From positions 1 to 55,170 of the forward strand of contig DAOWGI010000034.1 in assembly GCA_030637655.1 (NCBI GenBank): 55,170 nt of DNA. Reading direction: 5' to 3'. This stretch comes from a candidate division FCPU426 bacterium (lineage in GTDB: Bacteria > Oederibacteriota > JAAXVQ01 > JAUVAV01). The notes under the pieces were generated by a model. The model was not told the origin of the DNA, ran no database searches, and saw nothing but the letters and a program-made list of their open reading frames with translations. The translations under genes and the position numbers were made by a program. This document shows positions 1 to 55,170 of the stretch, one piece after another. Position 1 is the first letter of the stretch. Each line of letters starts with the position of its first letter.

Positions 1-203
1 GTATTCAACTCCGCTTTCATTGCGGTCTGCCCTTCGTGCAAAAGAAAAATTTGATCTCTCATTCCATTTCTCTCATCTTTGGCTGTATTCAACTCCGCTT
101 TCATTGCGGTCTGCCCTTCGTGCAAAAGAAAAATTTGATCTCTCATTCCATTTCTCTCATCTTTGGCTGTATTCAACTCCGCTTTCATTGCGGTCTGCCC
201 TTC
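1..203. repeat. 84-bp perfect tandem repeat, at least 2.4 copies
   Basis: Identical units start at 1, 85 and 169. 84 bp equals 28 codons, in frame on the minus strand. Confidence 0.95.
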
Positions 204-380
204 ATGCAGCAGTGCGATCTGTTCCATCATTGAATCGCTTTTTTTCTCCTGCCTGGTCATTCTGACTTCTTGCTGATCAAATTTATGATTCATTACTTCT
301 AGAAACTTTTTCTGATCGTCCCTGAATTGTTCTACTACTGTTTTAAATTCGTTCATGGTGATTTTTCCTTCTTCTGCCAT
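1..380 (-). CDS. Partial coiled-coil protein with 28-aa tandem repeats (3' end runs off the window; not in the ORF track)
   Basis: Manual translation from ATG 380 (alternative ATG 356, preceded by AAGGA) stays open to position 1: MAEEGKITMNEFKTVVEQFRDDQKKFLEVMNHKFDQQEVRMTRQEKKSDSMMEQIAL-[LHEGQTAMKAELNTAKDERNGMRDQIFL]n. Confidence 0.75.
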   Translation of the reverse strand, partial: MAEEGKITMNEFKTVVEQFRDDQKKFLEVMNHKFDQQEVRMTRQEKKSDSMMEQIALLHEGQTAMKAELNTAKDERNGMRDQIFLLHEGQTAMKAELNTAKDERNGMRDQIFLLHEGQTAMKAELN

Positions 381-388
381 TTGCTAAC

Positions 389-411
389 GTACGGGCGAGG
401 TCCCCTCGCCC
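389..411 (+). repeat. REP-like hairpin
   Basis: GTAC-GGGCGAGG-tcc-CCTCGCCC: a GTAG-like tetranucleotide followed by a GC-rich 8-bp stem. Confidence 0.55.
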
Positions 412-428
412 ACCAGAGGATATAATAT

Positions 429-462
429 AAAAAAAGGCGGCTGATTTTTCAACCAACCGCCC
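429..462 (-). terminator. Intrinsic terminator after rpoC
   Basis: Minus strand reads GGCGGTTG-gttgaaaaat-CAGCCGCC-TTTTTTT. Confidence 0.75.
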
Positions 463-477
463 TTGATATTCAATCGT

Positions 478-530
478 GGGCAGGGTGACCCTGCCCCTAC
501 GGATCTGGCGGACGGGGAAACCCGCCCCAC
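478..530 (-). repeat. Two GTAG/GTGG-type REP-like hairpins
   Basis: Minus strand GTAGGGGCAGGGTCACCCTGCCC (478-500) and GTGGGGCGGGTTTCCCCGTCC (510-530). Confidence 0.65.
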
Positions 531-535
531 CAATT

Positions 536-3500
536 TTAATTCCGGCTGACTTCCAGCTCTTCTTTCGCCTCTTCTTCAGTCTTGTTCTCTCCTTCGAGTT
601 GTGCTCTCAATTCCTGCATGCCCGGCATACCCGTACCTGCTGAAATCAGATGACCCATGATGACATTCTCTTTCAAGCCTGTCAGATCATCCACTTTACC
701 GGCAATGGCCGCTTCGGTGAGAACACGTGTGGTCTCCTGGAAGCTGGCCGCTGAAATAAAGCTCTCGGTTCCCAAGCTGGCCTTGGTAATACCCAACAGG
801 ATCGGACGCGCTGTAGCCGGACGTCCGCCTTCTTTGATGACCCGCTCGTTTTCATCGCGAAAAGTAAAACGATAGACCTGAGTGCCAACCAGGAATTTGG
901 TGTCTCCGGAATCTTCCACCATAACTTTGCGCAGGAGTTGGCGCACAATGACCTCAATATGTTTGTCATTTATAGTAACACCCTGCAGACGATACACTTC
1001 CTGCACTTTGTTAACCAAGTATTCCTGAACCTCGTTTTCACCCTTGATCTCCAAAATGTCGTGCGGATTGACCGGGCCGTCGGTTAAAGCTTCTCCAGCC
1101 TGTACCCGGTCATTGTCACGTACGTTCAAGTGCCTGCCGCCGGGGATGAGATATTCTTTTTCAATACCGGTTTCGTGTTTGACCAAGCAACGACGCATAC
1201 CGCGTACCATACCGCTGAAATTGATAATTCCGTCAATTTCACTAATCACAGCCGCGCCTTTGGGTTTTCGAGCTTCAAACAACTCAGCCACGCGCGGCAG
1301 ACCACCTGTAATGTCACGAGTTTTGGAAATCTCACGCGGAATCTTGGCCAGAATGTCACCGGCTTTGATCACATCGCCGTTTTCTACTGTAAAGTAAGCG
1401 CCGGTCGGAATAGCGTAATTGGCAACCACCTCATTATTACTGTCTCGAATGATAATCTGCGGATGCATGTCTTCTTCTTTGTGCTCCATAATCACACGGC
1501 CGATAAGACCTGTCGTTTCATCTGTCTGCTCTTTCATAGTCTTACCTTCTACAATATCCTCAAAGTGCACTTTACCACTTTGCTCGGTAAATATCGGTAC
1601 ATTGTACAGATCCCAGAGCGCGACTACTTCATTTTTTTTGACCTTGCTGCCTTCACTGACTTTCAGTACGGCACCATAAGGCACCGGATATAATTCGTGT
1701 TCTGAACCACGTTCATCATATACACCCAGTTCCGCATTGCGATTGAGTACAATGTAATCACCCTCGGAATTGGGAATCGTACGGGCATTGTGTAAACGCA
1801 CAATACCCTCGTTTTTCACCTCAATTTTGGAAATTTCCAGAACACGACTGGCCGTACCACCGATATGGAAGGTACGCAAGGTCAGCTGAGTTCCCGGCTC
1901 ACCAATGGATTGAGCGGCAATGATACCAACCGATTCACCAACCTCAACCGTACGACCGATGGACAGATTGCGCCCATAGCATTTGGCACAAACACCACGC
2001 TGGCTTTCGCAGGTAAGCACGGAACGTATCCTGATTCTTTCCACCACCGCGTTCTCAATCTTCTCGGCGATTACTTCATCAATTTCCTGGCCTGAGCGAA
2101 CCAGCACCTCATCAGACAACAGATCCACCACGTTGTCCAAGGCAACGCGGCCCAATATACGTTCTTTCAAGGGTTCAATGACTTCCGAACCTTCCCGAAT
2201 CGCGCCGATGGAAATGCCATTGAGTGTTTTACAATCTTCTTCAGCTATGATCACATCCTGGGCCACGTCCACCAGACGCCTGGTTAAGTACCCGGCATCA
2301 GCGGTTTTGAGCGCCGTATCAGCCAAACCTTTACGCGCGCCGTGCGTAGAGATAAAGTACTCCAACACGGTCAGTCCTTCACGGAAGTTCGCGATAATTG
2401 GCGACTCAATAATTTCACCGGCCTCGCCGGTAATCTTCTGCTGCGGTGTGGCGATCAGACCGCGCATACCCGCCAGCTGGCGAATCTGCATTTTGGATCC
2501 GCGAGCACCGGAGTCCGCCATCATGTAAATCGGATTAAATCCGTGACGATCTTCGGACAATCCGTTCATCATGACTTCAGCGATATTATCCGTAGTGTGC
2601 GTCCAAATATCGATTACCTTGTTGTAGCGCTCACCATCAGTAATAACTCCCTGCTGGTATTGACGTTCAATGGCAGCAACTTCTTTTTTTGCCTGCTCGA
2701 TCATCTTTGGTTTGCTTCCCGGGATTTTAATGTCATCTATACTGACTGTAATTCCGGCCCGGGTGGCAAATTCGAATCCGATTTCTTTCATTCTGTCCAG
2801 CATGAGGACCGTGACATACGTACCCTGCTCTTTATAACTGCGAGCTACCAGATTGGTTAACTCTTTTTTGTTGAGCACTTTGTTCACATACCGCAATGGT
2901 TCAGGAACCACAGTTTCATTGAAGAAAATCCGGCCCGCGGTAATATCCAAAAACGAACCATTCACGCGGACTTTAATTTTGGCATGATAAGCTACTTCAC
3001 CGGCATCTATGGCTACCATAACTTCTTCCGGGCCGGAGTAGACCTTGCCTTCGCCTTTGGCACCCGCCAATTCTTTGGTCAAATAATAACAACCCAAAAC
3101 TATATCCTGAGACGGAGCAATGATCGGACGACCACTGGCAGTCGAGAGAATATTGTTAGTAGAGAGCATTAATACGCGTGCTTCCAATTGCGCTTCAGTG
3201 GACAAGGGTACGTGTACAGCCATCTGATCACCGTCAAAGTCCGCGTTAAAGGCCGCGCAGACCAAGGGATGAATACGAATGGCTTTCCCTTCGACCAAAA
3301 CCGGCAAAAAAGCTTGAATTCCCTGACGATGCAGAGTAGGCGCGCGGTTCAGCATAATCGGATGATCCTCAAGCACCTCTTCGAGAATATCCCATACTTC
3401 CGGTTTGACACGTTCTACCATCTTTTTCGCGCTCTTGATGGTATGCACATAACCGCGCTCTTCCAGCTTTTTAATAATAAACGGTTTGAAGAGTTCAAGC

Positions 3501-4633
3501 GCCATCTTTTTGGGCAAACCGCATTGCCATAATTTCAGTTCCGGTCCCACCACAATAACTGAACGACCGGAGTAATCAACACGTTTACCCAGCAAGTTCT
3601 GGCGGAAACGGCCCTGCTTCCCTTTTAGCATATCGGAAAGCGATTTTAACGGACGATTGCCAGGACCCTTAACCGCGTGCCCGCGACGACCATTGTCAAA
3701 CAAGGCATCTACGGCTTCCTGCAGCATCCGTTTTTCATTGCGAATGATTACATCCGGAGCTTTCAAATCCATCAACTTTTTCAAGCGGTTATTGCGATTG
3801 ATCACACGCCGGTACAGATCATTTAAGTCAGACGTGGCAAAACGGCCGCCATCCAACGGAACTAGAGGACGTAATTCCGGCGGGATGACCGGAACCACTT
3901 CCAGGACCATCCAATCCGGCTGATTGCCGGATTGGCGGAACGCTTCCACCACTTTAAGCCGTTTGACAATTTCCTTCTTTTTCTGGACCGAAGCGGTTTC
4001 CATATCTTTATGGAAACGCTCTGACTTCTCGTCCAGATCGATTTCCTGGAGCAAATCCCGAACTGCCTCAGCGCCCATTTTCGCCTTGAAGGCTGTGCCG
4101 TACTGTTCCCGGAAACCACGGTAGTCTTCATCACTAAGCAACTGCTTCTTGGCTAACGGAGTATCTCCTGAATCTGTAACAATGTAACTTTCATAATAAA
4201 TAACTTTTTCCAAAGCCCGCGCGGCGATATTCAGCAGATAGGCAATCCGGGAAGGAACTCCTTTAAAGTACCAGATGTGCGTTACCGGTGCTACCAGTTC
4301 AATATGGCCCAGACGTTCACGCCGTACCTTACTCTGGATAATCTCAACACCGCAGCGGTCGCAGACCACGCCTTTGTAGCGAATGCGTTTGTACTTGCCG
4401 CAAGCGCATTCCCAGTCCTTTACCGGACCAAAGATGCGTTCGCAGAACAAGCCGTCCCGCTCAGGTTTAAATGTACGGTAATTAATGGTTTCCGGCTTTT
4501 TAACTTCTCCGCGAGACCAATTCCGGATCACTTCCGGGGAAGCCAGAGAAATACGAATGGCATCAAACATCCCCGCTGCCCGCGATTCATGATACTCGCG
4601 CTCTTTTTCGCGCTCCCGCTGGAGCATTGTCAT
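536..4633 (-). CDS. rpoC: DNA-directed RNA polymerase subunit beta'
   Basis: Catalytic NADFDGD motif, N-terminal Zn finger (CACGKY...CDRC), [13 protein letters not shown] trigger loop with insertion. Start set at ATG 4633, which has GGAG upstream (track start 4663). Confidence 0.99.
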
Positions 4634-4659
4634 TTTTTCTCCAAAGCCGCCTTCTACTC

Positions 4660-7600
4660 TCATGCGTCCTCCTTGGCAACCTTGCGCTTTTTAGACTTAG
4701 TTGCTTTTTCTTCTTTGGGTTTTTCTGGTTCTTGTTCACGCTTGCGCAGCAGCTCAATATTCAGACCCAAGCTTTGCAGCTCTTTGACCAGGACATTGAA
4801 AGACTCCGGCACGCATGATTCAGGCGCGTTCTTACCTTTAACAATAGCTTCATAAATTTTGGTGCGGCCGGCGGTGTCATCGGATTTTACAGTCAATAAT
4901 TCCTGTAAAATTTCAGCCGCGCCGTATGCTTCCAAGGCCCAAACTTCCATCTCGCCAAAACGTTGCCCGCCGAATTGCGCCTTACCGCCCAAGGGCTGCT
5001 GAGTAATTAGCGAGTAGGGACCAATGGAGCGGGCATGGATCTTATCGTCCACTAAGTGCGCCAATTTCAGCATGTAAATGAAACCGACGGTGACTTCATG
5101 ATCAAAACGTTCCCCAGTACGACCATCGTATAAATCCGTGGTGCCGCTTTCCGGCAACTGCGCTTCTTTTAAAGTATCTTTGATCTGTTCCTGCGTCGCG
5201 CCGTCAAACACCGGCGAGGCAATGAACTTATCTAATTTTTGGGCAGCCCAACCCAAATGCGTTTCCAGAATCTGTCCCAGGTTCATACGAGAAGGAACAC
5301 CTAAAGGATTCAAAATAATATCCACCGGTGTCCCGTCTTCCAAGTAGGGCATGTCTTCGATTGGCACTACTTTGGAAACCACACCTTTGTTTCCGTGACG
5401 CCCGGCCATCTTGTCACCCACGGACAATTTGCGCTTTTTGGCCACATTCACCTTGACTAATTTAATCACACCCGGAGGCAGCTCATCGCCTTTACGGATT
5501 TTCAGAATCCGTTTCTCATGCTCTTGATTCACTTCCTCTTTAGTTTCTTCGGCAATTTGTTTTAACCGGAAAATGCGTTTGGCGGCATTTTCCTTGGCAA
5601 TGCCGGCATCTCCTTTGCCGCTCTTCTTGATCTCGGCCAGGACTTCAGCCAGTTTATTTTCCACCTCCGCGATATCTTCATTACGCCGCTTGTCAACATT
5701 GGCAACCCGGCGCATACGTTCTTTCTCAATCTTCTTGATCTGATCAATATCACGGGCTCGAATTTTGTCATCACGTTCCCGGCGTGAGAATACCTTGACT
5801 TCAATGACTTTACCTTCCACTCCCGGAGGTACTTTCAGCGAAGCATCGCGCACATCACCGGATTTTTCGCCAAAAATGGCGCGCAATAGTTTTTCTTCCG
5901 GGGAGAGCTCGGTCTCGCCTTTGGGGGTAACTTTTCCAACCAGAATGTCGCCCGGCCCTACTTCCGCGCCCACGCGAACAATTCCATTTTCATCGAGATC
6001 CTTTAAGGCTTCCTCACCCACATTGGGAATATCACGGGTAATTTCCTCTTTGCCTAATTTCGTGTCCCGGGCTTCGAGTTCGAATTCTTCCACATGAATC
6101 GAGGTGAAAAAATCCTGTTTCAGCAAACCCTCGGATACAATAATCGCGTCTTCAAAGTTGTATCCTCGCCAGGGCATAAATGCCACCAGAACATTTTGGC
6201 CGAGAGCCAATTCACCACCATTGGTGGCCGGACCATCAGCTATGACCTGACCGCGTTTTATATGTTGTCCCGGACGCACGATCGGTTTTTGATTCACACA
6301 GGTATCCTGGTTGGAACGTTGGTATTTCAATAGATTGTAGGTGTCAATGTGAACTCGTCCCTCTTTTTTATCTTCCCAGGAGATTACAATTTTATCTGAA
6401 GATACTTTTTCCACGGTCCCTTCATGACGGGCATTAAGCATAACACCGGAATCATAAGCAGCCTTGCCTTCCATACCGGTTCCCACCAACGGAGCTTGTG
6501 TACGTAATAGCGGCACAGCCTGACGTTGCATATTAGAGCCCATGAGCGCGCGGTTGGCGTCATCGTGCTCTAAAAAAGGAATCAGCGCGCTGGCTACAGA
6601 AACCAGCTGTTTCGGTGAAACGTCCATATAATTTACGTCTTTGGGATTGACCAACGGATAATCCACTTTAAAACGAGCCGCAATCATTGGTCCTACCAGA
6701 TTGCCTTTGGCATCTACCTCAGCATTGGCCTGAGCAATAACATAGGCATCCTCTTCATCAGCCACCAAATAGTGCATTTCATCCGTCACTTTGCCATTTA
6801 CGACTTTACGATACGGTGTTTCAACGAATCCAAATTCATTGACCCGGGCGAAGCTCGCCAATGAAGAAATCAAACCAATGTTTGGACCTTCAGGCGTTTC
6901 AATCGGACAGATACGGCCATAGTGCGTATGGTGTACGTCACGCACCTCAAAGCCGGCACGTTCACGGTTCAAACCACCCGGTCCCAACGCGGAGAGGCGC
7001 CGTTTGTGCGTCAATTCCGCCAACGGATTGGTCTGATCCATAAACTGGGAGAGCTGCGAGGAACCAAAAAACTCCTTCACCCCGGCAGCCACCGGTTTAG
7101 CATTGATCAAATTACTGGGCATGCAGGTGTCAATTTCCAGAATGGACATTCTTTCTCTTACTGCGCGCTCAATGCGCGACAAACCAATACGGAATTGGTT
7201 TTCCAGTAATTCACCGGAGGAACGTACACGACGATTGCCCAAGTGGTCAATATCATCCTTAGCATCTTCTTGGTTGTTCAGCTTAACCAGACGCCGAACA
7301 ATCTCAACAATATCCTCTTTTTTCAGTGTGCAGTGATCCAAAGGAATATGCAGCCCCAGACGTTTATTGAGTTTGTATCTTCCTACGCGCGAAAGATTAT
7401 AACGCTTGGGATTGAAGAACAGGCTGTCCAACAAGGCCGAAGCGCTTTCCACGGTCGGCGGATCGCCGGGACGCATTTTGCGGTAAATTTCAATAAGCGC
7501 TTCATTTTTCGAACGGGTATTGTCTTTAGCTAATGTTTTATGCAAGGACTGTGCTTCATCCACTCCCAGCTTGGCAACGGAAATCTTTTTAATCTTGGCT

Positions 7601-8430
7601 TCTTCGAATTGCTTGACCAATTCCGGTGTAATCATAGTATTGCACTCAGCCAATACTTCTCCGGTCGATTGATCCACCACATCTTCGGTCAGGCTTCGAT
7701 CTACCGCTTGTTCCTGGGCCGGAATGACTTCAGTCTCATAAAATAAATCAATAATTTTTTTCTGGGTGGTAAACCCAATCGCGCGCAGGAAGGTGGTTAC
7801 CAAAATTTTACGCTTGCGGTCTATGCGCAGGTACAACAGATCATTGTTGTCAAACTCCATTTCCAACCAGGAACCCCAGTAGGGAATAATCCGGGCGATC
7901 ATGAAGCGTTTTCCGGCACTAACGGATTTCACTTCATCTTCATCAAACGAGACACCCGGCGAGCGATGCAACTGAGATACAATAACACGTTCCGCGCCAT
8001 TAATAACAAATGTGCCTTTAGTTGTCATCAGGGGCAATTCACAGAAAAACACTTCTTGCTCTTTAATGTCTTTAATCCGTTTCACTTTCGTGTCCGGATC
8101 TTCTTCCCGGACCACCAAACGCAAGGTAACCTTCAAAGCTGCGGAATAGGTCATATCCCGCTCCCGGCATTCCTCTTCAGTATATTTCGGATCACCAAAG
8201 GTGAAGCCTGCAAATTCCAAGCTTGAGTTATTGTTAAAATCATAAATTGGAAAAACACTTTGCAGGACAGCTTGCAGACCCTGATTCTTGCGGTCTTCAG
8301 GGCGGATGCTTTTTTGCAGGAAATCATTATAGGATTTCTTTTGAATTTCCATCAGATTGGGAATATCCATAATTTCAGGAATGTGGTTGAAGTACGTACG
8401 ATTTCTTGGATCAACAAAGGCTTTGGGCAT
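4660..8430 (-). CDS. rpoB: DNA-directed RNA polymerase subunit beta
   Basis: [38 protein letters not shown] and [17 protein letters not shown] motifs. AAGGAGGA RBS. Confidence 0.99.
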
Positions 8431-8537
8431 ACAATATCCTCCTTGCCCTAATTAACATTAGGGAAACCCATATATTTTGATACCAGATATTATTGATACC
8501 AGGCTACAATGTTTGAAGTGAAAAATATAGAATGAAA

Positions 8538-8567
8538 AGAATAGTATACTTCGAGGTAATATGTCAA
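8538..8567 (-). promoter_or_regulatory. sigma70-type promoter for rpoBC
   Basis: TTGACA-N18-TATTCT with an A-rich upstream tract, about 110 bp before the rpoB start. Confidence 0.55.
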
Positions 8568-8831
8568 GGTCTTTTTTTATATTTCACCATATTTATTTGA
8601 AAATGGAAGGGAATAATAGTGGCTTCGTTGGCTGACACACTCCGAGGCAGTGCCATTACATTGGTCCCTATATTAATATGTAGGTTTCACCATAAATACA
8701 GCCCCGTAGCCGGGTCTTCAGGAAAGAACACAGAGGGTGTAGCTATTCCGAGGCCTTCGCAACCCCGACCGGAAGTGAGGAATCTCCATGCTTACTCGAA
8801 GAAAATAGTCTATTGCCTCATTTCAGGCTAT

Positions 8832-10247
8832 TTAATCCTCAATGTTTAAGCGTTTCATGGCTTGCGTTAATTGTTGATAATTATTAATGCCTATTGATCT
8901 GGCTGTCTTGGTCTTGTTTTTTTTGTTTTTTTCCAGGTGGTGTAGTAGGTAGCGTTTTTCTTTTTCATCAATCTCGACCTTTAATTGTTTTTTCAAATCC
9001 TGATACTCCAGTTCCAAATAATCAGCAGTCCCGGGAGGCTGTCCGATTTTTTCGTCACTATTTTCTGTTTCCGCTTCCATTTGCGTCACAAAGGATTGGA
9101 TGTCCTGCAGGGATATAATATTATCCAAAGAATTTTTAATCCCAACCTCTGTGCATTTTTTTAAATGCCGCACGTTACCTTCCCACTTCTGCTTTTGCAT
9201 CCATTCCATCACCTCCACCGAGGTCGCTTGGATGCGTTTTTGATACCTGGGATTTAACTCCTTGATAAAATGATCCACCAGCAAGGGAATGTCTTCCAGA
9301 TGATCGCGCAGCGGCGGAATGATCAAGACATGATTATACAAACGATAATATAAATCCTTGCGAAAGAATCCCTTGTCCACCATTTTTTTCAGATTGCGGT
9401 TGGTGGCTGCTAAGATGACAATATCCATTTTTATTTTTTCTGTGGATCCCACCCGGGTGATGATCTTATTCTCAAGCAAGGTCAACAATTTTGCTTGTTG
9501 TTCTAAAGGCAATTCACCAATTTCATTTAAAAACGCCACTCCGCCTTGCGTTTCCTCGATCAACCCCTTTTTGTTCCTCTGAGCACCACTGAAGGCTCCG
9601 GTCACATACCCAAACACTTCCGATTCAAATAGGTTCGGACTGATTTTGGTTAAATCAATTTCATAAAAGGGTTTAGCTTGGCGTTTGCTTAAGGCATGAA
9701 ACGACCGGGCCACCAGATCTTTGCCAGTGCCTGTTTCCCCTAGAATCATGGTGTCACATTCCGATTGAGCTGCCCACAAAATGTTTTTGGCAAGATTCAT
9801 AATCACCTTGCTCTTGCCGACAATTCTTTCCTCCCAAACCGGCAGGTCCTGATCCGGTGGTCCGTTTTTCTTGTGTAGATACCGTTTGACTTTTTCAACC
9901 AGACTTTTAAAATCCTCCACCGGTTTTACTTCAAAATCATTGGCACCGTTTTTTATCATTTCAATCAAGAGGCTGGTATCACCAACCCCGCTGATCACAA
10001 TGATGGGCAGCTCTTCCTGGGTCCATTTTTCCCGCAGCCGATTCAGTATCACGCAGCCGCTGCGGTCTCCGCCGTCCCCTTTTAAATCAACATCCAACAG
10101 CACCACATCCGGTTTGCAGGCACCGACCAATTCCAGGGAGTGCTTTTCATCATCAGCACATTCCACCTGAAACCCTTCCTGCTCAAAGACCTCTTTGTAG
10201 ACATTCGCAATATTTATGTTGTCATCCACAATCAACATATACGCCAT
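8832..10247 (-). CDS. NtrC/AtoC-family sigma54-dependent response regulator (REC-AAA+-HTH)
   Basis: REC domain (IVDD, LLDV, KP). Walker A GETGTGKD, GAFSGA loop, AATNRNL, FRKDLYYRL, WEGNVRHL, C-terminal Fis-like HTH. AAAGGAG RBS. Confidence 0.95.
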   Translation of the reverse strand: MAYMLIVDDNINIANVYKEVFEQEGFQVECADDEKHSLELVGACKPDVVLLDVDLKGDGGDRSGCVILNRLREKWTQEELPIIVISGVGDTSLLIEMIKNGANDFEVKPVEDFKSLVEKVKRYLHKKNGPPDQDLPVWEERIVGKSKVIMNLAKNILWAAQSECDTMILGETGTGKDLVARSFHALSKRQAKPFYEIDLTKISPNLFESEVFGYVTGAFSGAQRNKKGLIEETQGGVAFLNEIGELPLEQQAKLLTLLENKIITRVGSTEKIKMDIVILAATNRNLKKMVDKGFFRKDLYYRLYNHVLIIPPLRDHLEDIPLLVDHFIKELNPRYQKRIQATSVEVMEWMQKQKWEGNVRHLKKCTEVGIKNSLDNIISLQDIQSFVTQMEAETENSDEKIGQPPGTADYLELEYQDLKKQLKVEIDEKEKRYLLHHLEKNKKNKTKTARSIGINNYQQLTQAMKRLNIED

Positions 10248-10443
10248 GGTTGTCTGCTCCTTTACTCGCCGGTTTTCTCAGCCTGAACCAGAGGCAACTG
10301 AAAATAAAATGTCGGCCTTGCGTTTTTGAAATTCCTTCAACGCAAAGATCACCAGAGGAGGTTCCCCCTCGGTTATTTCAGGTGGCCCTCTAACGGTTTC
10401 TCTTCAGATTGTTTTTATCATGTCTTCACACCCAGCGAAACAA

Positions 10444-13400
10444 CTAATTGGTTTTTTTCTCTGCCAAACGCCAACGTCTTGTGAAGCCTCTAACTGCCAA
10501 TACCACTTTGAATTCCTCTAGTATTAAATAAAATCCCGGCAAGATAAACAGAGTCAACAAAGTTGAACTGAGCAGCCCTCCCATCACGGTAATCGCCAGC
10601 GGACTCCAAAGCACAGCAGATTCACCGCAATCCAGAGCCATAGGCAATAAGCCGAAAAGCGTCGTAGCGGTCGTCATAAAAATCGGGCGTATCCGCTGCC
10701 GGCCCGCCCAGATCACCAAGCGAGCTACCGCAATCTTCGGAAATTGTCGTTTCAATTTATTCATGCGATCAATCAATATTATGCCGTTGTTAACCACGAT
10801 TCCACCGAGCATGAGCATGCCGATCAATACGCCCAGGGTCACTGTGCTGTTGGTTACAACCAAGGCGGCAATGGCGCCAATCACAGACAACAACACCGTT
10901 ATCATGATAATGAAGGGCTGGCGCAGGGACTCGAACAAACACGCCAACACGATGAATATCAGAATAACGGTAAAGGTCAGGGCCTGCCAAAAACTGCGAT
11001 TGGCCTGTACCATATTTTCATAATCTCCGCCAATATCAGCATAATAGTCCTCCGGAAAAGTCATGCCGCGAATAATGGTCTGCACCGCTTGCGCGGCTGT
11101 TTCCAAGGGCAGCTTGCCTAAATTAGCGCTGACTTGAATCATCCGGCTTTTATTACGATGCCAAATTTCGCTGGGTGACAAGCCAAACCGCAAATCCGAA
11201 AAATGTTCCAGTGGTACGTGAAATCCTTTGGGAGAGGCCAGCATTAACATTTTTAATTGCGCTATGGTTTCGCATTGTTTCGGTTCCAATCGTACGATGG
11301 TCTCGATTTCTTCCTGTTGATCATAAAACGAGGTGGCATGCAAACCGCGCAATTGGGCGTGCACGGTTTCGCCGATATCCTGATTATCCAGGCCCATAAG
11401 GGCCACCCTTTTAGGCAGCAAGTGTACTTTGGCCTCCGGTCTGCCGGGGCGATACCTGACTTTTACATCGGACAAGGCTTCCACTTTTGACATTTTCGAG
11501 GCCATTTGCATGGCCAATTGAGCCAGAGTTTGATACTGGTAACCATAGAGTTCAACAAAAATCTCCTTGCCTTGCCGGGGTTCTGAAAAATAGATAAAAG
11601 CATCATGTTCCTCCCCGCCCTCCTCTAAACGCGGACGAAGATATTCAATAACCTCCTGCGTAGACCACGACCGCTGGGCGCGTGGTTTAAGGGTTACATA
11701 TATCTTGGAGGACCATCCTTCTACGCGGGAAGATACGTTCTTGAGCATCGGTTGTATCTTCTCCAGGCCGGCAATGCGTTTTTCAACCTCTTTTACCACT
11801 TGGTCTGAAATATCCAACCGAACTCCTGAGGGCAGCTCTACATAGATCGTAAATTCACTTTGTTCCGATGCGGCCAAAAAATCCTTCGGCAACTGTTTCT
11901 GAAAAATAAACAGGGCCCCCAGGAACAAGCAAAGAATCAGCAACGTCATTTTAAATTTATGCTGCAGAAGTATTCTCAAATACCAACGGTAATGTTTAAT
12001 CATCAGCAGGCTGGTGATTAAAAGCACGGCCACTGCCAAAACAAATACCGTTGCTCCCCAGTTGCTATGCACAACCAGACGGAGCAGCACAAGTCCCAAG
12101 ATCAACAGCACTCCTGCCACGTAGCACAACTTCCTTTTCAAAAATGCCACAATTTTTCCCAGGTAGGCCGCACTTTTCATCTGGAGCATTTCCAAAAACT
12201 GCGTCACACTTCCCCGCAGACTCTGGGCCGGCGGATTCGTTGCTGCTTCAATTGGCACGTAATAGGCCAGCGCCGGAATAAGCGCCAGCGCGGTAAATAG
12301 CGATGCCAACAAGGTCGTGGTCACTGTAAAAGCAATACCCGCATAGAGCAATTGCGTCTGCTTTTGTAAAAAGGAAAAAGGCAAAAAAACCGCAATCGTG
12401 GTCAGGGTTCCTCCGATCATGGGCATCATCATTTGTTTGGCCGCCTGTACCACACGTTCCGATTTGGACCAGGTGTGGTATTTTTTATGAAAGCGGTCAA
12501 TGTTCTCCAATACCACAATGGAATTATCCACGAGCAGACCAATGCCTAATACCAATCCGGAGAGCGAGATGACATTTAAAGCGACCTGTTCCAAGTACAT
12601 CATCACCAGTGTGATCAATAAAGAAACCGGAATGGAGCCGGCGACCATCAAGGCAGGACGGATATCCTTTTGCCAGACAGATACCCCCGACATCAGGACA
12701 AACACACTAATAATGATCACCAGGGTATTGGTCAGGGGAATCCGCCACAAATAAAATACCAGCAAATTAACGGTCAATCCCAGTATCAAGCCGACAGACA
12801 ACCAGCGGGTGATAACGGTTTTACTGAGAAAAAAACCCAAGATCAGCACCACCAAACACATGCCATAAAACAAGGTCATCTTCACCGCCCGAATGGCCTC
12901 CTGAATGCTCCGGCCTTGGTCCGCTACAGTAAATAATTGAATCTGCTCGTCCAATCCGTTCTCGAATTGAAGCAGAACCAGTTTAACGCGCTCCACTACA
13001 TGTACAACATTGGCCAGACTTTCCTTCTGGATATATAGGGTAACCGCTGATTTAGAATTCAATCTTGAATGAGTCTCCGCTTCCATAAAATCATCCTGAA
13101 CCACGGCGATATCCTGCAGACGAACCAGGCCTGCTTTATTGGTCACCGCAACACCGATTTGTTCTATTTCTCTGATTTCCTTGAACGCTCCTTGGGTTCT
13201 TAAACCGATCAGTTGTTCTGCCTGGTCCAGACTGCCAACCTGCATATTTAAATTGTTTTTCTCCAAGATACCAATGATTTGTTTTACGGAAAGCCCCAGG
13301 GCGACCAAGCGCCTTTTATCCAGATGCACCAATATCTTCCGTTCCCGGCCTCCGCCGATTTCTACATTGGCCACCCCCGGGATGCGCAGCAACCGATCCT

Positions 13401-13947
13401 TCAATCCCTCTTCCACCAGCTTACGCAGCTCTTCCGGTGAATGGCAAAGCGATGTCAGAGCGGCAATCACGACCGGCGCATCGGATTCTTCATAGTGTGC
13501 GATCACCGGTCGTTCAATCGATTTCGGCAATTCGCCTTTTACGCGCAAGAATTTTTCCCGGGTTTCCAAAGTTGCCAAATTCATATTGGTGCCAGGTTCA
13601 AATTCCAAGGTCACAATGGATTTGTGTTTTTTGGAGGTGGAAACAATATTTTTCAATTTTGATACCGTACTCATGGCTGCTTCCACCGGTTTGGTGATCA
13701 ATCGTTCCACTTCAGGAGGCGGCATACCTCCCCGTACGTTGATAAATATGGTGACTTGACCATAGCTGATATTCGGCATGAGCTCCATGGGCAATTGTCT
13801 TAATCCAACCAAACCCATTAAAATAAAAGCTGTCACGATCATACTCAATGCCACTGGCCGGCGAATACTGAACCCAGGCAAACGGCTCGCCACCATAAGC
13901 AACAAGAGCGCCACCCCGGCTATATGGATAAGTTGGTTTTCATTCAT
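10444..13947 (-). CDS. RND efflux permease (AcrB-like) with extra TM segments
   Basis: SIRRPVA N-terminus, GLLVDNSIVVLENI (TM4), GIVVNNGIILID (TM10), RIRPIFMTT. Start at ATG 13947 with a GAGGGA RBS, overlapping the upstream stop. Confidence 0.93.
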   Translation of the reverse strand: MNENQLIHIAGVALLLLMVASRLPGFSIRRPVALSMIVTAFILMGLVGLRQLPMELMPNISYGQVTIFINVRGGMPPPEVERLITKPVEAAMSTVSKLKNIVSTSKKHKSIVTLEFEPGTNMNLATLETREKFLRVKGELPKSIERPVIAHYEESDAPVVIAALTSLCHSPEELRKLVEEGLKDRLLRIPGVANVEIGGGRERKILVHLDKRRLVALGLSVKQIIGILEKNNLNMQVGSLDQAEQLIGLRTQGAFKEIREIEQIGVAVTNKAGLVRLQDIAVVQDDFMEAETHSRLNSKSAVTLYIQKESLANVVHVVERVKLVLLQFENGLDEQIQLFTVADQGRSIQEAIRAVKMTLFYGMCLVVLILGFFLSKTVITRWLSVGLILGLTVNLLVFYLWRIPLTNTLVIIISVFVLMSGVSVWQKDIRPALMVAGSIPVSLLITLVMMYLEQVALNVISLSGLVLGIGLLVDNSIVVLENIDRFHKKYHTWSKSERVVQAAKQMMMPMIGGTLTTIAVFLPFSFLQKQTQLLYAGIAFTVTTTLLASLFTALALIPALAYYVPIEAATNPPAQSLRGSVTQFLEMLQMKSAAYLGKIVAFLKRKLCYVAGVLLILGLVLLRLVVHSNWGATVFVLAVAVLLITSLLMIKHYRWYLRILLQHKFKMTLLILCLFLGALFIFQKQLPKDFLAASEQSEFTIYVELPSGVRLDISDQVVKEVEKRIAGLEKIQPMLKNVSSRVEGWSSKIYVTLKPRAQRSWSTQEVIEYLRPRLEEGGEEHDAFIYFSEPRQGKEIFVELYGYQYQTLAQLAMQMASKMSKVEALSDVKVRYRPGRPEAKVHLLPKRVALMGLDNQDIGETVHAQLRGLHATSFYDQQEEIETIVRLEPKQCETIAQLKMLMLASPKGFHVPLEHFSDLRFGLSPSEIWHRNKSRMIQVSANLGKLPLETAAQAVQTIIRGMTFPEDYYADIGGDYENMVQANRSFWQALTFTVILIFIVLACLFESLRQPFIIMITVLLSVIGAIAALVVTNSTVTLGVLIGMLMLGGIVVNNGIILIDRMNKLKRQFPKIAVARLVIWAGRQRIRPIFMTTATTLFGLLPMALDCGESAVLWSPLAITVMGGLLSSTLLTLFILPGFYLILEEFKVVLAVRGFTRRWRLAEKKTN

Positions 13948-16900
13948 ATTGTATCCCTCTTTGCGGCACAAGTATGTTGTGTGCCGGTTTTCTCAGTCGG
14001 CTGAGAATCTTGGCATCAACCAAATAATACAAGGTCGGTAAAATGACCAGACTCAGTATGGTGGAAACGATAAGACCGGAAACAACCACCACCGCCATGG
14101 GTGCCTGCATTTTCGTTTCCCGGCTCAACCCCATAGCCAAGGGCAGGAGTCCCAGGATGGTCGTCATCGCAGTCATGACAATAGGACGCAAACGCACTTG
14201 CCCGGCTTCAATCAAAATCTGTCTAAGCTCCTGCGGATTGTGCCTGCGCTTTTGATTCACATAATCAATCAAAACGATGCCATTGTTCACTACGATTCCA
14301 CATAACAGAACCATGCCCATGCCTGCCATGGCCGAAAGGGAATGGCAGGTCAGCAGCAGCGCTGGTCCCATGCCAATGACTGCCAAGGGAATAGTAACGA
14401 GGATAAGAAAAGGCTGCCAATAGGATTCAAATTGTGCAGCCATGATCATATACACCAGCAGCAGGGACATCAGTAATATAATGCACAGACTACGGAAAGA
14501 TTCACTCATCTGCGTCGCCTCACCGGTCAACATTAAGCTAAAGTCCGGATGTTTATGCCGCTGGCTTTTCAGTAGGCTCTCTATTTCCGGCCGCACATTA
14601 TCCAGGGTCCGTTTGTACAATCCTGCCCTGACCAGCACTGTGCGCTGCTGGTCAAAATGCAAGATTTCACTCGGCCCAATCCCCGGCTGAACGGCTGCCA
14701 CCATCTCCAGGGGAATGTCAATGTTCAAGGGAGAATGGATCAACAGCCGATGTAGAGCCTGAAAATCATTTCGATCCTCTTCCCGCAAGCGAACCTGTAT
14801 ATCAATCTCTTGACCATCCTCCCGGAACTCTGAAACTTTGGAACCCTTGACCGCCGTCAACACCGTTTTGGCCAAATCCGCTACTGAAAGACTGAAACGC
14901 GCGGCCTGATCCCGGTTGACATCTATGCTGATTTCCGGTGCATTCATCCGCAAGGAAGAATGCACATTATAAATGCCTGGCTGTTGGTTCAACTGCCTGA
15001 CCAGGGTTTCTGAGATATGTTTCAAGGTTTCCAAATGATGACCTTTGATTTCTATGACAATGGGTGAGGCATTGCTGCCAAGCTTGGCCCAGGTTCCTCC
15101 GCCTTGTTGCAAAATAGTTTTTCCGCCGCGCAAATCGAGCTGGGAGAGTTTGCCTTTCACCACCTGCATGACCTCCACAGTTGTCGGCTTTCGTGTTGAT
15201 TTAAGATCCACCACAATTTTGGATTCATGCTTTTCCAAAGGCTGCAATCCCTCTTTCGGAATAGATCCGCCCGTTACCAGTTGGTGCTCGATTTCAGGAA
15301 TGCTGCGCAACACTGCTTCTACCTGCTTAGTGATCTTATCCGTGATGTTAAGTTTTGTCCCATTTGGCATTTTCAGCTGTACACTGAATTGTCCTTGATC
15401 CAACTTAGGAAAGAGGGTTTTGGGAATAACCAGTATAAGCAGTATCGAAAAACACCATAATAAAATCGTGGCGAGTAGTATTCTTTTCGGATGGTATAGG
15501 CTCCAGTGCAAAAATTGTTTATAGCCGGATTTGACCAGCGCAGCCTTTTGAGCCAATCGCTGCAACCAGTTTGGATACTGAAGATCATGACGTTTTATCT
15601 GACCGGTTAACATGGGAATCAGGGTAAAGGCCACTACCAGTGAAGCGATTTGCGAAAAAACAACTGCCCAGGACAAATCGCGAAAAACCTGGCCGATCAG
15701 ACCAAAAACAAACGCCAAAGGCAGAAAGACCACCAGCGTTGTGCCAATGGAGCTGGTTACTGCTGCCATCATTTCCCGGGCGCCGGCAACCGCTGCTATT
15801 GCCGGCTCTTTTCCCATACTCCGGTGACGGGTTATGTTTTCCAGCACCACAATTGCGCCGTCCACTAAAAGTCCAATCCCCACCGTCAACCCGGCTAATG
15901 AGATGGTGTTCAACGTGATTCCTTGCAGGTGCAGCAAAAACAAGGTAATAAAAAGCGAGACCGGAATCGAGGCACTTACAATCAAGGCGTGTTTATAATT
16001 TCCCAGAAAAAAGAACAACACCAGAAAGGCCAAGAACGCTCCCACAAAACCGGCATTCAGCATTTGTCGAATACCGGATTTGATGAACAGCGATTGGTCG
16101 AAAACCATCTGCACCTGAATGCCTTGCGGCAATTTACTCTGAATGGTTTCCAGCTTATTTTTTATCCCCTTAGCCACCTCAACCACATGGGCATCACCTT
16201 GTTTGAGAATAGCCAGGGATATATTTTCTTGGCCGTCATAGCGTGAAAAACTGGTTCTTTCCCGAACCGTATCAAAGACCCGGCCCAAGGTGCCCAGTTG
16301 GACCATAATATCTGTGGTTGCTTTCGGATCACGCTTAGCCTCTTTTTGGTAATGCGGATTTAACCGGGAGTTGATATCACTGGGCATTTTTTGTTCCTGA
16401 TCAACCTTGACCACCACCTCTGCAATTTCCTCAGGACGATCATAGGTTCCTTTCACCCGTACGACATACTCGTAGGTATCATCTTTTACCGTGCCGGCCG
16501 GATAGGTAATATTGGCTTTGCTAATCGCTTGGGATACATCCAAAATTGGAATCTGATGATTGGCCAGTTTATCTTGGTCCAGCTCCACTTTAATCTCCCG
16601 TTCCAATCCGCCGGTCAGCATAACCGCTGCCACACCCGGTACTTTTTCCAACAATTCCGAGACCGGCCGCTTGGCTATTTTCAAGAGATCCTGCGGAGAA
16701 CGGTCTCCACTCAGGCTGATCACTGCAACCGGCATTGTCAAAGGATTGAAGCGCTCAATGCGTGGTTCTTTGGCCTCCCGCGGCAGTTTTGCTTTCACCA
16801 AGTCAATTTTTTCCCTGAGATTCAAGGAGGCAAAATCCATGTCCGTACCCCAGCGAAATTCCACAGTTACAATGGAAATGCTTTCTTTGGAGACAGAATG

Positions 16901-17140
16901 AATACGACGAATGCCTTTTACCGTACCGCAGGCTTCTTCAATGACTTTTGTGATTAGAGTCTCCACTTCCTGGCTGGACGCATTTTGGTAGGCAGTCAAG
17001 ACCAACAATTGGGAAAATTCTAAGGAGGGCATAAATTCCTGAGGCAGCTGCTGCCAGGCGATAATACCCAGCAGGCACATTAAACCCACAAACATGCTGA
17101 CTGTCACACGCCGTTTGACAGAGAATTGAATGAATCTCAT
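13940..17140 (-). CDS. RND efflux permease (AcrB-like)
   Basis: GLLVDGAIVVLENI, GIVVNNGIVLIDY, RLRPIVMTAMTT. Two large periplasmic loops, 1066 aa. Confidence 0.95.
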   Translation of the reverse strand: MRFIQFSVKRRVTVSMFVGLMCLLGIIAWQQLPQEFMPSLEFSQLLVLTAYQNASSQEVETLITKVIEEACGTVKGIRRIHSVSKESISIVTVEFRWGTDMDFASLNLREKIDLVKAKLPREAKEPRIERFNPLTMPVAVISLSGDRSPQDLLKIAKRPVSELLEKVPGVAAVMLTGGLEREIKVELDQDKLANHQIPILDVSQAISKANITYPAGTVKDDTYEYVVRVKGTYDRPEEIAEVVVKVDQEQKMPSDINSRLNPHYQKEAKRDPKATTDIMVQLGTLGRVFDTVRERTSFSRYDGQENISLAILKQGDAHVVEVAKGIKNKLETIQSKLPQGIQVQMVFDQSLFIKSGIRQMLNAGFVGAFLAFLVLFFFLGNYKHALIVSASIPVSLFITLFLLHLQGITLNTISLAGLTVGIGLLVDGAIVVLENITRHRSMGKEPAIAAVAGAREMMAAVTSSIGTTLVVFLPLAFVFGLIGQVFRDLSWAVVFSQIASLVVAFTLIPMLTGQIKRHDLQYPNWLQRLAQKAALVKSGYKQFLHWSLYHPKRILLATILLWCFSILLILVIPKTLFPKLDQGQFSVQLKMPNGTKLNITDKITKQVEAVLRSIPEIEHQLVTGGSIPKEGLQPLEKHESKIVVDLKSTRKPTTVEVMQVVKGKLSQLDLRGGKTILQQGGGTWAKLGSNASPIVIEIKGHHLETLKHISETLVRQLNQQPGIYNVHSSLRMNAPEISIDVNRDQAARFSLSVADLAKTVLTAVKGSKVSEFREDGQEIDIQVRLREEDRNDFQALHRLLIHSPLNIDIPLEMVAAVQPGIGPSEILHFDQQRTVLVRAGLYKRTLDNVRPEIESLLKSQRHKHPDFSLMLTGEATQMSESFRSLCIILLMSLLLVYMIMAAQFESYWQPFLILVTIPLAVIGMGPALLLTCHSLSAMAGMGMVLLCGIVVNNGIVLIDYVNQKRRHNPQELRQILIEAGQVRLRPIVMTAMTTILGLLPLAMGLSRETKMQAPMAVVVVSGLIVSTILSLVILPTLYYLVDAKILSRLRKPAHNILVPQRGIQYE

Positions 17141-18258
17141 AGCATCTTTTTCTCCTTTTCCTGATATTCATCCACTTGTCCGTATTTGATCAGAGAACCG
17201 GCCTGCAAGCCGGTACCATTTGATTGCTTAATGATAACGTCGTTTTCTTCCAATCCCAGCTTGATTTCCACATACTCCCTTGAGGCATACCCCAAACTGA
17301 CATCCCGAAGATGCAGGCTTTTATTCTCGCTAACAATATATACTTTGGCGTCACCCTGAATGAGCGCGGTTTTAGGAATAATAATGCTTTGGTTATGATG
17401 GGTAATCACCTGGCAGACAGCAGAGAGTCCAGGTCTCAAGTGGGTTCGATACTCATTAGAAATGCTGATCCGGATCACCGCCATCCGGCTGGTGGTAGTG
17501 ACTTCCGGAGAAAGGCTCATGATCTTCCCTTCTATCTTCAGATTCGGAAAAGCATCCACCTTGACCAGCGCTCTTTGGTTGACCTGGATTTCCTTAACCC
17601 GTCGTTCGGTCACACTGGTTTCAATGAAAAGGTCATCTTCATTACTCACAAAATAGGCGATAGGTACTTGACGATTAACCAATTCACCTTCCAAAACCAG
17701 GCAATCTCCGAGATAGCCGTCTTTAGGAGCAACAATGAAGGTATCATCGTAATCCTTCTTAGCAATGGCCAGCGTCTCTTTGACTTCTTGCACCTCAATT
17801 TTGGAAGCACCGCCCACATCGTACAGCGCGCGGGTGCGTTTGAAATTGATTTTAGCCTGACGATATTTGGCCCGCGAGCGAATATGATTCAGCTCAGCAA
17901 TTACTCTGCCTTTTCCCACAAAATCCCCGGATTTGAAATGATATTTCATGAGGGTTTCCTCTTGGCTGCTTTTCAGCTCAATGGAAGAACCTTTGACCGA
18001 ACCGATCAGTCCCTGCATAACATCTTGAAATAAAACTCTCTTCACCCGAAAAACCTGCGCATAGCGCTGTTTTTCCTTTGCTTGGGCCTGCTGCTCCCAA
18101 GGATTTCCAGACACCGAAACCGACTGTGCATAACGGTGGTGCCAAAGCAGCGCCCCGCTAGCGATAACAATCACACTCAGAGCGGCAATGATATGGATTC
18201 TGTTTCTCGCTAGCCATACATAGCTTTCGGAAAAACGGACAAATCGTAATGTTTTCAT
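17137..18258 (-). CDS. RND periplasmic adaptor (membrane fusion protein)
   Basis: N-terminal TM, lipoyl half-motifs (GDFVGKG...IVAPKDG), LRPGLSA, IPKTAL. 4-bp overlaps with both neighbours. Confidence 0.9.
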   Translation of the reverse strand: MKTLRFVRFSESYVWLARNRIHIIAALSVIVIASGALLWHHRYAQSVSVSGNPWEQQAQAKEKQRYAQVFRVKRVLFQDVMQGLIGSVKGSSIELKSSQEETLMKYHFKSGDFVGKGRVIAELNHIRSRAKYRQAKINFKRTRALYDVGGASKIEVQEVKETLAIAKKDYDDTFIVAPKDGYLGDCLVLEGELVNRQVPIAYFVSNEDDLFIETSVTERRVKEIQVNQRALVKVDAFPNLKIEGKIMSLSPEVTTTSRMAVIRISISNEYRTHLRPGLSAVCQVITHHNQSIIIPKTALIQGDAKVYIVSENKSLHLRDVSLGYASREYVEIKLGLEENDVIIKQSNGTGLQAGSLIKYGQVDEYQEKEKKML

Positions 18259-19763
18259 AGTAAACCACCTTTACCTTTGCTGATTTTTTGTACATCAATC
18301 CCACTAAATTTTCCCGGAATTCCGATTGCCTTATCCAGAGCGGCAAGTGATATGTAATAAAAAGCCAGGGCTTCCCGCCAGGCCGCCTTCGACCCGATCA
18401 ATTTATTCTGCGCCTCTGCCATGTCAGACAAGGTCGCTTTCTTATCGCGAAGATTGATTTCATGAATGGCCAATTCCCGCTTATACAAATCCAATTCCGT
18501 TTCCGCGTGCTTAATTTGGCTTACCGCTTTTTTGTAATTGAAATAAGCCTCCCGGACCTGTTGTTCGACTTTTATCAGTGTTTTGTGCTGATTATAGTCA
18601 GCCTGCAGAACTCCGAGCTCAACTTCTTTTTTCTCCCGGGCTGATTTGTATCCATCCAACCAATTTATGGCTGCGGATACAGTACGTGATTCCGTACGTG
18701 ATGACTGCCCCAATTTGGGACTGGTCTTTTGCTCAAACCCTGAGGTGGATATTGTGTTCCAGGCAATCTGCTGGGTTAGCTTAATGTTCACATTGTAATC
18801 CTCACGTAAATGGAGATCTTCGCTGTTATACGCGCCGCCACTGCGTCCGTAAAAACCGCTGAGCTCAATTTTTGGCCAATCGCCACTGTGCTTTATGGTT
18901 TGCTCAAGCTCACTGATCTTATGCAAATACCCCTGGATAGCCAATTCCGGATGATGCTCATGTGCCATAGATATACAGGACGACAAGGTGATATCCTCTG
19001 GTTGTGAAGGCGCCAGGCTTTGGACTTGTCCCTGGATGGGCGTTTGCACACCCAGCGCCTCCAGCCATTCCCAATAATATTTTTCTTCCTCCGCTCCGGC
19101 GCTTTCCAAGAGATAGGTGGCCTGGTTTTTATTGGCTGTGGTTGCCAACAAGATTCGTTTATTGATGATACCTTGCTGGTATAACTGCCTGGCCATCTTG
19201 TGATAGCGTCCGACCTTTTTCAAGGAGCGCTTATAATCATGCACATCATCTCGAATACGCGCCAAATTCCAATATGCTTCAGCAACTTGATAGATCATTT
19301 CCTGGAATTGCTTTTTATATTTAAGGTGTGAGACCTGCAATTGAAAATCCGCCTGTTGATACGTGGACCACAACTGTCCGCCGTTAAAAAGCGTATAGTT
19401 TAGCTGCAGGCCGTAACTCTGTTCGCGAAAACCGGGGGTGCCCAGTTCTTGAATCGCAGCACCATGAGTGATCTCACCTTTGGTGGATAAGGTAGGCCAC
19501 AGATTTCTGGCTGCTTCTAAGGCCTTGCTTTCTGCCACCCTGATCTCTGTTTCTGCTATGTGCATAGGTTGATAATGAATTCCGCTCATTTCCAGACATT
19601 CAAGCAGAGAGAATTGCTTTATTTTCACAGCTTCCCGGGCTGCTTGAGCCCAGACCTGCGTTGAACACACTCCAATTATCAGCGCAACCAGCACCACAAG
19701 ATAAAACCCATTGCACTGATGCTTCTTTGTTATCCTGTTTTTGGTATATGTATGTTTTTTCAT
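18255..19763 (-). CDS. TolC-family outer-membrane efflux protein
   Basis: Signal peptide (VWA-QA), duplicated OEP pattern (LWPTLS...VAEAYWNL and WPKIEL...VREAYFNY), C-terminal LDKAIG. Confidence 0.9.
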   Translation of the reverse strand: MKKHTYTKNRITKKHQCNGFYLVVLVALIIGVCSTQVWAQAAREAVKIKQFSLLECLEMSGIHYQPMHIAETEIRVAESKALEAARNLWPTLSTKGEITHGAAIQELGTPGFREQSYGLQLNYTLFNGGQLWSTYQQADFQLQVSHLKYKKQFQEMIYQVAEAYWNLARIRDDVHDYKRSLKKVGRYHKMARQLYQQGIINKRILLATTANKNQATYLLESAGAEEEKYYWEWLEALGVQTPIQGQVQSLAPSQPEDITLSSCISMAHEHHPELAIQGYLHKISELEQTIKHSGDWPKIELSGFYGRSGGAYNSEDLHLREDYNVNIKLTQQIAWNTISTSGFEQKTSPKLGQSSRTESRTVSAAINWLDGYKSAREKKEVELGVLQADYNQHKTLIKVEQQVREAYFNYKKAVSQIKHAETELDLYKRELAIHEINLRDKKATLSDMAEAQNKLIGSKAAWREALAFYYISLAALDKAIGIPGKFSGIDVQKISKGKGGLL

Positions 19764-19767
19764 GATC

Positions 19768-19893
19768 TCATCTTCCTCGCATTTGGAATGAACCTGATGT
19801 AAACATGGTTTCAGTCATGGCGGAATATTTCAGTGCCGGCTGAATAGTACGCAAAACTGAAATTGTCAGAGCTGTTATTATTCGCCTACTCAT
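19768..19893 (-). CDS. 41-aa small ORF heading the TolC-RND operon
   Basis: MSRRIITALTISVLRTIQPALKYSAMTETMFTSGSFQMRGR*. Strong RBS (GGGGGAGTGAGGAA). Stop is 4 nt before the tolC ATG. Confidence 0.5.
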   Translation of the reverse strand: MSRRIITALTISVLRTIQPALKYSAMTETMFTSGSFQMRGR

Positions 19894-19933
19894 TTCCTCA
19901 CTCCCCCGTTTAAATATACATACCTATTACACA

Positions 19934-19950
19934 AGCAATTAATATGCCAT
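19934..19950 (-). promoter_or_regulatory. sigma54 -24/-12 promoter (export operon)
   Basis: ATGGCATATTAATTGCT has GG-N10-GC and matches TGGCAC-N5-TTGCW. Confidence 0.8.
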
Positions 19951-20031
19951 TTTTAAACAAAAACGTGTCTGTCAAAACGCTTTGTTTTCAAGAGTTTTTT
20001 TTGTATGGCCGGCAATAAGACGAGTTTATTA

Positions 20032-20067
20032 AAAAATCCTGACCTCTAATCAGAAGTCATAACTTCT
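20032..20067. promoter_or_regulatory. Putative activator enhancer (UAS), tandem sites
   Basis: AGAAGTC-at-AACTTCT at 20052-20067 and a degenerate AAAAATC-ct-GACCTCT at 20032-20047. Confidence 0.65.
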
Positions 20068-20429
20068 GTATAATCGTAACTACTCAGGTTTGCAAGGAGC
20101 AGGGCGGTTTGGTCTTTTTTCAAGCGTGGCAGCGGTAACTGCGGAGATGTGGTTTAGAAAAGCATATCCCCTATTGCTCGTTACCAGCCTGGACCTTGGT
20201 TTTCCGCTTTGCAATGCTTGAAAAAAGACCAAAGTGACCTGCCAGGCGTGAATATTTGAATACATTTTTTTACCCACGAGTAGTTACGTATAATCAGGAC
20301 AATAATGGGGATATTGGTTAAATAGCAAATTCATTTCATTACTGTTCAAATTAATGTTTTCTCTTTCGTTAAAGCGTCCGAAATGCTGATTTTGGCAGGA
20401 AAGCTGATACTGTGTCCACTAATCGGAGG

Positions 20430-20468
20430 AACTGCCCAATGTCCCTAATCACTAATCATTGGGCAGTT
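20430..20468 (-). terminator. Hairpin directly after the 73-aa ORF
   Basis: 12-bp perfect inverted repeat AACTGCCCAATG/CATTGGGCAGTT. No clear U-tract on the minus strand. Confidence 0.35.
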
Positions 20469-20689
20469 TATATGCAGGCGATTTTTCGCCAGATTTGATC
20501 AATGCGGCTGGTGTGATCCACTTTCTCTCCCTTCTCAATCTTGTTGAGCAGTAAGGTGCCGGCCACCACGGCAGCTTCTACTTCCCACTCAATTTCCTGG
20601 GTGTTTTGATACTGGTACTCATCCAAATTCTTTTTAAAGGTCCGCCAAAACGCTGACTGATTCTCTGGAGAAATATTTGAGTAGGTCAT
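20468..20689 (-). CDS. 73-aa hypothetical protein
   Basis: True start is probably MTYSN at 20689 with a GGAGG RBS. The longer track start would span the sigma54 promoter. Confidence 0.7.
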   Translation of the reverse strand: MTYSNISPENQSAFWRTFKKNLDEYQYQNTQEIEWEVEAAVVAGTLLLNKIEKGEKVDHTSRIDQIWRKIACI

Positions 20690-20728
20690 TTCCTCCACCC
20701 CCTTTGATTTGCTTACATACCATATAAC

Positions 20729-20745
20729 TGCAAGGGGGATGCCAA
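20729..20745 (-). promoter_or_regulatory. sigma54 -24/-12 promoter (73-aa ORF)
   Basis: TTGGCATCCCCCTTGCA has GG-N10-GC and is near consensus. Confidence 0.8.
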
Positions 20746-20846
20746 CTTTTAGCAATTTTGAAGTCTGGGATTTTTTTAAAAATAAAGGGTTTTCTGGAAG
20801 GATGTGTCTTGGAAAGACCTTCACGAAAATAAACTGCTTTCTAGAT

Positions 20847-20862
20847 AGAAGTCAAGACTTCT
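20847..20862. promoter_or_regulatory. Putative activator enhancer (UAS)
   Basis: Perfect palindrome AGAAGTC-aa-GACTTCT. Its offset from the -24 GG (104 bp) is the same as for the 20052 site. Confidence 0.7.
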
Positions 20863-20936
20863 ACTCTAAAAGACATATCTAGGAGCTGTTGCGGAAAGAT
20901 TTTTTTTAGGCAATTATGTCATTCCCATCCCCGCTA

Positions 20937-22550
20937 TTATTTTAGCAGCACCACTTGACCTGTCATACGCTTTTCTGAAGATTTGATCTGATAAATATAC
21001 AATCCGCCTTCGCACAGCTGACCGGTCTCGCTCCGTCCATCCCATTCATTCTCATTCACCAATCTGCGAACCAATAGTCCGTTTATGTTCCAGATACTAA
21101 TGATATAGGTGCCGGCTCCATCGCAGTTGAAACCCGCCTTTTGACCCAAAGCTGGTAAAAACGGATTCGGGACCGCAGCACCCGGATACACAGAGGAAAA
21201 TATTTTAACCAATGATATCGGTGTACAGGTAGCCGTGCAAGTAATCGTAGCCGTGCAAGTAATCGTAGCCGTGCAAGTAATCGTAGCCGTGCAAGTAATC
21301 GTAGCCGTGCAAGTAATCGTAGGTGTGCAAGTAATCGTAGGTGTGCAAGTAATCGTAGGTGTGGGAGTAATCGTAGGTGTGCAAGTAATCGTAGGTGTGG
21401 GAGTAGTAACATAATGTTTTGTATAAATTTGAAAAGTGGGACCATTGGATTCCATCCAGGTTATATAGGGTGTCTGCTCCACTATATCTAAAGAAGGATA
21501 AACAGCATCATATCCTTCATCAATATTCAATTCCCCGCCCAATAATATCCAATCACTCCCATTCCATTTTTTGGCATAAATATGACAAATCGTACTGCTG
21601 TCAAATTCATGCCAGGTTACATAAGGTATTTGTCCGGCAACATATAGGCAAGGCATCATCGCAGCCTGGTTGCTGTCTATATTGAGACTTTTTCCCAATG
21701 AAGACCACGCACTACCATTCCATTGTTTGACGTAAATTTGATGATTCGAGTCATCATACTCATACCAAGATACATAGGGAGTATGATCAGAAATGAATAA
21801 GCTGGGAGAATATGCATTCTGAGTGAGTTTGGAATTCAGGGATCCGCCTAGGGAACTCCAAGTACTGCCGTTCCACTGTTTTACAAAGACACAAAAGTTT
21901 GGACTTAAAAATTCATGCCAAGCAACCACCAGCGTAGGATCATCAACATACAAATCAGGACTATATGCATTGTTTCCAGTATTAAGATTCAAACTTCCGC
22001 CTACCAACTCCCATTCGCTCCCATTCCATCGTTTAACATAGATTTGTTTGCTGGTACTACTGGTTTCTTGCCATGATACATAGGGAGTGAGGTTGGAAAT
22101 GTCCAAGCTGGAGCTTCGAGCATCTTCGGCAGAATCCTCATTCAAGCTTCCCCCCATTAATTCCCAGTCACTGCCATTCCATTTTTTGACATAGATTTGA
22201 TCAGCTATACCATTATCTTCTTGCCAGGAAACATAAGGCGTTGCATTTAACAAAGCCAGACTGGGCTCCTTAGCCGATTGACCGGTATTCACATTCAAAC
22301 TTTCGCCGATCAATTCCCAGTCACTGCCATTCCATTTTTTAACATAGATTTGAAATGTATAACTCGAATTGTTTTCATGCCAGACAACAAATGGTGTTTG
22401 ATTGCTGATTTTTATCTGTGGATTATAAGCAGGTTCGTTCGCATCCAGATTCAAACTCCACCCATCCTGAACCCATTCATTCCCCGCTGCTGCTATTGGT
22501 ATTAGAAGCAACGCGATGCCTAATATCGAAGTCTTCATTCGCTTCTGCAA
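20937..22550 (-). CDS. Secreted 7-repeat beta-propeller protein with Thr/Cys linker and FlgD-Ig-like C-terminal domain
   Basis: Signal peptide, then seven ~51-aa repeats (SLN...A..P.L...PYV.W.E...IYVK.WNGS.W), a (TPTITC/TATITC)n linker, and a PNPF...LVRRL...WDGR...GLYIYQI terminus. Confidence 0.85.
   Translation of the reverse strand: MQKRMKTSILGIALLLIPIAAAGNEWVQDGWSLNLDANEPAYNPQIKISNQTPFVVWHENNSSYTFQIYVKKWNGSDWELIGESLNVNTGQSAKEPSLALLNATPYVSWQEDNGIADQIYVKKWNGSDWELMGGSLNEDSAEDARSSSLDISNLTPYVSWQETSSTSKQIYVKRWNGSEWELVGGSLNLNTGNNAYSPDLYVDDPTLVVAWHEFLSPNFCVFVKQWNGSTWSSLGGSLNSKLTQNAYSPSLFISDHTPYVSWYEYDDSNHQIYVKQWNGSAWSSLGKSLNIDSNQAAMMPCLYVAGQIPYVTWHEFDSSTICHIYAKKWNGSDWILLGGELNIDEGYDAVYPSLDIVEQTPYITWMESNGPTFQIYTKHYVTTPTPTITCTPTITPTPTITCTPTITCTPTITCTATITCTATITCTATITCTATITCTATCTPISLVKIFSSVYPGAAVPNPFLPALGQKAGFNCDGAGTYIISIWNINGLLVRRLVNENEWDGRSETGQLCEGGLYIYQIKSSEKRMTGQVVLLK
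21229..21408. repeat. 18-bp coding tandem repeat, about 10 copies
   Basis: gtagccgtgcaagtaatc / gtaggtgtgcaagtaatc units encoding ITCTAT / ITCTPT. Confidence 0.95.
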
Positions 22551-22803
22551 TTGGCTTTTATCCCCTTCTTGGTGTAAAACGGTGCCTGGCTATGCACCAT
22601 TTGATTCATGGCTCACCCTGCAATATCCGGTTCAGGGTGGCACCAATTCATAAATCCTTTCACACCTCACTTGGACCAATTTCTCGCGTTCTGCTGCCAT
22701 TGTCAAATTAATTGTTGTGTGTTATGTAACAGGTCAGTGAAGTGCTGTGTTTTGTCAAATAACCCGGAAACATATGGTCTGCTAATTTTGCTGAATGAGC
22801 TCA

Positions 22804-25800
22804 CTATGGTTTGATAAGACCATTCTTGTCCGCAATACTATATTCCCAGTACTTAAGGCCCAATGGATAGATCTGATTATTTTCAACTGACATCACCCGG
22901 GGCAATCCGAATGAATCAGAAAGAACCATGTTTATGTTTCCTTTTGGAGTAATCACTACTGTTGGCTGATTAAGCCGCTTGGCCAATTCTATTGCCAATT
23001 GATCGCCAAAACTCTTGAAGGATACGCTTTTCAGACCAGTCTTACATGCTGCCAGGCGCAGAGTTCCGCCAGTCCAATGCAAGTCCTCCACCAGAATTCT
23101 CGCCAGAACTTCAGGGTTCACATTGCCCAGACCCTTCAAGCGCACCCATTGGGCCGCGCTTTGCCCGCTCGGCCACACTCCATGCGCGACCAGGGTTACT
23201 TCCTCCACTCCCCTCAAATTGGCCGCATGAATAGACTCCACTTTATATCCAGTCTTGGTTCCCATGGCCTGAGCGGACCTCATAACCAGCTGATCCGAAG
23301 GCTCGCCGTTTAAAATACGCGGTCCCTGATTCTGGGCTGCTGAAACAGTTTGCGATTGTACCTGAGGCTGGTGCGAAAGAGTGGTGTTTTCTAATTTATT
23401 TAATTGCCGCTGGGCTTCCAAGGCCCTGGCCTGGTATTCGCCTGTCTTTTGCAGCAACCGCTGTTTGGCAGGCCCGGCCGGCAAATTTTCAGCCTGAGAA
23501 CGCGTCAGTCGAACTTTTAATTCTAATTTCTGTATTTCGCTTTTAAGGGTCTGGATAGGAGAACCTTCCTCTCCCAAATCAGTCTGACCTTTGGTTTTTG
23601 ATTCCGGCTGATCCCGCAGACTTTTTCCATTTTCTTTAGACCCGGTCTCTTTAGGAGGACCTCGGGTAATCTTTGCATGATTGTGCTTGATTTTTGGCAG
23701 AGCATCTATTTGTGAAGGTCTCCTCTGCAACGGCTGGTTTTGAGGTAATATCCGTTCCTGGGGATTAACTGTCTTGGGCATGAATTTATCTTCCCAAATT
23801 TTATCAGCTATGGCTGGATCATGGATATCCGGCTTGGTATAATCAATCTTCAGGTCTTTGACTGATACGCCTTTTTCCTTGACTATTTCCGGGCTGTACT
23901 CGAAATCAAGGTACCCTGGTCTTTCCGGAACTCCACCATTGGCTTTGGAAATCGCATCCCCTTGGGCTGCTCCGATTGCCCTATGACGTCCTTCATGGAC
24001 AAAAACTTTGCCGGCTTCATTAACTCCAGCCAGAGTTTCGGTAGTATAATTCCGGCCAGACGTGGCCTCGCCCAGGGTCACGGCTTTATCCGCCTTGAAG
24101 CGGATGCGTAAATTATTTTCAGACGTCCGATAAACCACATAAGAATCAGCCTGCTTAACCATTTTACAATTCTCAGGGATCTCCAGGGAACTTTTCATTG
24201 CCTTGGTTAAATTCAGGTTGATTTGAGCCCCTGGCCCGTCACCTGCGAGCCGGCCATTGGGCATAGTCTCGCCTACCTTGTAGTTCACCGGATCAATACT
24301 TTTAATTCCTGCAAGCTTGCGACCCAATGAGAGCTCTGCAGGAGTAAAATTCGAATCGAATATGTCTATTTTTAATTGTTTGCCATGCCTGGGAACCAAA
24401 CGATAGAAGGTCTGGCCATTCTTGGTGACGATCTTCTCAGCAGCTGTGGTCGGATCTACTTTGAAATCAATATACTTCCCGACTTTCTTAGCCCCAGCTT
24501 CCCAGGCATACACACCTTCACCGTATTGAGCTTTGTGGCCTTTGGAAAGATTTAGTGCACCTTCATGCATCACACGAGCTGCACTGGCTTGGGGCATATC
24601 AGCTGTAATCGTATGCCTGAAGACCCGGTTACCGGCTGGTTCAATGGTCCGGCTGACAGCCTGGTTATATTGATCAGCTGCTGTGTTTTTAGCGCGAATC
24701 AAAGCCAATTGATACGGTGCTTTCCCAGTGCGTACATAGTCTTTGAATATATGGCGGACCATGGAAACTTGTTGTTTGTTCAATCCCAGATTACGGCCTT
24801 CTTTCATGATTTGAATATAGCTCTTACCCTTGGACAATTTCACCACATGCCGGGCAATGGATTTGACCTGAGCTTCAGTCAGATGTGCATATTTTTGCTT
24901 GATGGCGTCACGAATGAGCTCAACCCGGACTTTCTCTCTGGCCAAAGAGAATTCGCCCGCTTTCAAACCTGTGCCTTTTAATACCTGGGCTTGGGCTGTT
25001 TTGATCATACTCTTGGTCAGCGTCAAGGTTTTTAGACCGAGTTTGATCCGGACTCCAGGCTGCATTTTAGCAATGTTCATCTGGATGTCAGGCGGCAAGG
25101 ATCTGATCTTGATGCCATCCACAATTCCCTTAACACCTCTGGTAATACCCACCACAACCAATACTGCCAATCCTGTATCCGCCAAACCAGAAGCTGGATC
25201 ATTCATTAGATTCCCAGGAAGCTGGGTGAACATATGCACAAAGCCTTCACCCGTGGTTTTTAAATTCTTAAGTACTGTCCGGCCTGCTCCTTTGCCCCAT
25301 TGCTCCGAGGGTTGAGTAAGGCCTGTTAGAGTGGGGATAAAGAGTACAAACCCAGCCAAACCGCCGGTCAATGCAGTAGCAGCTCTTTCCTCCCAAGTGG
25401 CAATCTTTATAGGATCATGTGCATTAGCGATTTCAGTCCCCAGAATGTATTGATTCTTCAGCATTTCGCGTTCATGCTTATGGTACTCACCGCCCCAGGT
25501 ATCCACCCAGGCCCCCTCATTCTTTTCAGAAACAATTTCGGATCCCACACTACCAATGATGGCGTCTTGTAATCGTAATATAGAATACGAGGCAACCTTT
25601 AACCCACTGGCCAAGGCATCACCCGTATGATCTTTCACAGATCCCACTGGGTAAAAGGTCTCAGCTTTAGTATATGTGCTGTTAGGTCCACCTACTGGAA
25701 TTTGCTTGATGGCAGGCCAACTATTTCCCTGCATATCCTTTAAAGGTCCCAAAGATTCAAGCATCTGTTTCTCAAATCCCATGTCACCAGGATGGGCATA

Positions 25801-28800
25801 AACACCATCTTGTCCCATCAAAACCCTGCCATCTTGTTTAAGCATTTCTATTAGTCCGGCTGATTCTTCGGTAGGCAGCTCAAGAGTGTACTTTTCGCCA
25901 GACCGCGTTTCTACACGACCGCTATTAGTTTTTTCTGAAATAATGGTGGGTAATTTTTCAAAACCATATTGATCATACACGCCTTTGTCATTAATGATCA
26001 CAGCCGGATATTTGCCCTGGCCATCATAAACCCAGACCATGAGCGTTCCATCCTGGGACTTGGTCATAATTCCAGTGGGCAAGGTGAGATCAGCAATACT
26101 GCCGTTTTCATTAAAAATAATGCTGATGGACTTTTGGCATCCATTCTGCCGCAACCCCATTTCACCAAGCATAAGGGTTTCACCCTCATAAATTCCAAAC
26201 TGGATAAAATTCACAGCCACACTATTATCCTTAACCAGTAAGCTTAGATTCTCTACTTCTGCGATTGCATCTTTACCATGTAATTGTATGTTTCTATTGC
26301 CAGTAACAAAGTTACCGTGATATCGGCCATCTACTAAATCAGCTTTGCCATTTTTGTAGTCAATGGACAGATCTATGGTGATACCTTTCTTTAAAGTTAC
26401 TAGTAAATTGGCCAACATGGACAGTTCATGAATAACTGCCTTAAAACCTTCTCCCTTTATTTGTTTAACTTTAAATTCTCCATTTTTCCCTGCAGCAAGT
26501 TTAATCTCTTGTCCTCTTTGGTATATGGTTCCGCTTCCCCACTGCCAACCGTTTCGAGTATTTCTTAGCTGACCCACAAAGACTTTTATTTTTAGGGCCG
26601 GCAAGCCGGTCTTGCCTGTAATGGTCAAATGGCTGCCTTTTCCAAAAGCAACCTGATGATTTTTCATCATCTGGGATTGGTCTTCCTGAATCTCAGTGTT
26701 AATGACCATACCCACTTTGCCGCCAAAAAAAACATAGTCTCCATCTTGCTTTTGGTACATATGGGCTTGGGTAGCCGGCTCATATCCGGCCTTAGCGCTT
26801 CCCTTTTGCTGAGTCGCACCAGCAGTTGGTTCCCGGCTCAGCCAAACAGCTGCTTGAGCCACATTCAATTTTTCACGATCCTTTAAAATAACTTGGCCTT
26901 TTAATTGCCATCCACCACTGGCCAGGTTAGCTTCCAGGGCGAGCAATTTAAAATTCCTTTCCTTGCCATCCAAGAATACTTTTATGCCTGCCGGCTGCTG
27001 CATTTGTCCTTTGGCATTGAGATCAATCGTGATTTGTTGATCATCATATTGAATAGTGCCTTTTTGATTACCGGCTAATTTAAAGGACCCGCCTTTTTTC
27101 TCTAAAATCAGCCCTGAAGTCATTTCCTTGATTTGGACGCCTTCTGACAAGCTGCCCCAATTTACTCCCACAACAAACTCCTGACCTTCCGGACTGACTA
27201 TCATGTATACGTCTACACCGGATTCGCCCAATACTTCATAATTACCGACTTTTTGTTCGACGCGCACGCCCTCAATAAGAATGAATTGCTCTCCATCCCA
27301 TTCAAACAGCTGGGCTTTCCATAGTTTTCCATCTTCTGAAACTTGATTTTCCGCAAAACTCACTTGTTTTATGGTTCCAGGTGCAATCTCTTGAATGCTG
27401 CCGTCCTGATTAAGGGAGATTTTTCCTTTTAAGACACTACCATCATCCAGCTTATGTTCTTCAACCACACGCACATTTATAACCTCGTCTATTAATCCGG
27501 TAATTGCACTCCCTGCTTGGTTGGCTAATGCTGCAATCGATGCCAAACCTGTATTCAAGTATCCCGGCAGACTTCCATTACCTTGTTTGGATTGCGATTT
27601 CAAGTTGTATACCGCTTGATTTAAAACTTGGCTGGCAACAGTATGCTGGGTACCGGCAATCACTTGCTGGTTGGCATTGAGAACCACAACCTGGGTTTCT
27701 TTTTCATTCACCGTGGCCATGAGCGTGGAACCCCCAGGCAGTTTGCCGGTATCTAATTCAGTTGCGCATAAAAGCTCCCCAGCAAATTTAGAATCCGCGC
27801 CGGCCAGGAAGACTTCTGCTCCAATTGCTTTCATGCCATCCTCATCCTGCATTACCAGCCGGCCCTCGATCACCAGGTTCTCACCCTTATCTTCGCCCAG
27901 GCGCAGGACTTGGAGGTTTTTGTTGCCTGGCAATTGCATAAATATCTGAGAATCCTCCACCTCCAGCTTAAATCCCTGCGCCTCTGCGAATTTTTGCAGT
28001 TTGGCCTGCATTAGGTTTTCCTGCATCCTCACCAGTTTGGCGGTCAAGGCTGCCGGATCGCGCTTATCCATAACCGGCAGACTGGCCAGAATCTGTGTCT
28101 GCTCATCCTTTCCCAGGTCATTGAAATTCACTACTTGCACACCCGCAATATCCGGGCGGTCACGGAGGGCCGCCCCTGCATTTTCTGCAAACATAACCAG
28201 ACGTTGCTTGCCATTTTTCTTCTCATACACATACTCCAGTTGGCCGGTCTCCTTATTCATCGAGACTTCACGGCTGGCACCCATTTCCATTTGTGCCTGA
28301 TACACGACTCTGGACATCCCACCCGCTTGCAAGGCTTGGACCACTTGTTGGCCCACTCCTGAAAGTTGCGCCAGACCTTGTATATTCTGAATGCTGAATT
28401 GTCCGGCTGCCTTTTCTCCGTAGCTGCCATCGTTCATCTCAAAAATACGCCCCTTAGCCAGTACGCCTTCTTCCAGATTGTCGTATTCATAAGTCAGCAG
28501 CTGCATCTGACCATCATTAGTCCTATGCTCTGAAGCCAAAGCCAGGGCATTGCCTTGGTCATCCACTTTGAGATAGACCTGGCGGGTCATTTTGCCTACT
28601 GTGTCTTTTTCCGTATAAATTGCATCTGCTGATTTGATTTTTTCCAGGGCTGCTGAGTTTTGAATAATCTCTTCAGTCCGGCTCATGGCTTGTTGATATT
28701 CTTTGGAGTTTTTGGCTGCATACCTAAACGAGCCGACTTCCCGGTACTTGCCGTCAATATGACGGAAAATCTTGCCCGCTGCGACTAAGACCTTGCCGTC

Positions 28801-31800
28801 TTCACCAAAACGGAAATTGAAAGTACGAATTTCTTTTTGACCGCCGGCGCCCAGCATACCCGCAGCTACCAGTATGTCGTCTTTAAAGAACAAAGCCATT
28901 TCCTGACCATTGACCTCCGCATTAATCACTGCATCAAAATCAATGCCCTGCTTAGTCAAAAAATTGCCCATCTCATTGATCTCAGCTTTAGAGAGTGTGT
29001 CTAATTCTGATTTAGCTGTAATTAAGGATTCAATAATCGCGTTACGCTGGGCTGACGATAGTTTCTCTCTATTCTCTTTTTCACTGAAGAGCAAGGCACC
29101 ACCCTCGCCTGCTTGTGCCTCTCCCCGGGCAGTTATTCGCATATTGAGATTCCCTGAAGCAGAAGCCATTATGAGATTTTGGTTGTCTTGGTTGTCCAGG
29201 ACATTTGGAGTATTATCTGCGAAAACGTTTTGGAACAAATCATATCCATAAGCAAATATATCCATGGTTAAATCCATTACTGCTGAGGAATAATCCACCA
29301 CCGCCTCCAAAACAAATTGCTCAAAATACATCTGTCCCTCAGCTGCTTCTTCCATAGCCTCTTTCTGTTCCTTGATCTGTTGCTCAACCGGTTTGGCACC
29401 CTTGCCGGTTTTGTAAATAAAAATATTTATCTCATGATGTTTCTTGATATTCATAGACAAACCTTGTTTCAGCCCGGCGTTAAAAGCTTGACTGATTTGA
29501 TTCAATTGAGCGAGCGTTTGTCTTTGTTGCGCCATGGTGGATTGTGAGGTATTGACGTCTTTGACAATGGTGGACGTGATTTTCAAGGCTACTTGCATGA
29601 CCAAGGCGGCTGCCAATTGTCCGGTGAATCCCAATCCCATTTCTTCCAAGAGCGTGGCCAAAGCCATGGCCACCAGAGCTGATACAAAAATGCGGGTTAT
29701 ATCCTGCCAGGTTGGTAATTGAGTATTATTGCTTTCCCGGGGAGGTCCGGTAGCCGGATTGCTTTCCGTGAAAGCCACCATGCCAATGGATATGGCTGCC
29801 ACCAGCAAGAGTTGCCGGCCGTCTTTCACTCCGGAAGCCATGGCTGCGCCCACATTAATCGCTGTCACTAAGATCATTTTGGTGACCATGCCAATATTGC
29901 TTTGCATAAGAGCACCCGCTGCACCATACAGCAATCCTCTTAGTGCGGCTTCGCCATAATCCCCCTCATCACCCTTCAGAATCGCGGTTTGAATCAGCTG
30001 GTTGGTCACTGACAAGGCAATGGATGAGGCAACTTGAACTACTACTTGAAGAATGGCATTGGAAATATTAGCGGCTATTTCCCCAATCCCAAAACCTACG
30101 ATGGATACCCCTGCATTAAGCGCGGCCAGACCCAGACTTGTGCTAAAATCCATACCCGCAATATAGTTTTTCACCAAATTGCTGCCAAAATTTATCAAAA
30201 TGGCAAAGGGCTTAAAGATTGGGAATATGGTACCAATAACTGAGACCACGATTTCACCCAGCGTCATGGTCCAATAGAGAATTTCGCCGAACACGGTCAT
30301 GCCCACGCCTTCAGGCTGGGTGGAAACATGCGTAATATCCGACTTATCTTTAGTGCCTTCAGCATCCATATTGCCGTAGGCATCATAAGCATATTCAGTC
30401 AAGCCATGGCTGGGATGGGTCCACTGGTTGGAGTCACGATTCATGGCTCTGTATTGGTTTTGCGAATGATTTGCAAAGGTTAGTCCTGCCGAATTCTCCA
30501 GCGTCCAGGTTGACATCCAATCCAGCGTGGTCTGCCAATCATAATTGTACCACTGCGCATTGTCGTGTTTAGGCAGGCTCATCACCACCGTAGTATAGGT
30601 CCAAGCATCTCTACGGCTGCCATTTCTGTGATAAGTAATATTCTGGCTTAATTCCATACCCTCAGTACGGTTGCCATCATCGCGGCGGTATTCAGTTAGA
30701 ACATTGGTGGGTTGTCCCAATTGATTAAAACTTGAGGTTGAAGTATAGGTTATGGTGCCTACTATAGTTATGACATCCTCAGGCTCACCCATAGAACTGC
30801 TGGTTTCCCACCACAAAAAGTGCGTGGGATCCAGCCATTGAAATTCGTATTTGGCAAGCTGACTGGAAAAAGACCTCGATTCCAGTTCACGCCCATACTG
30901 GTCATACACAATGTCAGTCTGAATATAACCCAGGTTGATATCGGGATTGTTGCCAAGATCAGAGTGAATCCCGGTTTCGTGCGTGGCCCGGACAGCTTGG
31001 GTTTCAATAAGATCGCTATCTCCCACATATTCTTTCTCGGTAGTCACATAAGCTATGGCATTTCTCCAGCCGGAGTCCAAGCCAGGCAGATTTCCGCCGC
31101 CGGCCTGGTTCCACTTGCGTTGTTCTTCCATCCTTACCACTCGGCCTAATTCGTCATACTTGATATTGTCAACTTGATACCAAACTGTCACAAATTCAGC
31201 ATAGTTGCTGAAGATAGCCAGCAAGCGGTTGGATACAGCTGTAGTTAAATCAGCTGCACTGGGATCAAAAACATGTTTCAGCATATCGCCAAAAGTTATG
31301 ACGCCTAAATTCAAGGTATTGGTTGAATCTTGAAAACCGGATAAAGTGCTGCCAAAAACCTGACTGAAAATGACGCGCATATCTGACTCATCAGGCTGCT
31401 GAAAGATAAGCTTTTGAATCAAAGTGCCAAAACTGATCATAACCGGCGACACTTCATCCTCAGTCGCATAATCCGTATTGGCCAAATGCAGGTCATAAAT
31501 TTCTTGGAGGGTTAAATCTAGAAGATTGTTACCCAGACTATCCAGAAACGTATCACCAGCCAGCAGGCCGGCAGCTAAATTTTGCGCGGCGGCCTCGTCC
31601 AGGGCTGCCGGTTTACCGGGAAAATTCAAAAAGGCTTGCTTTAAGATTTCCGTGAGCACATCTTGCAAAGTAAGGTTTAAGAGTATGCGACCGCCTGTGC
31701 CGACTGTATCGCGCACCTCGGCGTCAATGGAAGCCAAGCCGGTAATGGTGAGTGTGAAGATATCCAGGACCTGCTCGTCCGCAACCACTGCGGTTTCATA

Positions 31801-34800
31801 GGCGCCCCAACTATCACCTATTAGCAGGTAAAGAATGTCTGCCGGAGTGAGGTAGCGCAAAGGAATTTCTTCATTATCAATACCTGAAAAGGTGATGCTA
31901 TTCTCGGAAAAATATCCCAGCAAGGCGCTCATCACATCCAGCAGAGCATCGGCGAGGCTGATGCCTGTATACCCCTCATCAGCCAGAGCATCTGCTATAG
32001 CTGGTTCGAGAAGGTTATATAAAATTTCATAGATTCTCTTGCCGGCTAAACCCGGCATGTCCGGCGAGCTTAGAACATCCTGTATGCTCACATTGACAAC
32101 AGGCTGACCGCCAACTGCTTGATAGAGGGTATATTCAGTTGGATTGAGGTCAGCATAAGACTCTGCCTGGCTGGCGTCTTTGCGATGGTATTCATAATAA
32201 CTCTCTGGTTGTCCCAAACTGTTGTAAAGCGTCCAGGCACGATTGATAATAAATTTAGTGTCCAGGGCGCCTTGCGTCCAATCCGTGTCATGCAGGGTTT
32301 GGTTGTAACTGAACAGCTGTCCCAGAGAGTTATAAACCATGCTGTTTTGATTCACAGTGGTAATCTTGTTTATAGCGCCATTGTCATCGTATTTCTTGAT
32401 TTCACGTTGCCGGGCCTGGCCGAGCGAGTTATACTCCTTCACCTCAGTGACCTGCTTGTAGACGTGATTTAAATTGAAGAGACCGCCGGTTTCAGTGATT
32501 TGCTTTTTTGACCATATCAAACGATTGGAAGTGTCGTATTCATTGTCCAGCAGGGATGTCTCTGTGATGGTAATATCCTGCTTGGCAATGACCTTGGTCT
32601 CGCGAAGAATTTGATCCAGCTCATTAAATTCGTCTATGCTGTGGATCAAGGTATATTGTGAATCAAGATTACCGCCGCTTTCAGTGATACGGTTGGAAAA
32701 AGCCTGCACACGGTTGTAATCATCATAGGTTTGGTCCACCAGGCTGTATTCTTCGATAACATGATTGCCATGTGTGGTGGTCCGCGTCATTTGGGCCACT
32801 TTACCTAAGAAGGTAAACTTCCGGTTTATAGTAGTGACAGAATAGGTCTTGCCGAGGCCATTGATTTCAACTGCTTGGGGGCATTCTTCCGGTTGGATTG
32901 TCTCGCTAGGTTGAGTACTGGTTTCTGTGTAACTGGTTTGGGTTTCAGTGATTTGATGCAGGTCATTGTAGGCAACAGAGGTGGCATGTTCCACCACGGT
33001 CTTAGTTTTATTCGTGGGAGGACCTGTGGAAGGATGGGTCTTAGTGTATTCATCTGTGGTAAGACGATATTCAGTCACCCGGCCCAATTGGTCAAAGAGA
33101 AGATTTTCAGTTAAGGTCTCTGAGTATAGGGACAACTCGCTCCCCTTGGTTTTCTGATCTTTTATGGAACGCGACATATTAATTTGTTGGATGCGGCCAA
33201 GCTCTTCATACTGGATATCTGTCAGAGTTTCTTCGTGAATCAGTTTGCCGCCATCCAGTGTATCTTTGACATACTGCTGTAAACGATTTTGGCTGTCATA
33301 TTGCTGATCACTCACAGTTTCCACCAAAGTACGTCCGGCATCAAGGGTGGTCTGGGTATAGGCACGAATCCGGCCATAATTGTCAAACTCCGTGTTAGTG
33401 GTATCCAGAGTATACGTGTGATTTAAAGCGCCAGTGCCCACGTCACCTTGCTCAGTGATTTCTGAATATTTATGAACAAGTCTGCCTTGGTCATACAGCA
33501 TGCCCGATACCATTTCAATCGTAGTTTTAGAAGCATCTTCAGTGGTTTGTTGATAATCTTCCATTTTGCCTTGAGAGTTGTAGACCATGTTCTCCATAGT
33601 AACTATATAAGTATGGTCTAAATTGCCATATGTTGAATTGCCGCTCTCCGTCCACTCTGTTTTGGAGTAAACCAATTGCCCGGCTGAATCATAATCACAG
33701 TCTTCCAAGGTTTCTTCTGTGGTGGTCTTGTTAGCGTCAGTAGTAACACGCAGGTATTCAATTAATTGACCTATGCTGTTATAGGTCATTTCCGAAGAAT
33801 CAACGGTGTAGTATTGATTGACTTCTGCTCCCATGGTGTCAGTGCTTAAGACATTAAAATCATGCGTTTGCGCAGTGGCCAAATCAATTTGGCGATAGGC
33901 CAGACTGGATGCCTCCATTTGGTTGTCCTGACTGTACTCCAGTTTGGTTCCCCCGACATTCTGCTCAATGGTTACCAGATCGTCCTGGATGCTCACGCGC
34001 TTGACAGTAATGGCCTGATCCAAATCATTGTAGCCATTTTCAGTCTCTACTGTGCCGGCCGTGCCGTTTTCATCTCTTTGCACCAAACTGTGCGTGAGGT
34101 TGCCGCGCAAATCATAGGTTAGTCCGGATGCTTGCTCGATCACTTCATGCTGTCCTTGATTTTCTTGGCTAATTTTAGTGTACGAGCGGGCTTGATCCAG
34201 CAGATTGTAGTCATTATAAGCGGTTATGACTGAATACTTTTTATTTAGAGGCAAGGTTTTTGTCACATCCTGCTCATGTACTGTGACATTGGAATAAGCC
34301 AGGCGGCCATAGCGGTCATAGGTTAAAAAGACGGCCTTCTCTTTAGTTTCTTTATCACCCCGGGTGTGAGTACGTGTATACCCACTGACCTGCCCAGTGG
34401 CTGAATCATACTCATTTTCAGTTCGCAGAGTATAGGTGTAATCCAATTCTGTGCCGTCTAAGATAAATCCATGGTCTTTTTCTTTAATTTCCACGTTAGT
34501 AAGCAAAACACGTTCTTCAGCAGCATATTGAATATCCGCCAAACAAGTCTCTGTGCTGATCTTAACTACTTTGTCAGTTTCGTCCTTGTGTTCCATGGTA
34601 CGGCTATAGCGCAGCACCTGGCCCAAGTCATTGTAAGCATGATTGTCCATGGTCAGGGTATAAGCGCGATAATACTCTCCTCCGTTGGCAGGCACATCCT
34701 TCTCAACGAAATCAGAAACTTTATGCGTGATTTGCCCAACCTCATTATAATCAAGGTCAGTGCAGGTTTCCGTGATCTGCTTGTCTCTTTCAGTACGGGT

Positions 34801-37800
34801 CTGGGTAAATTCAATCTGTTGGCCCAAGTCATTGTAAGCAACGTTGGTGAGAGCTTCAGTCCATTCCCGGCAATAATCCATTTCTGACACACCTGCCAGG
34901 ACTTCTTTGTTAGCGGATGTTTGGCCAATAACCTGATCATGTTCATTGTAGCTGGCAGTAATTTTTTGTTCAGTCTTTTTGCCCCCACGGATTGTAAGGG
35001 TGGTATATTCATCGGGCAAGCCCTGTTTATTGTAGCTGGTGTAAGTAGTATCCACGTTGTAACTGTACAGTAGATCAGTTTGATCATAGACGTTTATCAA
35101 ATCTCTTTTTTTCTCTAATTGCTGCTGCTCATTGTAAGCAAGGTACGTAATATTTTCACGGGTAGTTCGATGATTGTCCGTGGTGGTGGTGATTTCCCGG
35201 GCAGGCAGCTGGGTGCCGGCTGAGTACCCATATTGAGAATTACGTTGATAAGTATGATCCAGGTTTCCACCCTCTTCATGAATAAAACGATACATGCCAT
35301 CCAAACGGCCGTCAGCTTGTGAAAAGACCTGGTGAATTGATTCAGTGGTGGTTTTGGATCCTTTGGTAATAGTCTGGGTATAATTGGCCATGCGGCCCAT
35401 CCAGTCATATCCCTCGTAAATGGTTCCAGCTACTATCGCGCCGGCCTGCAAGGTCATAGAATAAGCAGCAGACTTGGTCTGTCCTGCAATGACAGTATAG
35501 TTGGTTACCGTGGTATGCCGGCTTTCCAGTCTGCCTAAATTATCATATTCAACCTGAGTCACATTATTGACTGTCCGCTTGTGATTAATAATGCCTTCAC
35601 AGGTAGCGGAAGCAGTAATGGTCTCAGTGTAGCTTTCCAAGAATCCGGCATCCGCAGTTCCGGCGGCATAGTACTGCATGTTCTCCCGGCTGGTCTGTTT
35701 CCAATAAAAATCACCTTCATAAACCTTGTTCACTGAGCTGATTAGTTCTCCGGTGGAGGTATTGTATTCAAAATCATTTATCTCCCTTACCACCTGGCCG
35801 CTAATTTCCGTTCGTTTTATCTCACTGTGCGTTACCTCACTGCCAGTGTAGGTATAATCCGTTTCCTCTCTGAACATTTGTCCGCCGCCGGCATAAACTT
35901 TAAAATCTATGGGAAGACCTTCCACGTCATCAGGTCTTTCTGTGGTCAAATCCGGCTGTTCAAAGCTGCCGCCAATATCCTGCCAGATTTTTTTATCACT
36001 ATGTTTCACCCGGCCATAGTCATAAGTAAATTTGGTCAACTCCCTGGTCATAACACCACCAACATCCAGTCTAATTACATCAGAAGATTTTAAAATCCCG
36101 CGGCTGTCATACAGCAGAGAGGCATCTTCTATGCTTTGAACGGGCCGGTTCTCAGCGCCAACCAAAGTTGTTGGCGGATTATAGGCAATTCGCTTTCTTT
36201 CCGAGTCCGCGTCATCCGGATTTTCTAAATAGGTCTCTACTGAATAAGCAGGCTGATTGGCTTTAATGGACCGCGTATAGGTTGGCTTGGAATCTCCTTT
36301 ATAAGCATAATAATAGTAGGTATCCTCTACTGTGGATATATTCTTAGCATCTGTATGAATGCGAATGGTTTGACTGGTTCTGGGATTGGTTCCATCCAAT
36401 TCATAGCGAAATTCCATTAAATCTGTCTCCACCCGGGCATTGGTGGATTCTTGGTAAGCCAAGGTTTGGCCGGCCTCGCGGAAATCAGGTCTGTCAAACA
36501 AGGCATTCGCAAAGCCCTGGAAATCAGCCTGGCTTAGGGAACTGTCCAGCAAGCCTTGAGTCAAAGAAACGTCAAAACCGGTGGTGGTTGCTATCATACC
36601 AAAGACGTCGCGGTTGGAGACCTGCTTGTAATCCAGCACTTCAGTGTATTCAGCCACCCATTGTTCCTCATTGGCGCGCCAGCGGAGTTTAAGCAGCTCG
36701 GAGGCTCTGCCCTTGTCATCATATTTGAAGAATATCCATTCCTCGGTCTCCAAACCATTGCTGCTGGTATTGATTTGATGTATTCCGATCTCTTTTTTTT
36801 CACCATTAATATCCCTCAGCGCTGTTTCCAGCCTTTCTGTGCCGCTGTTCCGGTTGACGGCCAGACGGATATTGCCGGTCTCAGAATCCGGCCGCAAGCT
36901 GTCCTTGAGATAAAGCTGTAGTTCCTGTTCTGTTTGCTTCCAGGTCTCCCTGTCTCCCTGGCCGGAATAACGGATATTTTGCATGTGCACGAGCGTCACA
37001 AAATTATTGGGCAGGTCGTCTGCGTAAGCAGCATCCATTTCAATCCATTCTTCCTGACCTGCCAATTCCCAAATACCGATTAATTCTTGCTGTCTGGATT
37101 CTGACAAGGCATCCCAAACCGTGTATTTGCCGTTTAGCACTAAGCCTTTGCCTGCAAATGTAAATTCCTTATAATCCGAGACTTGACCTAAGGTGTTGTA
37201 CTGGGTGTCCTTTCTTACGGTCACGGATGTTGCATCAATAGGCAGCCGGATTGAGCAGGCAGTCAAATTATACTCACTACCATTCAGTACTACTTGGTCG
37301 GTTGCGTCCAAATTTAGACCAGCCAGATCGATCAGGCCGATTTTTTCATTATCGCTTAAAGCCTTGGCCGCAATTTCCATACTTGCACCGCCATTGGCAA
37401 CCAAAATCGTGCCCAATCCCAAGGTGCGGTCAAATGCTTCTATTTTATTCTGCCGGATGATTTGCTCCGCCGCGCCCTCCGGACCAAAAGACTTGCCGGC
37501 AAATGTCGCTTCCAGCAATTCACCTAAAGCAGTGGTGACCGGCCCCAAGACGCGCATGGTTCCGATCCAATCCTGCAGGCGGCCATGGTCATCGTATTTC
37601 ACTTGACCCATGCTGTTGACTGCTACGGACTTGTTTAATGTTTCTTTGAATCTGCCGTGTGTCAGATTGTCCTTATCCGCCTCACTTAATTCCTGCCAGC
37701 GTCTCTCCTCCCCGCGATAGCCAAGTGTATCTCCCTGGAAGATAATGTTGCTGAATCGTTCCATCTGATTGCTGTCATCGTACCCGGAAAGCGGAATACG

Positions 37801-40800
37801 GGTAACCATGGTGTTTGTTTTGCCCTCAGCAATATCACCGGAATGGGAGGTGCGCACCATGGCTGATTCACGCAGTTGGCCGCGGGTGTTGTAGGTATAA
37901 GTAGTTTCTTCCTGTACATAGTTCGTAGTTCCTTGATCATGGGTTTCACGAATACGGCGGCAATACAACAGTTGGCCTAAAGAATCATAGACCATGTTTT
38001 CTTCCGTAAGCTTGTAGACTTTGGTGTAAGGATTGGCATCCGGAGGATTGCCCAGGGAAGCCTCAATCACTTGAATTTCACGCCTTTGCCTGCGGCCGGC
38101 ATAGTATGCAAACACCGTGGTAGCAAGAGTATCCTGGTTGCTCTCTGTGATTTGCTTCCGGCCGTCCACAATAATACGGGTCTGCCGCGCAACCTGATTT
38201 TCATCATTGTAGCTGTGAATTGTGGTCTCAACTGTATATTGGTGCACAGGCAGATCACCATATTTTTCAGATATGCTATTAAAGGCATAAGTCATCCGAC
38301 CTTCAGGATCCTCATATTCCATAGTCAGATCCTCAGTGGTAACCTTGTTGCCATCCCGGGTGAGCTTCCTTTGCCGGGTCACTTGCTCGGATTGATCATA
38401 CTCCAAATTATCGATCTCTATTTCATAACTGCGGTAGTACAAATGAGTTTCACCATTGGCTGCCGGAAAACCTGTCTCCTGCACCTTGCTTTTACTGTGA
38501 ATCAGGCGCTCCCCATTATAGACCATTTCCCGGACATCCTCTTCAGTGCGCTTTTCATTGTCAATAATGGTCCTAAAGAGCGAAATCGCCTGCCCCCGGG
38601 CATCATATTGCATATCCCGGGTGATAACACGCGTAACTTTACCTTGTTCTCCAAAAGCTTCCTGCGCAGCCGCCCGATCCGCCATGACCGCAAAATCTCC
38701 GGCTGTCAGGCCTTCACTCTCCCTCGTTTCCAAAATCAGCATATCAGAAAATTCCACCTGATTCTGAAGGTTGTAACGCATGGCACTCAATGTTTTTTCA
38801 AAGATCCACTTGGCATTCTCACAGGTTTCCCTTACAAACCCTGTCATCTGGTCCAAATGATTGTACTTCATCCCTGTGGTATGAATTTCCTTGGATGTAT
38901 CGACATGCCCCACAGTTTCTTCAATGAGTAAATGGGACTCAATTAAGCGGTCAAACTCATCATATTGGAGAGCTTGCAAGGTGCTTTCCACAATAGTGCG
39001 GATTCCTTCTGCCTTGGTCCGGATATATTTGGACATATTGCCCTGGTTGTCGTAATCCATGTCCTTCGTGGTTACAGTATAGGTCCGTTTCACTTTTTCA
39101 GTATCCTGATAGCGGGTCTCATGCACTATAACTTGATTGCCGGTCATGCGGCCTCTGGCATCATGAGCATGGTTTTGGGCTTCAGTTATTTTCAGTGAGC
39201 CGCTGCCTAAGATTTCAACCATCAGAGCCTCGGGCTCCTGTTGCAACACTTCCTGTTTTTGCTCTTCAGCCAAGTCCAGCCATTCGATGACTTGCCAATC
39301 ATCCCCGGTTTTTGCTTTGACCCGTACCTGCGTCCCAGTAAAGGATATCTCTTGGTATCTGTCCAGTAAGCCGCGTTTCTCATAAGTTATATTCCGGCGT
39401 GAAGCAGTCAGGTTCTGGCCGGCATTAACTTTGATTTCTGCTTGCTGTGACAAGCGGGCTAAATCATAATCTTCCCCAAGGTTTATTGCCTTGCCCTGGC
39501 TTAAGGTTTGCGCCTGTTGCGCTGTCAAATTGAATCCCTGACCATCTAAAAGGAATGCATTGCCGAATAATTCCTCGGAAATCCGGATACTTAATTCCTG
39601 TGAGTCTTGGTTAATCTGCCGCAGCATTTCAATTTCGATTTGCAAATCAGCCTGTGCAGCTTGGATACCTTTTTGCACACTGACCATGGTTTCCAGGATA
39701 TCCTGTCCGGCTTGTCGGTCCTGGCCGGCATTTAAAAGATCAGTCACAGCCTGATCGTATAAAGGTTTTTTTCCACTGACGCCATGGACCTGGTTATAAG
39801 CATCATCGTGTTCAATCCGGGCCTGGAGATAGCGGTCTTTGGCAGTGGTTTCAGTGTTGGCAGTATCCAATAATTCCGTGCCAGTGACAGCAATGCCTAA
39901 ATCACCTTCATAATTAGCCAGAGCTCTGTCTTTCAAGGAAGTGATTAGATTCAGGCTATCATAGGCATCTTGGCAAACTGTGATGGCAACATCGAGAGCT
40001 GTCTTCGCTGCCAGATGTACTGAAATGGCAGACTGCCACTCATTAAATTTCTGATCTACAACTGTTTGCAAGGGCGGTATGGTGTTTAATTGATCTACGT
40101 ATGCTTGATATTTCTGCTGTTCTTTGGTCGTATAGAGAGCTTGCACTTGAATTTTGTAGTCATCAGCTAAAAGACCTGCCAAGGCATTTATTTCATTAGT
40201 CGTCAGTTCAAGTAAAGTATGAACCTTATCTTTTAACGGATCATATTTATCCTGTACTTCCCTGTCTAATGCACTTTTCGCGTCTCTGTAGTCTTGTATG
40301 ATTGGTTCGACAATATTCCGCTTATCAAATTCACTTGGTTTACCATTAAAGATTGATTTTGGCTTTACTACATAAGATTCACTATAATAATACGTCGAGA
40401 AATCGTGATGAGTATGATCTAACTCACTTTGATTAGGACAATTAGGAAAGACCAGCCAAGTATAGTGTATACCCCATGCAGGTGTATCATCATATTGTGA
40501 CATTACAGTGCTTGTCACGTCATATCTTCTCATTGTTGCACCAGAATAACTATATGTGCCATTTGGACCTACCCAATCAGCATAGGAAATGTCACATAGG
40601 TTATCCGCGACATTTTGCGATTCTGTTTCAAACGCATTCACCAAACTCTTTACCACGTCTACTTCATCATCAAGTTGACCGGAAATAGAAGTCCAGGCAT
40701 TATTAAGATTATTCAATTTAGCCAAAAGAGAATCTGCTTCGCCTTGCGCGGCATTTCTTATACCAACGGCTGTATTATATTCATTTTTTGCAATACCTTT

Positions 40801-43800
40801 TGCTACCAAAGCTTGGTCAAATTGATCGCACAAGCCTCCAGCCAACGCAGGCTGCCCGCCATCCAGCCAGCCGATTTGCTGGTCAATGTTTTCAGCAATG
40901 GTTTGGCAGCTATCACAGAAAAGGGCCAAAGCATCCTTTAAATCCAAGGCCTGCTGCATTAAAGTCTGAACCGAACTTTCTTCCGTCAAAAAAGCATCGA
41001 TGCTGTCCATGCCGATTCCTAAGGTATCAGGCCAGGGTGCTCCCACATTGCCGGCATCCCAATTGCCAAGCACATTGGTAATAGTGCTGCGTATGCTTTC
41101 CAAATCAGCAGCAGCCTGAGCATAATCAGCACTGGCATAAACCTGATAATAGGTTTTTAAATTATCAATCGCAGTGTGCAGATTGGCATAATCTGTACCT
41201 GCCCAATTCTTAATGTCTGTTATCAATTGATCTTGCTGGTGTATGGCCTGACGCCACTGGTTTTCCACAATAGCCAGAGCATTGACAGCTTCCACCAAGG
41301 CACTGGTCTTATCATTAAGGAACTGAAAGGCAGCATCCAATGCTTCGCGGGCAGCATCCACATTGTTTTCCTGGGTTGCTTCATCCACAAATTTAGCTTG
41401 CAAACGTAAAGTAATCTCCTGCATCACGGCTGCGGGATCATTCCTGTCAGGTAAATCACTGCCAAAATAGGGTACTGCCAGATTTGAATAAGCAGCTTGC
41501 CAAGCATCCTGGGCTTGCTGGAACAGGGCTTGTTGTTCTGCCACTACTTCTTCCTGTTTCTCAATCATTTCCTGCTGTTGAGTCAGGGATTCGGCCATGA
41601 TTGCTGCTTCAGAGAAAGCCTGGAAAGTAAAGCCGCGGCGATGGGTGGTGAGGTCATAGCCGGTCATTTGCTGAATGGCATTGTAGGTCACATTTTCATA
41701 GCAATTAATAGTAACCAGCTCTTTGACTTCTTGCACTTCATCGACAAGGTTATTGATCAGCCGGCTGCGGTCTGCTATAGCCAGGGTGCGCCAATCAGTT
41801 TCCACTCCATTGATCTCGAGAATATCGCCCTCAAACACGGTTTCTTTATAAGCCACAGCTTGATCCAAGGGATTGTAGGCATAGTCATTGCGATACAAAT
41901 GCGTGATCTTCTCACCCTCTACCAGGCGGGCCGCATAGGTGGCATAGCGCTGGGTCTTGCCTTCATAGGTGACATTGACATCTGAGATGGTAATCTTATC
42001 AGGCGCAGCTGAAGAACGGGTTTCTTCCTGCCAGGCGATGGGACGATTCAATTCATCATAAACCGTATCCCGGCGCTGGGTAATTGTGACTGTGTAATCA
42101 AAAGGATGGAGTTTGGCATAGGCTGTATCAGCCGCGGTCCAGGCCGGTAAGGTGGTTTGTAGAGACGCGATTAATCGCGTCTCTACAGCCATGGATAAAT
42201 TTTCAACGAATGATACGAAAGGAGATAAGGTAAGATTGGTTGTTAATTCTGCTAAGAGATTATCAAAGGCATCTGCGGTTTGGAATAATAAATTGCTGAT
42301 AGTTGACAAAAGATTTGTGACAATATTTCTAATTTCATCAGTAAAGCCGGATATATTTTCTGCCATCCAATTTTGGATTTTCCGGATAATACCAAGAGTA
42401 TCAAATACCAAGAGATTGGCAATCTCCAGAGTCTGGAGAATCCATTCCTCAGTTAAAGCAACTGGGAATCCATTCTGAACTTCACTCAACCATTCACTAA
42501 AGCGCCGCAAAATCCCTGCTGCCAAATCCTCATCCGCATTCACTTCCAGATAGCCCAATTGCCGGCCATCCTGGTCAAAATTCACAGCCTGGAAAATATG
42601 CTGAACCGGCTTTTCCTCAGCATTGGTGCCCAGGATCAATTCCTGGTAAGCTGCTATCATGCCTTCGTGGCGCCACAACTCGTCTGTTGCTGGAGGTTGC
42701 GACCCATTTGGTGGAATTTGATTTGACCAAGTTTCGCCTTCATCCGGGGAATTCTCAGTTTGTCCATAATATTCAATGCCTGAACGAATCGAGGCAATGG
42801 TTGATTCTTGCGTAAGGCCTTCATTTTCAATCTTATTGGTGATGGCCTCATGATAGGATTGCAGGCGGCCATCTGCCTGGAATCGGGAATGGCTGCGCTT
42901 TTGGATGACAGTACGGGTACCAAAATCCGGTGAGATCTTTTGGGTGGTACTAATAAAACGCAGCAACTGGCCCAGGTCTGTGTAAGAATCTTTAAAATCA
43001 GCCAACCACTCAATGCTGACTTCTTCCTGCAATACGCCCGCTGGATCATGCACTGTACTGGTTTCTGTGTAGCCGAGTAATTGACCTTTGTCATTATACC
43101 CCTGAGGAGATATGACTTGCCAATCTGTAGTTGTAATTTTCTCTTGATCTTCCTGCTCAAGTACTTGGTGGTAGGATAAGCGGCGGCCTTTTTCATCATA
43201 AGTAAGGTTGCTTACAATCTTGACATAATTTCCTTCAGTAATGTTCCAGCCGTTTTCCACATAGCTTTTCAGGCAAGAGAGATGATTGTAAACTATTTTG
43301 CTCTGAGACTTCTCATAGCGTCCGCTCTCATTCCAGCCATTTTCAGTGAAGGCGAGTATGCGGCCCAATACATCGTAATTTTCAGGCTCACTTGACCATT
43401 GCCGGTCAATGTATTTGCCATCGGCAATACCCTTTTCATGATAAGCCAAAATCCGGCCATGGGAATCATAGACAATGTTCTCCCGCATCAAGTTGTTATT
43501 CACGCCACTGGCTTGGGAATATCCATTGGTCACATAACCCATCTCACGGCCATTAGCGTCAAATCCCAGTACTTGCCAATTCTTTTCATATTGGCCGGTA
43601 GCTGGTCCATTGCCAGTCTCAAAATAGGCTTGCAGATGCCCGGATGCATCATAATCCATATCCAAGCGAGTGTAGGTGGAGGTGTATTCCTCAGGCAAGC
43701 CTAAATAATGTATGGTCTGTTCAGTGAATTCCTGTATTAAACCAGCAATGTATTCCCCAGCCTGCCAAATCACACGCGAGGGAATGCTCTCCAGTAATTC

Positions 43801-46800
43801 TCCGGTTTGGGGATTATAATATTCAGTTGTCTTGGTTTCTTCGTAATGGGCCAATTGTCCTGCCATATTGTAGGCGTCATCATAATGAGCCTCCCAAGTG
43901 CGGATAATTTGCATATCCCGCACTCCAGCTGCGGTTTCCCGCAGCCTCTCCACATAGCGAATAAGTTGTCCTAATGCATTGTATTCAGCCTGGGACCACT
44001 CTTTTTCGGTTGTCACACCCAAATCATTGGTAAAGACTTCTTGATAATGCTGTTGTTGGCCGGATAGTGTATAGGCCTCCTCAAATGACGCATCCCAAAT
44101 TTTGGTATAACTTGGCTGGTTCACTGTCCAGCCGGTTTCAGTGCAGCCAATTACCTGGCCTTTGTTATTGTAAGTAGTGCCGGCTCTGTGTTGGTCATAG
44201 TCCATGCTGCCATTGTCAGTCTGCAGATTCTCATGCAGACTATCCACTTGACCGAACTCATCAAAGCTCGCTTCCCACAAGTAGGTGTAGTTGCCGCGAT
44301 CCGGCTTATGGCCGGTCTCTTGATACCCTGTCAGTTGACCTAGAAGGTTGTAGTGCAAGACTTGCCAATCGCGGCTGATGTGACCTTCAGCAGTAGAATC
44401 CACTTCTTCCTGATAGGAGAGCAAATGGCCTTGATCCTGGTACAAAATATTGGTGCGGAGGGTACTGACCACTGTTTGCAAAACTTCGGCGCCTGCCGCC
44501 TTTCTGCCAATGCGGGTGACATCTTCTTGATAGGCCGAGACTCTGCCTAAGCCGTCAAAGTCCAAGGCAATCCAATTGATTTCTGTATTTACATCAGGTG
44601 CATCTGAGCTGTTCCGGTTTTCCGTGTAAGAGAGTTCCCGGCCAAACGCATCATAGGCGGTTTGCTCCCGCTCAATGCTGGTCTTTTGGAACAATTTTCC
44701 GTCTTCAGATACCTTGGTGATGGTTTTATTATAAGTCTCGCGTTGGCCGCGGCCATTGTACGTAACATCTGATAAAGTCTCGGTGGTGGTCACTTGGCTT
44801 TGTGCAGAAGATGCCAGCTCTTCGATTTGAGCTGTAACCTGGCCTTGGTCATTGTACTCAGTTACTGTACGGGTAGTTGTAATCACCACGCCCAGGGCAT
44901 TTCCCTCTTCATCCTTCCCCTGTTGGCGGACTTTTTGTTGGAATTGCTCTATTTGACCAAGTCGGTTATATACAGCTTGGCTCCAGTCAGTAGTGGTTAT
45001 TAGATTTGGCGCTTGTGAGGACACGCTTTCTTCATGATAGGAATTCTCCCAGCCGGAGAGGTTGTACTGAATGTCTGAGCGGGAAACCTGCGTGCTGATC
45101 CTCATGTTCCGGGGATTTTGGGCATCATAACGCTCAACCTTTTCCTCAAAGGCAATCACCTGGCCAAAATTATTGTACTTTGTCAATGTGCGATCAGTAT
45201 GAATAACCAAATCAGGAGCATCCGTGGAATATTCATTTTGTGAATATTTTATTTCCCGGTTCTGTTGGTCATATTGAATATCACTGCGCTTCAGGGTAGT
45301 AATTAATGAATATTCCGCACCCTTGATATTATTGACCACGGTTTGCTGGGTATAATCTTTCACCCGGTCAGCCTGATCAAAATCAGTGGCAGTCCAGGTA
45401 ATGGTCTTCTCTAATTCCGGCTGATCACTGGATATGCGTTTTTCTATATATTGAGTCAATCTGCCCCGAGCGTCAGCATACTCAGTGGCTTCGCGCCAAG
45501 TTTCAGTTACACGATCCAATTCCTTTCCCTGAGTATCCTGTTCACGTATTTTTTCATAATAAGTCTTTACTCTGCCTACATCATCATAGCTCACATCTGA
45601 GCGCGTGATGGTCTCACCTACATCCCGGTCAGAGTAGAGGATTTCATCTTCATATTCCAGGACTCGGGAAAGGCCATTGTAGCTGGTGTACGCGCGGGTG
45701 ATGAGCTTTTCAGTGAAAAGGTCAGGAGCTATGGATCCAGTCTCATCAAATCCCACGCTCACAATCTTTTCCTGATATGCATTTTGCCGGCCCAATTGAT
45801 CATAAGTGGCATACAATCGCTGAATGGTATTGAGCACGCCTGGCCGCTCAGAGGATTGACTCTGCTCTTGATAGCCAAGCAATCTGCCCTGGTCATCATA
45901 TTGCAGGTCCAAGCGATTGACCTTAGTGGTAATGTTTTGTAATGGTTTTTGCTCAGCATCCAAAACATGGGATCTGCTATTCACGCTTTGAGATTCACTC
46001 AAAGCCCGGCCCAATTCATCGAACTCTGCAACTTCACGGGTAGTAGTCGAAACCATGACCCCATCATCCACGATCTCTTGAGACTGGGTATTGCGGCCCT
46101 GCAGATCATATGCTCCCTGCCAGTCCACGGTCTTTGATCCACCGGCAATGCCATTGCCTGAATTGTCCTCATGGTAGGCTAAAACTTGACGACCGGCTGA
46201 ACACACTATGTCTTTTCTCTTCACATTAGTAAATTCAGCGAGAACTTCAATTTCACCATTATCCGGATTGGTCCAAGTGCCTCTCTTGAGGGTCTCTTCT
46301 TCATAAGCTGTGGCCAAACCATTGCAATAAGTGGTGGCTTTGCGGGTTATGAGGGTAGTTATATCCAAAGGCAAGCTGCCAGTACTAATTTCACGGATTT
46401 GTTTGCTGTAACTGTATTTGAGGCCGGCCGGCGTGTATGTAATCTCAGAAGTATGCTCTGTTACGGTTTTTGCAGGAGCGTCTGAGCTGTTGATAATCTC
46501 GGTGGTCTCAGTGACTTGTCCCAGGGTGTTGTAACCAGTTTGAGTCCGCTCCAGTCTCTGAGTATGATTTAGATTTCCGGAATCTTTTTCAGCCTGGTTA
46601 CGGGTTATTTGCCTAAAGCCTTCAAGTTGTCCCAAGAGATTATATGTGGCCCGGCCAAAAATAACAGTGGTAACCGCAGCATTGCCCTCAGTCTCATGCT
46701 TTTCCATTGAAAATATCTTCTGGTTCAAACCATTATAAAGCACATCTGAAATCTGCGTTTTCCGGACTTGTTCCAGGATTAATTCCTGCAACAGGTTCCA

Positions 46801-49800
46801 GGCACGGGTTATGGTGGTTTCTTCGCGTCCAATTTCCTGTCCCAGGCTATTGTAAATAATGTTCTGTACTTGGGTCTGGATCTGGGTTTTGCCAAGTTCC
46901 GGGTCTACAGTAATCTGCGTTTCTTTGTACGATATGAGATTACCCATACTGTTATAAACCATGGCCTGGCGAACCAGGGTTTGCTTGCTTTCAGGCTGGT
47001 CTGAGCGGAATACTGTCTCCTGATATCCCAGCATTTGGCCCCGGGCATTGTAGAGAATATTGGTACGCCTGGTTATGGTCTCTAAATAATATTCAGGCGC
47101 GCTGGGAGCACTTTTTCGAATCACTCTTTCCGTGAAACCGGTCAAATTAGCCATGGGATCATAACGCAAATCCTGCATCCACACTTCAGTCAAAAGATCC
47201 GGGGTTAGCGTGGAAGTACGGGTTTCGTGGTAGGACCTGACTTTATGCGCTTCAGCATAAGCAATGTGGTCGCGCACATAAGTTTCAATCTTATCCAGCT
47301 GACGGCCCTGTTCATCTTGACCATAGGTGTGGACAGTATCAGTGTACCCGATCACCCGGCCCAGAGCGTCGAACTGAGCGTGGTTGCGCACTGTATGCAT
47401 TGTCAAATCCATGACCACTTTAATTACTGTGGCTTGGCCGTCCTGCAAAGAAATTTGAATCTCACCTTCGGGTGTAGAAATGATCACACTCTCACCAGCG
47501 AGGAGTCGGGATTGTTGTTCTTCATCGATTTGATCCCATGTCCATTCCTTTGGCAATTCATCAGGATTTGACCCAAAGCTCAGTAATTTCATGCCAGTCA
47601 GCAGGCCGGCTGCCAGGTTTTCAATATCAGGCAATTCCTGGATACTCTCACCTTTTAGTTGCGTCAACTCATCTTGCGTGGCCATCCGGCCCAAGGAATC
47701 ATAGGTGATATCTTTCACATTTTTTTGGGTAACAAGATCCGGGGTGCGTGAATCTTGGGCGGTTTCTTTGTAGCCCAAGAGCTGGCCATAGCGGTTATAG
47801 CCCAGGCCTGAGCGCTCTACCCGGGTCTTGTTTCCTTGCCCCAGCCAATCGCCTAATAGGGGATTATAAGTAATACTCTCTAATACTTCGGACTTGACTT
47901 GATTGGCCGGCGTAAAGGATTTGGCCTGCCAAATGGTGCGCAGGTGTTCATCATTACCCTGGGTCTGGCAAGATTCCTCGAAATACACCATGCGGCCCAG
48001 TACATCATACTGCATGCTTGAGCGCTGACTGTTTTCAGACAGGTTCAGAGTCATAGACACTAAATGGTTGCCAACATCCAATTGAAGCAGGGCTTGCTCC
48101 TGCCAGGCAACAGCTTGCCCAGCCAGAAGCGCTGTCTGCTGCTCAGCGCTCAACTGCTCCCAGGAAATTCCCATTCCCAGGTTATTCACAATTTCCGCCA
48201 GCTGAGATTGTTGTTCGTCGGCATTCAAATCAGGCCAATTTTCCGGCAAAGTGTATTCACCCTGACTGCTGCGATGAGTCAGGGTTTGAGAAGAAACCAA
48301 TTGGCCCTGACCATTGTAGAGCAGGCCGGTTACTGTACGCAGGCTCACGCTGCCGGTCAAGCCTTGCTCCAATTCAACATAAGCAATTAATTGGCCGCGG
48401 CTGTTAAAGCATGCTTGGCTGCGCTCGCGGATCATGATCCCGGCCGGTGTGGCTTCGTCAAACACTTCTTCAATATACCCGATGGTCTGTCCCCGGGCAT
48501 TGCGCACTATATCATGGCGCGTAGTGATGATGGTGTGATCCAAGCCGGCTGCCAGGCTGCGGCGGATTTCCTGCCTGGAAAACGGCTGGATATCTCTCAC
48601 CTCCAGGCGTTCTTCTAAATCCACCCAAATACCAAAAGGATCTGTACCCAAGGTAGTGGTAATTTGGGTATACTGTTGCACTGCATTGGAAACCAGTATC
48701 ACATTCGCGTACTTTTTTTTGGTCTCAACCAAAACCTGCTGGTTGTCCCGGGTTTGCCCTGCAGTGCGAATGACCTCTTCTCCTCCGCAGACTTCCTGAA
48801 AACGATCATATCTCCTGCCCTTTACTTCAGTTGAAATGAGCACACCCGGATGATCACTTCCTCTGCTCTCCTGCTGATAACCGCTCAACCTTCCAAAGGG
48901 ATCGTAAACTCCATTGTGCCAGTGGGTCTCTATAACCACCTGGTTTAAATCCGTGACCACTTCGTGATAGGAAATACGCTGATGATACTGATTGTAAACT
49001 GCGTCTACTTGCTCGCAACGCGACTCATTGCCGGCGCTGTCGGAAAATGTTTCTTCGACGCTGAGCAACCGGCCCAGGACATCATACTCAGCCTTACGCC
49101 ACTGATGCTTGGCCACGACATTGTCTGCGTATTGCCAGGTCTCTTGGTACTCAATCAAGCGGTCATAAGAATCATACTCGGCCCCTTCCCAAATACGGCT
49201 CACGACTGATTTATCCGGACTAATCACTTCCTCCTGATAGCTGGTAATATTGCCGAAACCATCATACCGGGCAGCCTGCCAATGACGCGTGGACTTTTGG
49301 CCATAGACATCCGTCATTTCCTCCTGAAAGGCGGTCACTAGGCCGAATTTATTGTAGGCAGCCAACCCCGAAGCCTGCAAATCCGCTTGCCAATTAACAC
49401 TGGTTTCATTTCCAAATTGATCCTGACGTATCTCCTGATAACCAGCCAAATGATCTACACCATCATAGGCGGCGTTGAACCACTGACGTTCAGAACGATT
49501 GCCCAGAATATCAATCTTGATTTCGTGATACTCCTGGAGACGATTGTATTGATCATAGCCGCAATTTTGCCAATACCGCCGGCTTTGATTGCCAAAAGGA
49601 TCCGTATTGATTTCACAAAATGAAATGAGCTGATCATAGCGGTTCAATTCCACCTCACCCCAACTCCGGCTGCGCTGATACCCAAAAGCATCTATCGTAT
49701 GTTCTGTGTAAGCAAGCAACCGTCCGAATTGGTCGTACGCCGCCTTTTCCCGGCAGAGAGAGGATTTCAGCCCATGGACATCGGTGTTATGATCCTGATA

Positions 49801-51174
49801 GCTCAGGATATCTCCCACTTGGTTGTAGGTGATGGCACAACGTTCAGTACGGCTTGTCTTGCCAAAGGCATTCACTCTGGTCTCTTGAAATCCCAGCAAG
49901 CGATGCTTATGACTGTACTGCGCCTGGTCAAATATGACGCTGGTACAAGTACCGTCAATATGTGTTGTTTCCTCCTGGGAGTGCAGCAAGCGGCCATACT
50001 TATCATAGCGTCCTTGGCTCCAGGCAACCTGTTTTTCCCGGCCTAATGCGTCCCTATGTTTTTCCAGGTAACTCAGCAATTGGCCGTATTGATCATAGCT
50101 TCCCTGTTGCCATTCCCTCACAGACTGATTTCCAAGCGCATCTGTGATTCTTTCGGTGTACGCTGTTAATAAATACTCTGTGGCAATTTGTGCTTCCCCG
50201 CGTTTTTCTTTGGCCTTGCTGTAAGCAGGATTCTTAATATACCGGGCACCCAACCAATGCCGCTGCGTGCGATTCTGTTGGGCGCCAATCACTGTCTCTT
50301 GATATTCCTGCAGTTGTTTATTCTCATCGTAGCGGGCTCCATACCAATGCTTAACATTTTTATTGCCCCGTTCATTGGTAAAGATCTCATCATACTGGAC
50401 CAATAATTTCCCCTCGTACCGGCCGTTGGACCATTCTGACTTGGTCTTGTTCCCAAAGGCATCCGTGCTCTCCTGCACATAACTGGTTACCAATTTATTG
50501 GCGTTGGTATCATCATTGGCGTAAAAAACCGAGTCTTTGGTATAGGTGGCGCCGGACCACTTGACATGGGTAAGATTGCCCAGGGAATCCAATGTGTCCG
50601 CTTCATAGCTGGTCAGCAACCGCTTGCTATTGTATTCCAGGTTATAGGTATTTTTAAGAGAGACATTTCCCTGCGGGTCAATAATTTTTTCATTCTCAAT
50701 AAGCACTGCCAAGCCGTCTTGAAACCAGATGCATTTGCCGTCGTCATATTGGACATAGTTGAATTTGGCATTCTGGCCTGTGATGGCAAATATCTTCTGC
50801 TTGGCCATTTGCAGGGAGCGTTCCATTTGCTTCACGCTTTGTTGTTGCTCCAACACTCCCTGCTCGATGTTCTGTCTGTTTTTGCCGGTCAGTTTCCCTT
50901 GCTGGTACGACAAAGATTCTTCTTTGCGGTTTTGATAGTCAACTATTGCCTGCTGCTTTTCCATTTGTTCTTTGATATAGACCGGACTGAAATATCCGGT
51001 CTTTTTGCGATCTTGAAAAGCCCGCACCTTGACATTAGCAGACGATTTGACATAGGCCGCAATCGCTTCTGTTGCCGGCGCCACAGTTCCGGTATAACCC
51101 ATCACAGCGGATAGTACCATGGCCATACTTTTACGCAGAAAACGCCTGGTTGGTTGTGTTAGTTTTATTCGCAT
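22804..51174 (-). CDS. Giant (~9,456 aa) secreted YD-like repeat protein with candidate C-terminal toxin/effector domains
   Basis: Uninterrupted 28.4-kb ORF. Start MRIKL at 51174 with an AAGGGGG RBS. Signal-peptide-like N-terminus, very many Y(D/N)xxG(R/Q)xxxYxE repeats, hydrophobic segments, terminal LVAHG...LAACKTG domain. Confidence 0.9.
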   Translation of the reverse strand: MRIKLTQPTRRFLRKSMAMVLSAVMGYTGTVAPATEAIAAYVKSSANVKVRAFQDRKKTGYFSPVYIKEQMEKQQAIVDYQNRKEESLSYQQGKLTGKNRQNIEQGVLEQQQSVKQMERSLQMAKQKIFAITGQNAKFNYVQYDDGKCIWFQDGLAVLIENEKIIDPQGNVSLKNTYNLEYNSKRLLTSYEADTLDSLGNLTHVKWSGATYTKDSVFYANDDTNANKLVTSYVQESTDAFGNKTKSEWSNGRYEGKLLVQYDEIFTNERGNKNVKHWYGARYDENKQLQEYQETVIGAQQNRTQRHWLGARYIKNPAYSKAKEKRGEAQIATEYLLTAYTERITDALGNQSVREWQQGSYDQYGQLLSYLEKHRDALGREKQVAWSQGRYDKYGRLLHSQEETTHIDGTCTSVIFDQAQYSHKHRLLGFQETRVNAFGKTSRTERCAITYNQVGDILSYQDHNTDVHGLKSSLCREKAAYDQFGRLLAYTEHTIDAFGYQRSRSWGEVELNRYDQLISFCEINTDPFGNQSRRYWQNCGYDQYNRLQEYHEIKIDILGNRSERQWFNAAYDGVDHLAGYQEIRQDQFGNETSVNWQADLQASGLAAYNKFGLVTAFQEEMTDVYGQKSTRHWQAARYDGFGNITSYQEEVISPDKSVVSRIWEGAEYDSYDRLIEYQETWQYADNVVAKHQWRKAEYDVLGRLLSVEETFSDSAGNESRCEQVDAVYNQYHQRISYHEVVTDLNQVVIETHWHNGVYDPFGRLSGYQQESRGSDHPGVLISTEVKGRRYDRFQEVCGGEEVIRTAGQTRDNQQVLVETKKKYANVILVSNAVQQYTQITTTLGTDPFGIWVDLEERLEVRDIQPFSRQEIRRSLAAGLDHTIITTRHDIVRNARGQTIGYIEEVFDEATPAGIMIRERSQACFNSRGQLIAYVELEQGLTGSVSLRTVTGLLYNGQGQLVSSQTLTHRSSQGEYTLPENWPDLNADEQQSQLAEIVNNLGMGISWEQLSAEQQTALLAGQAVAWQEQALLQLDVGNHLVSMTLNLSENSQRSSMQYDVLGRMVYFEESCQTQGNDEHLRTIWQAKSFTPANQVKSEVLESITYNPLLGDWLGQGNKTRVERSGLGYNRYGQLLGYKETAQDSRTPDLVTQKNVKDITYDSLGRMATQDELTQLKGESIQELPDIENLAAGLLTGMKLLSFGSNPDELPKEWTWDQIDEEQQSRLLAGESVIISTPEGEIQISLQDGQATVIKVVMDLTMHTVRNHAQFDALGRVIGYTDTVHTYGQDEQGRQLDKIETYVRDHIAYAEAHKVRSYHETRTSTLTPDLLTEVWMQDLRYDPMANLTGFTERVIRKSAPSAPEYYLETITRRTNILYNARGQMLGYQETVFRSDQPESKQTLVRQAMVYNSMGNLISYKETQITVDPELGKTQIQTQVQNIIYNSLGQEIGREETTITRAWNLLQELILEQVRKTQISDVLYNGLNQKIFSMEKHETEGNAAVTTVIFGRATYNLLGQLEGFRQITRNQAEKDSGNLNHTQRLERTQTGYNTLGQVTETTEIINSSDAPAKTVTEHTSEITYTPAGLKYSYSKQIREISTGSLPLDITTLITRKATTYCNGLATAYEEETLKRGTWTNPDNGEIEVLAEFTNVKRKDIVCSAGRQVLAYHEDNSGNGIAGGSKTVDWQGAYDLQGRNTQSQEIVDDGVMVSTTTREVAEFDELGRALSESQSVNSRSHVLDAEQKPLQNITTKVNRLDLQYDDQGRLLGYQEQSQSSERPGVLNTIQRLYATYDQLGRQNAYQEKIVSVGFDETGSIAPDLFTEKLITRAYTSYNGLSRVLEYEDEILYSDRDVGETITRSDVSYDDVGRVKTYYEKIREQDTQGKELDRVTETWREATEYADARGRLTQYIEKRISSDQPELEKTITWTATDFDQADRVKDYTQQTVVNNIKGAEYSLITTLKRSDIQYDQQNREIKYSQNEYSTDAPDLVIHTDRTLTKYNNFGQVIAFEEKVERYDAQNPRNMRISTQVSRSDIQYNLSGWENSYHEESVSSQAPNLITTTDWSQAVYNRLGQIEQFQQKVRQQGKDEEGNALGVVITTTRTVTEYNDQGQVTAQIEELASSAQSQVTTTETLSDVTYNGRGQRETYNKTITKVSEDGKLFQKTSIEREQTAYDAFGRELSYTENRNSSDAPDVNTEINWIALDFDGLGRVSAYQEDVTRIGRKAAGAEVLQTVVSTLRTNILYQDQGHLLSYQEEVDSTAEGHISRDWQVLHYNLLGQLTGYQETGHKPDRGNYTYLWEASFDEFGQVDSLHENLQTDNGSMDYDQHRAGTTYNNKGQVIGCTETGWTVNQPSYTKIWDASFEEAYTLSGQQQHYQEVFTNDLGVTTEKEWSQAEYNALGQLIRYVERLRETAAGVRDMQIIRTWEAHYDDAYNMAGQLAHYEETKTTEYYNPQTGELLESIPSRVIWQAGEYIAGLIQEFTEQTIHYLGLPEEYTSTYTRLDMDYDASGHLQAYFETGNGPATGQYEKNWQVLGFDANGREMGYVTNGYSQASGVNNNLMRENIVYDSHGRILAYHEKGIADGKYIDRQWSSEPENYDVLGRILAFTENGWNESGRYEKSQSKIVYNHLSCLKSYVENGWNITEGNYVKIVSNLTYDEKGRRLSYHQVLEQEDQEKITTTDWQVISPQGYNDKGQLLGYTETSTVHDPAGVLQEEVSIEWLADFKDSYTDLGQLLRFISTTQKISPDFGTRTVIQKRSHSRFQADGRLQSYHEAITNKIENEGLTQESTIASIRSGIEYYGQTENSPDEGETWSNQIPPNGSQPPATDELWRHEGMIAAYQELILGTNAEEKPVQHIFQAVNFDQDGRQLGYLEVNADEDLAAGILRRFSEWLSEVQNGFPVALTEEWILQTLEIANLLVFDTLGIIRKIQNWMAENISGFTDEIRNIVTNLLSTISNLLFQTADAFDNLLAELTTNLTLSPFVSFVENLSMAVETRLIASLQTTLPAWTAADTAYAKLHPFDYTVTITQRRDTVYDELNRPIAWQEETRSSAAPDKITISDVNVTYEGKTQRYATYAARLVEGEKITHLYRNDYAYNPLDQAVAYKETVFEGDILEINGVETDWRTLAIADRSRLINNLVDEVQEVKELVTINCYENVTYNAIQQMTGYDLTTHRRGFTFQAFSEAAIMAESLTQQQEMIEKQEEVVAEQQALFQQAQDAWQAAYSNLAVPYFGSDLPDRNDPAAVMQEITLRLQAKFVDEATQENNVDAAREALDAAFQFLNDKTSALVEAVNALAIVENQWRQAIHQQDQLITDIKNWAGTDYANLHTAIDNLKTYYQVYASADYAQAAADLESIRSTITNVLGNWDAGNVGAPWPDTLGIGMDSIDAFLTEESSVQTLMQQALDLKDALALFCDSCQTIAENIDQQIGWLDGGQPALAGGLCDQFDQALVAKGIAKNEYNTAVGIRNAAQGEADSLLAKLNNLNNAWTSISGQLDDEVDVVKSLVNAFETESQNVADNLCDISYADWVGPNGTYSYSGATMRRYDVTSTVMSQYDDTPAWGIHYTWLVFPNCPNQSELDHTHHDFSTYYYSESYVVKPKSIFNGKPSEFDKRNIVEPIIQDYRDAKSALDREVQDKYDPLKDKVHTLLELTTNEINALAGLLADDYKIQVQALYTTKEQQKYQAYVDQLNTIPPLQTVVDQKFNEWQSAISVHLAAKTALDVAITVCQDAYDSLNLITSLKDRALANYEGDLGIAVTGTELLDTANTETTAKDRYLQARIEHDDAYNQVHGVSGKKPLYDQAVTDLLNAGQDRQAGQDILETMVSVQKGIQAAQADLQIEIEMLRQINQDSQELSIRISEELFGNAFLLDGQGFNLTAQQAQTLSQGKAINLGEDYDLARLSQQAEIKVNAGQNLTASRRNITYEKRGLLDRYQEISFTGTQVRVKAKTGDDWQVIEWLDLAEEQKQEVLQQEPEALMVEILGSGSLKITEAQNHAHDARGRMTGNQVIVHETRYQDTEKVKRTYTVTTKDMDYDNQGNMSKYIRTKAEGIRTIVESTLQALQYDEFDRLIESHLLIEETVGHVDTSKEIHTTGMKYNHLDQMTGFVRETCENAKWIFEKTLSAMRYNLQNQVEFSDMLILETRESEGLTAGDFAVMADRAAAQEAFGEQGKVTRVITRDMQYDARGQAISLFRTIIDNEKRTEEDVREMVYNGERLIHSKSKVQETGFPAANGETHLYYRSYEIEIDNLEYDQSEQVTRQRKLTRDGNKVTTEDLTMEYEDPEGRMTYAFNSISEKYGDLPVHQYTVETTIHSYNDENQVARQTRIIVDGRKQITESNQDTLATTVFAYYAGRRQRREIQVIEASLGNPPDANPYTKVYKLTEENMVYDSLGQLLYCRRIRETHDQGTTNYVQEETTYTYNTRGQLRESAMVRTSHSGDIAEGKTNTMVTRIPLSGYDDSNQMERFSNIIFQGDTLGYRGEERRWQELSEADKDNLTHGRFKETLNKSVAVNSMGQVKYDDHGRLQDWIGTMRVLGPVTTALGELLEATFAGKSFGPEGAAEQIIRQNKIEAFDRTLGLGTILVANGGASMEIAAKALSDNEKIGLIDLAGLNLDATDQVVLNGSEYNLTACSIRLPIDATSVTVRKDTQYNTLGQVSDYKEFTFAGKGLVLNGKYTVWDALSESRQQELIGIWELAGQEEWIEMDAAYADDLPNNFVTLVHMQNIRYSGQGDRETWKQTEQELQLYLKDSLRPDSETGNIRLAVNRNSGTERLETALRDINGEKKEIGIHQINTSSNGLETEEWIFFKYDDKGRASELLKLRWRANEEQWVAEYTEVLDYKQVSNRDVFGMIATTTGFDVSLTQGLLDSSLSQADFQGFANALFDRPDFREAGQTLAYQESTNARVETDLMEFRYELDGTNPRTSQTIRIHTDAKNISTVEDTYYYYAYKGDSKPTYTRSIKANQPAYSVETYLENPDDADSERKRIAYNPPTTLVGAENRPVQSIEDASLLYDSRGILKSSDVIRLDVGGVMTRELTKFTYDYGRVKHSDKKIWQDIGGSFEQPDLTTERPDDVEGLPIDFKVYAGGGQMFREETDYTYTGSEVTHSEIKRTEISGQVVREINDFEYNTSTGELISSVNKVYEGDFYWKQTSRENMQYYAAGTADAGFLESYTETITASATCEGIINHKRTVNNVTQVEYDNLGRLESRHTTVTNYTVIAGQTKSAAYSMTLQAGAIVAGTIYEGYDWMGRMANYTQTITKGSKTTTESIHQVFSQADGRLDGMYRFIHEEGGNLDHTYQRNSQYGYSAGTQLPAREITTTTDNHRTTRENITYLAYNEQQQLEKKRDLINVYDQTDLLYSYNVDTTYTSYNKQGLPDEYTTLTIRGGKKTEQKITASYNEHDQVIGQTSANKEVLAGVSEMDYCREWTEALTNVAYNDLGQQIEFTQTRTERDKQITETCTDLDYNEVGQITHKVSDFVEKDVPANGGEYYRAYTLTMDNHAYNDLGQVLRYSRTMEHKDETDKVVKISTETCLADIQYAAEERVLLTNVEIKEKDHGFILDGTELDYTYTLRTENEYDSATGQVSGYTRTHTRGDKETKEKAVFLTYDRYGRLAYSNVTVHEQDVTKTLPLNKKYSVITAYNDYNLLDQARSYTKISQENQGQHEVIEQASGLTYDLRGNLTHSLVQRDENGTAGTVETENGYNDLDQAITVKRVSIQDDLVTIEQNVGGTKLEYSQDNQMEASSLAYRQIDLATAQTHDFNVLSTDTMGAEVNQYYTVDSSEMTYNSIGQLIEYLRVTTDANKTTTEETLEDCDYDSAGQLVYSKTEWTESGNSTYGNLDHTYIVTMENMVYNSQGKMEDYQQTTEDASKTTIEMVSGMLYDQGRLVHKYSEITEQGDVGTGALNHTYTLDTTNTEFDNYGRIRAYTQTTLDAGRTLVETVSDQQYDSQNRLQQYVKDTLDGGKLIHEETLTDIQYEELGRIQQINMSRSIKDQKTKGSELSLYSETLTENLLFDQLGRVTEYRLTTDEYTKTHPSTGPPTNKTKTVVEHATSVAYNDLHQITETQTSYTETSTQPSETIQPEECPQAVEINGLGKTYSVTTINRKFTFLGKVAQMTRTTTHGNHVIEEYSLVDQTYDDYNRVQAFSNRITESGGNLDSQYTLIHSIDEFNELDQILRETKVIAKQDITITETSLLDNEYDTSNRLIWSKKQITETGGLFNLNHVYKQVTEVKEYNSLGQARQREIKKYDDNGAINKITTVNQNSMVYNSLGQLFSYNQTLHDTDWTQGALDTKFIINRAWTLYNSLGQPESYYEYHRKDASQAESYADLNPTEYTLYQAVGGQPVVNVSIQDVLSSPDMPGLAGKRIYEILYNLLEPAIADALADEGYTGISLADALLDVMSALLGYFSENSITFSGIDNEEIPLRYLTPADILYLLIGDSWGAYETAVVADEQVLDIFTLTITGLASIDAEVRDTVGTGGRILLNLTLQDVLTEILKQAFLNFPGKPAALDEAAAQNLAAGLLAGDTFLDSLGNNLLDLTLQEIYDLHLANTDYATEDEVSPVMISFGTLIQKLIFQQPDESDMRVIFSQVFGSTLSGFQDSTNTLNLGVITFGDMLKHVFDPSAADLTTAVSNRLLAIFSNYAEFVTVWYQVDNIKYDELGRVVRMEEQRKWNQAGGGNLPGLDSGWRNAIAYVTTEKEYVGDSDLIETQAVRATHETGIHSDLGNNPDINLGYIQTDIVYDQYGRELESRSFSSQLAKYEFQWLDPTHFLWWETSSSMGEPEDVITIVGTITYTSTSSFNQLGQPTNVLTEYRRDDGNRTEGMELSQNITYHRNGSRRDAWTYTTVVMSLPKHDNAQWYNYDWQTTLDWMSTWTLENSAGLTFANHSQNQYRAMNRDSNQWTHPSHGLTEYAYDAYGNMDAEGTKDKSDITHVSTQPEGVGMTVFGEILYWTMTLGEIVVSVIGTIFPIFKPFAILINFGSNLVKNYIAGMDFSTSLGLAALNAGVSIVGFGIGEIAANISNAILQVVVQVASSIALSVTNQLIQTAILKGDEGDYGEAALRGLLYGAAGALMQSNIGMVTKMILVTAINVGAAMASGVKDGRQLLLVAAISIGMVAFTESNPATGPPRESNNTQLPTWQDITRIFVSALVAMALATLLEEMGLGFTGQLAAALVMQVALKITSTIVKDVNTSQSTMAQQRQTLAQLNQISQAFNAGLKQGLSMNIKKHHEINIFIYKTGKGAKPVEQQIKEQKEAMEEAAEGQMYFEQFVLEAVVDYSSAVMDLTMDIFAYGYDLFQNVFADNTPNVLDNQDNQNLIMASASGNLNMRITARGEAQAGEGGALLFSEKENREKLSSAQRNAIIESLITAKSELDTLSKAEINEMGNFLTKQGIDFDAVINAEVNGQEMALFFKDDILVAAGMLGAGGQKEIRTFNFRFGEDGKVLVAAGKIFRHIDGKYREVGSFRYAAKNSKEYQQAMSRTEEIIQNSAALEKIKSADAIYTEKDTVGKMTRQVYLKVDDQGNALALASEHRTNDGQMQLLTYEYDNLEEGVLAKGRIFEMNDGSYGEKAAGQFSIQNIQGLAQLSGVGQQVVQALQAGGMSRVVYQAQMEMGASREVSMNKETGQLEYVYEKKNGKQRLVMFAENAGAALRDRPDIAGVQVVNFNDLGKDEQTQILASLPVMDKRDPAALTAKLVRMQENLMQAKLQKFAEAQGFKLEVEDSQIFMQLPGNKNLQVLRLGEDKGENLVIEGRLVMQDEDGMKAIGAEVFLAGADSKFAGELLCATELDTGKLPGGSTLMATVNEKETQVVVLNANQQVIAGTQHTVASQVLNQAVYNLKSQSKQGNGSLPGYLNTGLASIAALANQAGSAITGLIDEVINVRVVEEHKLDDGSVLKGKISLNQDGSIQEIAPGTIKQVSFAENQVSEDGKLWKAQLFEWDGEQFILIEGVRVEQKVGNYEVLGESGVDVYMIVSPEGQEFVVGVNWGSLSEGVQIKEMTSGLILEKKGGSFKLAGNQKGTIQYDDQQITIDLNAKGQMQQPAGIKVFLDGKERNFKLLALEANLASGGWQLKGQVILKDREKLNVAQAAVWLSREPTAGATQQKGSAKAGYEPATQAHMYQKQDGDYVFFGGKVGMVINTEIQEDQSQMMKNHQVAFGKGSHLTITGKTGLPALKIKVFVGQLRNTRNGWQWGSGTIYQRGQEIKLAAGKNGEFKVKQIKGEGFKAVIHELSMLANLLVTLKKGITIDLSIDYKNGKADLVDGRYHGNFVTGNRNIQLHGKDAIAEVENLSLLVKDNSVAVNFIQFGIYEGETLMLGEMGLRQNGCQKSISIIFNENGSIADLTLPTGIMTKSQDGTLMVWVYDGQGKYPAVIINDKGVYDQYGFEKLPTIISEKTNSGRVETRSGEKYTLELPTEESAGLIEMLKQDGRVLMGQDGVYAHPGDMGFEKQMLESLGPLKDMQGNSWPAIKQIPVGGPNSTYTKAETFYPVGSVKDHTGDALASGLKVASYSILRLQDAIIGSVGSEIVSEKNEGAWVDTWGGEYHKHEREMLKNQYILGTEIANAHDPIKIATWEERAATALTGGLAGFVLFIPTLTGLTQPSEQWGKGAGRTVLKNLKTTGEGFVHMFTQLPGNLMNDPASGLADTGLAVLVVVGITRGVKGIVDGIKIRSLPPDIQMNIAKMQPGVRIKLGLKTLTLTKSMIKTAQAQVLKGTGLKAGEFSLAREKVRVELIRDAIKQKYAHLTEAQVKSIARHVVKLSKGKSYIQIMKEGRNLGLNKQQVSMVRHIFKDYVRTGKAPYQLALIRAKNTAADQYNQAVSRTIEPAGNRVFRHTITADMPQASAARVMHEGALNLSKGHKAQYGEGVYAWEAGAKKVGKYIDFKVDPTTAAEKIVTKNGQTFYRLVPRHGKQLKIDIFDSNFTPAELSLGRKLAGIKSIDPVNYKVGETMPNGRLAGDGPGAQINLNLTKAMKSSLEIPENCKMVKQADSYVVYRTSENNLRIRFKADKAVTLGEATSGRNYTTETLAGVNEAGKVFVHEGRHRAIGAAQGDAISKANGGVPERPGYLDFEYSPEIVKEKGVSVKDLKIDYTKPDIHDPAIADKIWEDKFMPKTVNPQERILPQNQPLQRRPSQIDALPKIKHNHAKITRGPPKETGSKENGKSLRDQPESKTKGQTDLGEEGSPIQTLKSEIQKLELKVRLTRSQAENLPAGPAKQRLLQKTGEYQARALEAQRQLNKLENTTLSHQPQVQSQTVSAAQNQGPRILNGEPSDQLVMRSAQAMGTKTGYKVESIHAANLRGVEEVTLVAHGVWPSGQSAAQWVRLKGLGNVNPEVLARILVEDLHWTGGTLRLAACKTGLKSVSFKSFGDQLAIELAKRLNQPTVVITPKGNINMVLSDSFGLPRVMSVENNQIYPLGLKYWEYSIADKNGLIKP
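42158..42187. repeat. Perfect 30-bp GTAG-type palindrome inside the giant CDS
   Basis: TGTAGAGACGCGATTAATCGCGTCTCTACA is its own reverse complement. It reads VETRLIASLQ in frame. Confidence 0.9.
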
Positions 51175-51197
51175 GAGACCCCCCTTGGAATCCATAA

Positions 51198-51563
51198 CTA
51201 TAGGATTGCAGGATTAAGAATTTCTGTGATCAAATTCATATCATACGGTTTCTTAATAAACCGTTTGGCTTGATACTTTTTCATCAAATGCACAACTTCC
51301 TCAGTGTATTCCCAGTGAATCAGGATTGCGACTGTCTCCAGCTCCCTACACGCATTGAATTGATCTATTTCCTCTTGCCCATTTTTAATGGTTTCCACAT
51401 CAATAAAAATAAATTTAAAATGATGACTGCAGAGGACATTAGCTAAAAGGTCGTGCTGCGTGCTTAAAAATACTCTGTTGAATCCACACATATTCAAATT
51501 TTCTTTCAGTATTTCTGCAAAAACCAGGTTTATGTCTAGAATCAAAATATTCTCATTCAACAT
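51198..51563 (-). CDS. Stand-alone atypical receiver (REC) domain protein
   Basis: ILILD...FIFID...ILIH...FIKKPY receiver pattern. ATG 51563 has an AGAGG RBS. The track start (51620) lies inside the sigma54 promoter. Confidence 0.75.
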   Translation of the reverse strand: MLNENILILDINLVFAEILKENLNMCGFNRVFLSTQHDLLANVLCSHHFKFIFIDVETIKNGQEEIDQFNACRELETVAILIHWEYTEEVVHLMKKYQAKRFIKKPYDMNLITEILNPAIL

Positions 51564-51603
51564 CACATTACCTCTGTAGCTAGATTTCCTTATACGTAGG
51601 AAA

Positions 51604-51620
51604 AGCACAATTCGTGCCAA
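51604..51620 (-). promoter_or_regulatory. sigma54 -24/-12 promoter (REC gene plus giant gene)
   Basis: TTGGCACGAATTGTGCT has a perfect -24 box and GG-N10-GC. Confidence 0.8.
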
Positions 51621-51680
51621 ATATTTTTTTTAAAATTGGGGGTTTTGCGTTACTTTCAGGTGCAATGAGAGGAATTAATC

Positions 51681-51716
51681 AGAAGTCCGGGATTATAATA
51701 AGAAGCAGAGACTTTT
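51681..51716. promoter_or_regulatory. Putative tandem UAS sites
   Basis: AGAAGTC-cg-GGATTAT (51681) and AGAAGCA-ga-GACTTTT (51701), 20 bp apart. TAATCAGAAGTC at 51676 is identical to the 12-mer at 20047. Confidence 0.55.
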
Positions 51717-51813
51717 TATGGAGATCAAATTAATATTCAGGCGGAATTAGCGGAATTGAAGCAACAGGAATTAAACCTTCCGGGAAAAACTTAAAAATAC
51801 TTACTTTCAATCT

Positions 51814-52548
51814 TTAAAAAACAACCAATCCTTTCTCCTCCAACTGTCGTGCCACCCGTTGCCAGACAGCAGCTGTGGGAGGTTTCAAAGTTTTTAAGGG
51901 ATATCTTAAACCAAGCTCTTTCCACTTATGCACACCCAAGTTATGGTACGGTATCAATTCAATAGGCGGTATGTTCTTTAATGAAACAATATATTCCACA
52001 AGTCTTTCAATCTCTGCTTTAGCATCATTGATTCCAGGTAACAATACGCGCCGGATGGTCAATCTACCCGGCAGCTCGGCAGCTTCGCGTCCAAAGGCCA
52101 ATACCGGCGCTAAAGATTGTCCGGTAATGGTTTGATGCAGCTTTTCCTCGCTCGCTTTTATATCCAGCAATGCCAGATCCGTTACTTCGAGTAATTTGCG
52201 TGCCACCTTACGCGAGCAGCTTCCGTTGGTATCCAAGGCTGTTTTTAATTTGAGGCGATGTGCCAGTTCAAACAGCGCTGTAACAAATGGCGCTTGTAAG
52301 GTAGGCTCACCGCCGGATGCCGTGATGCCGCCATCGTGTTGACGCAAATACGGCAATAGGGTTTCCAAACGGGTGCGCGCTTCTTTGAGCGTCATGCGGC
52401 TCGAGCCTTGGCAGGACCAAGTGTCCGGATTCTGACAAAAAGCACACCGGTAATTGCAGCCGGCCAGAAAAAAGACACAACGCAGACCCGGCCCGTCATG
52501 CGTACCCAGCGTTTCCACCGAATGTACCCGACCAATGGGTTGTCGCAT
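51814..52548 (-). CDS. pflA: Pyruvate formate-lyase activating enzyme (radical SAM)
   Basis: HSVETLGTHDGPGLR, CNYRCAFC (CxxxCxxC), SGGEP, LDTNG, PYHNLG. Adjacent to pflB. Confidence 0.96.
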   Translation of the reverse strand: MRQPIGRVHSVETLGTHDGPGLRCVFFLAGCNYRCAFCQNPDTWSCQGSSRMTLKEARTRLETLLPYLRQHDGGITASGGEPTLQAPFVTALFELAHRLKLKTALDTNGSCSRKVARKLLEVTDLALLDIKASEEKLHQTITGQSLAPVLAFGREAAELPGRLTIRRVLLPGINDAKAEIERLVEYIVSLKNIPPIELIPYHNLGVHKWKELGLRYPLKTLKPPTAAVWQRVARQLEEKGLVVF

Positions 52549-52570
52549 ATGTTTTCCTTTTGATGTTGGG

Positions 52571-52595
52571 GGGCGGGTTTGGAACCCGCCCCTAC
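52571..52595 (-). repeat. GTAG-type REP-like hairpin between pflB and pflA
   Basis: Minus strand GTAGGGGCGGGTTCCAAACCCGCCC. Confidence 0.7.
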
Positions 52596-52603
52596 GATAT
52601 TTA

Positions 52604-54832
52604 TTACATCATTTCATGAAATGTTCTGCGCAATATCTCTTCCTGATGTTCGCGCGAGAGTTTGGTAAAGTGCACGGCATAGCCGGAGACCCGAATGGTC
52701 AACTGCGGATACTTTTCCGGACAGCGCATGGCATCTTTCAAGAGATCCCGATCCAACACATTGACATTAATGTGATGTCCGCCCTTGGTAAAATATCCGT
52801 CTAGAATGCTGGTCAGGTTGTCATTGCGTGTATCCTGGTCACGACCTAAAGCGTGCGGTATGATGGAAAAGGTATTGGAAATACCATCCTGCGCCGCATA
52901 GTACGGTAACTTGGAAATGGAATTCAGACTTGCCAAGACACCGTTTTTCTCACGGCCATGCATTGGATTCGCCCCCGGCGCAAAAGGTTCGCCGGCTTTA
53001 CGTCCATCCGGAGTGGCTCCTGTTTTCTTGCCGTATAGCACATTGCTGGTAATAGTAAGAATTGAAAGCGTCGGATTGGCACGACGGTAAATCGAATGTT
53101 TACGTAAAGCTGTAATAAAGGTAATGATCAGATCCCGGGCACGGTTGTCCGCCCGTTCATCATCATTACCAAAAGCCGGATACTCCCCTTTTAGCTTAAA
53201 GGCCTTGGTCAATCCATTCCGGCCGCGTTGGGGTTCTACTTTGGCATAGCGAATAGCGCATAAGGAATCCACCACTACTGAAAGACCGGCAACACCAAAA
53301 GCCATAAGACGGTCGACTTCAGAGTCCAACAAGGCCATTTGGACTGCTTCATAATAATAACGATCATGCGACCAGTGAATCACATTCATAATATCAACGT
53401 ATTTTTCCGCTAACCAGGAAAGTACGTACACAAAATTTTCGTGCACCTGGTCGTAATTTAAATACTTGCCCTTAAGGGCCGGTACATTCGGAACCACCTG
53501 TTCCCCGTAAATTTCATCCCGGCCTTCATTGAGCGCGAGCAGCAAGGCCTTGGCCAGATTGCAACGAGCGCCAAAATACTGAATCTGACTTCCGGCTTTT
53601 AATAAAGAGACACAGCAGGAGATACCGTAATCATCACCGGCTAGCGGACGCATTAAATCATCATTCTCAAATTGCAGACTGCTGGTCCGAATCGCAACCT
53701 CTGAGACATAGGTTTTCCAGGCTTCCGGCAAACGCGGTGAATACAAAATAGTTAAATTGGGTTCCGGTGCTGATCCCAGATTTCGCAGACTTTGCAGAAA
53801 ACGAAAATCGGTTTTGCTGACCTTGGTCCGTCCGTCACTGGCCATACCGCCCAGCACAAGTGTCACCCACACCGGATCTCCGGCAAAAATCTGGTCGTAC
53901 TCCGGCGGACGCAATTGCCGGACCAGGCGCAGCTTGATGGTGAAATCATCAATTAGCTCTTGCGCGGCCGATTCAGTCAAGACCCCGGTCTTCATATCCC
54001 GGGTTATATAAATATCAAAAAAGGCTGACAAATGACCAATGGACATGGCCGCGCCATCGGATTCTTTTACTGCAGCCAAATAAGCCAAATATGTCCACTG
54101 GATCGCTTCCCGTGCGGTTTTCGCCGGCCGCTTAAGATTGCAACCGTACTGCTTACCCATCTTAATAGTCTCGTTTAAAGCTTGAATCTGACTGGCAATC
54201 TCTTCCCGCCAGCGTATATTCTTGGTATCCATCACACTGACGATTTTTTCCAGATCCGCCTGTTTGGCTTGAATTAGACGATCAATACCATACAGTGCAA
54301 TACGACGATAGTCGCCTATAATCCGGCCGCGCGCGTAATTATCCGGCAATCCGGTAATGATCCCTAAGCGGCGCAGCTTTTTCATTTCTTCACTGTAAAT
54401 GGAAAACACCGCATCATTGTGTGATTTGCGGTACTTGGTAAAAATCTCAACAACACGCGGATTGAGTTTGAAGCCATGCGCCTCGCAGGCTTTTTGGATA
54501 TTTCGGACACCGCCCGCCGGCTTAATGGCGCGTTTCAACGGTTTATCAGTTTGCAACCCAATCACCAGTTCGTTTTGTTTATCAATGTATCCCGGAGCAT
54601 GCGTGGCAATACCACTGGGAGTATCCACATCAATATCCAGCACACCGCCGCTTTCACACTCAGCCTGTATGAGTTTGGTTACTTTGTGCCAAATTTTTTT
54701 AGTACGGGCTGTGGCTGGTTTGAGAAATTCCGGTCCATCCTCATAGGGTTGGTAATTTCGATAAATAAAATCCTGCAAATCAATCTTGACTGACCAGCGA
54801 CCGCGTTTGAATGCTTCTTTTTTTTCAGCCAT
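52604..54832 (-). CDS. pflB: Formate C-acetyltransferase (pyruvate formate-lyase)
   Basis: [16 protein letters not shown] catalytic Cys pair, RVSGY glycyl-radical motif. AAAGGGGG RBS. Confidence 0.98.
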
Positions 54833-54867
54833 AATAGTAGCCCCCTTTGTGAAAACGGCGCTCTAAT

Positions 54868-54912
54868 AAAAAGCCCGAGCCTCCGCTCACTATAATGAGC
54901 GACAGCCCAGGC
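54868..54912 (-). terminator. Riboswitch expression-platform terminator
   Basis: GCCTGGGC-tgt-CGCTCA-ttatag-TGAGCG-gag-GCTCGGGC-TTTTT. The 5' arm overlaps the aptamer 3' end. Confidence 0.8.
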
Positions 54913-54978
54913 GTTCGGCTTTCCCCCGCATTGGCACCGTGCTTCCCGGTGGTTGTCCACCTTCGCCAGTCACACAGT
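54903..54978 (-). ncRNA. ZMP/ZTP (pfl) riboswitch aptamer
   Basis: GTGACTGGCGAA-GGTGG-acaa-CCACC-GGGAAGC...GCCGAACGCCTGGGC matches the pfl motif. Located in the pflB leader. Confidence 0.93.
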
Positions 54979-54985
54979 TAAGTAA

Positions 54986-55014
54986 AATTTAACAAACCCC
55001 TTAAAACCTGTCAA
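54986..55014 (-). promoter_or_regulatory. sigma70 promoter for riboswitch-pflBA
   Basis: TTGACA-N17-TAAATT with an extended TG. The predicted start site coincides with the aptamer 5' end. Confidence 0.75.
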
Positions 55015-55170
55015 GTTACAATTAAGAATCGTTCCTGATTAGGCAGATTGTAACTCATATTGCAACATTACCTGATTGCTACACAAACAGGCAAATAGTT
55101 ACTTTATCCTTAAAAAACTCACCACAAAGGCACTAAGGCCACAAAGGTTCACTAAGCAGCATAATGATTA

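Follow-up and report, generated by a model that had tools for sequence, protein, structure and literature searches.

An antiparallel beta-hairpin meander underlies teneurins, Tc B-C shells and Rhs/YD toxins (PDB 8uxt, 8qja, 7q97, 9ifo, 4igl), and in Rhs/YD polymorphic toxins enzyme tips that vary at the C-terminus, some of ART-HYD1 or ParB type, are joined to a body that is conserved; the accessible part of a survey of these toxins (PMC3482391) makes no mention of RND or TolC. In type I secretion (LapA via LapEBC, MARTX/RTX) a giant repeat cargo is found beside TolC and a periplasmic adaptor (MFP). The accessible part of PMC8277102 describes how MacAB-TolC exports the Sec-delivered enterotoxin STII, a small peptide, from the periplasm, and how Dispatched, an RND-family protein, exports Hedgehog. 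MdtABC and MuxABC (PMC7015380) carry two tandem RND genes from an old duplication together with an MFP and an outer-membrane factor. In related uncultured phyla, the giant genes of Omnitrophota (10.1101/2023.11.21.568195; 10.64898/2026.06.07.730766) encode mostly multi-pass, multi-enzyme proteins with predicted tube-like antiparallel beta-helix regions that have been likened to Rhs; these genes are flanked by T2SS/pilus genes, and the main texts of both reports mention neither RND nor AcrB. A literature search covering few subscription journals and, of the two Omnitrophota reports, the main texts found no bacterial RND described as a large-protein exporter, nor any report that connects giant-protein export with RND-TolC. 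Annotation treats nearly every RND as a drug pump, and a protein-handling clade, if true, would be a new secretion route and would correct many annotations.

We analyzed a 55,170-nt contig stretch (the window) of an uncultured FCPU426 bacterium in which a 9,456-residue toxin-like protein adjoins a two-subunit efflux-pump-type (RND) machine. The gene content proposed in the initial annotation was borne out in full, as follows.

51198..51563, minus strand: single-domain response regulator (REC), 121 aa, with homologues in relatives
22804..51174, minus strand: the giant, 9,456 aa, an unannotated, polymorphic-toxin-like family by family scans and homologues
22726..22788, unstranded: 63-bp dispersed repeat, ~20 genome copies, not locus-specific
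20937..22538, minus strand: secreted Trp-rich repeat (propeller-type) protein with PT linker and CHU_C/T9SS-like tail
20468..20689, minus strand: 73-aa orphan with a strong ribosome-binding site
20071..20297, unstranded: ~215-bp dispersed repeat (MITE-like), at least 15 genome copies
19768..19893, minus strand: 41-aa sORF heading the export operon
18255..19763, minus strand: TolC-family outer-membrane factor (PF02321)
17137..18258, minus strand: RND periplasmic adaptor (MFP; TIGR01730, above cut-off)
13940..17140, minus strand: RND subunit A, A clade (ACR_tran, PF00873)
10444..13947, minus strand: RND subunit B, B clade (ACR_tran, PF00873)
8832..10247, minus strand: NtrC-type sigma54 activator (REC-AAA-HTH, GAFSGA loop)

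The shared orientation of these genes was likewise seen, but it is uninformative and was dropped as evidence: every one of the contig's 14 long ORFs lies on the minus strand, rpoB, rpoC and pfl among them. The length of the giant is counted from an ATG with a ribosome-binding site and becomes 9,463 aa from the first ATG. The operon holds a full RND tripartite set (two PF00873 proteins with the adaptor and PF02321 factor). In sister loci the position of the sORF is taken by a 96-101-aa membrane-anchored protein ending V(Q/E)xINR(L/M/F)N, an ending that the 41-aa product does not have. The 73-aa orphan, a candidate immunity protein or regulator, has no homologue in the 98 other genomes of the phylum, and the propeller-type protein has five paralogues in the genome. 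Rfam gave no match inside the locus, and scans for sigma70 promoters and terminators stayed at chance level.

The architecture of the giant can be read as a leader, a helical head, two meander blocks and an enzyme-like tail.

51076..51174, minus strand: Sec-type leader (basic stretch, hydrophobic stretch, A-x-A), read by eye
50770..50985, minus strand: 72-residue N-terminal helix, residues 71-142, from the model
42526..50763, minus strand: first beta-meander block, antiparallel hairpins of 30-residue period (residues 41-700 modelled, rest by motif density)
39616..41595, minus strand: Ala/Gln-rich block of ~660 residues lacking hairpin motifs, probably coiled-coil (by eye and composition)
32146..39498, minus strand: second beta-meander block, by motif density
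29581..30270, minus strand: hydrophobic Gly/Ala-rich helical block directly after the last hairpins, a candidate membrane-translocation or anchor segment
24316..24627, minus strand: ADP-ribosyltransferase-like domain, a lead (ESM Atlas 0.89 to Tox-ART-HYD1; H and Y-G-x-G-V-Y motifs)
23821..24108, minus strand: ParB-fold-like domain (EGRHR), with a homologue at an Rhs protein tip
22831..23298, minus strand: C80/caspase-like cysteine peptidase domain, a lead (Atlas 0.85; His and Cys motifs)

The position of the leader is conserved across giant homologues, as is a G(Y/F)xSP-like motif immediately before the 72-residue helix. How closely does this protein resemble the known shells? The AlphaFold model of residues 41-700 is a continuous beta-meander (pLDDT 91) whose best Foldseek matches are Rhs, teneurin and Tc-BC shells (E down to 1e-17), while whole-model superposition on these shells gives TM of at most 0.20 and rmsd of 17-28 Å for the 660 of ~5,000 meander residues that were modelled. 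VIA-align returned generic barrel-level matches only (Z at most 11.6, rmsd ~10), which argue for neither kinship nor a new fold. The giant differs from Rhs, Tc and teneurin proteins in its 30-residue period, in its ~5,000 residues of meander and in lacking the PxxxxDPxG aspartyl autocleavage motif of Rhs, and the best Pfam score for a YD/RHS repeat (RHS_repeat, E 3.7) falls below cut-off. Neither Pfam at cut-off nor NCBIfam (two ends scanned) matched the giant, and the same holds for Pfam/NCBIfam cut-off matches on 17 giant-family members, two tip homologues and the tip of the C8 paralogue. A single-sequence fold of the last 630 residues reached pLDDT 41. Unlike the Omnitrophota giants, this protein has toxin-like tips and few hydrophobic segments.

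The description of the giant as a toxin fared well, in that a conserved body is joined to variable tips. Identity to the C8 paralogue lies at 27-49% as far as residue 8,000 and at 12-15% beyond it, and the tips of 14 family members are mostly unrelated. Homologues carry PF15520 and PF08808, which we take to be Ntox10 and RES, and P0130, a homologue of the ParB-fold-like domain, forms the tip of an Rhs protein. The family looks like an unannotated polymorphic-toxin-like one with swappable, enzyme-like tips, judging from sequence, and the ART-, ParB- and C80-like identities are leads. The multi-effector tail with its C80-like peptidase (lead) presumably also resembles MARTX. The energizer here differs from that of type I secretion, being an RND pair rather than an ABC transporter, and the cargo has an N-terminal Sec leader; no ABC transporter gene was found among the 13 locus proteins scanned or beside sister operons. 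No T6SS sheath gene was found in the genome.

The Asp of TM4 and the Arg/Thr motif of TM11, residues that we take to have a functional role, are retained in both RND subunits, and RND-B is longer by ~130 residues, with an N-terminal extension and hydrophobic insertions. In a phylogeny with four characterized reference pumps, each subunit groups in a clade of its own (A or B), to which AcrB, MdtBC and CusA (21-25% identity) do not belong. The A and B clades are sisters (100/100 SH-aLRT), and the branching around this locus matches between them. Scores against the MdtC equivalog are 342 and 387 bits, for a cut-off of 1,774. The pair is thus distinguished from MdtABC/MuxABC as an independent duplication with separate clades, 23-25% identity and NCBIfam scores far below cut-offs; in the family, moreover, subunit B is extended by hydrophobic segments or fused to TPR, the operon starts with a small membrane protein, and the neighbors are giant proteins. 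A sister A/B paralogue is present in 15 of the 15 genomes of the order, and this genome has a third, housekeeping A/B pair besides its two giant-linked pump copies. A search for RNDs among plasmids gave five weak matches only. The A/B pump as a general PorV/CTD translocon was ruled out, with PorV-like genes in 99 of 99 genomes of the phylum and B-type RND in 15 of 99.

A fundamental question is whether pump and giant recur together. The initial annotation had asked whether the RND subunits recur beside genes over 5,000 aa, and with an ORF threshold of at least 2,000 aa the pairing does recur, both in the family and in metagenomes; contrary to the refuting pattern that it had set out, the RND pair lies outside the characterized drug pumps and repeatedly beside giant genes. 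All five f1-family loci that carry an RND-B orthologue (58-62% identity; G000:C20, G000:C8, G023, G024, G028) have a homologous giant next to the operon, in three of them as the neighboring gene. Seven of the ten other f1 genomes match neither the RND-B orthologue nor the giant head. Two related genomes, G021 (99% complete) and G020 (84%), have the orthologue yet no giant-head match by protein or profile. A compact giant-family member occurs in G016 (80% complete), a genome whose search gave no B-type RND. Among metagenome loci, chosen by two peptide patterns and with flanks of at most 10 kb, 15 of the 24 RND-B loci with at least 6 kb downstream have an ORF of at least 2,000 aa there (nine co-oriented within 1.1 kb, six with convergent giants of other families), and 9 have no large ORF. 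Grouped at 60% identity, 8 of 12 groups have a large ORF and 6 of 12 a co-oriented one, against a background in the giant-rich genome studied here of 33/860 genes (3.8%), or 20/860 (2.3%) for a co-oriented next gene, a rate from one genome set against related loci that are not independent. Giants of this same family stand at 5 of 66 metagenome RND-B loci; the other neighbors belong to several unrelated families, and the N-terminal profile of the giant finds no significant match among the other-family giants beside RND-B (best domain E 0.007). For three of eight full-length giant homologues the longest contig has the same size as that of an RND-B-TPR fusion, and in one such pair of giant homologue and fusion the accession numbers are 4 apart. 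None of the 14 sister A/B loci examined has a giant, nor any ORF >1,095 aa. The contig of G021 ends 2.4 kb downstream of RND-B.

We favor, at a probability of roughly 0.4, a reading in which two modules have been joined, and the giant is an Rhs-like toxin or surface weapon deployed by a dedicated TolC-MFP-RND(A)-RND(B) machine, in which the pump itself would move or tether the polypeptide. Sec would take the chain into the periplasm (the leader is seen), after which the heteromeric, probably proton-driven RND pair could engage the conserved N-terminal head and feed or hold the unfolded chain in TolC, a Sec-then-TolC routing like that of STII. Outside the cell, one hairpin of the giant after another would fold, building up a long tube or shell of beta-meander in keeping with the modelled local fold, and the hydrophobic block and a self-processing peptidase may deliver swappable ART-/ParB-like tips to a competitor or prey. 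Complex prediction gave a weak putative contact between the RND-B periplasmic halves and the giant head (0.32, from runs of 0.42, 0.12 and 0.32, versus 0.00 for the best control), with contact agreement of at least 36% and partner pLDDT of at least 60; of 157 solved pairs 116 attain the mark used, as do 2 of 215 mismatched ones, although at values of at most 0.60 only 18 solved pairs and both mismatches do so. Rather unlikely in our judgment is the wider proposition that the A/B RND-MFP-TolC family of Elusimicrobiota, Omnitrophota and this lineage is an undescribed two-step, proton-driven secretion system, in which the N-terminal helical head is recognized, Sec-exported giant beta-meander proteins are threaded or tethered through TolC, and cognate copies stand beside each giant toxin.

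An alternative hypothesis, which is tentative but quite conceivable, keeps the same module and has the pump transport some small partner, be it a lipid, a glycan carrier, a cofactor or a substrate of self-protective efflux, or act only as scaffold or energizer, with the giant leaving by a secretin (T2SS-like) or PorV-type route. The characterized bacterial tripartite RNDs all carry small molecules (accessible part of PMC8277102). The TM4 and TM11 residues are kept in both subunits, the several unrelated giant families fit a shared accessory need, sister pairs adjoin PorV-like genes in 11 of 14 loci, and the genome offers other possible exits in two secretins (type IV pilus, Tad) and 48 PorV-like barrels. 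However, the five family loci have no biosynthetic or modifying enzyme that is kept alongside the module, and each of two giants has its own pump copy despite the third, housekeeping A/B pair, an arrangement that fits recognition of a cognate protein better than it fits a small substrate in common.

A dedicated machine could also serve a giant that is mainly an adhesin or surface filament, or is anchored in the producer's membrane by its hydrophobic block, its tips not being delivered toxins. We consider this improbable, even though the tip assignments are sub-threshold leads, the Rhs cleavage motif is absent, family members of ~600 aa end with meander and no tip, no recognizable immunity gene follows the giant (the downstream genes match no known family), and the Omnitrophota giants have been portrayed as proteins for adhesion or degradation that are anchored in the membrane; against it stand tips that vary over a conserved body, the tip domain that caps an Rhs protein elsewhere, and the PF15520 and PF08808 homologues. 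Least probable of all is a lack of any functional link, in which pumps and giants both gather in variable envelope islands and are co-inherited. ORFs of at least 2,000 aa make up 12% of the genome (35 ORFs, 399 kb), dispersed repeats lie inside the locus and some RND-B orthologues have no giant, but such clustering contends with the low background rates given above and with a pairing that has outlasted rearrangement (the giant lies upstream in this locus and downstream in others), a duplication inside one genome and a switch to another type of promoter.

The dedicated-machine reading would make the paired-RND clade a specific, recurrent exit candidate for the 5,000-100,000-residue proteins of giant-gene-rich uncultured bacteria, and the comparisons hint at an RND pump family that may have giant proteins, not drugs, as what it moves or holds. 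With the compact members of ~600 aa and the modelled 660-residue head, export could be tested in a laboratory strain. Should the pump turn out not to move polypeptide, there would still be a giant polymorphic-toxin family, so far unannotated, whose envelope partner is conserved.

We propose that giant and RND machine form an ancient, recurrent module, and that activator-sigma54-REC control is a local addition, based on the following elements.

51681..51716, minus strand: two degenerate activator palindromes of promoter 1, at -97 and -77
51604..51619, minus strand: sigma54 -24/-12 promoter 1 (REC and giant)
20847..20862, minus strand: perfect activator palindrome of promoter 2, at -118
20729..20744, minus strand: sigma54 promoter 2
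20032..20067, minus strand: tandem activator palindromes of promoter 3, at -118 and -98
19934..19949, minus strand: sigma54 promoter 3 (export operon)

All three claimed sigma54 promoters were recovered as strict sites (51619, 20744, 19949), out of 22 in the entire 3.28-Mb genome, for an expectation of 0.37 per 55 kb; rpoN is present. The palindrome said to be common to them is present, at promoters 2 and 3 as the sole 0- and 1-mismatch genome copies of AGAAGTC-NN-GACTTCT, upstream of each, and at promoter 1 in degenerate form, as no more than two copies with 3 mismatches. The best-scoring palindromes reach 10, 12 and 12 of 12 at the three promoters versus at most 9 at the other 19 sigma54 sites, a partly circular comparison because the motif was derived from the same three sites; 10 of 3,000 random 170-mers reach a score of 10. 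A similar palindrome at -100 adjoins two of five homologous activators in relatives, and the palindrome is not enriched genome-wide in five relatives. From these motifs, the local activator, whose loop reads GAFSGA instead of GAFTGA and which is one of 10 AAA matches in the genome, may bind at and control all three units.

The term self-contained sigma54 system could not be kept: no histidine kinase lies in the locus or beside the activator, the cassette is also seen where giant and pump are absent, and in sister loci the promoters are of another type. REC homologues in relatives stand directly behind an NtrC-type activator in five of five cases, and the activator-promoter-REC(-propeller) cassette, to which the Trp-rich repeat protein belongs, is found in four family genomes with neither giant nor RND-B orthologue. 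The regulator is of separate origin from the giant-pump module, and a family-wide cassette for secreted proteins would have taken over all three transcription units here. The other giant and RND loci have no adjoining activator and no sigma54 site before operon or giant. Instead, these loci have in common a TG(A/C)AAG-N17-GTC(T/A)AA-type promoter motif, and operon and giant are each preceded by a similar motif in G000:C8, G023 and G028.

The window is the whole of contig C20 of the source genome G000 (3.28 Mb, 92% complete), and every gene that the initial annotation had listed was found in it, in a locus flanked by the pfl operon and rpoBC. The features needed here are as follows.

8832-10247 (-): NtrC-type activator
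19949 (-): sigma54 promoter 3, serving the pump operon (TolC, MFP, RND-A, RND-B)
20744 (-): sigma54 promoter 2, upstream of a 73-aa ORF
22804-51174 (-): 9,456-aa toxin-like giant protein
51619 (-): sigma54 promoter 1, serving the REC gene and the giant

Orthologues of RND-B (58-62% identity) occur at 7 loci among the 99 genomes of the phylum. All five that belong to family f1 adjoin a homologous giant (the window, G000:C8, G023, G024 and G028), which is the recurrent neighbourhood that the initial annotation had proposed to look for, and neither RND-B orthologue nor giant was matched in 7 of the 10 other f1 genomes. Counting against the link, the f2 genomes with RND-B (G020, 84% complete, and G021, 99%) gave no match to the giant family. 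A metagenome scan with the RND-B alignment yielded 66 loci, 42 of which were excluded for having less than 6 kb downstream. An ORF of at least 2,000 aa lies downstream in 15 of the 24 kept (9 co-oriented within 1.1 kb, 6 convergent), and 9 are without one; grouped at 60% identity, the loci form 12 groups, of which 8 are positive and 6 co-oriented. The background in the source genome, where ORFs of at least 2,000 aa take up 12% of the DNA, is 33/860, or 20/860 for co-oriented cases, and the binomial tails of 2e-9 and 1e-7 are overstated because this background is a single genome and kin are not independent. The giant belongs to the window's own family in 5 of the 66 metagenome loci, the others being of different giant families. 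Three of eight full-length giant homologues lie on contigs of the same size as one bearing an RND-B-TPR fusion (one such pair being giant homologue P0005, MCG3205432, and fusion P0054, MCG3205428), and further relatives are labelled Elusimicrobiota and Omnitrophota.

A second complete copy of the module occupies G000:C8:1-36900 (loci L017, L037 and L185). It consists of a 96-aa membrane protein, TolC, MFP, RND-A and RND-B, together with a giant that exceeds 8,532 aa and differs in its tip, and its promoter motif is non-sigma54. Each of the 15 genomes of the order has a sister A/B pair; none of the 14 loci examined shows an ORF above 1,095 aa, and in 11 of them a PorV-OmpA gene precedes the pair. 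This conserved, order-wide operon (L107-L120) runs PorV-OmpA, MFP, RND-A, RND-B, a long TolC (575-777 aa) and then threonine-synthesis genes, with no giant nearby. The association therefore holds strongly for this branch without being a trait of the whole A/B family: no giant lies at the sister-pair loci examined, and a compact giant-family member occurs in G016, which gave no match to a B-type RND. The pairing is real and recurrent, and apparently undescribed: a giant, Rhs-like polymorphic protein family goes together with a dedicated, heteromeric branch of RND-TolC. Literature searches brought up no paper on such a pairing of RND-TolC with giant proteins, the bioRxiv papers being covered by their main texts. 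The main text of 10.1101/2023.11.21.568195, in which Rhs-like beta-helix tubes and T2SS-like flanks are reported, contains neither RND nor AcrB; RND, AcrB and TolC are absent from the text covered of 10.64898/2026.06.07.730766, and RND and TolC from that of PMC3482391.

How is the pairing controlled? The three strict sigma54 sites of the window were confirmed, against 0.37 expected at its size from a whole-genome scan with 22 such sites in total, and rpoN is encoded. The common palindrome described for all three promoters holds for promoters 2 and 3, which have, 118 bp upstream, the genome's only 0- and 1-mismatch copies of AGAAGTC-NN-GACTTCT; promoter 1 has two 3-mismatch copies only. Scores at promoters 1-3 are 10, 12 and 12 of 12, the other 19 sigma54 sites reach at most 9, and 10 of 3,000 random stretches reach 10, the motif having been defined on the same sites that were then scored. 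Of 5 relatives scored, 2 have a similar palindrome at position -100 relative to sigma54 sites that adjoin homologous activators (G026, 11/12; G025:C91, 10/12); the remaining three reach 8/12. The genes do share one strand, but this is uninformative because every one of the contig's 14 long ORFs does so.

The view of the locus as a self-contained sigma54 system is not supported by its relatives: the four sister giant-pump loci have no adjoining activator, and neither their operons nor their giants are preceded by a sigma54 site. Both units have a motif of the type TG(A/C)AAG-N17-GTC(T/A)AA ahead of them in C8 and G023; in G028 it precedes the operon, and the giants of G028 and G024 show near-matches upstream. 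It is common in the source genome (42 matches, over half intergenic). A putative alternative-sigma promoter motif, A-rich and then TG(C/A)AAGGA-N15-GTCTAA, was noted at G000:C8 36917 and 26022, at ~20 other intergenic sites, and in G023, G024 and G028. In relatives, each of the five REC homologues stands behind an NtrC-type activator, and these REC-activator cassettes occur in four genomes with neither giant nor RND-B orthologue; G025:C110 carries, in this order, the activator (56% identity), a sigma54 site, REC, the propeller homologue and PorV. Because the cassette occurs without giant and pump, and sister modules lack such sigma54 sites, the window locus is a fusion of regulatory cassette and giant-pump module, and sigma54 control of the pairing is locally acquired. 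A kinase-like gene precedes the activator in four of the five relatives' cassettes, the fifth contig beginning inside the activator, and none precedes it in the window. The cassette-type histidine kinase at G000:C49:2653-7789 is a candidate partner; its contig has no activator, and it adjoins a PorV-like gene and a propeller paralogue. Family-wide, a kinase-activator-sigma54-REC-(ECF-like sigma) cassette heads clusters of genes for secreted tail-domain proteins and PorV-like proteins (L179-L182, L135).

The giant has no family match at cut-off. Its Sec-type leader was read by eye and is conserved in position, and a hairpin-turn motif occurs in 89 copies against 7.5 ± 2.7 in shuffles, mostly spaced 30-35 residues apart and in two long blocks. 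The AlphaFold model of residues 41-700 (pLDDT 91, pTM 0.81, 85 sequences) predicts a helix of 72 residues and then an uninterrupted antiparallel beta-meander. Its top Foldseek matches are Rhs, teneurin and Tc-BC shells, with E down to 1e-17. Yet TM does not exceed 0.20, at an rmsd of 17-28 Å, so what the model shows to be shared is the local element rather than the overall shape. The Rhs cleavage motif had no match in the giant.

The last hairpins are followed by a hydrophobic block and then a variable tail. In 500-residue steps, identity to the C8 paralogue is 27-49% as far as residue 8,000 and 12-15% beyond, and the tails of 14 family members are mostly unrelated. Giant homologues carry PF15520 (Ntox10) and PF08808 (RES). 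Leads for the tail are a candidate Tox-ART-HYD1 domain (Atlas 0.89), a candidate C80-like peptidase (Atlas 0.85) and a candidate ParB-like domain, which also caps an Rhs protein; the DGHHR motif is described in PMC3482391. At E ≤0.001 the family numbers 160 representatives, many compact (~600 aa) and tailless. Compact secreted members of ~550-650 aa have leader, helix and meander, with no tip and no Pfam match, and suit experiments as models:

P0172, P0174, P0176, P0177, P0182, P0190, P0196, P0200 (proteins) and L036:1373-2200: compact giant-family members

The giant homologue at G023:C5 (L027:1-9731) changes reading frame near residue 2,900, through either a real break or an assembly error, and extends past the end of the contig.

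The NCBIfam cut-offs for drug and metal pumps all lie far above the scores of RND-A and RND-B, which share 21-25% identity with AcrB, MdtB, MdtC and CusA. The initial annotation had suggested seeking a dedicated clade; in a quick tree of 47 rows with 4 characterised references, A and B form two sister clades apart from characterised pumps (100/100 SH-aLRT), with matching branching around the window locus. The pair arose by duplication independent of MdtBC, which has its own, separate duplication. Several variants were seen. RND-B carries a C-terminal TPR fusion in P0054, P0074, P0076, P0077, P0094, P0096 and L081:11590-16035; in one lineage (L047-L073, e.g. L053:7013-9801) an FtsH-like AAA/M41 protease and a 318-aa gene stand between RND-A and RND-B; TolC has very long extensions in L071:1699-4938, L097:3-5036 and L080:734-2869, one AMIN-like by eye; and the giant downstream of RND-B at L097:13836-23132 includes both an OEP-like stretch and a peptidoglycan-binding domain. 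A conserved 95-101-aa single-pass membrane protein ending V(Q/E)xINR(L/M/F)N immediately precedes TolC at 4 loci; in this position the window has only a 41-aa ORF:

L028/L027 (G023), L024 (G028), L081:5636-5935, L026:31-318 and G000:C8: small membrane protein

How would the giant leave the cell? RND pumps collect substrate in the periplasm. The Sec leader would bring the giant to this site of uptake, from which it may cross the narrow channel unfolded, the meander then folding hairpin by hairpin; the 72-residue helix (~108 Å) could serve as signal or tether. Complex prediction of the RND-B periplasmic halves with giant residues 41-230 gave 0.32 against 0.00 for the best control, a weak value from a job unlike the calibration; the runs gave 0.42, 0.12 and 0.32, with contact agreement of at least 36% and partner pLDDT of at least 60. 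In the calibration, 116 of the 157 solved and 2 of the 215 mismatched pairs attained the mark; those that did so at ≤0.60 were just 18 solved pairs along with the two mismatches. We tentatively favor direct handling of the giant by the pump, with a probability of roughly 40%; direct export, if shown, would make the system categorically new. It is also quite possible that the pump acts indirectly and the giant exits by a secretin or PorV route, for which speak two secretins and 48 PorV-like genes in the genome and the finding of no T6SS sheath gene there. A giant that is a non-toxic adhesin appears improbable. Joint control of pump and giant persists under two promoter types, which would itself support a functional link. 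Mere co-location of the two is unlikely.

Three further elements of the window were noted, the riboswitch being ordinary:

22726-22788: dispersed 63-bp repeat, ~20 copies, inside the locus
~20071-20297: second dispersed repeat family, ~215 bp, at least 15 copies, inside the locus
54898-54983 (-): ZMP/ZTP riboswitch upstream of pyruvate formate-lyase

Follow-up and report, generated by a model that had tools for sequence, protein, structure and literature searches.

Tandem dyad sites serve several two-component sigma-54 activators, among them NtrC at glnAp2, DctD, AtoC and ZraR. We compare with these systems a locus in the window, by which we mean the whole 55,170-nucleotide stretch of DNA that was analysed, from a candidate division FCPU426 bacterium. 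The window resembles the NtrC/glnAp2 type in three respects: an activator that combines a receiver and an AAA+ domain with a putative Fis-type HTH; a pair of dyads that share a face of the helix, ∼100–140 bp upstream of GG-N10-GC; and an A/T-rich or IHF-type region between sites and promoter. It differs in the site itself, which is AGAAGTC-N2-GACTTCT, and in the activator, which belongs to a divergent clade (GAFSGA, NE Walker B, HTH insertion). It also lacks an adjacent kinase, and none of its predicted targets has to do with the metabolism of nitrogen or carboxylates.

A second parallel is E. coli mdtABCD-baeSR, where an adaptor and two different RND subunits are encoded in a cluster that ends with the gene for a response regulator thought to be its activator; BaeR is of the OmpR type, works with sigma-70 and has its kinase next to it. 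The window likewise encodes an adaptor and two RND pumps with a regulator gene at the cluster end, but this regulator works with sigma-54, no kinase accompanies it and the cluster opens with the gene for an outer-membrane channel.

Regulons of local activators have been described by comparative genomics in Desulfovibrio vulgaris Hildenborough, with an AT-rich palindrome predicted for DVU2275 (PMC4641369). There, as here, an activator was assigned to nearby sigma-54 promoters via a shared palindromic upstream site. That study concerns another phylum and another motif. The footprint proposed here has only family-level relatives to draw on and so depends on paralogous cassettes together with a single 56% orthologue. 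In Pseudomonas syringae, HrpRS drives the sigma-54 promoter of hrpL (PMC8999054). Paralogous cassettes in relatives of our bacterium have a similar order, from activator to sigma-54 promoter to ECF sigma gene; compared with the hrp cascade, they add a receiver and control large proteins in place of a type III system, and the window cassette is without the ECF sigma gene. We propose that the window contains a small sigma-54 regulon, and that its tandem sites most probably serve as upstream activating sequence for the activator encoded at positions 8832..10247, a reading to which we assign a probability of roughly 0.6.

Sigma-54 promoters and their upstream dyads

The initial annotation placed GG-N10-GC promoters at 19934, 20729 and 51604, and every one of these coordinates was confirmed. 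When coordinates and distances were rechecked, all promoter and palindrome elements were found to lie on the minus strand. P1 (TGGCATATTAATTGCT, 19949..19934, intergenic), P2 (TGGCATCCCCCTTGCA, 20744..20729) and P3 (TGGCACGAATTGTGCT, 51619..51604) each match TGGCAC-N5-TTGCW at 10/11 positions, with GG and GC exactly 10 nt apart. The reported distances from the -12 C to the ATG also hold, at 42 nt for P1 (19935 to 19893), 41 nt for P2 (20730 to 20689) and 42 nt for P3 (51605 to the in-frame ATG at 51563). In P3, an out-of-frame ATG at 51568 comes earlier than 51563, with a TGA immediately after it. A strong GGAGG-type ribosome-binding site accompanies the start codon behind each promoter, and those of P1 and P2 (GGGGGTGGAGG at P2) are alike. 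DNA contigs from four sequencing runs are identical to the window around P1 and P2 and reveal no strain variation.

The genome-wide context was taken from the source bacterium's own assembly (G000; 3.28 Mb, 92% complete). Sites matching TGGCAC-N5-TTGCW at 10/11 or better number 84 on both strands of this assembly, and the window's intergenic regions contain no further site of at least 8/11 on the gene strand. The search for rpoN that had been suggested alongside the promoters found it at G000:C15, as a 494-aa frame with a Sigma54_DBD match of 211 bits.

Upstream of the promoters are tandem dyad sites with the consensus AGAAGTC-N2-GACTTCT and centres 20 bp apart, which form a 7-2-7 dyad array (order L-R-L-R, spacing 2/4/2). 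Sites of this kind had been reported 104/84 bp (P1), 104 bp (P2) and 83/63 bp (P3) before the first G of the GG; these distances are correct, and the sites are of uneven quality (one 14/14, one 13/14 and three 11/14). In plus-strand coordinates, the P1 sites begin at 20052 and 20032, the P2 site at 20847 and the P3 sites at 51701 and 51681. Counted to TGGCA, their starts lie 118/98, 118 and 97/77 nt upstream, and if transcription starts ∼12 nt after the GC, the centres would fall at about -136/-116 in P1 and P2 and -115/-95 in P3.

The distal putative enhancer site of P1 (AGAAGTTATGACTTCT, 20052..20067; 13/14, 118 nt upstream of the T of TGGCA) contains a perfect CAGAAGT-N4-ACTTCTG dyad, and the centre of the weak proximal site (AGAGGTCAGGATTTTT, 20032..20047; 11/14) lies 20 bp from that of the distal one. 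The distal putative enhancer site of P2 (AGAAGTCTTGACTTCT, 20847..20862), likewise 118 nt upstream of that T, is a perfect dyad matching at 14/14. The P2 proximal position (20827..20842), judged by eye, has a left half-site only (AGAAAGC, 5/7; right half 2/7), and the tandem score of 21/28 for P2 rests on three half-sites. Both P3 sites are weak at 11/14. The distal one (AAAAGTCTCTGCTTCT, 51701..51716) starts 97 nt upstream of the T of TGGCA, and the proximal one (ATAATCCCGGACTTCT, 51681..51696) has a perfect right half and has GACTTCTGATTA in common with P1.

In a three-way alignment, the P3 distal site pairs with the P1 and P2 palindromes, and P3 is missing ∼21–22 nt beside the promoter relative to P1 and P2. 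The offset of about two helical turns described earlier is 21 bp, so that the sites stay on the same face of the helix. Conserved columns of the alignment also mark an A/T-rich tract between the P2 sites and P2 (AAAACCC...ATTTTTAAAAAAAT, 20770..20793, minus strand) and its P3 counterpart (AAAACCCCCAATTTTAAAAAAAAT, 51623..51646, minus strand), in both cases 69–70 nt from the distal site. The tract is a possible bend or IHF/HU site; four HU/IHF-family genes are present in the genome. The spacers of P1 and P2 are identical at only 40/102 positions (28.6 ± 4.3 in shuffles, 0.7% of which reach 40), so the shared elements stand out from a diverged background and do not reflect a recent copy.

A MITE of ∼200 bp (20076..20270; copy boundaries 20074–20076 and 20270) has inserted 8 bp from the P1 palindrome and is outside the enhancer. 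The genome holds >20 copies of it at 87–95% identity. Rfam's only match in 19700–21000, a microRNA on this MITE, has an E-value of 0.2 and was set aside as chance.

The genome-wide scan for the palindrome that the initial annotation had called for indicates that the motif is not common at random positions. AGAAGTC-N2-GACTTCT is matched in the 3.28 Mb once at 14/14, once at 13/14, three times at 12/14 and 66 times at 11/14. The sole 14/14 and 13/14 matches are the window's two strong sites (20847 and 20052), and its weak sites are three of the 66, each exactly 20 bp from its partner. The 12/14 matches, on C34, C63 and C98, were rejected as targets; they lie within coding sequence with no promoter nearby. 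The match count within the window is weak evidence when taken alone because the five matches at up to three mismatches (1.67 expected) were reached in 4/100 shuffles. It is the placement of the sites, rather than their count, that is improbable. A 28-position tandem model gives the three upstream regions 24, 22 and 21 matches and ranks them first, second and joint third genome-wide, the other 21 being inside a gene on C63. Among the 84 sites of at least 10/11, only the window's three promoters have a palindrome of at least 11/14 within 125 nt upstream. The palindrome is limited to these three promoters, with a fourth target at C57:17389 doubtful (11/14 palindrome, at 156 nt). The earlier proposal that the sites define the activator's regulon stands in one sense only, namely that the 92%-complete assembly holds no convincing fourth site.

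Outside this genome, none of the other 14 genomes in the order has the exact motif in a comparable place; there are two chance-like matches, one of them inside an activator gene (G005) and the other in G014. A worldwide scan for palindrome plus promoter, with ∼0.25 chance matches expected by a hand estimate, returned three Nitrospirota genomes with AGAAGTTTAAACTTCT in the orthologous intergenic region between gspE and gspF of a pilus/secretion cluster. No activator gene occurs within 4 kb of these matches, which amount to one evolutionary event and so are not counted as support.

The local activator and competing readings of the sites

Enhancer-binding proteins often use dyads in tandem on one side of the helix, ∼80–150 bp upstream, and the tandem dyads here have that architecture. 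The proposed binder is an NtrC-type response-regulator activator (8832..10247, minus strand) with a receiver, an AAA+ sigma-54 interaction domain and a putative, divergent Fis-type HTH. Its receiver matches Response_reg in Pfam (5.5e-19, residues 5–120) and has DD at 8–9, D52 and the lysine of FEVKP. The AAA+ domain matches Sigma54_activat (Pfam, 5.4e-57); its loop reads GAFSGA, a conservative variant of GAFTGA, and its Walker B reads FLNE, with NE in place of DE. Four of the nine clade members aligned have the NE Walker B, so the variant is probably tolerated. The HTH scores below the HTH_8 cut-off of 22 bits (19.2 bits, E 0.001) and aligns with the HTH of the paralogues, from which it differs by a one-residue insertion.

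For comparison there are only relatives at family level; the order holds 14 other genomes, and scans of metagenomes with the channel protein and with the activator found no closer relatives. In sister genera, all five homologous copies of the receiver-like gene behind P3 directly follow an activator paralogue, at a distance of 199–510 nt. Each copy sits behind a -24/-12 promoter (GG-N10-GC in four, GG-N10-GA in one) with a palindrome ∼100–120 nt upstream of it. All nine promoters of the activator clade have a palindrome with 7-nt arms (at most one mismatch) starting 98–123 nt upstream of TGGCA, and in seven it is free of mismatches, where 200 nt of shuffled sequence contain 0.17 perfect palindromes. 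The 56% orthologue of the activator (G004:C110) has a 7-2-7 dyad, AAAAGCC-GC-GGCTTTT, 108 nt upstream, with a receiver-like gene next and then a homologue of the window's 537-aa secreted protein. The HTH insertion (NNYQQL/KNYQQL) is common to the window activator and this orthologue only.

We regard the reading in the initial annotation as partly supported; its assignment of this activator to the sites is backed indirectly, by comparison. The pairing of activator and receiver-like genes in relatives, the related dyad in G004, the shared HTH insertion and the lack of a second sigma-54 activator gene on the contig speak for it; the remoteness of the gene and the nine other activators in the genome speak against it. 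A distance of 9.7 kb separates the activator gene from P1 and one of 41 kb separates it from P3, whereas its counterparts in relatives are adjacent. P1 also lacks conservation, since no sigma-54 promoter precedes the channel orthologue of G008 (50% identity). No histidine kinase gene is found beside it or within the window, while kinases accompany the activator orthologue in G008 and three paralogue cassettes.

These circumstances give some room to a reading that we judge unlikely, in which promoters and palindrome are functional but another of the nine sigma-54 activators, or a repressor, binds, and the local activator has other targets. The activator orthologue of G008 and its kinase are on a different contig from the channel orthologue, as this reading would have it. 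Of the nine other activators, six have a sigma-54-like promoter of their own within a few kb (C60, C15, C64, C108, C39 and C57), which counts against this reading, and the upstream palindrome at C60, the only one read among the six, differs from that of the window; three (C35, C89 and C36) have no obvious sigma-54 promoter near them among sites matching TGGCAC-N5-TTGCW, which counts for it. Such a reading leaves unaccounted for the gene pairing in all five relatives, as well as the 7-2-7 dyad and HTH insertion of the G004 orthologue.

Still less likely, in our estimation, is that the strong palindromes work chiefly as intrinsic terminators for upstream genes read in the same direction (the P3 operon ahead of P2 and the 73-aa gene ahead of P1), with their closeness to promoters a by-product of tight packing. 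The left half of the P1 proximal site and the right half of the P1 distal site form a hairpin that is followed by a T-run and was flagged as terminator-like. Folding gives modest hairpins, at -13.6 kcal/mol (z -2.6) for the P1 palindrome and -12.0 kcal/mol (z -2.0) for that of P2, with U-rich stretches after both, and the palindromes of relatives lie just past the stop codon of the activator gene. Terminators need not resemble one another in sequence; P1 and P2 nevertheless have in common a core that is identical at 12/12 positions, absent elsewhere in the genome and placed at an identical 118 nt. The half-site array recurs at P3, where no hairpin folds (-2.8 kcal/mol, z 0.15). Moreover, the perfect dyad leaves a loop of only 2 nt, and tandem 20-bp phasing is a feature of protein binding. 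The palindromes of P1 and P2 could nonetheless double as terminators. Finally, it is very improbable that the upstream regions are leftovers of promoter duplication with an inherited palindrome of no present function: P1 and P2 do share their spacing, a similar ribosome-binding site and a spacer identity slightly above chance, but the spacers are near random while the dyads match at 13–14/14, P3 keeps the half-site array at another distance, shifted by two helical turns, and common descent leaves the dyad symmetry unexplained.

Predicted mechanism and a possible signalling cassette

If the local activator does bind the tandem sites, the mechanism is textbook, ordinary bacterial gene control. 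A histidine kinase encoded elsewhere would phosphorylate the receiver domain of the activator; a candidate is the stand-alone kinase gene at G000:C49:2671-3411, the best match in the genome. Activator dimers on the tandem sites would then give rise to an active AAA+ ring, and the DNA, which has an A/T-rich, probably bent, tract between sites and promoter, would loop. ATP hydrolysis would open the sigma-54 closed complex at predicted start sites ∼12 nt downstream of the GC. P3 would yield the single-domain receiver, the giant protein of 9463 aa and the secreted repeat protein, and P2 the 73-aa orphan. P1 would yield a channel, an adaptor and a double RND pump, and transcription from it may read on into the activator gene and provide feedback.

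In this form the prediction supplies a concrete cis-element and its regulator for a bacterium known from metagenomes alone. If it is true, the 9463-aa protein, the secreted repeat protein, the orphan peptide and the RND efflux system are switched on together, which suggests that the cell surface changes in a co-ordinated way. Such a change would agree with the proposal that sigma-54 controls the bacterial exterior (PMC3162934). The palindrome and the activator could also be moved to a laboratory host as a reporter pair.

We conjecture, more tentatively, that the locus belongs to an undescribed signalling cassette that is repeated across the family. Its proposed order starts with a histidine kinase and a sigma-54 activator, continues with a sigma-54 promoter whose palindrome is specific to the cassette, and then runs through an atypical single-domain receiver and an ECF sigma factor to very large secreted proteins. 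In paralogous cassettes of the bacterial family the sigma-54 promoter stands in front of an ECF sigma factor gene; a single-domain receiver precedes that gene, and the proteins under control are large ones of the FG-GAP, NHL or type IX-tailed kind. The window, with no ECF sigma gene in its cassette, may be a rewired version that has lost the ECF tier along with the kinase gene, and the induced receiver might switch the system off by acting as a phosphate sink. Were this so, one dispersed activator would directly co-ordinate the 9463-aa protein, a multidrug-type efflux pump and an orphan peptide. We consider this possible but doubtful.

Genes behind the promoters

The first gene behind P3 encodes a divergent single-domain receiver of 121 aa (51198..51563, minus strand). 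The window copy scores below the Response_reg cut-off, whereas four of six family members match, with E-values up to 0.01. A profile matches Spo0F/CheY-type structures, and D55 and K105-P106 are invariant. The second gene (22804..51195, minus strand) is a single open frame for a protein of 9463 aa. Neither half of this protein matches a Pfam family, and strong internal repeats were not found in it. It has giant homologues in metagenomes that are ∼25% identical, and giant relatives elsewhere end in a polymorphic-toxin domain. The P3 operon probably ends with the gene for the 537-aa secreted repeat protein (20937..22550, minus strand), which has a signal peptide, about eight repeats of ∼52 aa and a TPTIT linker. 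A weak CHU_C match at residues 482–527 (E 0.0011, below the cut-off) suggests that it probably carries a type IX secretion tail.

The orphan gene behind P2 (20468..20689, minus strand) encodes 73 aa with no Pfam match, and no relative besides itself was found in 5.8 billion clusters, nor any in the 14 genomes of the order.

The P1 operon (10444..19893, minus strand) consists of genes that abut or overlap. A 41-codon small ORF (19768-19893) is followed by a TolC-like outer-membrane channel (18255-19763; Pfam OEP), an adaptor (17137-18258; Pfam HlyD_D23) and two RND pumps (13940-17140 and 10444-13971; Pfam ACR_tran twice). The small ORF was considered as a split-off signal peptide of the channel and rejected, the channel having a signal peptide of its own. 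A longer small ORF with a similar start occupies the same place in G008, so the window's ORF may be a decayed gene.

Three sigma-54 promoters and their palindromic sites

The window comes from a metagenome-assembled genome (3.28 Mb, 92% complete, 45% G+C), and its minus strand carries all genes relevant to three predicted sigma-54 (-24/-12) promoters, P1–P3. From high to low coordinates, with domain calls from Pfam, pyruvate formate-lyase and its activating enzyme lie upstream of P3 at the high-coordinate end. P3 is followed by a 121-aa receiver-like gene (51198–51563), a single 9463-codon gene (22804–51195) and a 537-aa gene (20937–22550). P2 precedes a 73-aa gene (20468–20689), which a ∼200-bp repeat element separates from P1. 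Behind P1 and a 41-codon open reading frame (ORF) are genes for a TolC-like channel, a membrane-fusion adaptor and two RND pumps (10444–19763). The response-regulator sigma-54 activator (8832–10247) lies 196 nt past the pump genes, and rpoB and rpoC lie beyond it at the low-coordinate end. The pyruvate formate-lyase gene has a long, GC-rich leader (54833–55170, minus strand) in which some stretches look hairpin-like.

Re-reading the minus strand places the GG-N10-GC promoter words TGGCATATTAATTGCT (P1, 19949–19934), TGGCATCCCCCTTGCA (P2, 20744–20729) and TGGCACGAATTGTGCT (P3, 51619–51604) where the initial annotation had claimed them. The -12 C lies 42, 41 and 42 nt from the ATGs at 19893, 20689 and 51563, respectively, each preceded by a strong ribosome-binding site. 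ATG 51568 is nearer to P3, but the earlier choice of 51563 was right because reading from 51568 is in the wrong frame and meets a stop codon at once. The genome contains rpoN.

Sites resembling AGAAGTC-N2-GACTTCT start 104 and 84 bp upstream of P1 (20052 and 20032), 104 bp upstream of P2 (20847), and 83 and 63 bp upstream of P3 (51701 and 51681). Promoters, sites and distances are thus confirmed as first described. The sites match the consensus at 13, 11, 14, 11 and 11 of 14 positions, and therefore comprise two strong and three weak sites. A genome-wide scan returns one 14/14, one 13/14, three 12/14 and 66 11/14 matches. The two best are the strong distal sites of P1 and P2, both starting exactly 118 nt upstream of the T of TGGCA; the 12/14 matches lie within genes, with no promoter near. 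The evidence beyond chance is the placement of the sites; their count in the window (five versus 1.67 expected, with five reached in 4 of 100 shuffles) is unimpressive.

Every weak site is exactly 20 bp from its partner site, in an array of left half, 2 nt, right half, 4 nt, left half, 2 nt and right half. When this 28-position array is scored genome-wide, the three promoter-upstream regions reach 24, 22 and 21; elsewhere, one 21 occurs inside a gene on contig C63 and all else is at most 19. Assuming that transcription starts ∼12 nt after the GC, site centres fall at about -136/-116 (P1 and P2) and -115/-95 (P3). Among 84 genomic matches to TGGCAC-N5-TTGCW (at least 10/11), only P1, P2 and P3 have a palindrome of at least 11/14 within 125 nt upstream. 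One further case, a real-looking promoter ahead of a secreted protein (C57:17389), has a poor 11/14 palindrome 156 nt upstream.

NtrC, DctD and AtoC are classical two-component sigma-54 activators, and the architecture of P1–P3 and the local activator matches theirs. A sigma-54 regulon with a palindromic predicted enhancer is of a kind already known. Our site assignment follows published comparative reconstructions (PMC4641369). A word-based rather than sequence-based literature search found no paper on the palindrome motif or on the cassette described below.

Divergence of the upstream regions and a possible terminator role

P1 and P2 have equal spacing and were compared ungapped. Their 102-nt spacers agree at 40 positions, versus 28.6 ± 4.3 after shuffling (0.7% of shuffles reach 40); with identity near the shuffled level, the background has diverged almost to randomness. 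Still common to both are the dyad, the next left half-site, AAAAC(C/T)C plus an A/T tract, the -24/-12 boxes and the ribosome-binding site. P3 aligns to the same elements without ∼21–22 nt beside the promoter, and at P2 and P3 alike, 69–70 nt separate the A/T tract from the distal site. The alignment bears out the two-helical-turn offset noted earlier, which displaces all upstream elements of P3 relative to P1 and P2.

It is possible that the P1 and P2 palindromes also act as intrinsic terminators, in a dual role with the predicted enhancer. Both regions sit downstream of co-directional genes, and at P1 the right half-site pairs with the left half-site after it to give a hairpin, with a T-run behind it; a consensus scan rates this structure as terminator-like. 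Predicted RNAs with U-rich tails fold at -13.6 kcal/mol (z -2.6) for P1 and -12.0 kcal/mol (z -2.0) for P2, whereas no stable fold is predicted for the P3 region (-2.8 kcal/mol, z 0.15). However, termination alone explains neither the 12-nt core that is identical at P1 and P2 and missing from the rest of the genome, nor the presence of the same half-site array at P3.

The repeat element between the 73-aa gene and P1 (20076–20270) is a MITE with terminal inverted repeats GTAACTACTCAGG... and target duplication GTATAATC. It has more than 20 genomic copies (87–95% identity), and its insertion here leaves the P1 palindrome, 8 bp away, intact.

The local activator and its relatives

The palindromes at P1–P3 are probably bound by the local activator, as the initial annotation proposed; comparison with relatives makes this link indirect but consistent. 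The protein contains a receiver (5.5e-19), a sigma-54 interaction domain (5.4e-57) with the contact loop GAFSGA, an AAA lid, and a C-terminal Fis-type helix-turn-helix just below the Pfam cut-off (19.2 versus 22 bits). Its Walker B motif has NE, not DE; four of nine aligned clade members share this, so we regard it as a clade trait rather than decay. The genome encodes ten sigma-54 activators of this type. Only the window activator and its closest orthologue (56% identity), on contig C110 of the related genome G004, carry one extra residue in the recognition region (NNYQQL, KNYQQL). At the orthologue's locus, a perfect 7-2-7 dyad, AAAAGCC-GC-GGCTTTT, lies 108 nt upstream of TGGCATCATTCCTGCA and has 10 of 14 positions in common with the window consensus; downstream, a receiver-like gene (38% identity) precedes a homologue of the 537-aa protein (37–41%).

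Across 99 genomes of the phylum, homologues of the receiver-like gene occur in this bacterial family only, as six strong copies (E 2.8e-42 to 2.1e-49) in 5 of 11 genomes; other matches are conventional receiver domains within larger proteins (E 6e-9 or weaker). Outside the window, each of the five copies is found 199–510 nt downstream of an activator paralogue and on its strand. Four have a GG-N10-GC promoter 50–123 nt before the start codon; the G006 copy has GG-N10-GA.

A cassette repeated in the family runs from (kinase) and sigma-54 activator through a palindrome with sigma-54 promoter to an atypical single-domain receiver, then an ECF sigma factor and large proteins, which in relatives are FG-GAP, NHL or type IX-tailed. 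Cassette loci are L042 (G006:C2), L043 (G002:C12), L044 (G003:C206), L045 (G004:C91) and, in the window's own genome, C60:7642–10150. The kinase gene is seen in the G006, G003, G004:C91 and C60 cassettes; the C60 cassette is without a receiver, its promoter lying directly ahead of an ECF-like sigma gene. The relatives' cascades from sigma-54 activator to ECF sigma factor resemble HrpRS to hrpL (PMC8999054).

All nine clade promoters compared (three in the window, five in cassettes and the one at C60) carry a palindrome with 7-nt arms (at most one mismatch) starting 98–123 nt upstream of TGGCA; it is perfect in seven, versus 0.17 perfect palindromes per shuffled 200 nt. Its sequence varies among paralogues, as expected if every activator has its own site: TGTAAGC-TTT-GCTTACA (G006), CTTACA-CCC-TGTAAG (G003), GGAAGCA-TT-TGCTTCC (G004:C91), AGAAGTA-AA-TACTTCC (G002) and TTCACAC-A-GTGTGAA (C60).

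Three points count against the link. Distances of 9.7 kb and 41 kb separate the activator gene from P1 and P3, respectively; the channel orthologue in the related genome G008 (50% identity) lacks a sigma-54 promoter ahead of it; and no kinase gene stands beside the window activator, whereas one accompanies the G008 activator orthologue (49%) and three paralogue cassettes (G006, G003 and G004:C91). The genome's best match to the kinases located beside the activator orthologue or paralogues in G008 and G006 is a stand-alone histidine kinase on contig C49 (2671–3411, minus strand); the ∼400 nt read downstream of it contain no activator gene. This kinase is a candidate partner of the window activator.

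On three Nitrospirota contigs (L018, L019 and L020), the stretch separating gspE-like from gspF-like genes in a pseudopilin cluster contains a sigma-54 promoter and, ∼100 nt upstream of it, a conserved palindrome, AGAAGTTTAAACTTCT. The palindrome is identical in all three, while the flanks have diverged.

Products of the predicted regulon

In the receiver-like protein, the phospho-acceptor aspartate and K-P pair are conserved, and its profile matches Spo0F and CheY structures. The 9463-aa protein has an N-terminal hydrophobic segment; neither of its halves has a match in Pfam, and BLAST at E 1e-5 detects no internal repeats. Its homologues are giant metagenome proteins (5382–7855 aa, ∼25% identical); three of five contain Ntox10, a polymorphic-toxin domain family without a match in the 9463-aa protein. 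Several more giant open frames occur in the same genome. In the 537-aa protein, a signal peptide is accompanied by about eight repeats of 52 residues and a TPTIT linker; its match to a type IX secretion tail is weak (CHU_C, E 0.0011, below cut-off). For the 73-aa protein behind P2, no relative was found anywhere searched, Pfam included.

The P1 operon is similar to a double-RND efflux system. The mdtABCD-baeSR efflux cluster ends in its regulator gene, and the window cluster likewise ends with one. Sigma-54 has been viewed as a controller of the bacterial exterior, and regulon outputs of cell-surface nature fit this view (PMC3162934).

The 41-codon ORF between P1 and the channel gene (19768–19893, minus strand) carries a strong ribosome-binding site, and 4 nt separate its end from the channel ATG; it may be a leader-type gene or one in decay. 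At the equivalent place in G008 (C77, L053, 1118–1410) is a 97-codon ORF with a similar start (MSRIL.. versus MSRRI..).

Follow-up and report, generated by a model that had tools for sequence, protein, structure and literature searches.

In MARTX toxins an array of effector domains is followed by a C80 cysteine protease domain, whose cleavage specificity is at Leu. Polymorphic toxins that combine several toxin domains with caspase-like peptidases have been known since 2012 (Zhang, de Souza, Anantharaman, Iyer, Aravind 2012, PMC3482391), among them the multi-toxin giant SACTE_5178 of 13,652 aa; the sections of that survey cited here list ART, ParB-fold and caspase-like peptidase domains all as toxin or releasing modules, and its Additional File 1 may hold architectures like the one reported below. 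Giant surface proteins of about 10,000 aa or more, with unannotated beta-rich regions likened to RHS repeats, have been described from Omnitrophota in the available text of a preprint (West-Roberts et al., bioRxiv 10.1101/2023.11.21.568195).

The window analysed in this work, a stretch of 55,170 nucleotides from a candidate division FCPU426 bacterium, carries a giant ORF whose last 640 residues contain three separate conserved toxin-type modules, called domains A, B and C (Table 1). As in MARTX, unrelated effectors stand in a row, are separated by flexible linkers and are followed by a C80-type His-Cys domain, and Leu-small dipeptides occur in every linker of the tail. In distinction to MARTX, the giant protein lacks RTX-type repeats and any other Pfam family, its neighbours encode an RND pump and not a type I ABC exporter, and domain C is just a remote relative of C80 (83% in profile-profile comparison, below the Pfam cut-off). 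With polymorphic toxin systems it shares a conserved, long and repetitive N-terminal stalk, a variable C-terminal toxin region and modules common to Rhs, PAAR, TcB/TcC and PVC/eCIS-type carriers. It differs from them in lacking an adjacent immunity gene, an RHS/YD profile and an Rhs core, and its three domains lie outside the Pfam families that derive from PMC3482391. The Omnitrophota giants are similar in their great size, their occurrence in uncultivated phyla and their huge unannotated beta-rich regions, but they carry cell-wall-degrading, C39 peptidase and SecA-like domains, and the available text of the preprint describes no ART, ParB-like or C80-like payload (10.1101/2023.11.21.568195).

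Table 1. Features of the giant gene and its surroundings, in window positions; residue numbers are those of the giant protein.
Feature	Position	Strand	Basis
Giant ORF, 9,463 aa	22804..51195	minus	open for 9,463 codons
Gly/Ala-rich hydrophobic cluster, residues ~6966-7210, within the conserved chassis	29566..30300	minus	Kyte-Doolittle
Variable tail, unique to this giant among the family's giants	22807..27474	minus	end of similarity at residues 7875-7907
Two hydrophobic helices, residues ~8605-8626 and 8674-8692, directly preceding the payload	25120..25383	minus	Kyte-Doolittle
Lys-rich stretch, residues 8693-8826, between hydrophobic hairpin and domain A	24718..25119	minus	composition
Domain A, residues 8827-8964	24304..24717	minus	HMMER block, AF2 model, alignment
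A-B spacer, residues 8965-9003, 39 aa, Gly/Asn/Lys-rich	24187..24303	minus	sequence composition
Domain B, residues 9004-9139, small alpha/beta domain	23779..24186	minus	HMMER block, model
B-C linker, residues 9140-9288, 149 aa, low complexity (Q, L, K, P)	23332..23778	minus	composition
Domain C, residues 9289-9463	22807..23331	minus	HMMER block, profile comparison
Next gene downstream, secreted 537-aa repeat protein, not immunity-type	20937..22550	minus	gene calls, search

The giant protein starts with a signal-peptide-like N-terminus, continues with about 6,900 aa that contain 51 YD-like motifs (loose pattern Y[DN]xx[GN]x[LVIM], spanning residues 367-6937) and ends with the hydrophobic cluster and the variable tail. 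Hydrophobic segments were located by Kyte-Doolittle analysis with a 19-residue window and a threshold of 1.6. No significant family was found by Pfam and NCBIfam profiles on either the whole protein or the single domains. For residues 1-7964 Pfam gave no family at E<=0.01, RHS_repeat (PF05593) included, TIGR01643 (YD_repeat_2x) reached just E 0.42 and 11.2 bits, and Rhs_assc_core had no match anywhere in the protein. The only DPxG[LWIM] instance is at residue 852, no Rhs core with a DPxGL cleavage motif precedes the payload, and phmmer with residues 1-4999 found no match among solved Rhs, Tc and teneurin shells. The initial annotation had described a MARTX-like payload on a YD-repeat chassis; none of the RHS_repeat, TIGR01643 and Rhs core models confirms the label given to the chassis, while the payload analogy is a fair one because the effectors precede a domain resembling the MARTX protease (CPD).

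The N-terminal part of the chassis is common to P0154-P0156, two of which are giant proteins labelled Elusimicrobiota/Elusimicrobia, to G005 and to contig C8 of the bacterium's own genome. Similarity to the family's other giants stops at the border given in Table 1, beyond which the tails of the chassis relatives are different and unrelated, P0155 for example ending in Ntox10. A chassis conserved among Elusimicrobiota giants with tails that differ follows the logic of polymorphic toxins. With a word-based search, residues 6960-8700 gave no shorter relatives.

Searching residues 8700-9463 with HMMER against 1.84 billion representatives gave 205 proteins at E<=0.001, 115 of them at E<=1e-10 and 6 at E<=1e-30. 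They align with the query in three non-overlapping blocks, at positions 128-265, 305-440 and 590-755, which correspond to residues 8827-8964, 9004-9139 and 9289-9454. Judged by these matches, conservation of the three blocks is far beyond what chance would give. The three candidate domains proposed from the sequence thus each coincide with an independently conserved block, and the strings quoted for them are present in the giant ORF: NRVFRHT begins at residue 8856 (window position 24630), YGEGVYAW at 8891 (24525), YIDFKV at 8908 (24474) and VFVHEGRHRA at 9064 (24006). The best 150 of the 205 relatives were typed with three domain HMMs built from subsets of these same 150 proteins, 55 carrying domain A, 62 domain B and 33 domain C, and none carrying two of the three types. 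Among these best 150, the domain ends at most 60 aa from the C-terminus in 54/55 proteins for A, 45/62 for B and 24/33 for C. Elsewhere the three families are C-terminal cargo of Rhs, TcB/TcC, PAAR or eCIS-type carriers. In the bacterium's own genome none of A, B and C was found a second time. The low-complexity or coiled linkers also announced by the initial annotation are there: the B-C linker has many Q, L, K and P residues, a heptad-like helical stretch can be read from the sequence, and pLDDT drops at the end of the domain B model, toward this linker. The Lys-rich stretch ahead of domain A is apparently helical.

Domain A is predicted to have the split beta-sheet fold of ADP-ribosyltransferases. 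Its AF2 model is of high confidence (pLDDT 93.8, pTM 0.87), and a wide VIA-align search returned nine chains at Z>=5, the best being Tne2 (Z 6.4, rmsd 2.6, 87 aligned residues), followed by Tpt1 (Z 6.3) and then by scabin, Rhs ART toxins, diphtheria toxin, PARPs and DarT. Going by title or by what is known of the proteins, about 40 or more of the 50 rows of this search belong to the ART superfamily. The fold is shared with Tne2 (6b12), Tpt1/KptA (7yw2, 7yw4) and Rhs ART toxins (6xtd, 7zhl, 8s2m, 7rt7), and sequence identity to every structural match is within 4-16%. Foldseek against the PDB gave no match at E<=0.001, and its sole two rows above 0.5 probability were again Tpt1 and Tne2; phmmer and hmmsearch against PDB sequences found nothing for this domain.

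An alignment of the window's domain A with 52 relatives (53 rows) shows F-R-H8861, G-x-G-x-Y8896, D8910, E8920 and R8932 as conserved. As in ART toxins, the His lies on the first core strand, the G-x-G-x-Y on the next and the Glu is invariant, and the relatives are Rhs/Tc cargo, with SpvB+TcdB_mid+RHS_repeat (P0020) and RHS_repeat (P0139) as carriers. The candidate residues of the NAD site are H8861 (46/48 rows), Y8896 (53/53) and E8920 (53/53), each on a predicted strand. The aspartate of YIDFKV, D8910, is D in 46/53 rows, and in the alignment the invariant residues are H, Y and E8920 and not this aspartate. The initial call of an H-Y-D ADP-ribosyltransferase resembling Tox-ART-HYD is supported for the fold and not supported in this detail. 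The Tox-ART-HYD1 profile (PF15633, cut-off 25 bits) has no match in the window's domain at E<=10 or in the 53 rows at E<=0.1, and the A family has four characteristic arginines (8834, 8849, 8860 and 8932). No membership of Tox-ART-HYD1 is detectable, and hhalign against four true HYD1 domains was null (probability 0.2%, E 0.28). By eye, the FRH and YID of domain A align in this null comparison with the RH and YIE of Tox-ART-HYD1. We regard domain A as a new family of predicted enzymes with a modelled ART fold, of H-Y-E type. The window copy departs from its family at three positions, with N8856 in place of the common P, K8912 in place of the common E (E in 41/53 rows) and T8916 in place of the common G; with K at 8912 its activity may differ from that of its relatives. 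At 13 genomic loci of family A no neighbouring gene is conserved beyond close kin.

Domain B has a model of pLDDT 90.2, which is closest, weakly, to the ParB/sulfiredoxin fold. In ParB/Srx proteins a Gly-x-x-Arg or [DE]-G-x-H-R phosphate-binding box sits at a strand-to-helix junction. The E9068-G-x-H9071-R9072 of domain B fits this box and its placement (strand 68-72 and helix 74-81 in the model), and it is nearly invariant in the family (E9068 35/36, G9069 36/36, H9071 35/36, R9072 36/36). In two VIA-align searches ParB/Srx chains took ranks 1-4 of 31 rows and 1-14 of 24 rows, with 8/31 and 15/24 rows being proteins of this fold. The top neighbours include Atu1540 (2hwj), SbnI (5ujd/6nr6), SerK (5x0b), sulfiredoxin, ParB, Noc and KorB, the best match being a weak one (Z 3.8, rmsd 3.6, 78 aligned residues) below the level that the tool calls common. 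The domain had been announced as resembling the ParB/Srx GHHR motif; the structure searches bear this out weakly, and similarity to ParB_N profiles is missing, Pfam ParB_N (PF02195) matching neither the window's domain at E<=10 nor any of the 36 members at E<=0.1. Sequence searches of the PDB with phmmer and hmmsearch gave nothing for domain B. Its relatives are carried by eCIS_core (P0004) and RHS_repeat proteins (P0007, P0024), and the shorter members by PAAR, Tox-PAAR-like and PT-HINT. These carriers match the RHS-repeat and PVC metallopeptidase carriers that the cited sections of PMC3482391 give for Tox-ParB.

Domain C is a putative peptidase, on profile comparison a remote relative of peptidase C80 with an aligned catalytic-type dyad, as the claim of a terminal protease-like domain had anticipated. 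Its conserved His9338-Gly and Cys9384 are found in 27/27 and 26/27 sequences, respectively. Peptidase_C80 (PF11713, cut-off 23.8 bits) has no match in the window's domain at E<=10, and 8/27 of the relatives match it below threshold, the best at 22.4 bits. Comparison by hhalign of the C profile with seven C80 domains that pass the PF11713 cut-off gave a probability of 83.3% and E 8.6e-6 over 106 columns, pairing AHG with GHG and AAC with (V/A)GC; the profiles of A, B and ParB_N, run as controls, all stayed below 1%. In the PDB, sequence matches for domain C were confined to the Rhs-core parts of relatives, and a word-based search with the clean C alignment returned five proteins, none annotated as C80. 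The carriers of C relatives include RHS_repeat (P0068) and eCIS_core proteins and Rhs-core ends with matches to TccC/YenC2 chains.

No immunity-like gene was found adjoining the giant gene, and the 253-bp gap to the downstream gene holds no minus-strand ORF of at least 35 aa. From 3 kb downstream, the genes encode an RND-type pump (two AcrB, a HlyD-type adaptor and an OEP); no type I ABC exporter was seen among the neighbours. Beside B relatives the picture is another one: at 4/6 metagenome loci the toxin gene is abutted by a gene for mutually homologous proteins of 163-212 aa, an immunity-like arrangement as far as gene order can tell. This family is weakly FHA-like, in distinction to the Imm20, Imm27 and SuFu proteins given for Tox-ParB in the cited sections of PMC3482391, and it was not found at E<=1 in the bacterium's own genome, which is 91.6% complete.

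The reading that we favour, at a probability of about 0.58, is that the product of the giant gene is an unusually large, stalked polymorphic toxin, with a three-module tail from which a C80-like domain releases A and B. Such a triple payload is rare, and its components are of known kinds. The protein would be exported and displayed by means of its long beta-rich repeat region, and the hydrophobic segments that precede the payload may assist its passage across a membrane. Domain A would consume NAD+ or transfer ADP-ribose. Domain B is probably a very divergent enzyme of ParB/sulfiredoxin fold, a nuclease or a phosphotransferase, in which E-G-x-H-R would serve as a phosphate-binding-type motif within a toxin domain. 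From its placement, as in MARTX, the C80-like domain could cut the flexible linkers within the target cell and in this way free A and B.

The assignment of domain B has a competitor, unlikely in our judgement but of some weight, in which this toxin domain has some other fold or a new one, such as that of a restriction-endonuclease-like nuclease, and E-G-x-H-R is convergent. The best Z of just 3.8 leaves room for this, as do Foldseek against the PDB, with no match at E<=0.001 (E>=0.39, probability <=0.47), and the language-model neighbours of the domain in the ESM atlas, where the named ones are Tox-REase-9/7/3/5/2 and an EC869-like CDI toxin at low scores of 0.77-0.82. The missing Pfam ParB_N matches point the same way, and so does hhalign against 19 ParB_N domains, which gave a probability of 0.5% with a narrow set of templates (chromosomal ParB from one phylum). 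Nevertheless, neither the 31 nor the 24 VIA-align rows, both headed by ParB/Srx proteins, include a chain of restriction-endonuclease fold, and the motif stands at the junction expected for the ParB/Srx box. As for domain C, it could itself be a toxin protease, one of three parallel warheads, with A and B acting uncut or being freed by another protease. C is the last domain in 24/33 of its relatives and often comes right after the Rhs core, the usual toxin place, and the cited sections of Zhang et al. (2012, PMC3482391) take caspase-like peptidases as likely toxins when C-terminal-most and as releasing when internal. On the other side, 9/33 of the C relatives among the best 150 of 205 have the domain internally with further sequence after it, P0133, with six C-like copies about 450 aa apart, fits processing, and the MARTX C80 domain also follows its effectors; we consider the parallel arrangement rather unlikely.

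A further alternative is that the tail is never delivered. Should the hydrophobic segments act as normal membrane anchors, they would keep the protein in the membrane of the producer and its payload in the cytoplasm of the same cell, the three domains being regulatory, self-processing or suicide modules. Hydrophobic helices do lie upstream of the payload, at residues 6966-7210 and 8605-8692, and an adjacent immunity gene is lacking. Against this, all three families are elsewhere the cargo of Rhs, TcB/TcC, PAAR and eCIS-type carriers, an active ART or NADase in the cytoplasm would harm a producer without an inhibitor, and variation among the relatives is limited to the tail, as in delivered toxins; the undelivered tail is improbable. 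That the domains have decayed and lost their activity is very improbable: the three departures of domain A from its consensus would agree with decay, but none of them affects an invariant position, all other invariant or nearly invariant residues of A, B and C are present, and the 28-kb frame runs without a stop. Beyond the favoured reading of a stalked polymorphic toxin, a bolder version appears quite unlikely to us. It would make the protein an independently arisen, MARTX-style self-processing multi-effector toxin on a new beta-repeat carrier of about 7,900 aa, in which a cofactor of the target cell switches on the C80-like domain and so releases an H-Y-E ART and a ParB-fold phosphotransferase or nuclease. 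Its targets would be cells of another kind than the producer's, such as those of protists or other eukaryotes, because neither an adjacent immunity gene nor a member of the usual B-immunity family was found in the genome.

The tail of this protein brings to light three widespread families of toxin cargo that are missed by current domain libraries, with 55, 62 and 33 proteins among the best 150 cluster representatives, and they would include a new ART family and a remote branch of the self-cleaving C80 protease. The three families are strung on a carrier that is recognisable neither as an Rhs protein nor as an RTX toxin, and the 640-residue tail offers a tractable fragment on which the idea of an array plus protease can be examined. 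If the C80-like domain does free A and B, an effector array with a built-in protease would be a general and repeatedly reinvented design and not a peculiarity of a few pathogens.

The giant gene is a single open frame of 28,392 bases and 9,463 codons. The strings on which the initial annotation relied lie where it had placed them, with NRVFRHT starting at residue 8856, YGEGVYAW at 8891, YIDFKV at 8908 and VFVHEGRHRA at 9064, and the terminal globular region does begin at about residue 9289. No significant match to Pfam or NCBIfam was found anywhere in the protein, even with segments scanned singly at E≤10, and no solved structure was matched by sequence search. A HMMER search of 1.84 billion cluster representatives with residues 8700-9463 gave 205 relatives at E≤0.001 (115 at E≤1e-10, six at E≤1e-30), and the matches split into three blocks, domains A, B and C. 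The order of the tail is: unannotated part, hydrophobic helices, Lys-rich stretch, A, spacer, B, linker, C.

Location of the giant gene, the parts of its product and the genes discussed with it (residues are those of the giant protein)
Feature	Location	Detail
Giant ORF	window 22804..51195 (-)	
140-aa ORF	window 51198-51620 (-)	its end lies 3 bases from the start codon of the giant gene
Secreted repeat protein	window 20937-22550 (-)	537 aa
RND efflux operon	window 10444-19763 (-)	3 kb downstream of the giant gene
Gly/Ala-rich cluster	window 29566-30300 (-)	residues about 6966-7210
Variable tail	residues about 7,910-9,463	first about 700 residues unannotated
Two hydrophobic helices	residues 8605-8692	variable tail, ahead of payload
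Lys-rich stretch		between hydrophobic helices and domain A
Domain A	residues 8827-8964	block of HMMER matches
A: R	R8834	46/46
A: R	R8849	48/48
A: F-R-H	H8861	H in 46/48
A: G-x-G-x-Y	G8892, G8894, Y8896	Y in 53/53
A: D	D8910	46/53
A: E	E8920	53/53
A: R	R8932	53/53
A-B spacer		39 aa
Domain B	residues 9004-9139	block of HMMER matches
B-C linker		149 aa, low complexity
Domain C	residues 9289-9454	block of HMMER matches
B-adjacent candidate immunity genes	L066:569-1171, L067:1585-2184, L069:584-1219, L070:818-1306	metagenome loci

Family HMMs built from the aligned hits, and so deriving from subsets of the same hits, were run over the best 150 of the 205 relatives and found 55 with A, 62 with B and 33 with C. 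In 54/55, 45/62 and 24/33 of them, respectively, no more than 60 residues separate the domain's end from the C-terminus. None of these 150 relatives carried two of the three domain types, and no second copy of A, B or C is present in the bacterium's own genome (3.28 Mb, 91.6% complete). In Pfam scans of the relatives, A was accompanied by SpvB, TcdB-middle and RHS_repeat (library protein P0020) or by RHS_repeat (P0139), B by eCIS_core (P0004), RHS_repeat (P0007, P0024), PAAR, Tox-PAAR-like, PT-HINT and RHS, and C by RHS_repeat (P0068) and eCIS_core; C was also found with LysM. C-family members also resemble solved chains in their N-terminal parts, which match TccC and YenC2 at the Rhs-core ends. 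Since known toxin carriers stand in front of relatives of all three, A, B and C are polymorphic-toxin cargo modules. Thirteen genomic loci of family A (L003-L015; Methylosinus, Methylocystis, Methylocapsa, Bradyrhizobium, Bosea, Planctomycetota, Verrucomicrobiota and Acidobacteriota) encode mostly stand-alone forms of 317-622 aa whose N-terminal halves have no Pfam family, and around them conservation of neighbour genes does not extend beyond close kin.

The AlphaFold2 model of A, from a 53-row alignment, has a pLDDT of 93.8 and a pTM of 0.87. Foldseek gave no match at E≤0.001, yeast Tpt1 and Tne2 being the only rows with a probability above 0.5. VIA-align against 48,161 chains gave nine chains at Z≥5. 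Tne2 (Z 6.4, rmsd 2.6, 87 residues) and mouse Tpt1 (Z 6.3) scored highest, and below them came scabin, three Rhs C-terminal toxins, diphtheria toxin, PARPs, DarT, pierisin, pertussis toxin, CARDS toxin and Arr. Among the 50 rows, no fewer than 34 bear titles of PARPs, Tpt1, DarT, diphtheria-type or classical ART toxins, and the count reaches about 45 with the Rhs toxins, Tne2, CNFy, AvrPphF, 6b and Tse2, which we take to be ART-like. The Z values are middling, but because the list is uniform we accept for the modelled domain the ART fold that had been proposed for it. The more specific label, Tox-ART-HYD-like, was not sustained: Pfam Tox-ART-HYD1 matched neither A nor its 52 aligned relatives, and hhalign against four true HYD1 domains was not significant (probability 0.2%), although FRH/RH and YID/YIE can be aligned by eye. 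The D of YIDFKV, D8910, is less conserved than E8920, so that, judged by conservation, the A family is H-Y-E in type rather than H-Y-D. Position 8912 is K in the window's copy and E in 41/53 relatives. As an enzyme, A may be either an NADase or a transferase.

For B, the proposed likeness to ParB/Srx is favoured, though on mixed evidence. With the AlphaFold2 model (pLDDT 90.2) the best Foldseek E-value was 0.39, the better-superposed rows being Atu1540, SbnI and Noc. A wide VIA-align search found no chain at Z≥5; its top four were Atu1540 (Z 3.8, rmsd 3.6, 78 residues), free serine kinase, SbnI and sulfiredoxin, with KorB, PadC, human sulfiredoxin and a ParB-N domain lower down, so that ParB/Srx makes up 8/31 rows and kinase N-lobes most of the others. 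In a second VIA-align list, drawn from Foldseek's top 1000, ParB/Srx-fold chains took ranks 1-14 and 15/24 rows. In model and alignment a strand passes into a helix at the invariant E9068-G-x-H9071-R9072, and ParB/Srx proteins have their phosphate-binding box at a junction of that kind. Against this reading stand Z values below the level that VIA-align calls common, a null hhalign result with 19 ParB_N domains (own phylum only), and language-model neighbours that are, at low scores, restriction-endonuclease-fold toxins. On balance we lean towards a ParB/Srx fold for B.

The terminal domain, first described as protease-like, is probably a remote relative of the C80 peptidases, as its sequence profile indicates. 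His9338-Gly is conserved in 27/27 and 26/27 members and Cys9384 in 26/27; the His and Cys are 46 residues apart, each behind a hydrophobic strand-like stretch. Pfam Peptidase_C80 matched 8/27 members, all below threshold (the best reached 22.4 bits where the cut-off is 23.8, over profile positions about 37-149 of 154), and did not match the window's own copy; DUF4347 matched two members. ESM atlas neighbours include DUF4347 and C80 clusters, at 0.89 and 0.79. Aligned by hhalign with seven domains above the C80 cut-off, from 2/401 sampled genomes, the C profile gave a probability of 83.3% (E 8.6e-6, 106 columns) and placed both His and Cys opposite their C80 counterparts; run against that template, the profiles of A, B and ParB_N stayed under 1%. 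Passages of Zhang et al. 2012 (PMC3482391) describe arrays of caspase-like peptidase domains, and hold that internal copies are releasing enzymes and terminal ones probably toxins; for C, both roles are possible. The relative P0133 (3,184 aa) has six C-like copies about 450 residues apart, which fits the array pattern in those passages.

That B is a toxin has independent support in the homologous small genes that adjoin B-bearing genes: in 4/6 metagenome loci a gene abuts or overlaps the stop of the B gene. The four products (163-212 aa, 27-49% identity) share a pattern G-R...H...S-T-N-G-S, resemble FHA domains weakly (EssC, E 0.014; TB39.8), and are a candidate immunity family. In the own genome this family was not found at E≤1, and the giant gene is not followed by a small ORF on the same strand; what comes next is the gene for a secreted repeat protein. 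Three explanations can be offered: immunity genes sited elsewhere or within the 8% of the genome that is missing, a tail that stays inactive until it is processed, or targets that differ from the producer.

The YD-repeat chassis proposed for the carrier was not confirmed by any profile. The N-terminal 6,900 residues contain 51 loose YD-like motifs, but RHS_repeat, TEN_YD-shell, YD_repeat_2x (E 0.42) and Rhs core models did not match the protein, nor did solved Rhs shells by sequence, and no DPxGL motif lies ahead of the payload. Of the relatives, three giant proteins (7,589-7,965 aa) are nearest, two of them labelled Elusimicrobiota or Elusimicrobia, and there are an ortholog-like gene in a relative's genome (G005) and a paralog on contig C8 of the own genome. 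Carrier and tail are polymorphic: similarity to all these relatives stops between residues 7875 and 7907, and the tails differ past there, with Ntox10 in P0155, a GHSxG, hydrolase-like region read at the end of P0156, and no Pfam family in G005. The Gly/Ala-rich cluster of moderately hydrophobic helices, in the carrier's conserved part, is also present in the C8 paralog; it may serve as a membrane anchor, or else as a pore or translocation module. The own genome holds at least one further giant gene: the C8 frame (locus G000:C8:1-5000, L063), reported as open over 8,540 aa, is cut off by the start of its contig and shares 33% identity with residues 6915-7875 of the giant protein. Contig C82 (locus G000:C82:1-8000, L064) starts with a frame of 1,678 aa whose first part is Ntox10-like (26.7 bits, cut-off 26.8).

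On C82 (L064:5140-7491) and in G005 (L062:7223-9013) the giant gene is followed by one for a secreted repeat protein with Por_Secre_tail, a type IX-style sorting domain; the repeats are LVIVD in one and DUF285 in the other. At that position the window encodes a repeat protein that has a signal, a low-complexity TPTITC run and an unassigned C-terminal domain, and the two genes may form a conserved partnership. The RND efflux operon (outer-membrane factor, HlyD-type adaptor, two AcrB-type pumps) is ordinary, and no ABC exporter was seen. Upstream, the 140-aa ORF has a weak receiver-domain match (E 7.8e-4, below cut-off); the gap of only 3 bases suggests co-transcription with the giant gene.

The comparisons establish the domain identities, at the strengths given for each, and the cargo status. 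As to mechanism, the protein would be exported by its signal-like N-terminus and displayed on the repeat stalk, the hydrophobic segments would serve membrane crossing, and C would cleave the protein itself at the linkers, all of which contain Leu-small dipeptides. MARTX toxins carry effectors first and a C80-type domain after, the same order as A, B and C here. The kind of system is known: passages of PMC3482391 cover Tox-ParB, Tox-ART-HYD1/2 and HYE1, caspase-like peptidases that release toxins or are toxins themselves, and a multi-toxin protein of 13,652 aa, and parts of a preprint on Omnitrophota giants (bioRxiv 10.1101/2023.11.21.568195) describe RHS-like beta structures and C-terminal transmembrane segments. 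Article texts among the matches listed for giant Elusimicrobia toxin/RHS proteins held nothing on this protein family. New are the lack of an immunity gene near the giant gene, a carrier that matches no Rhs or RTX profile, three unannotated domain families, and their combination in one protein, which is unique among the best 150 of 205 relatives.
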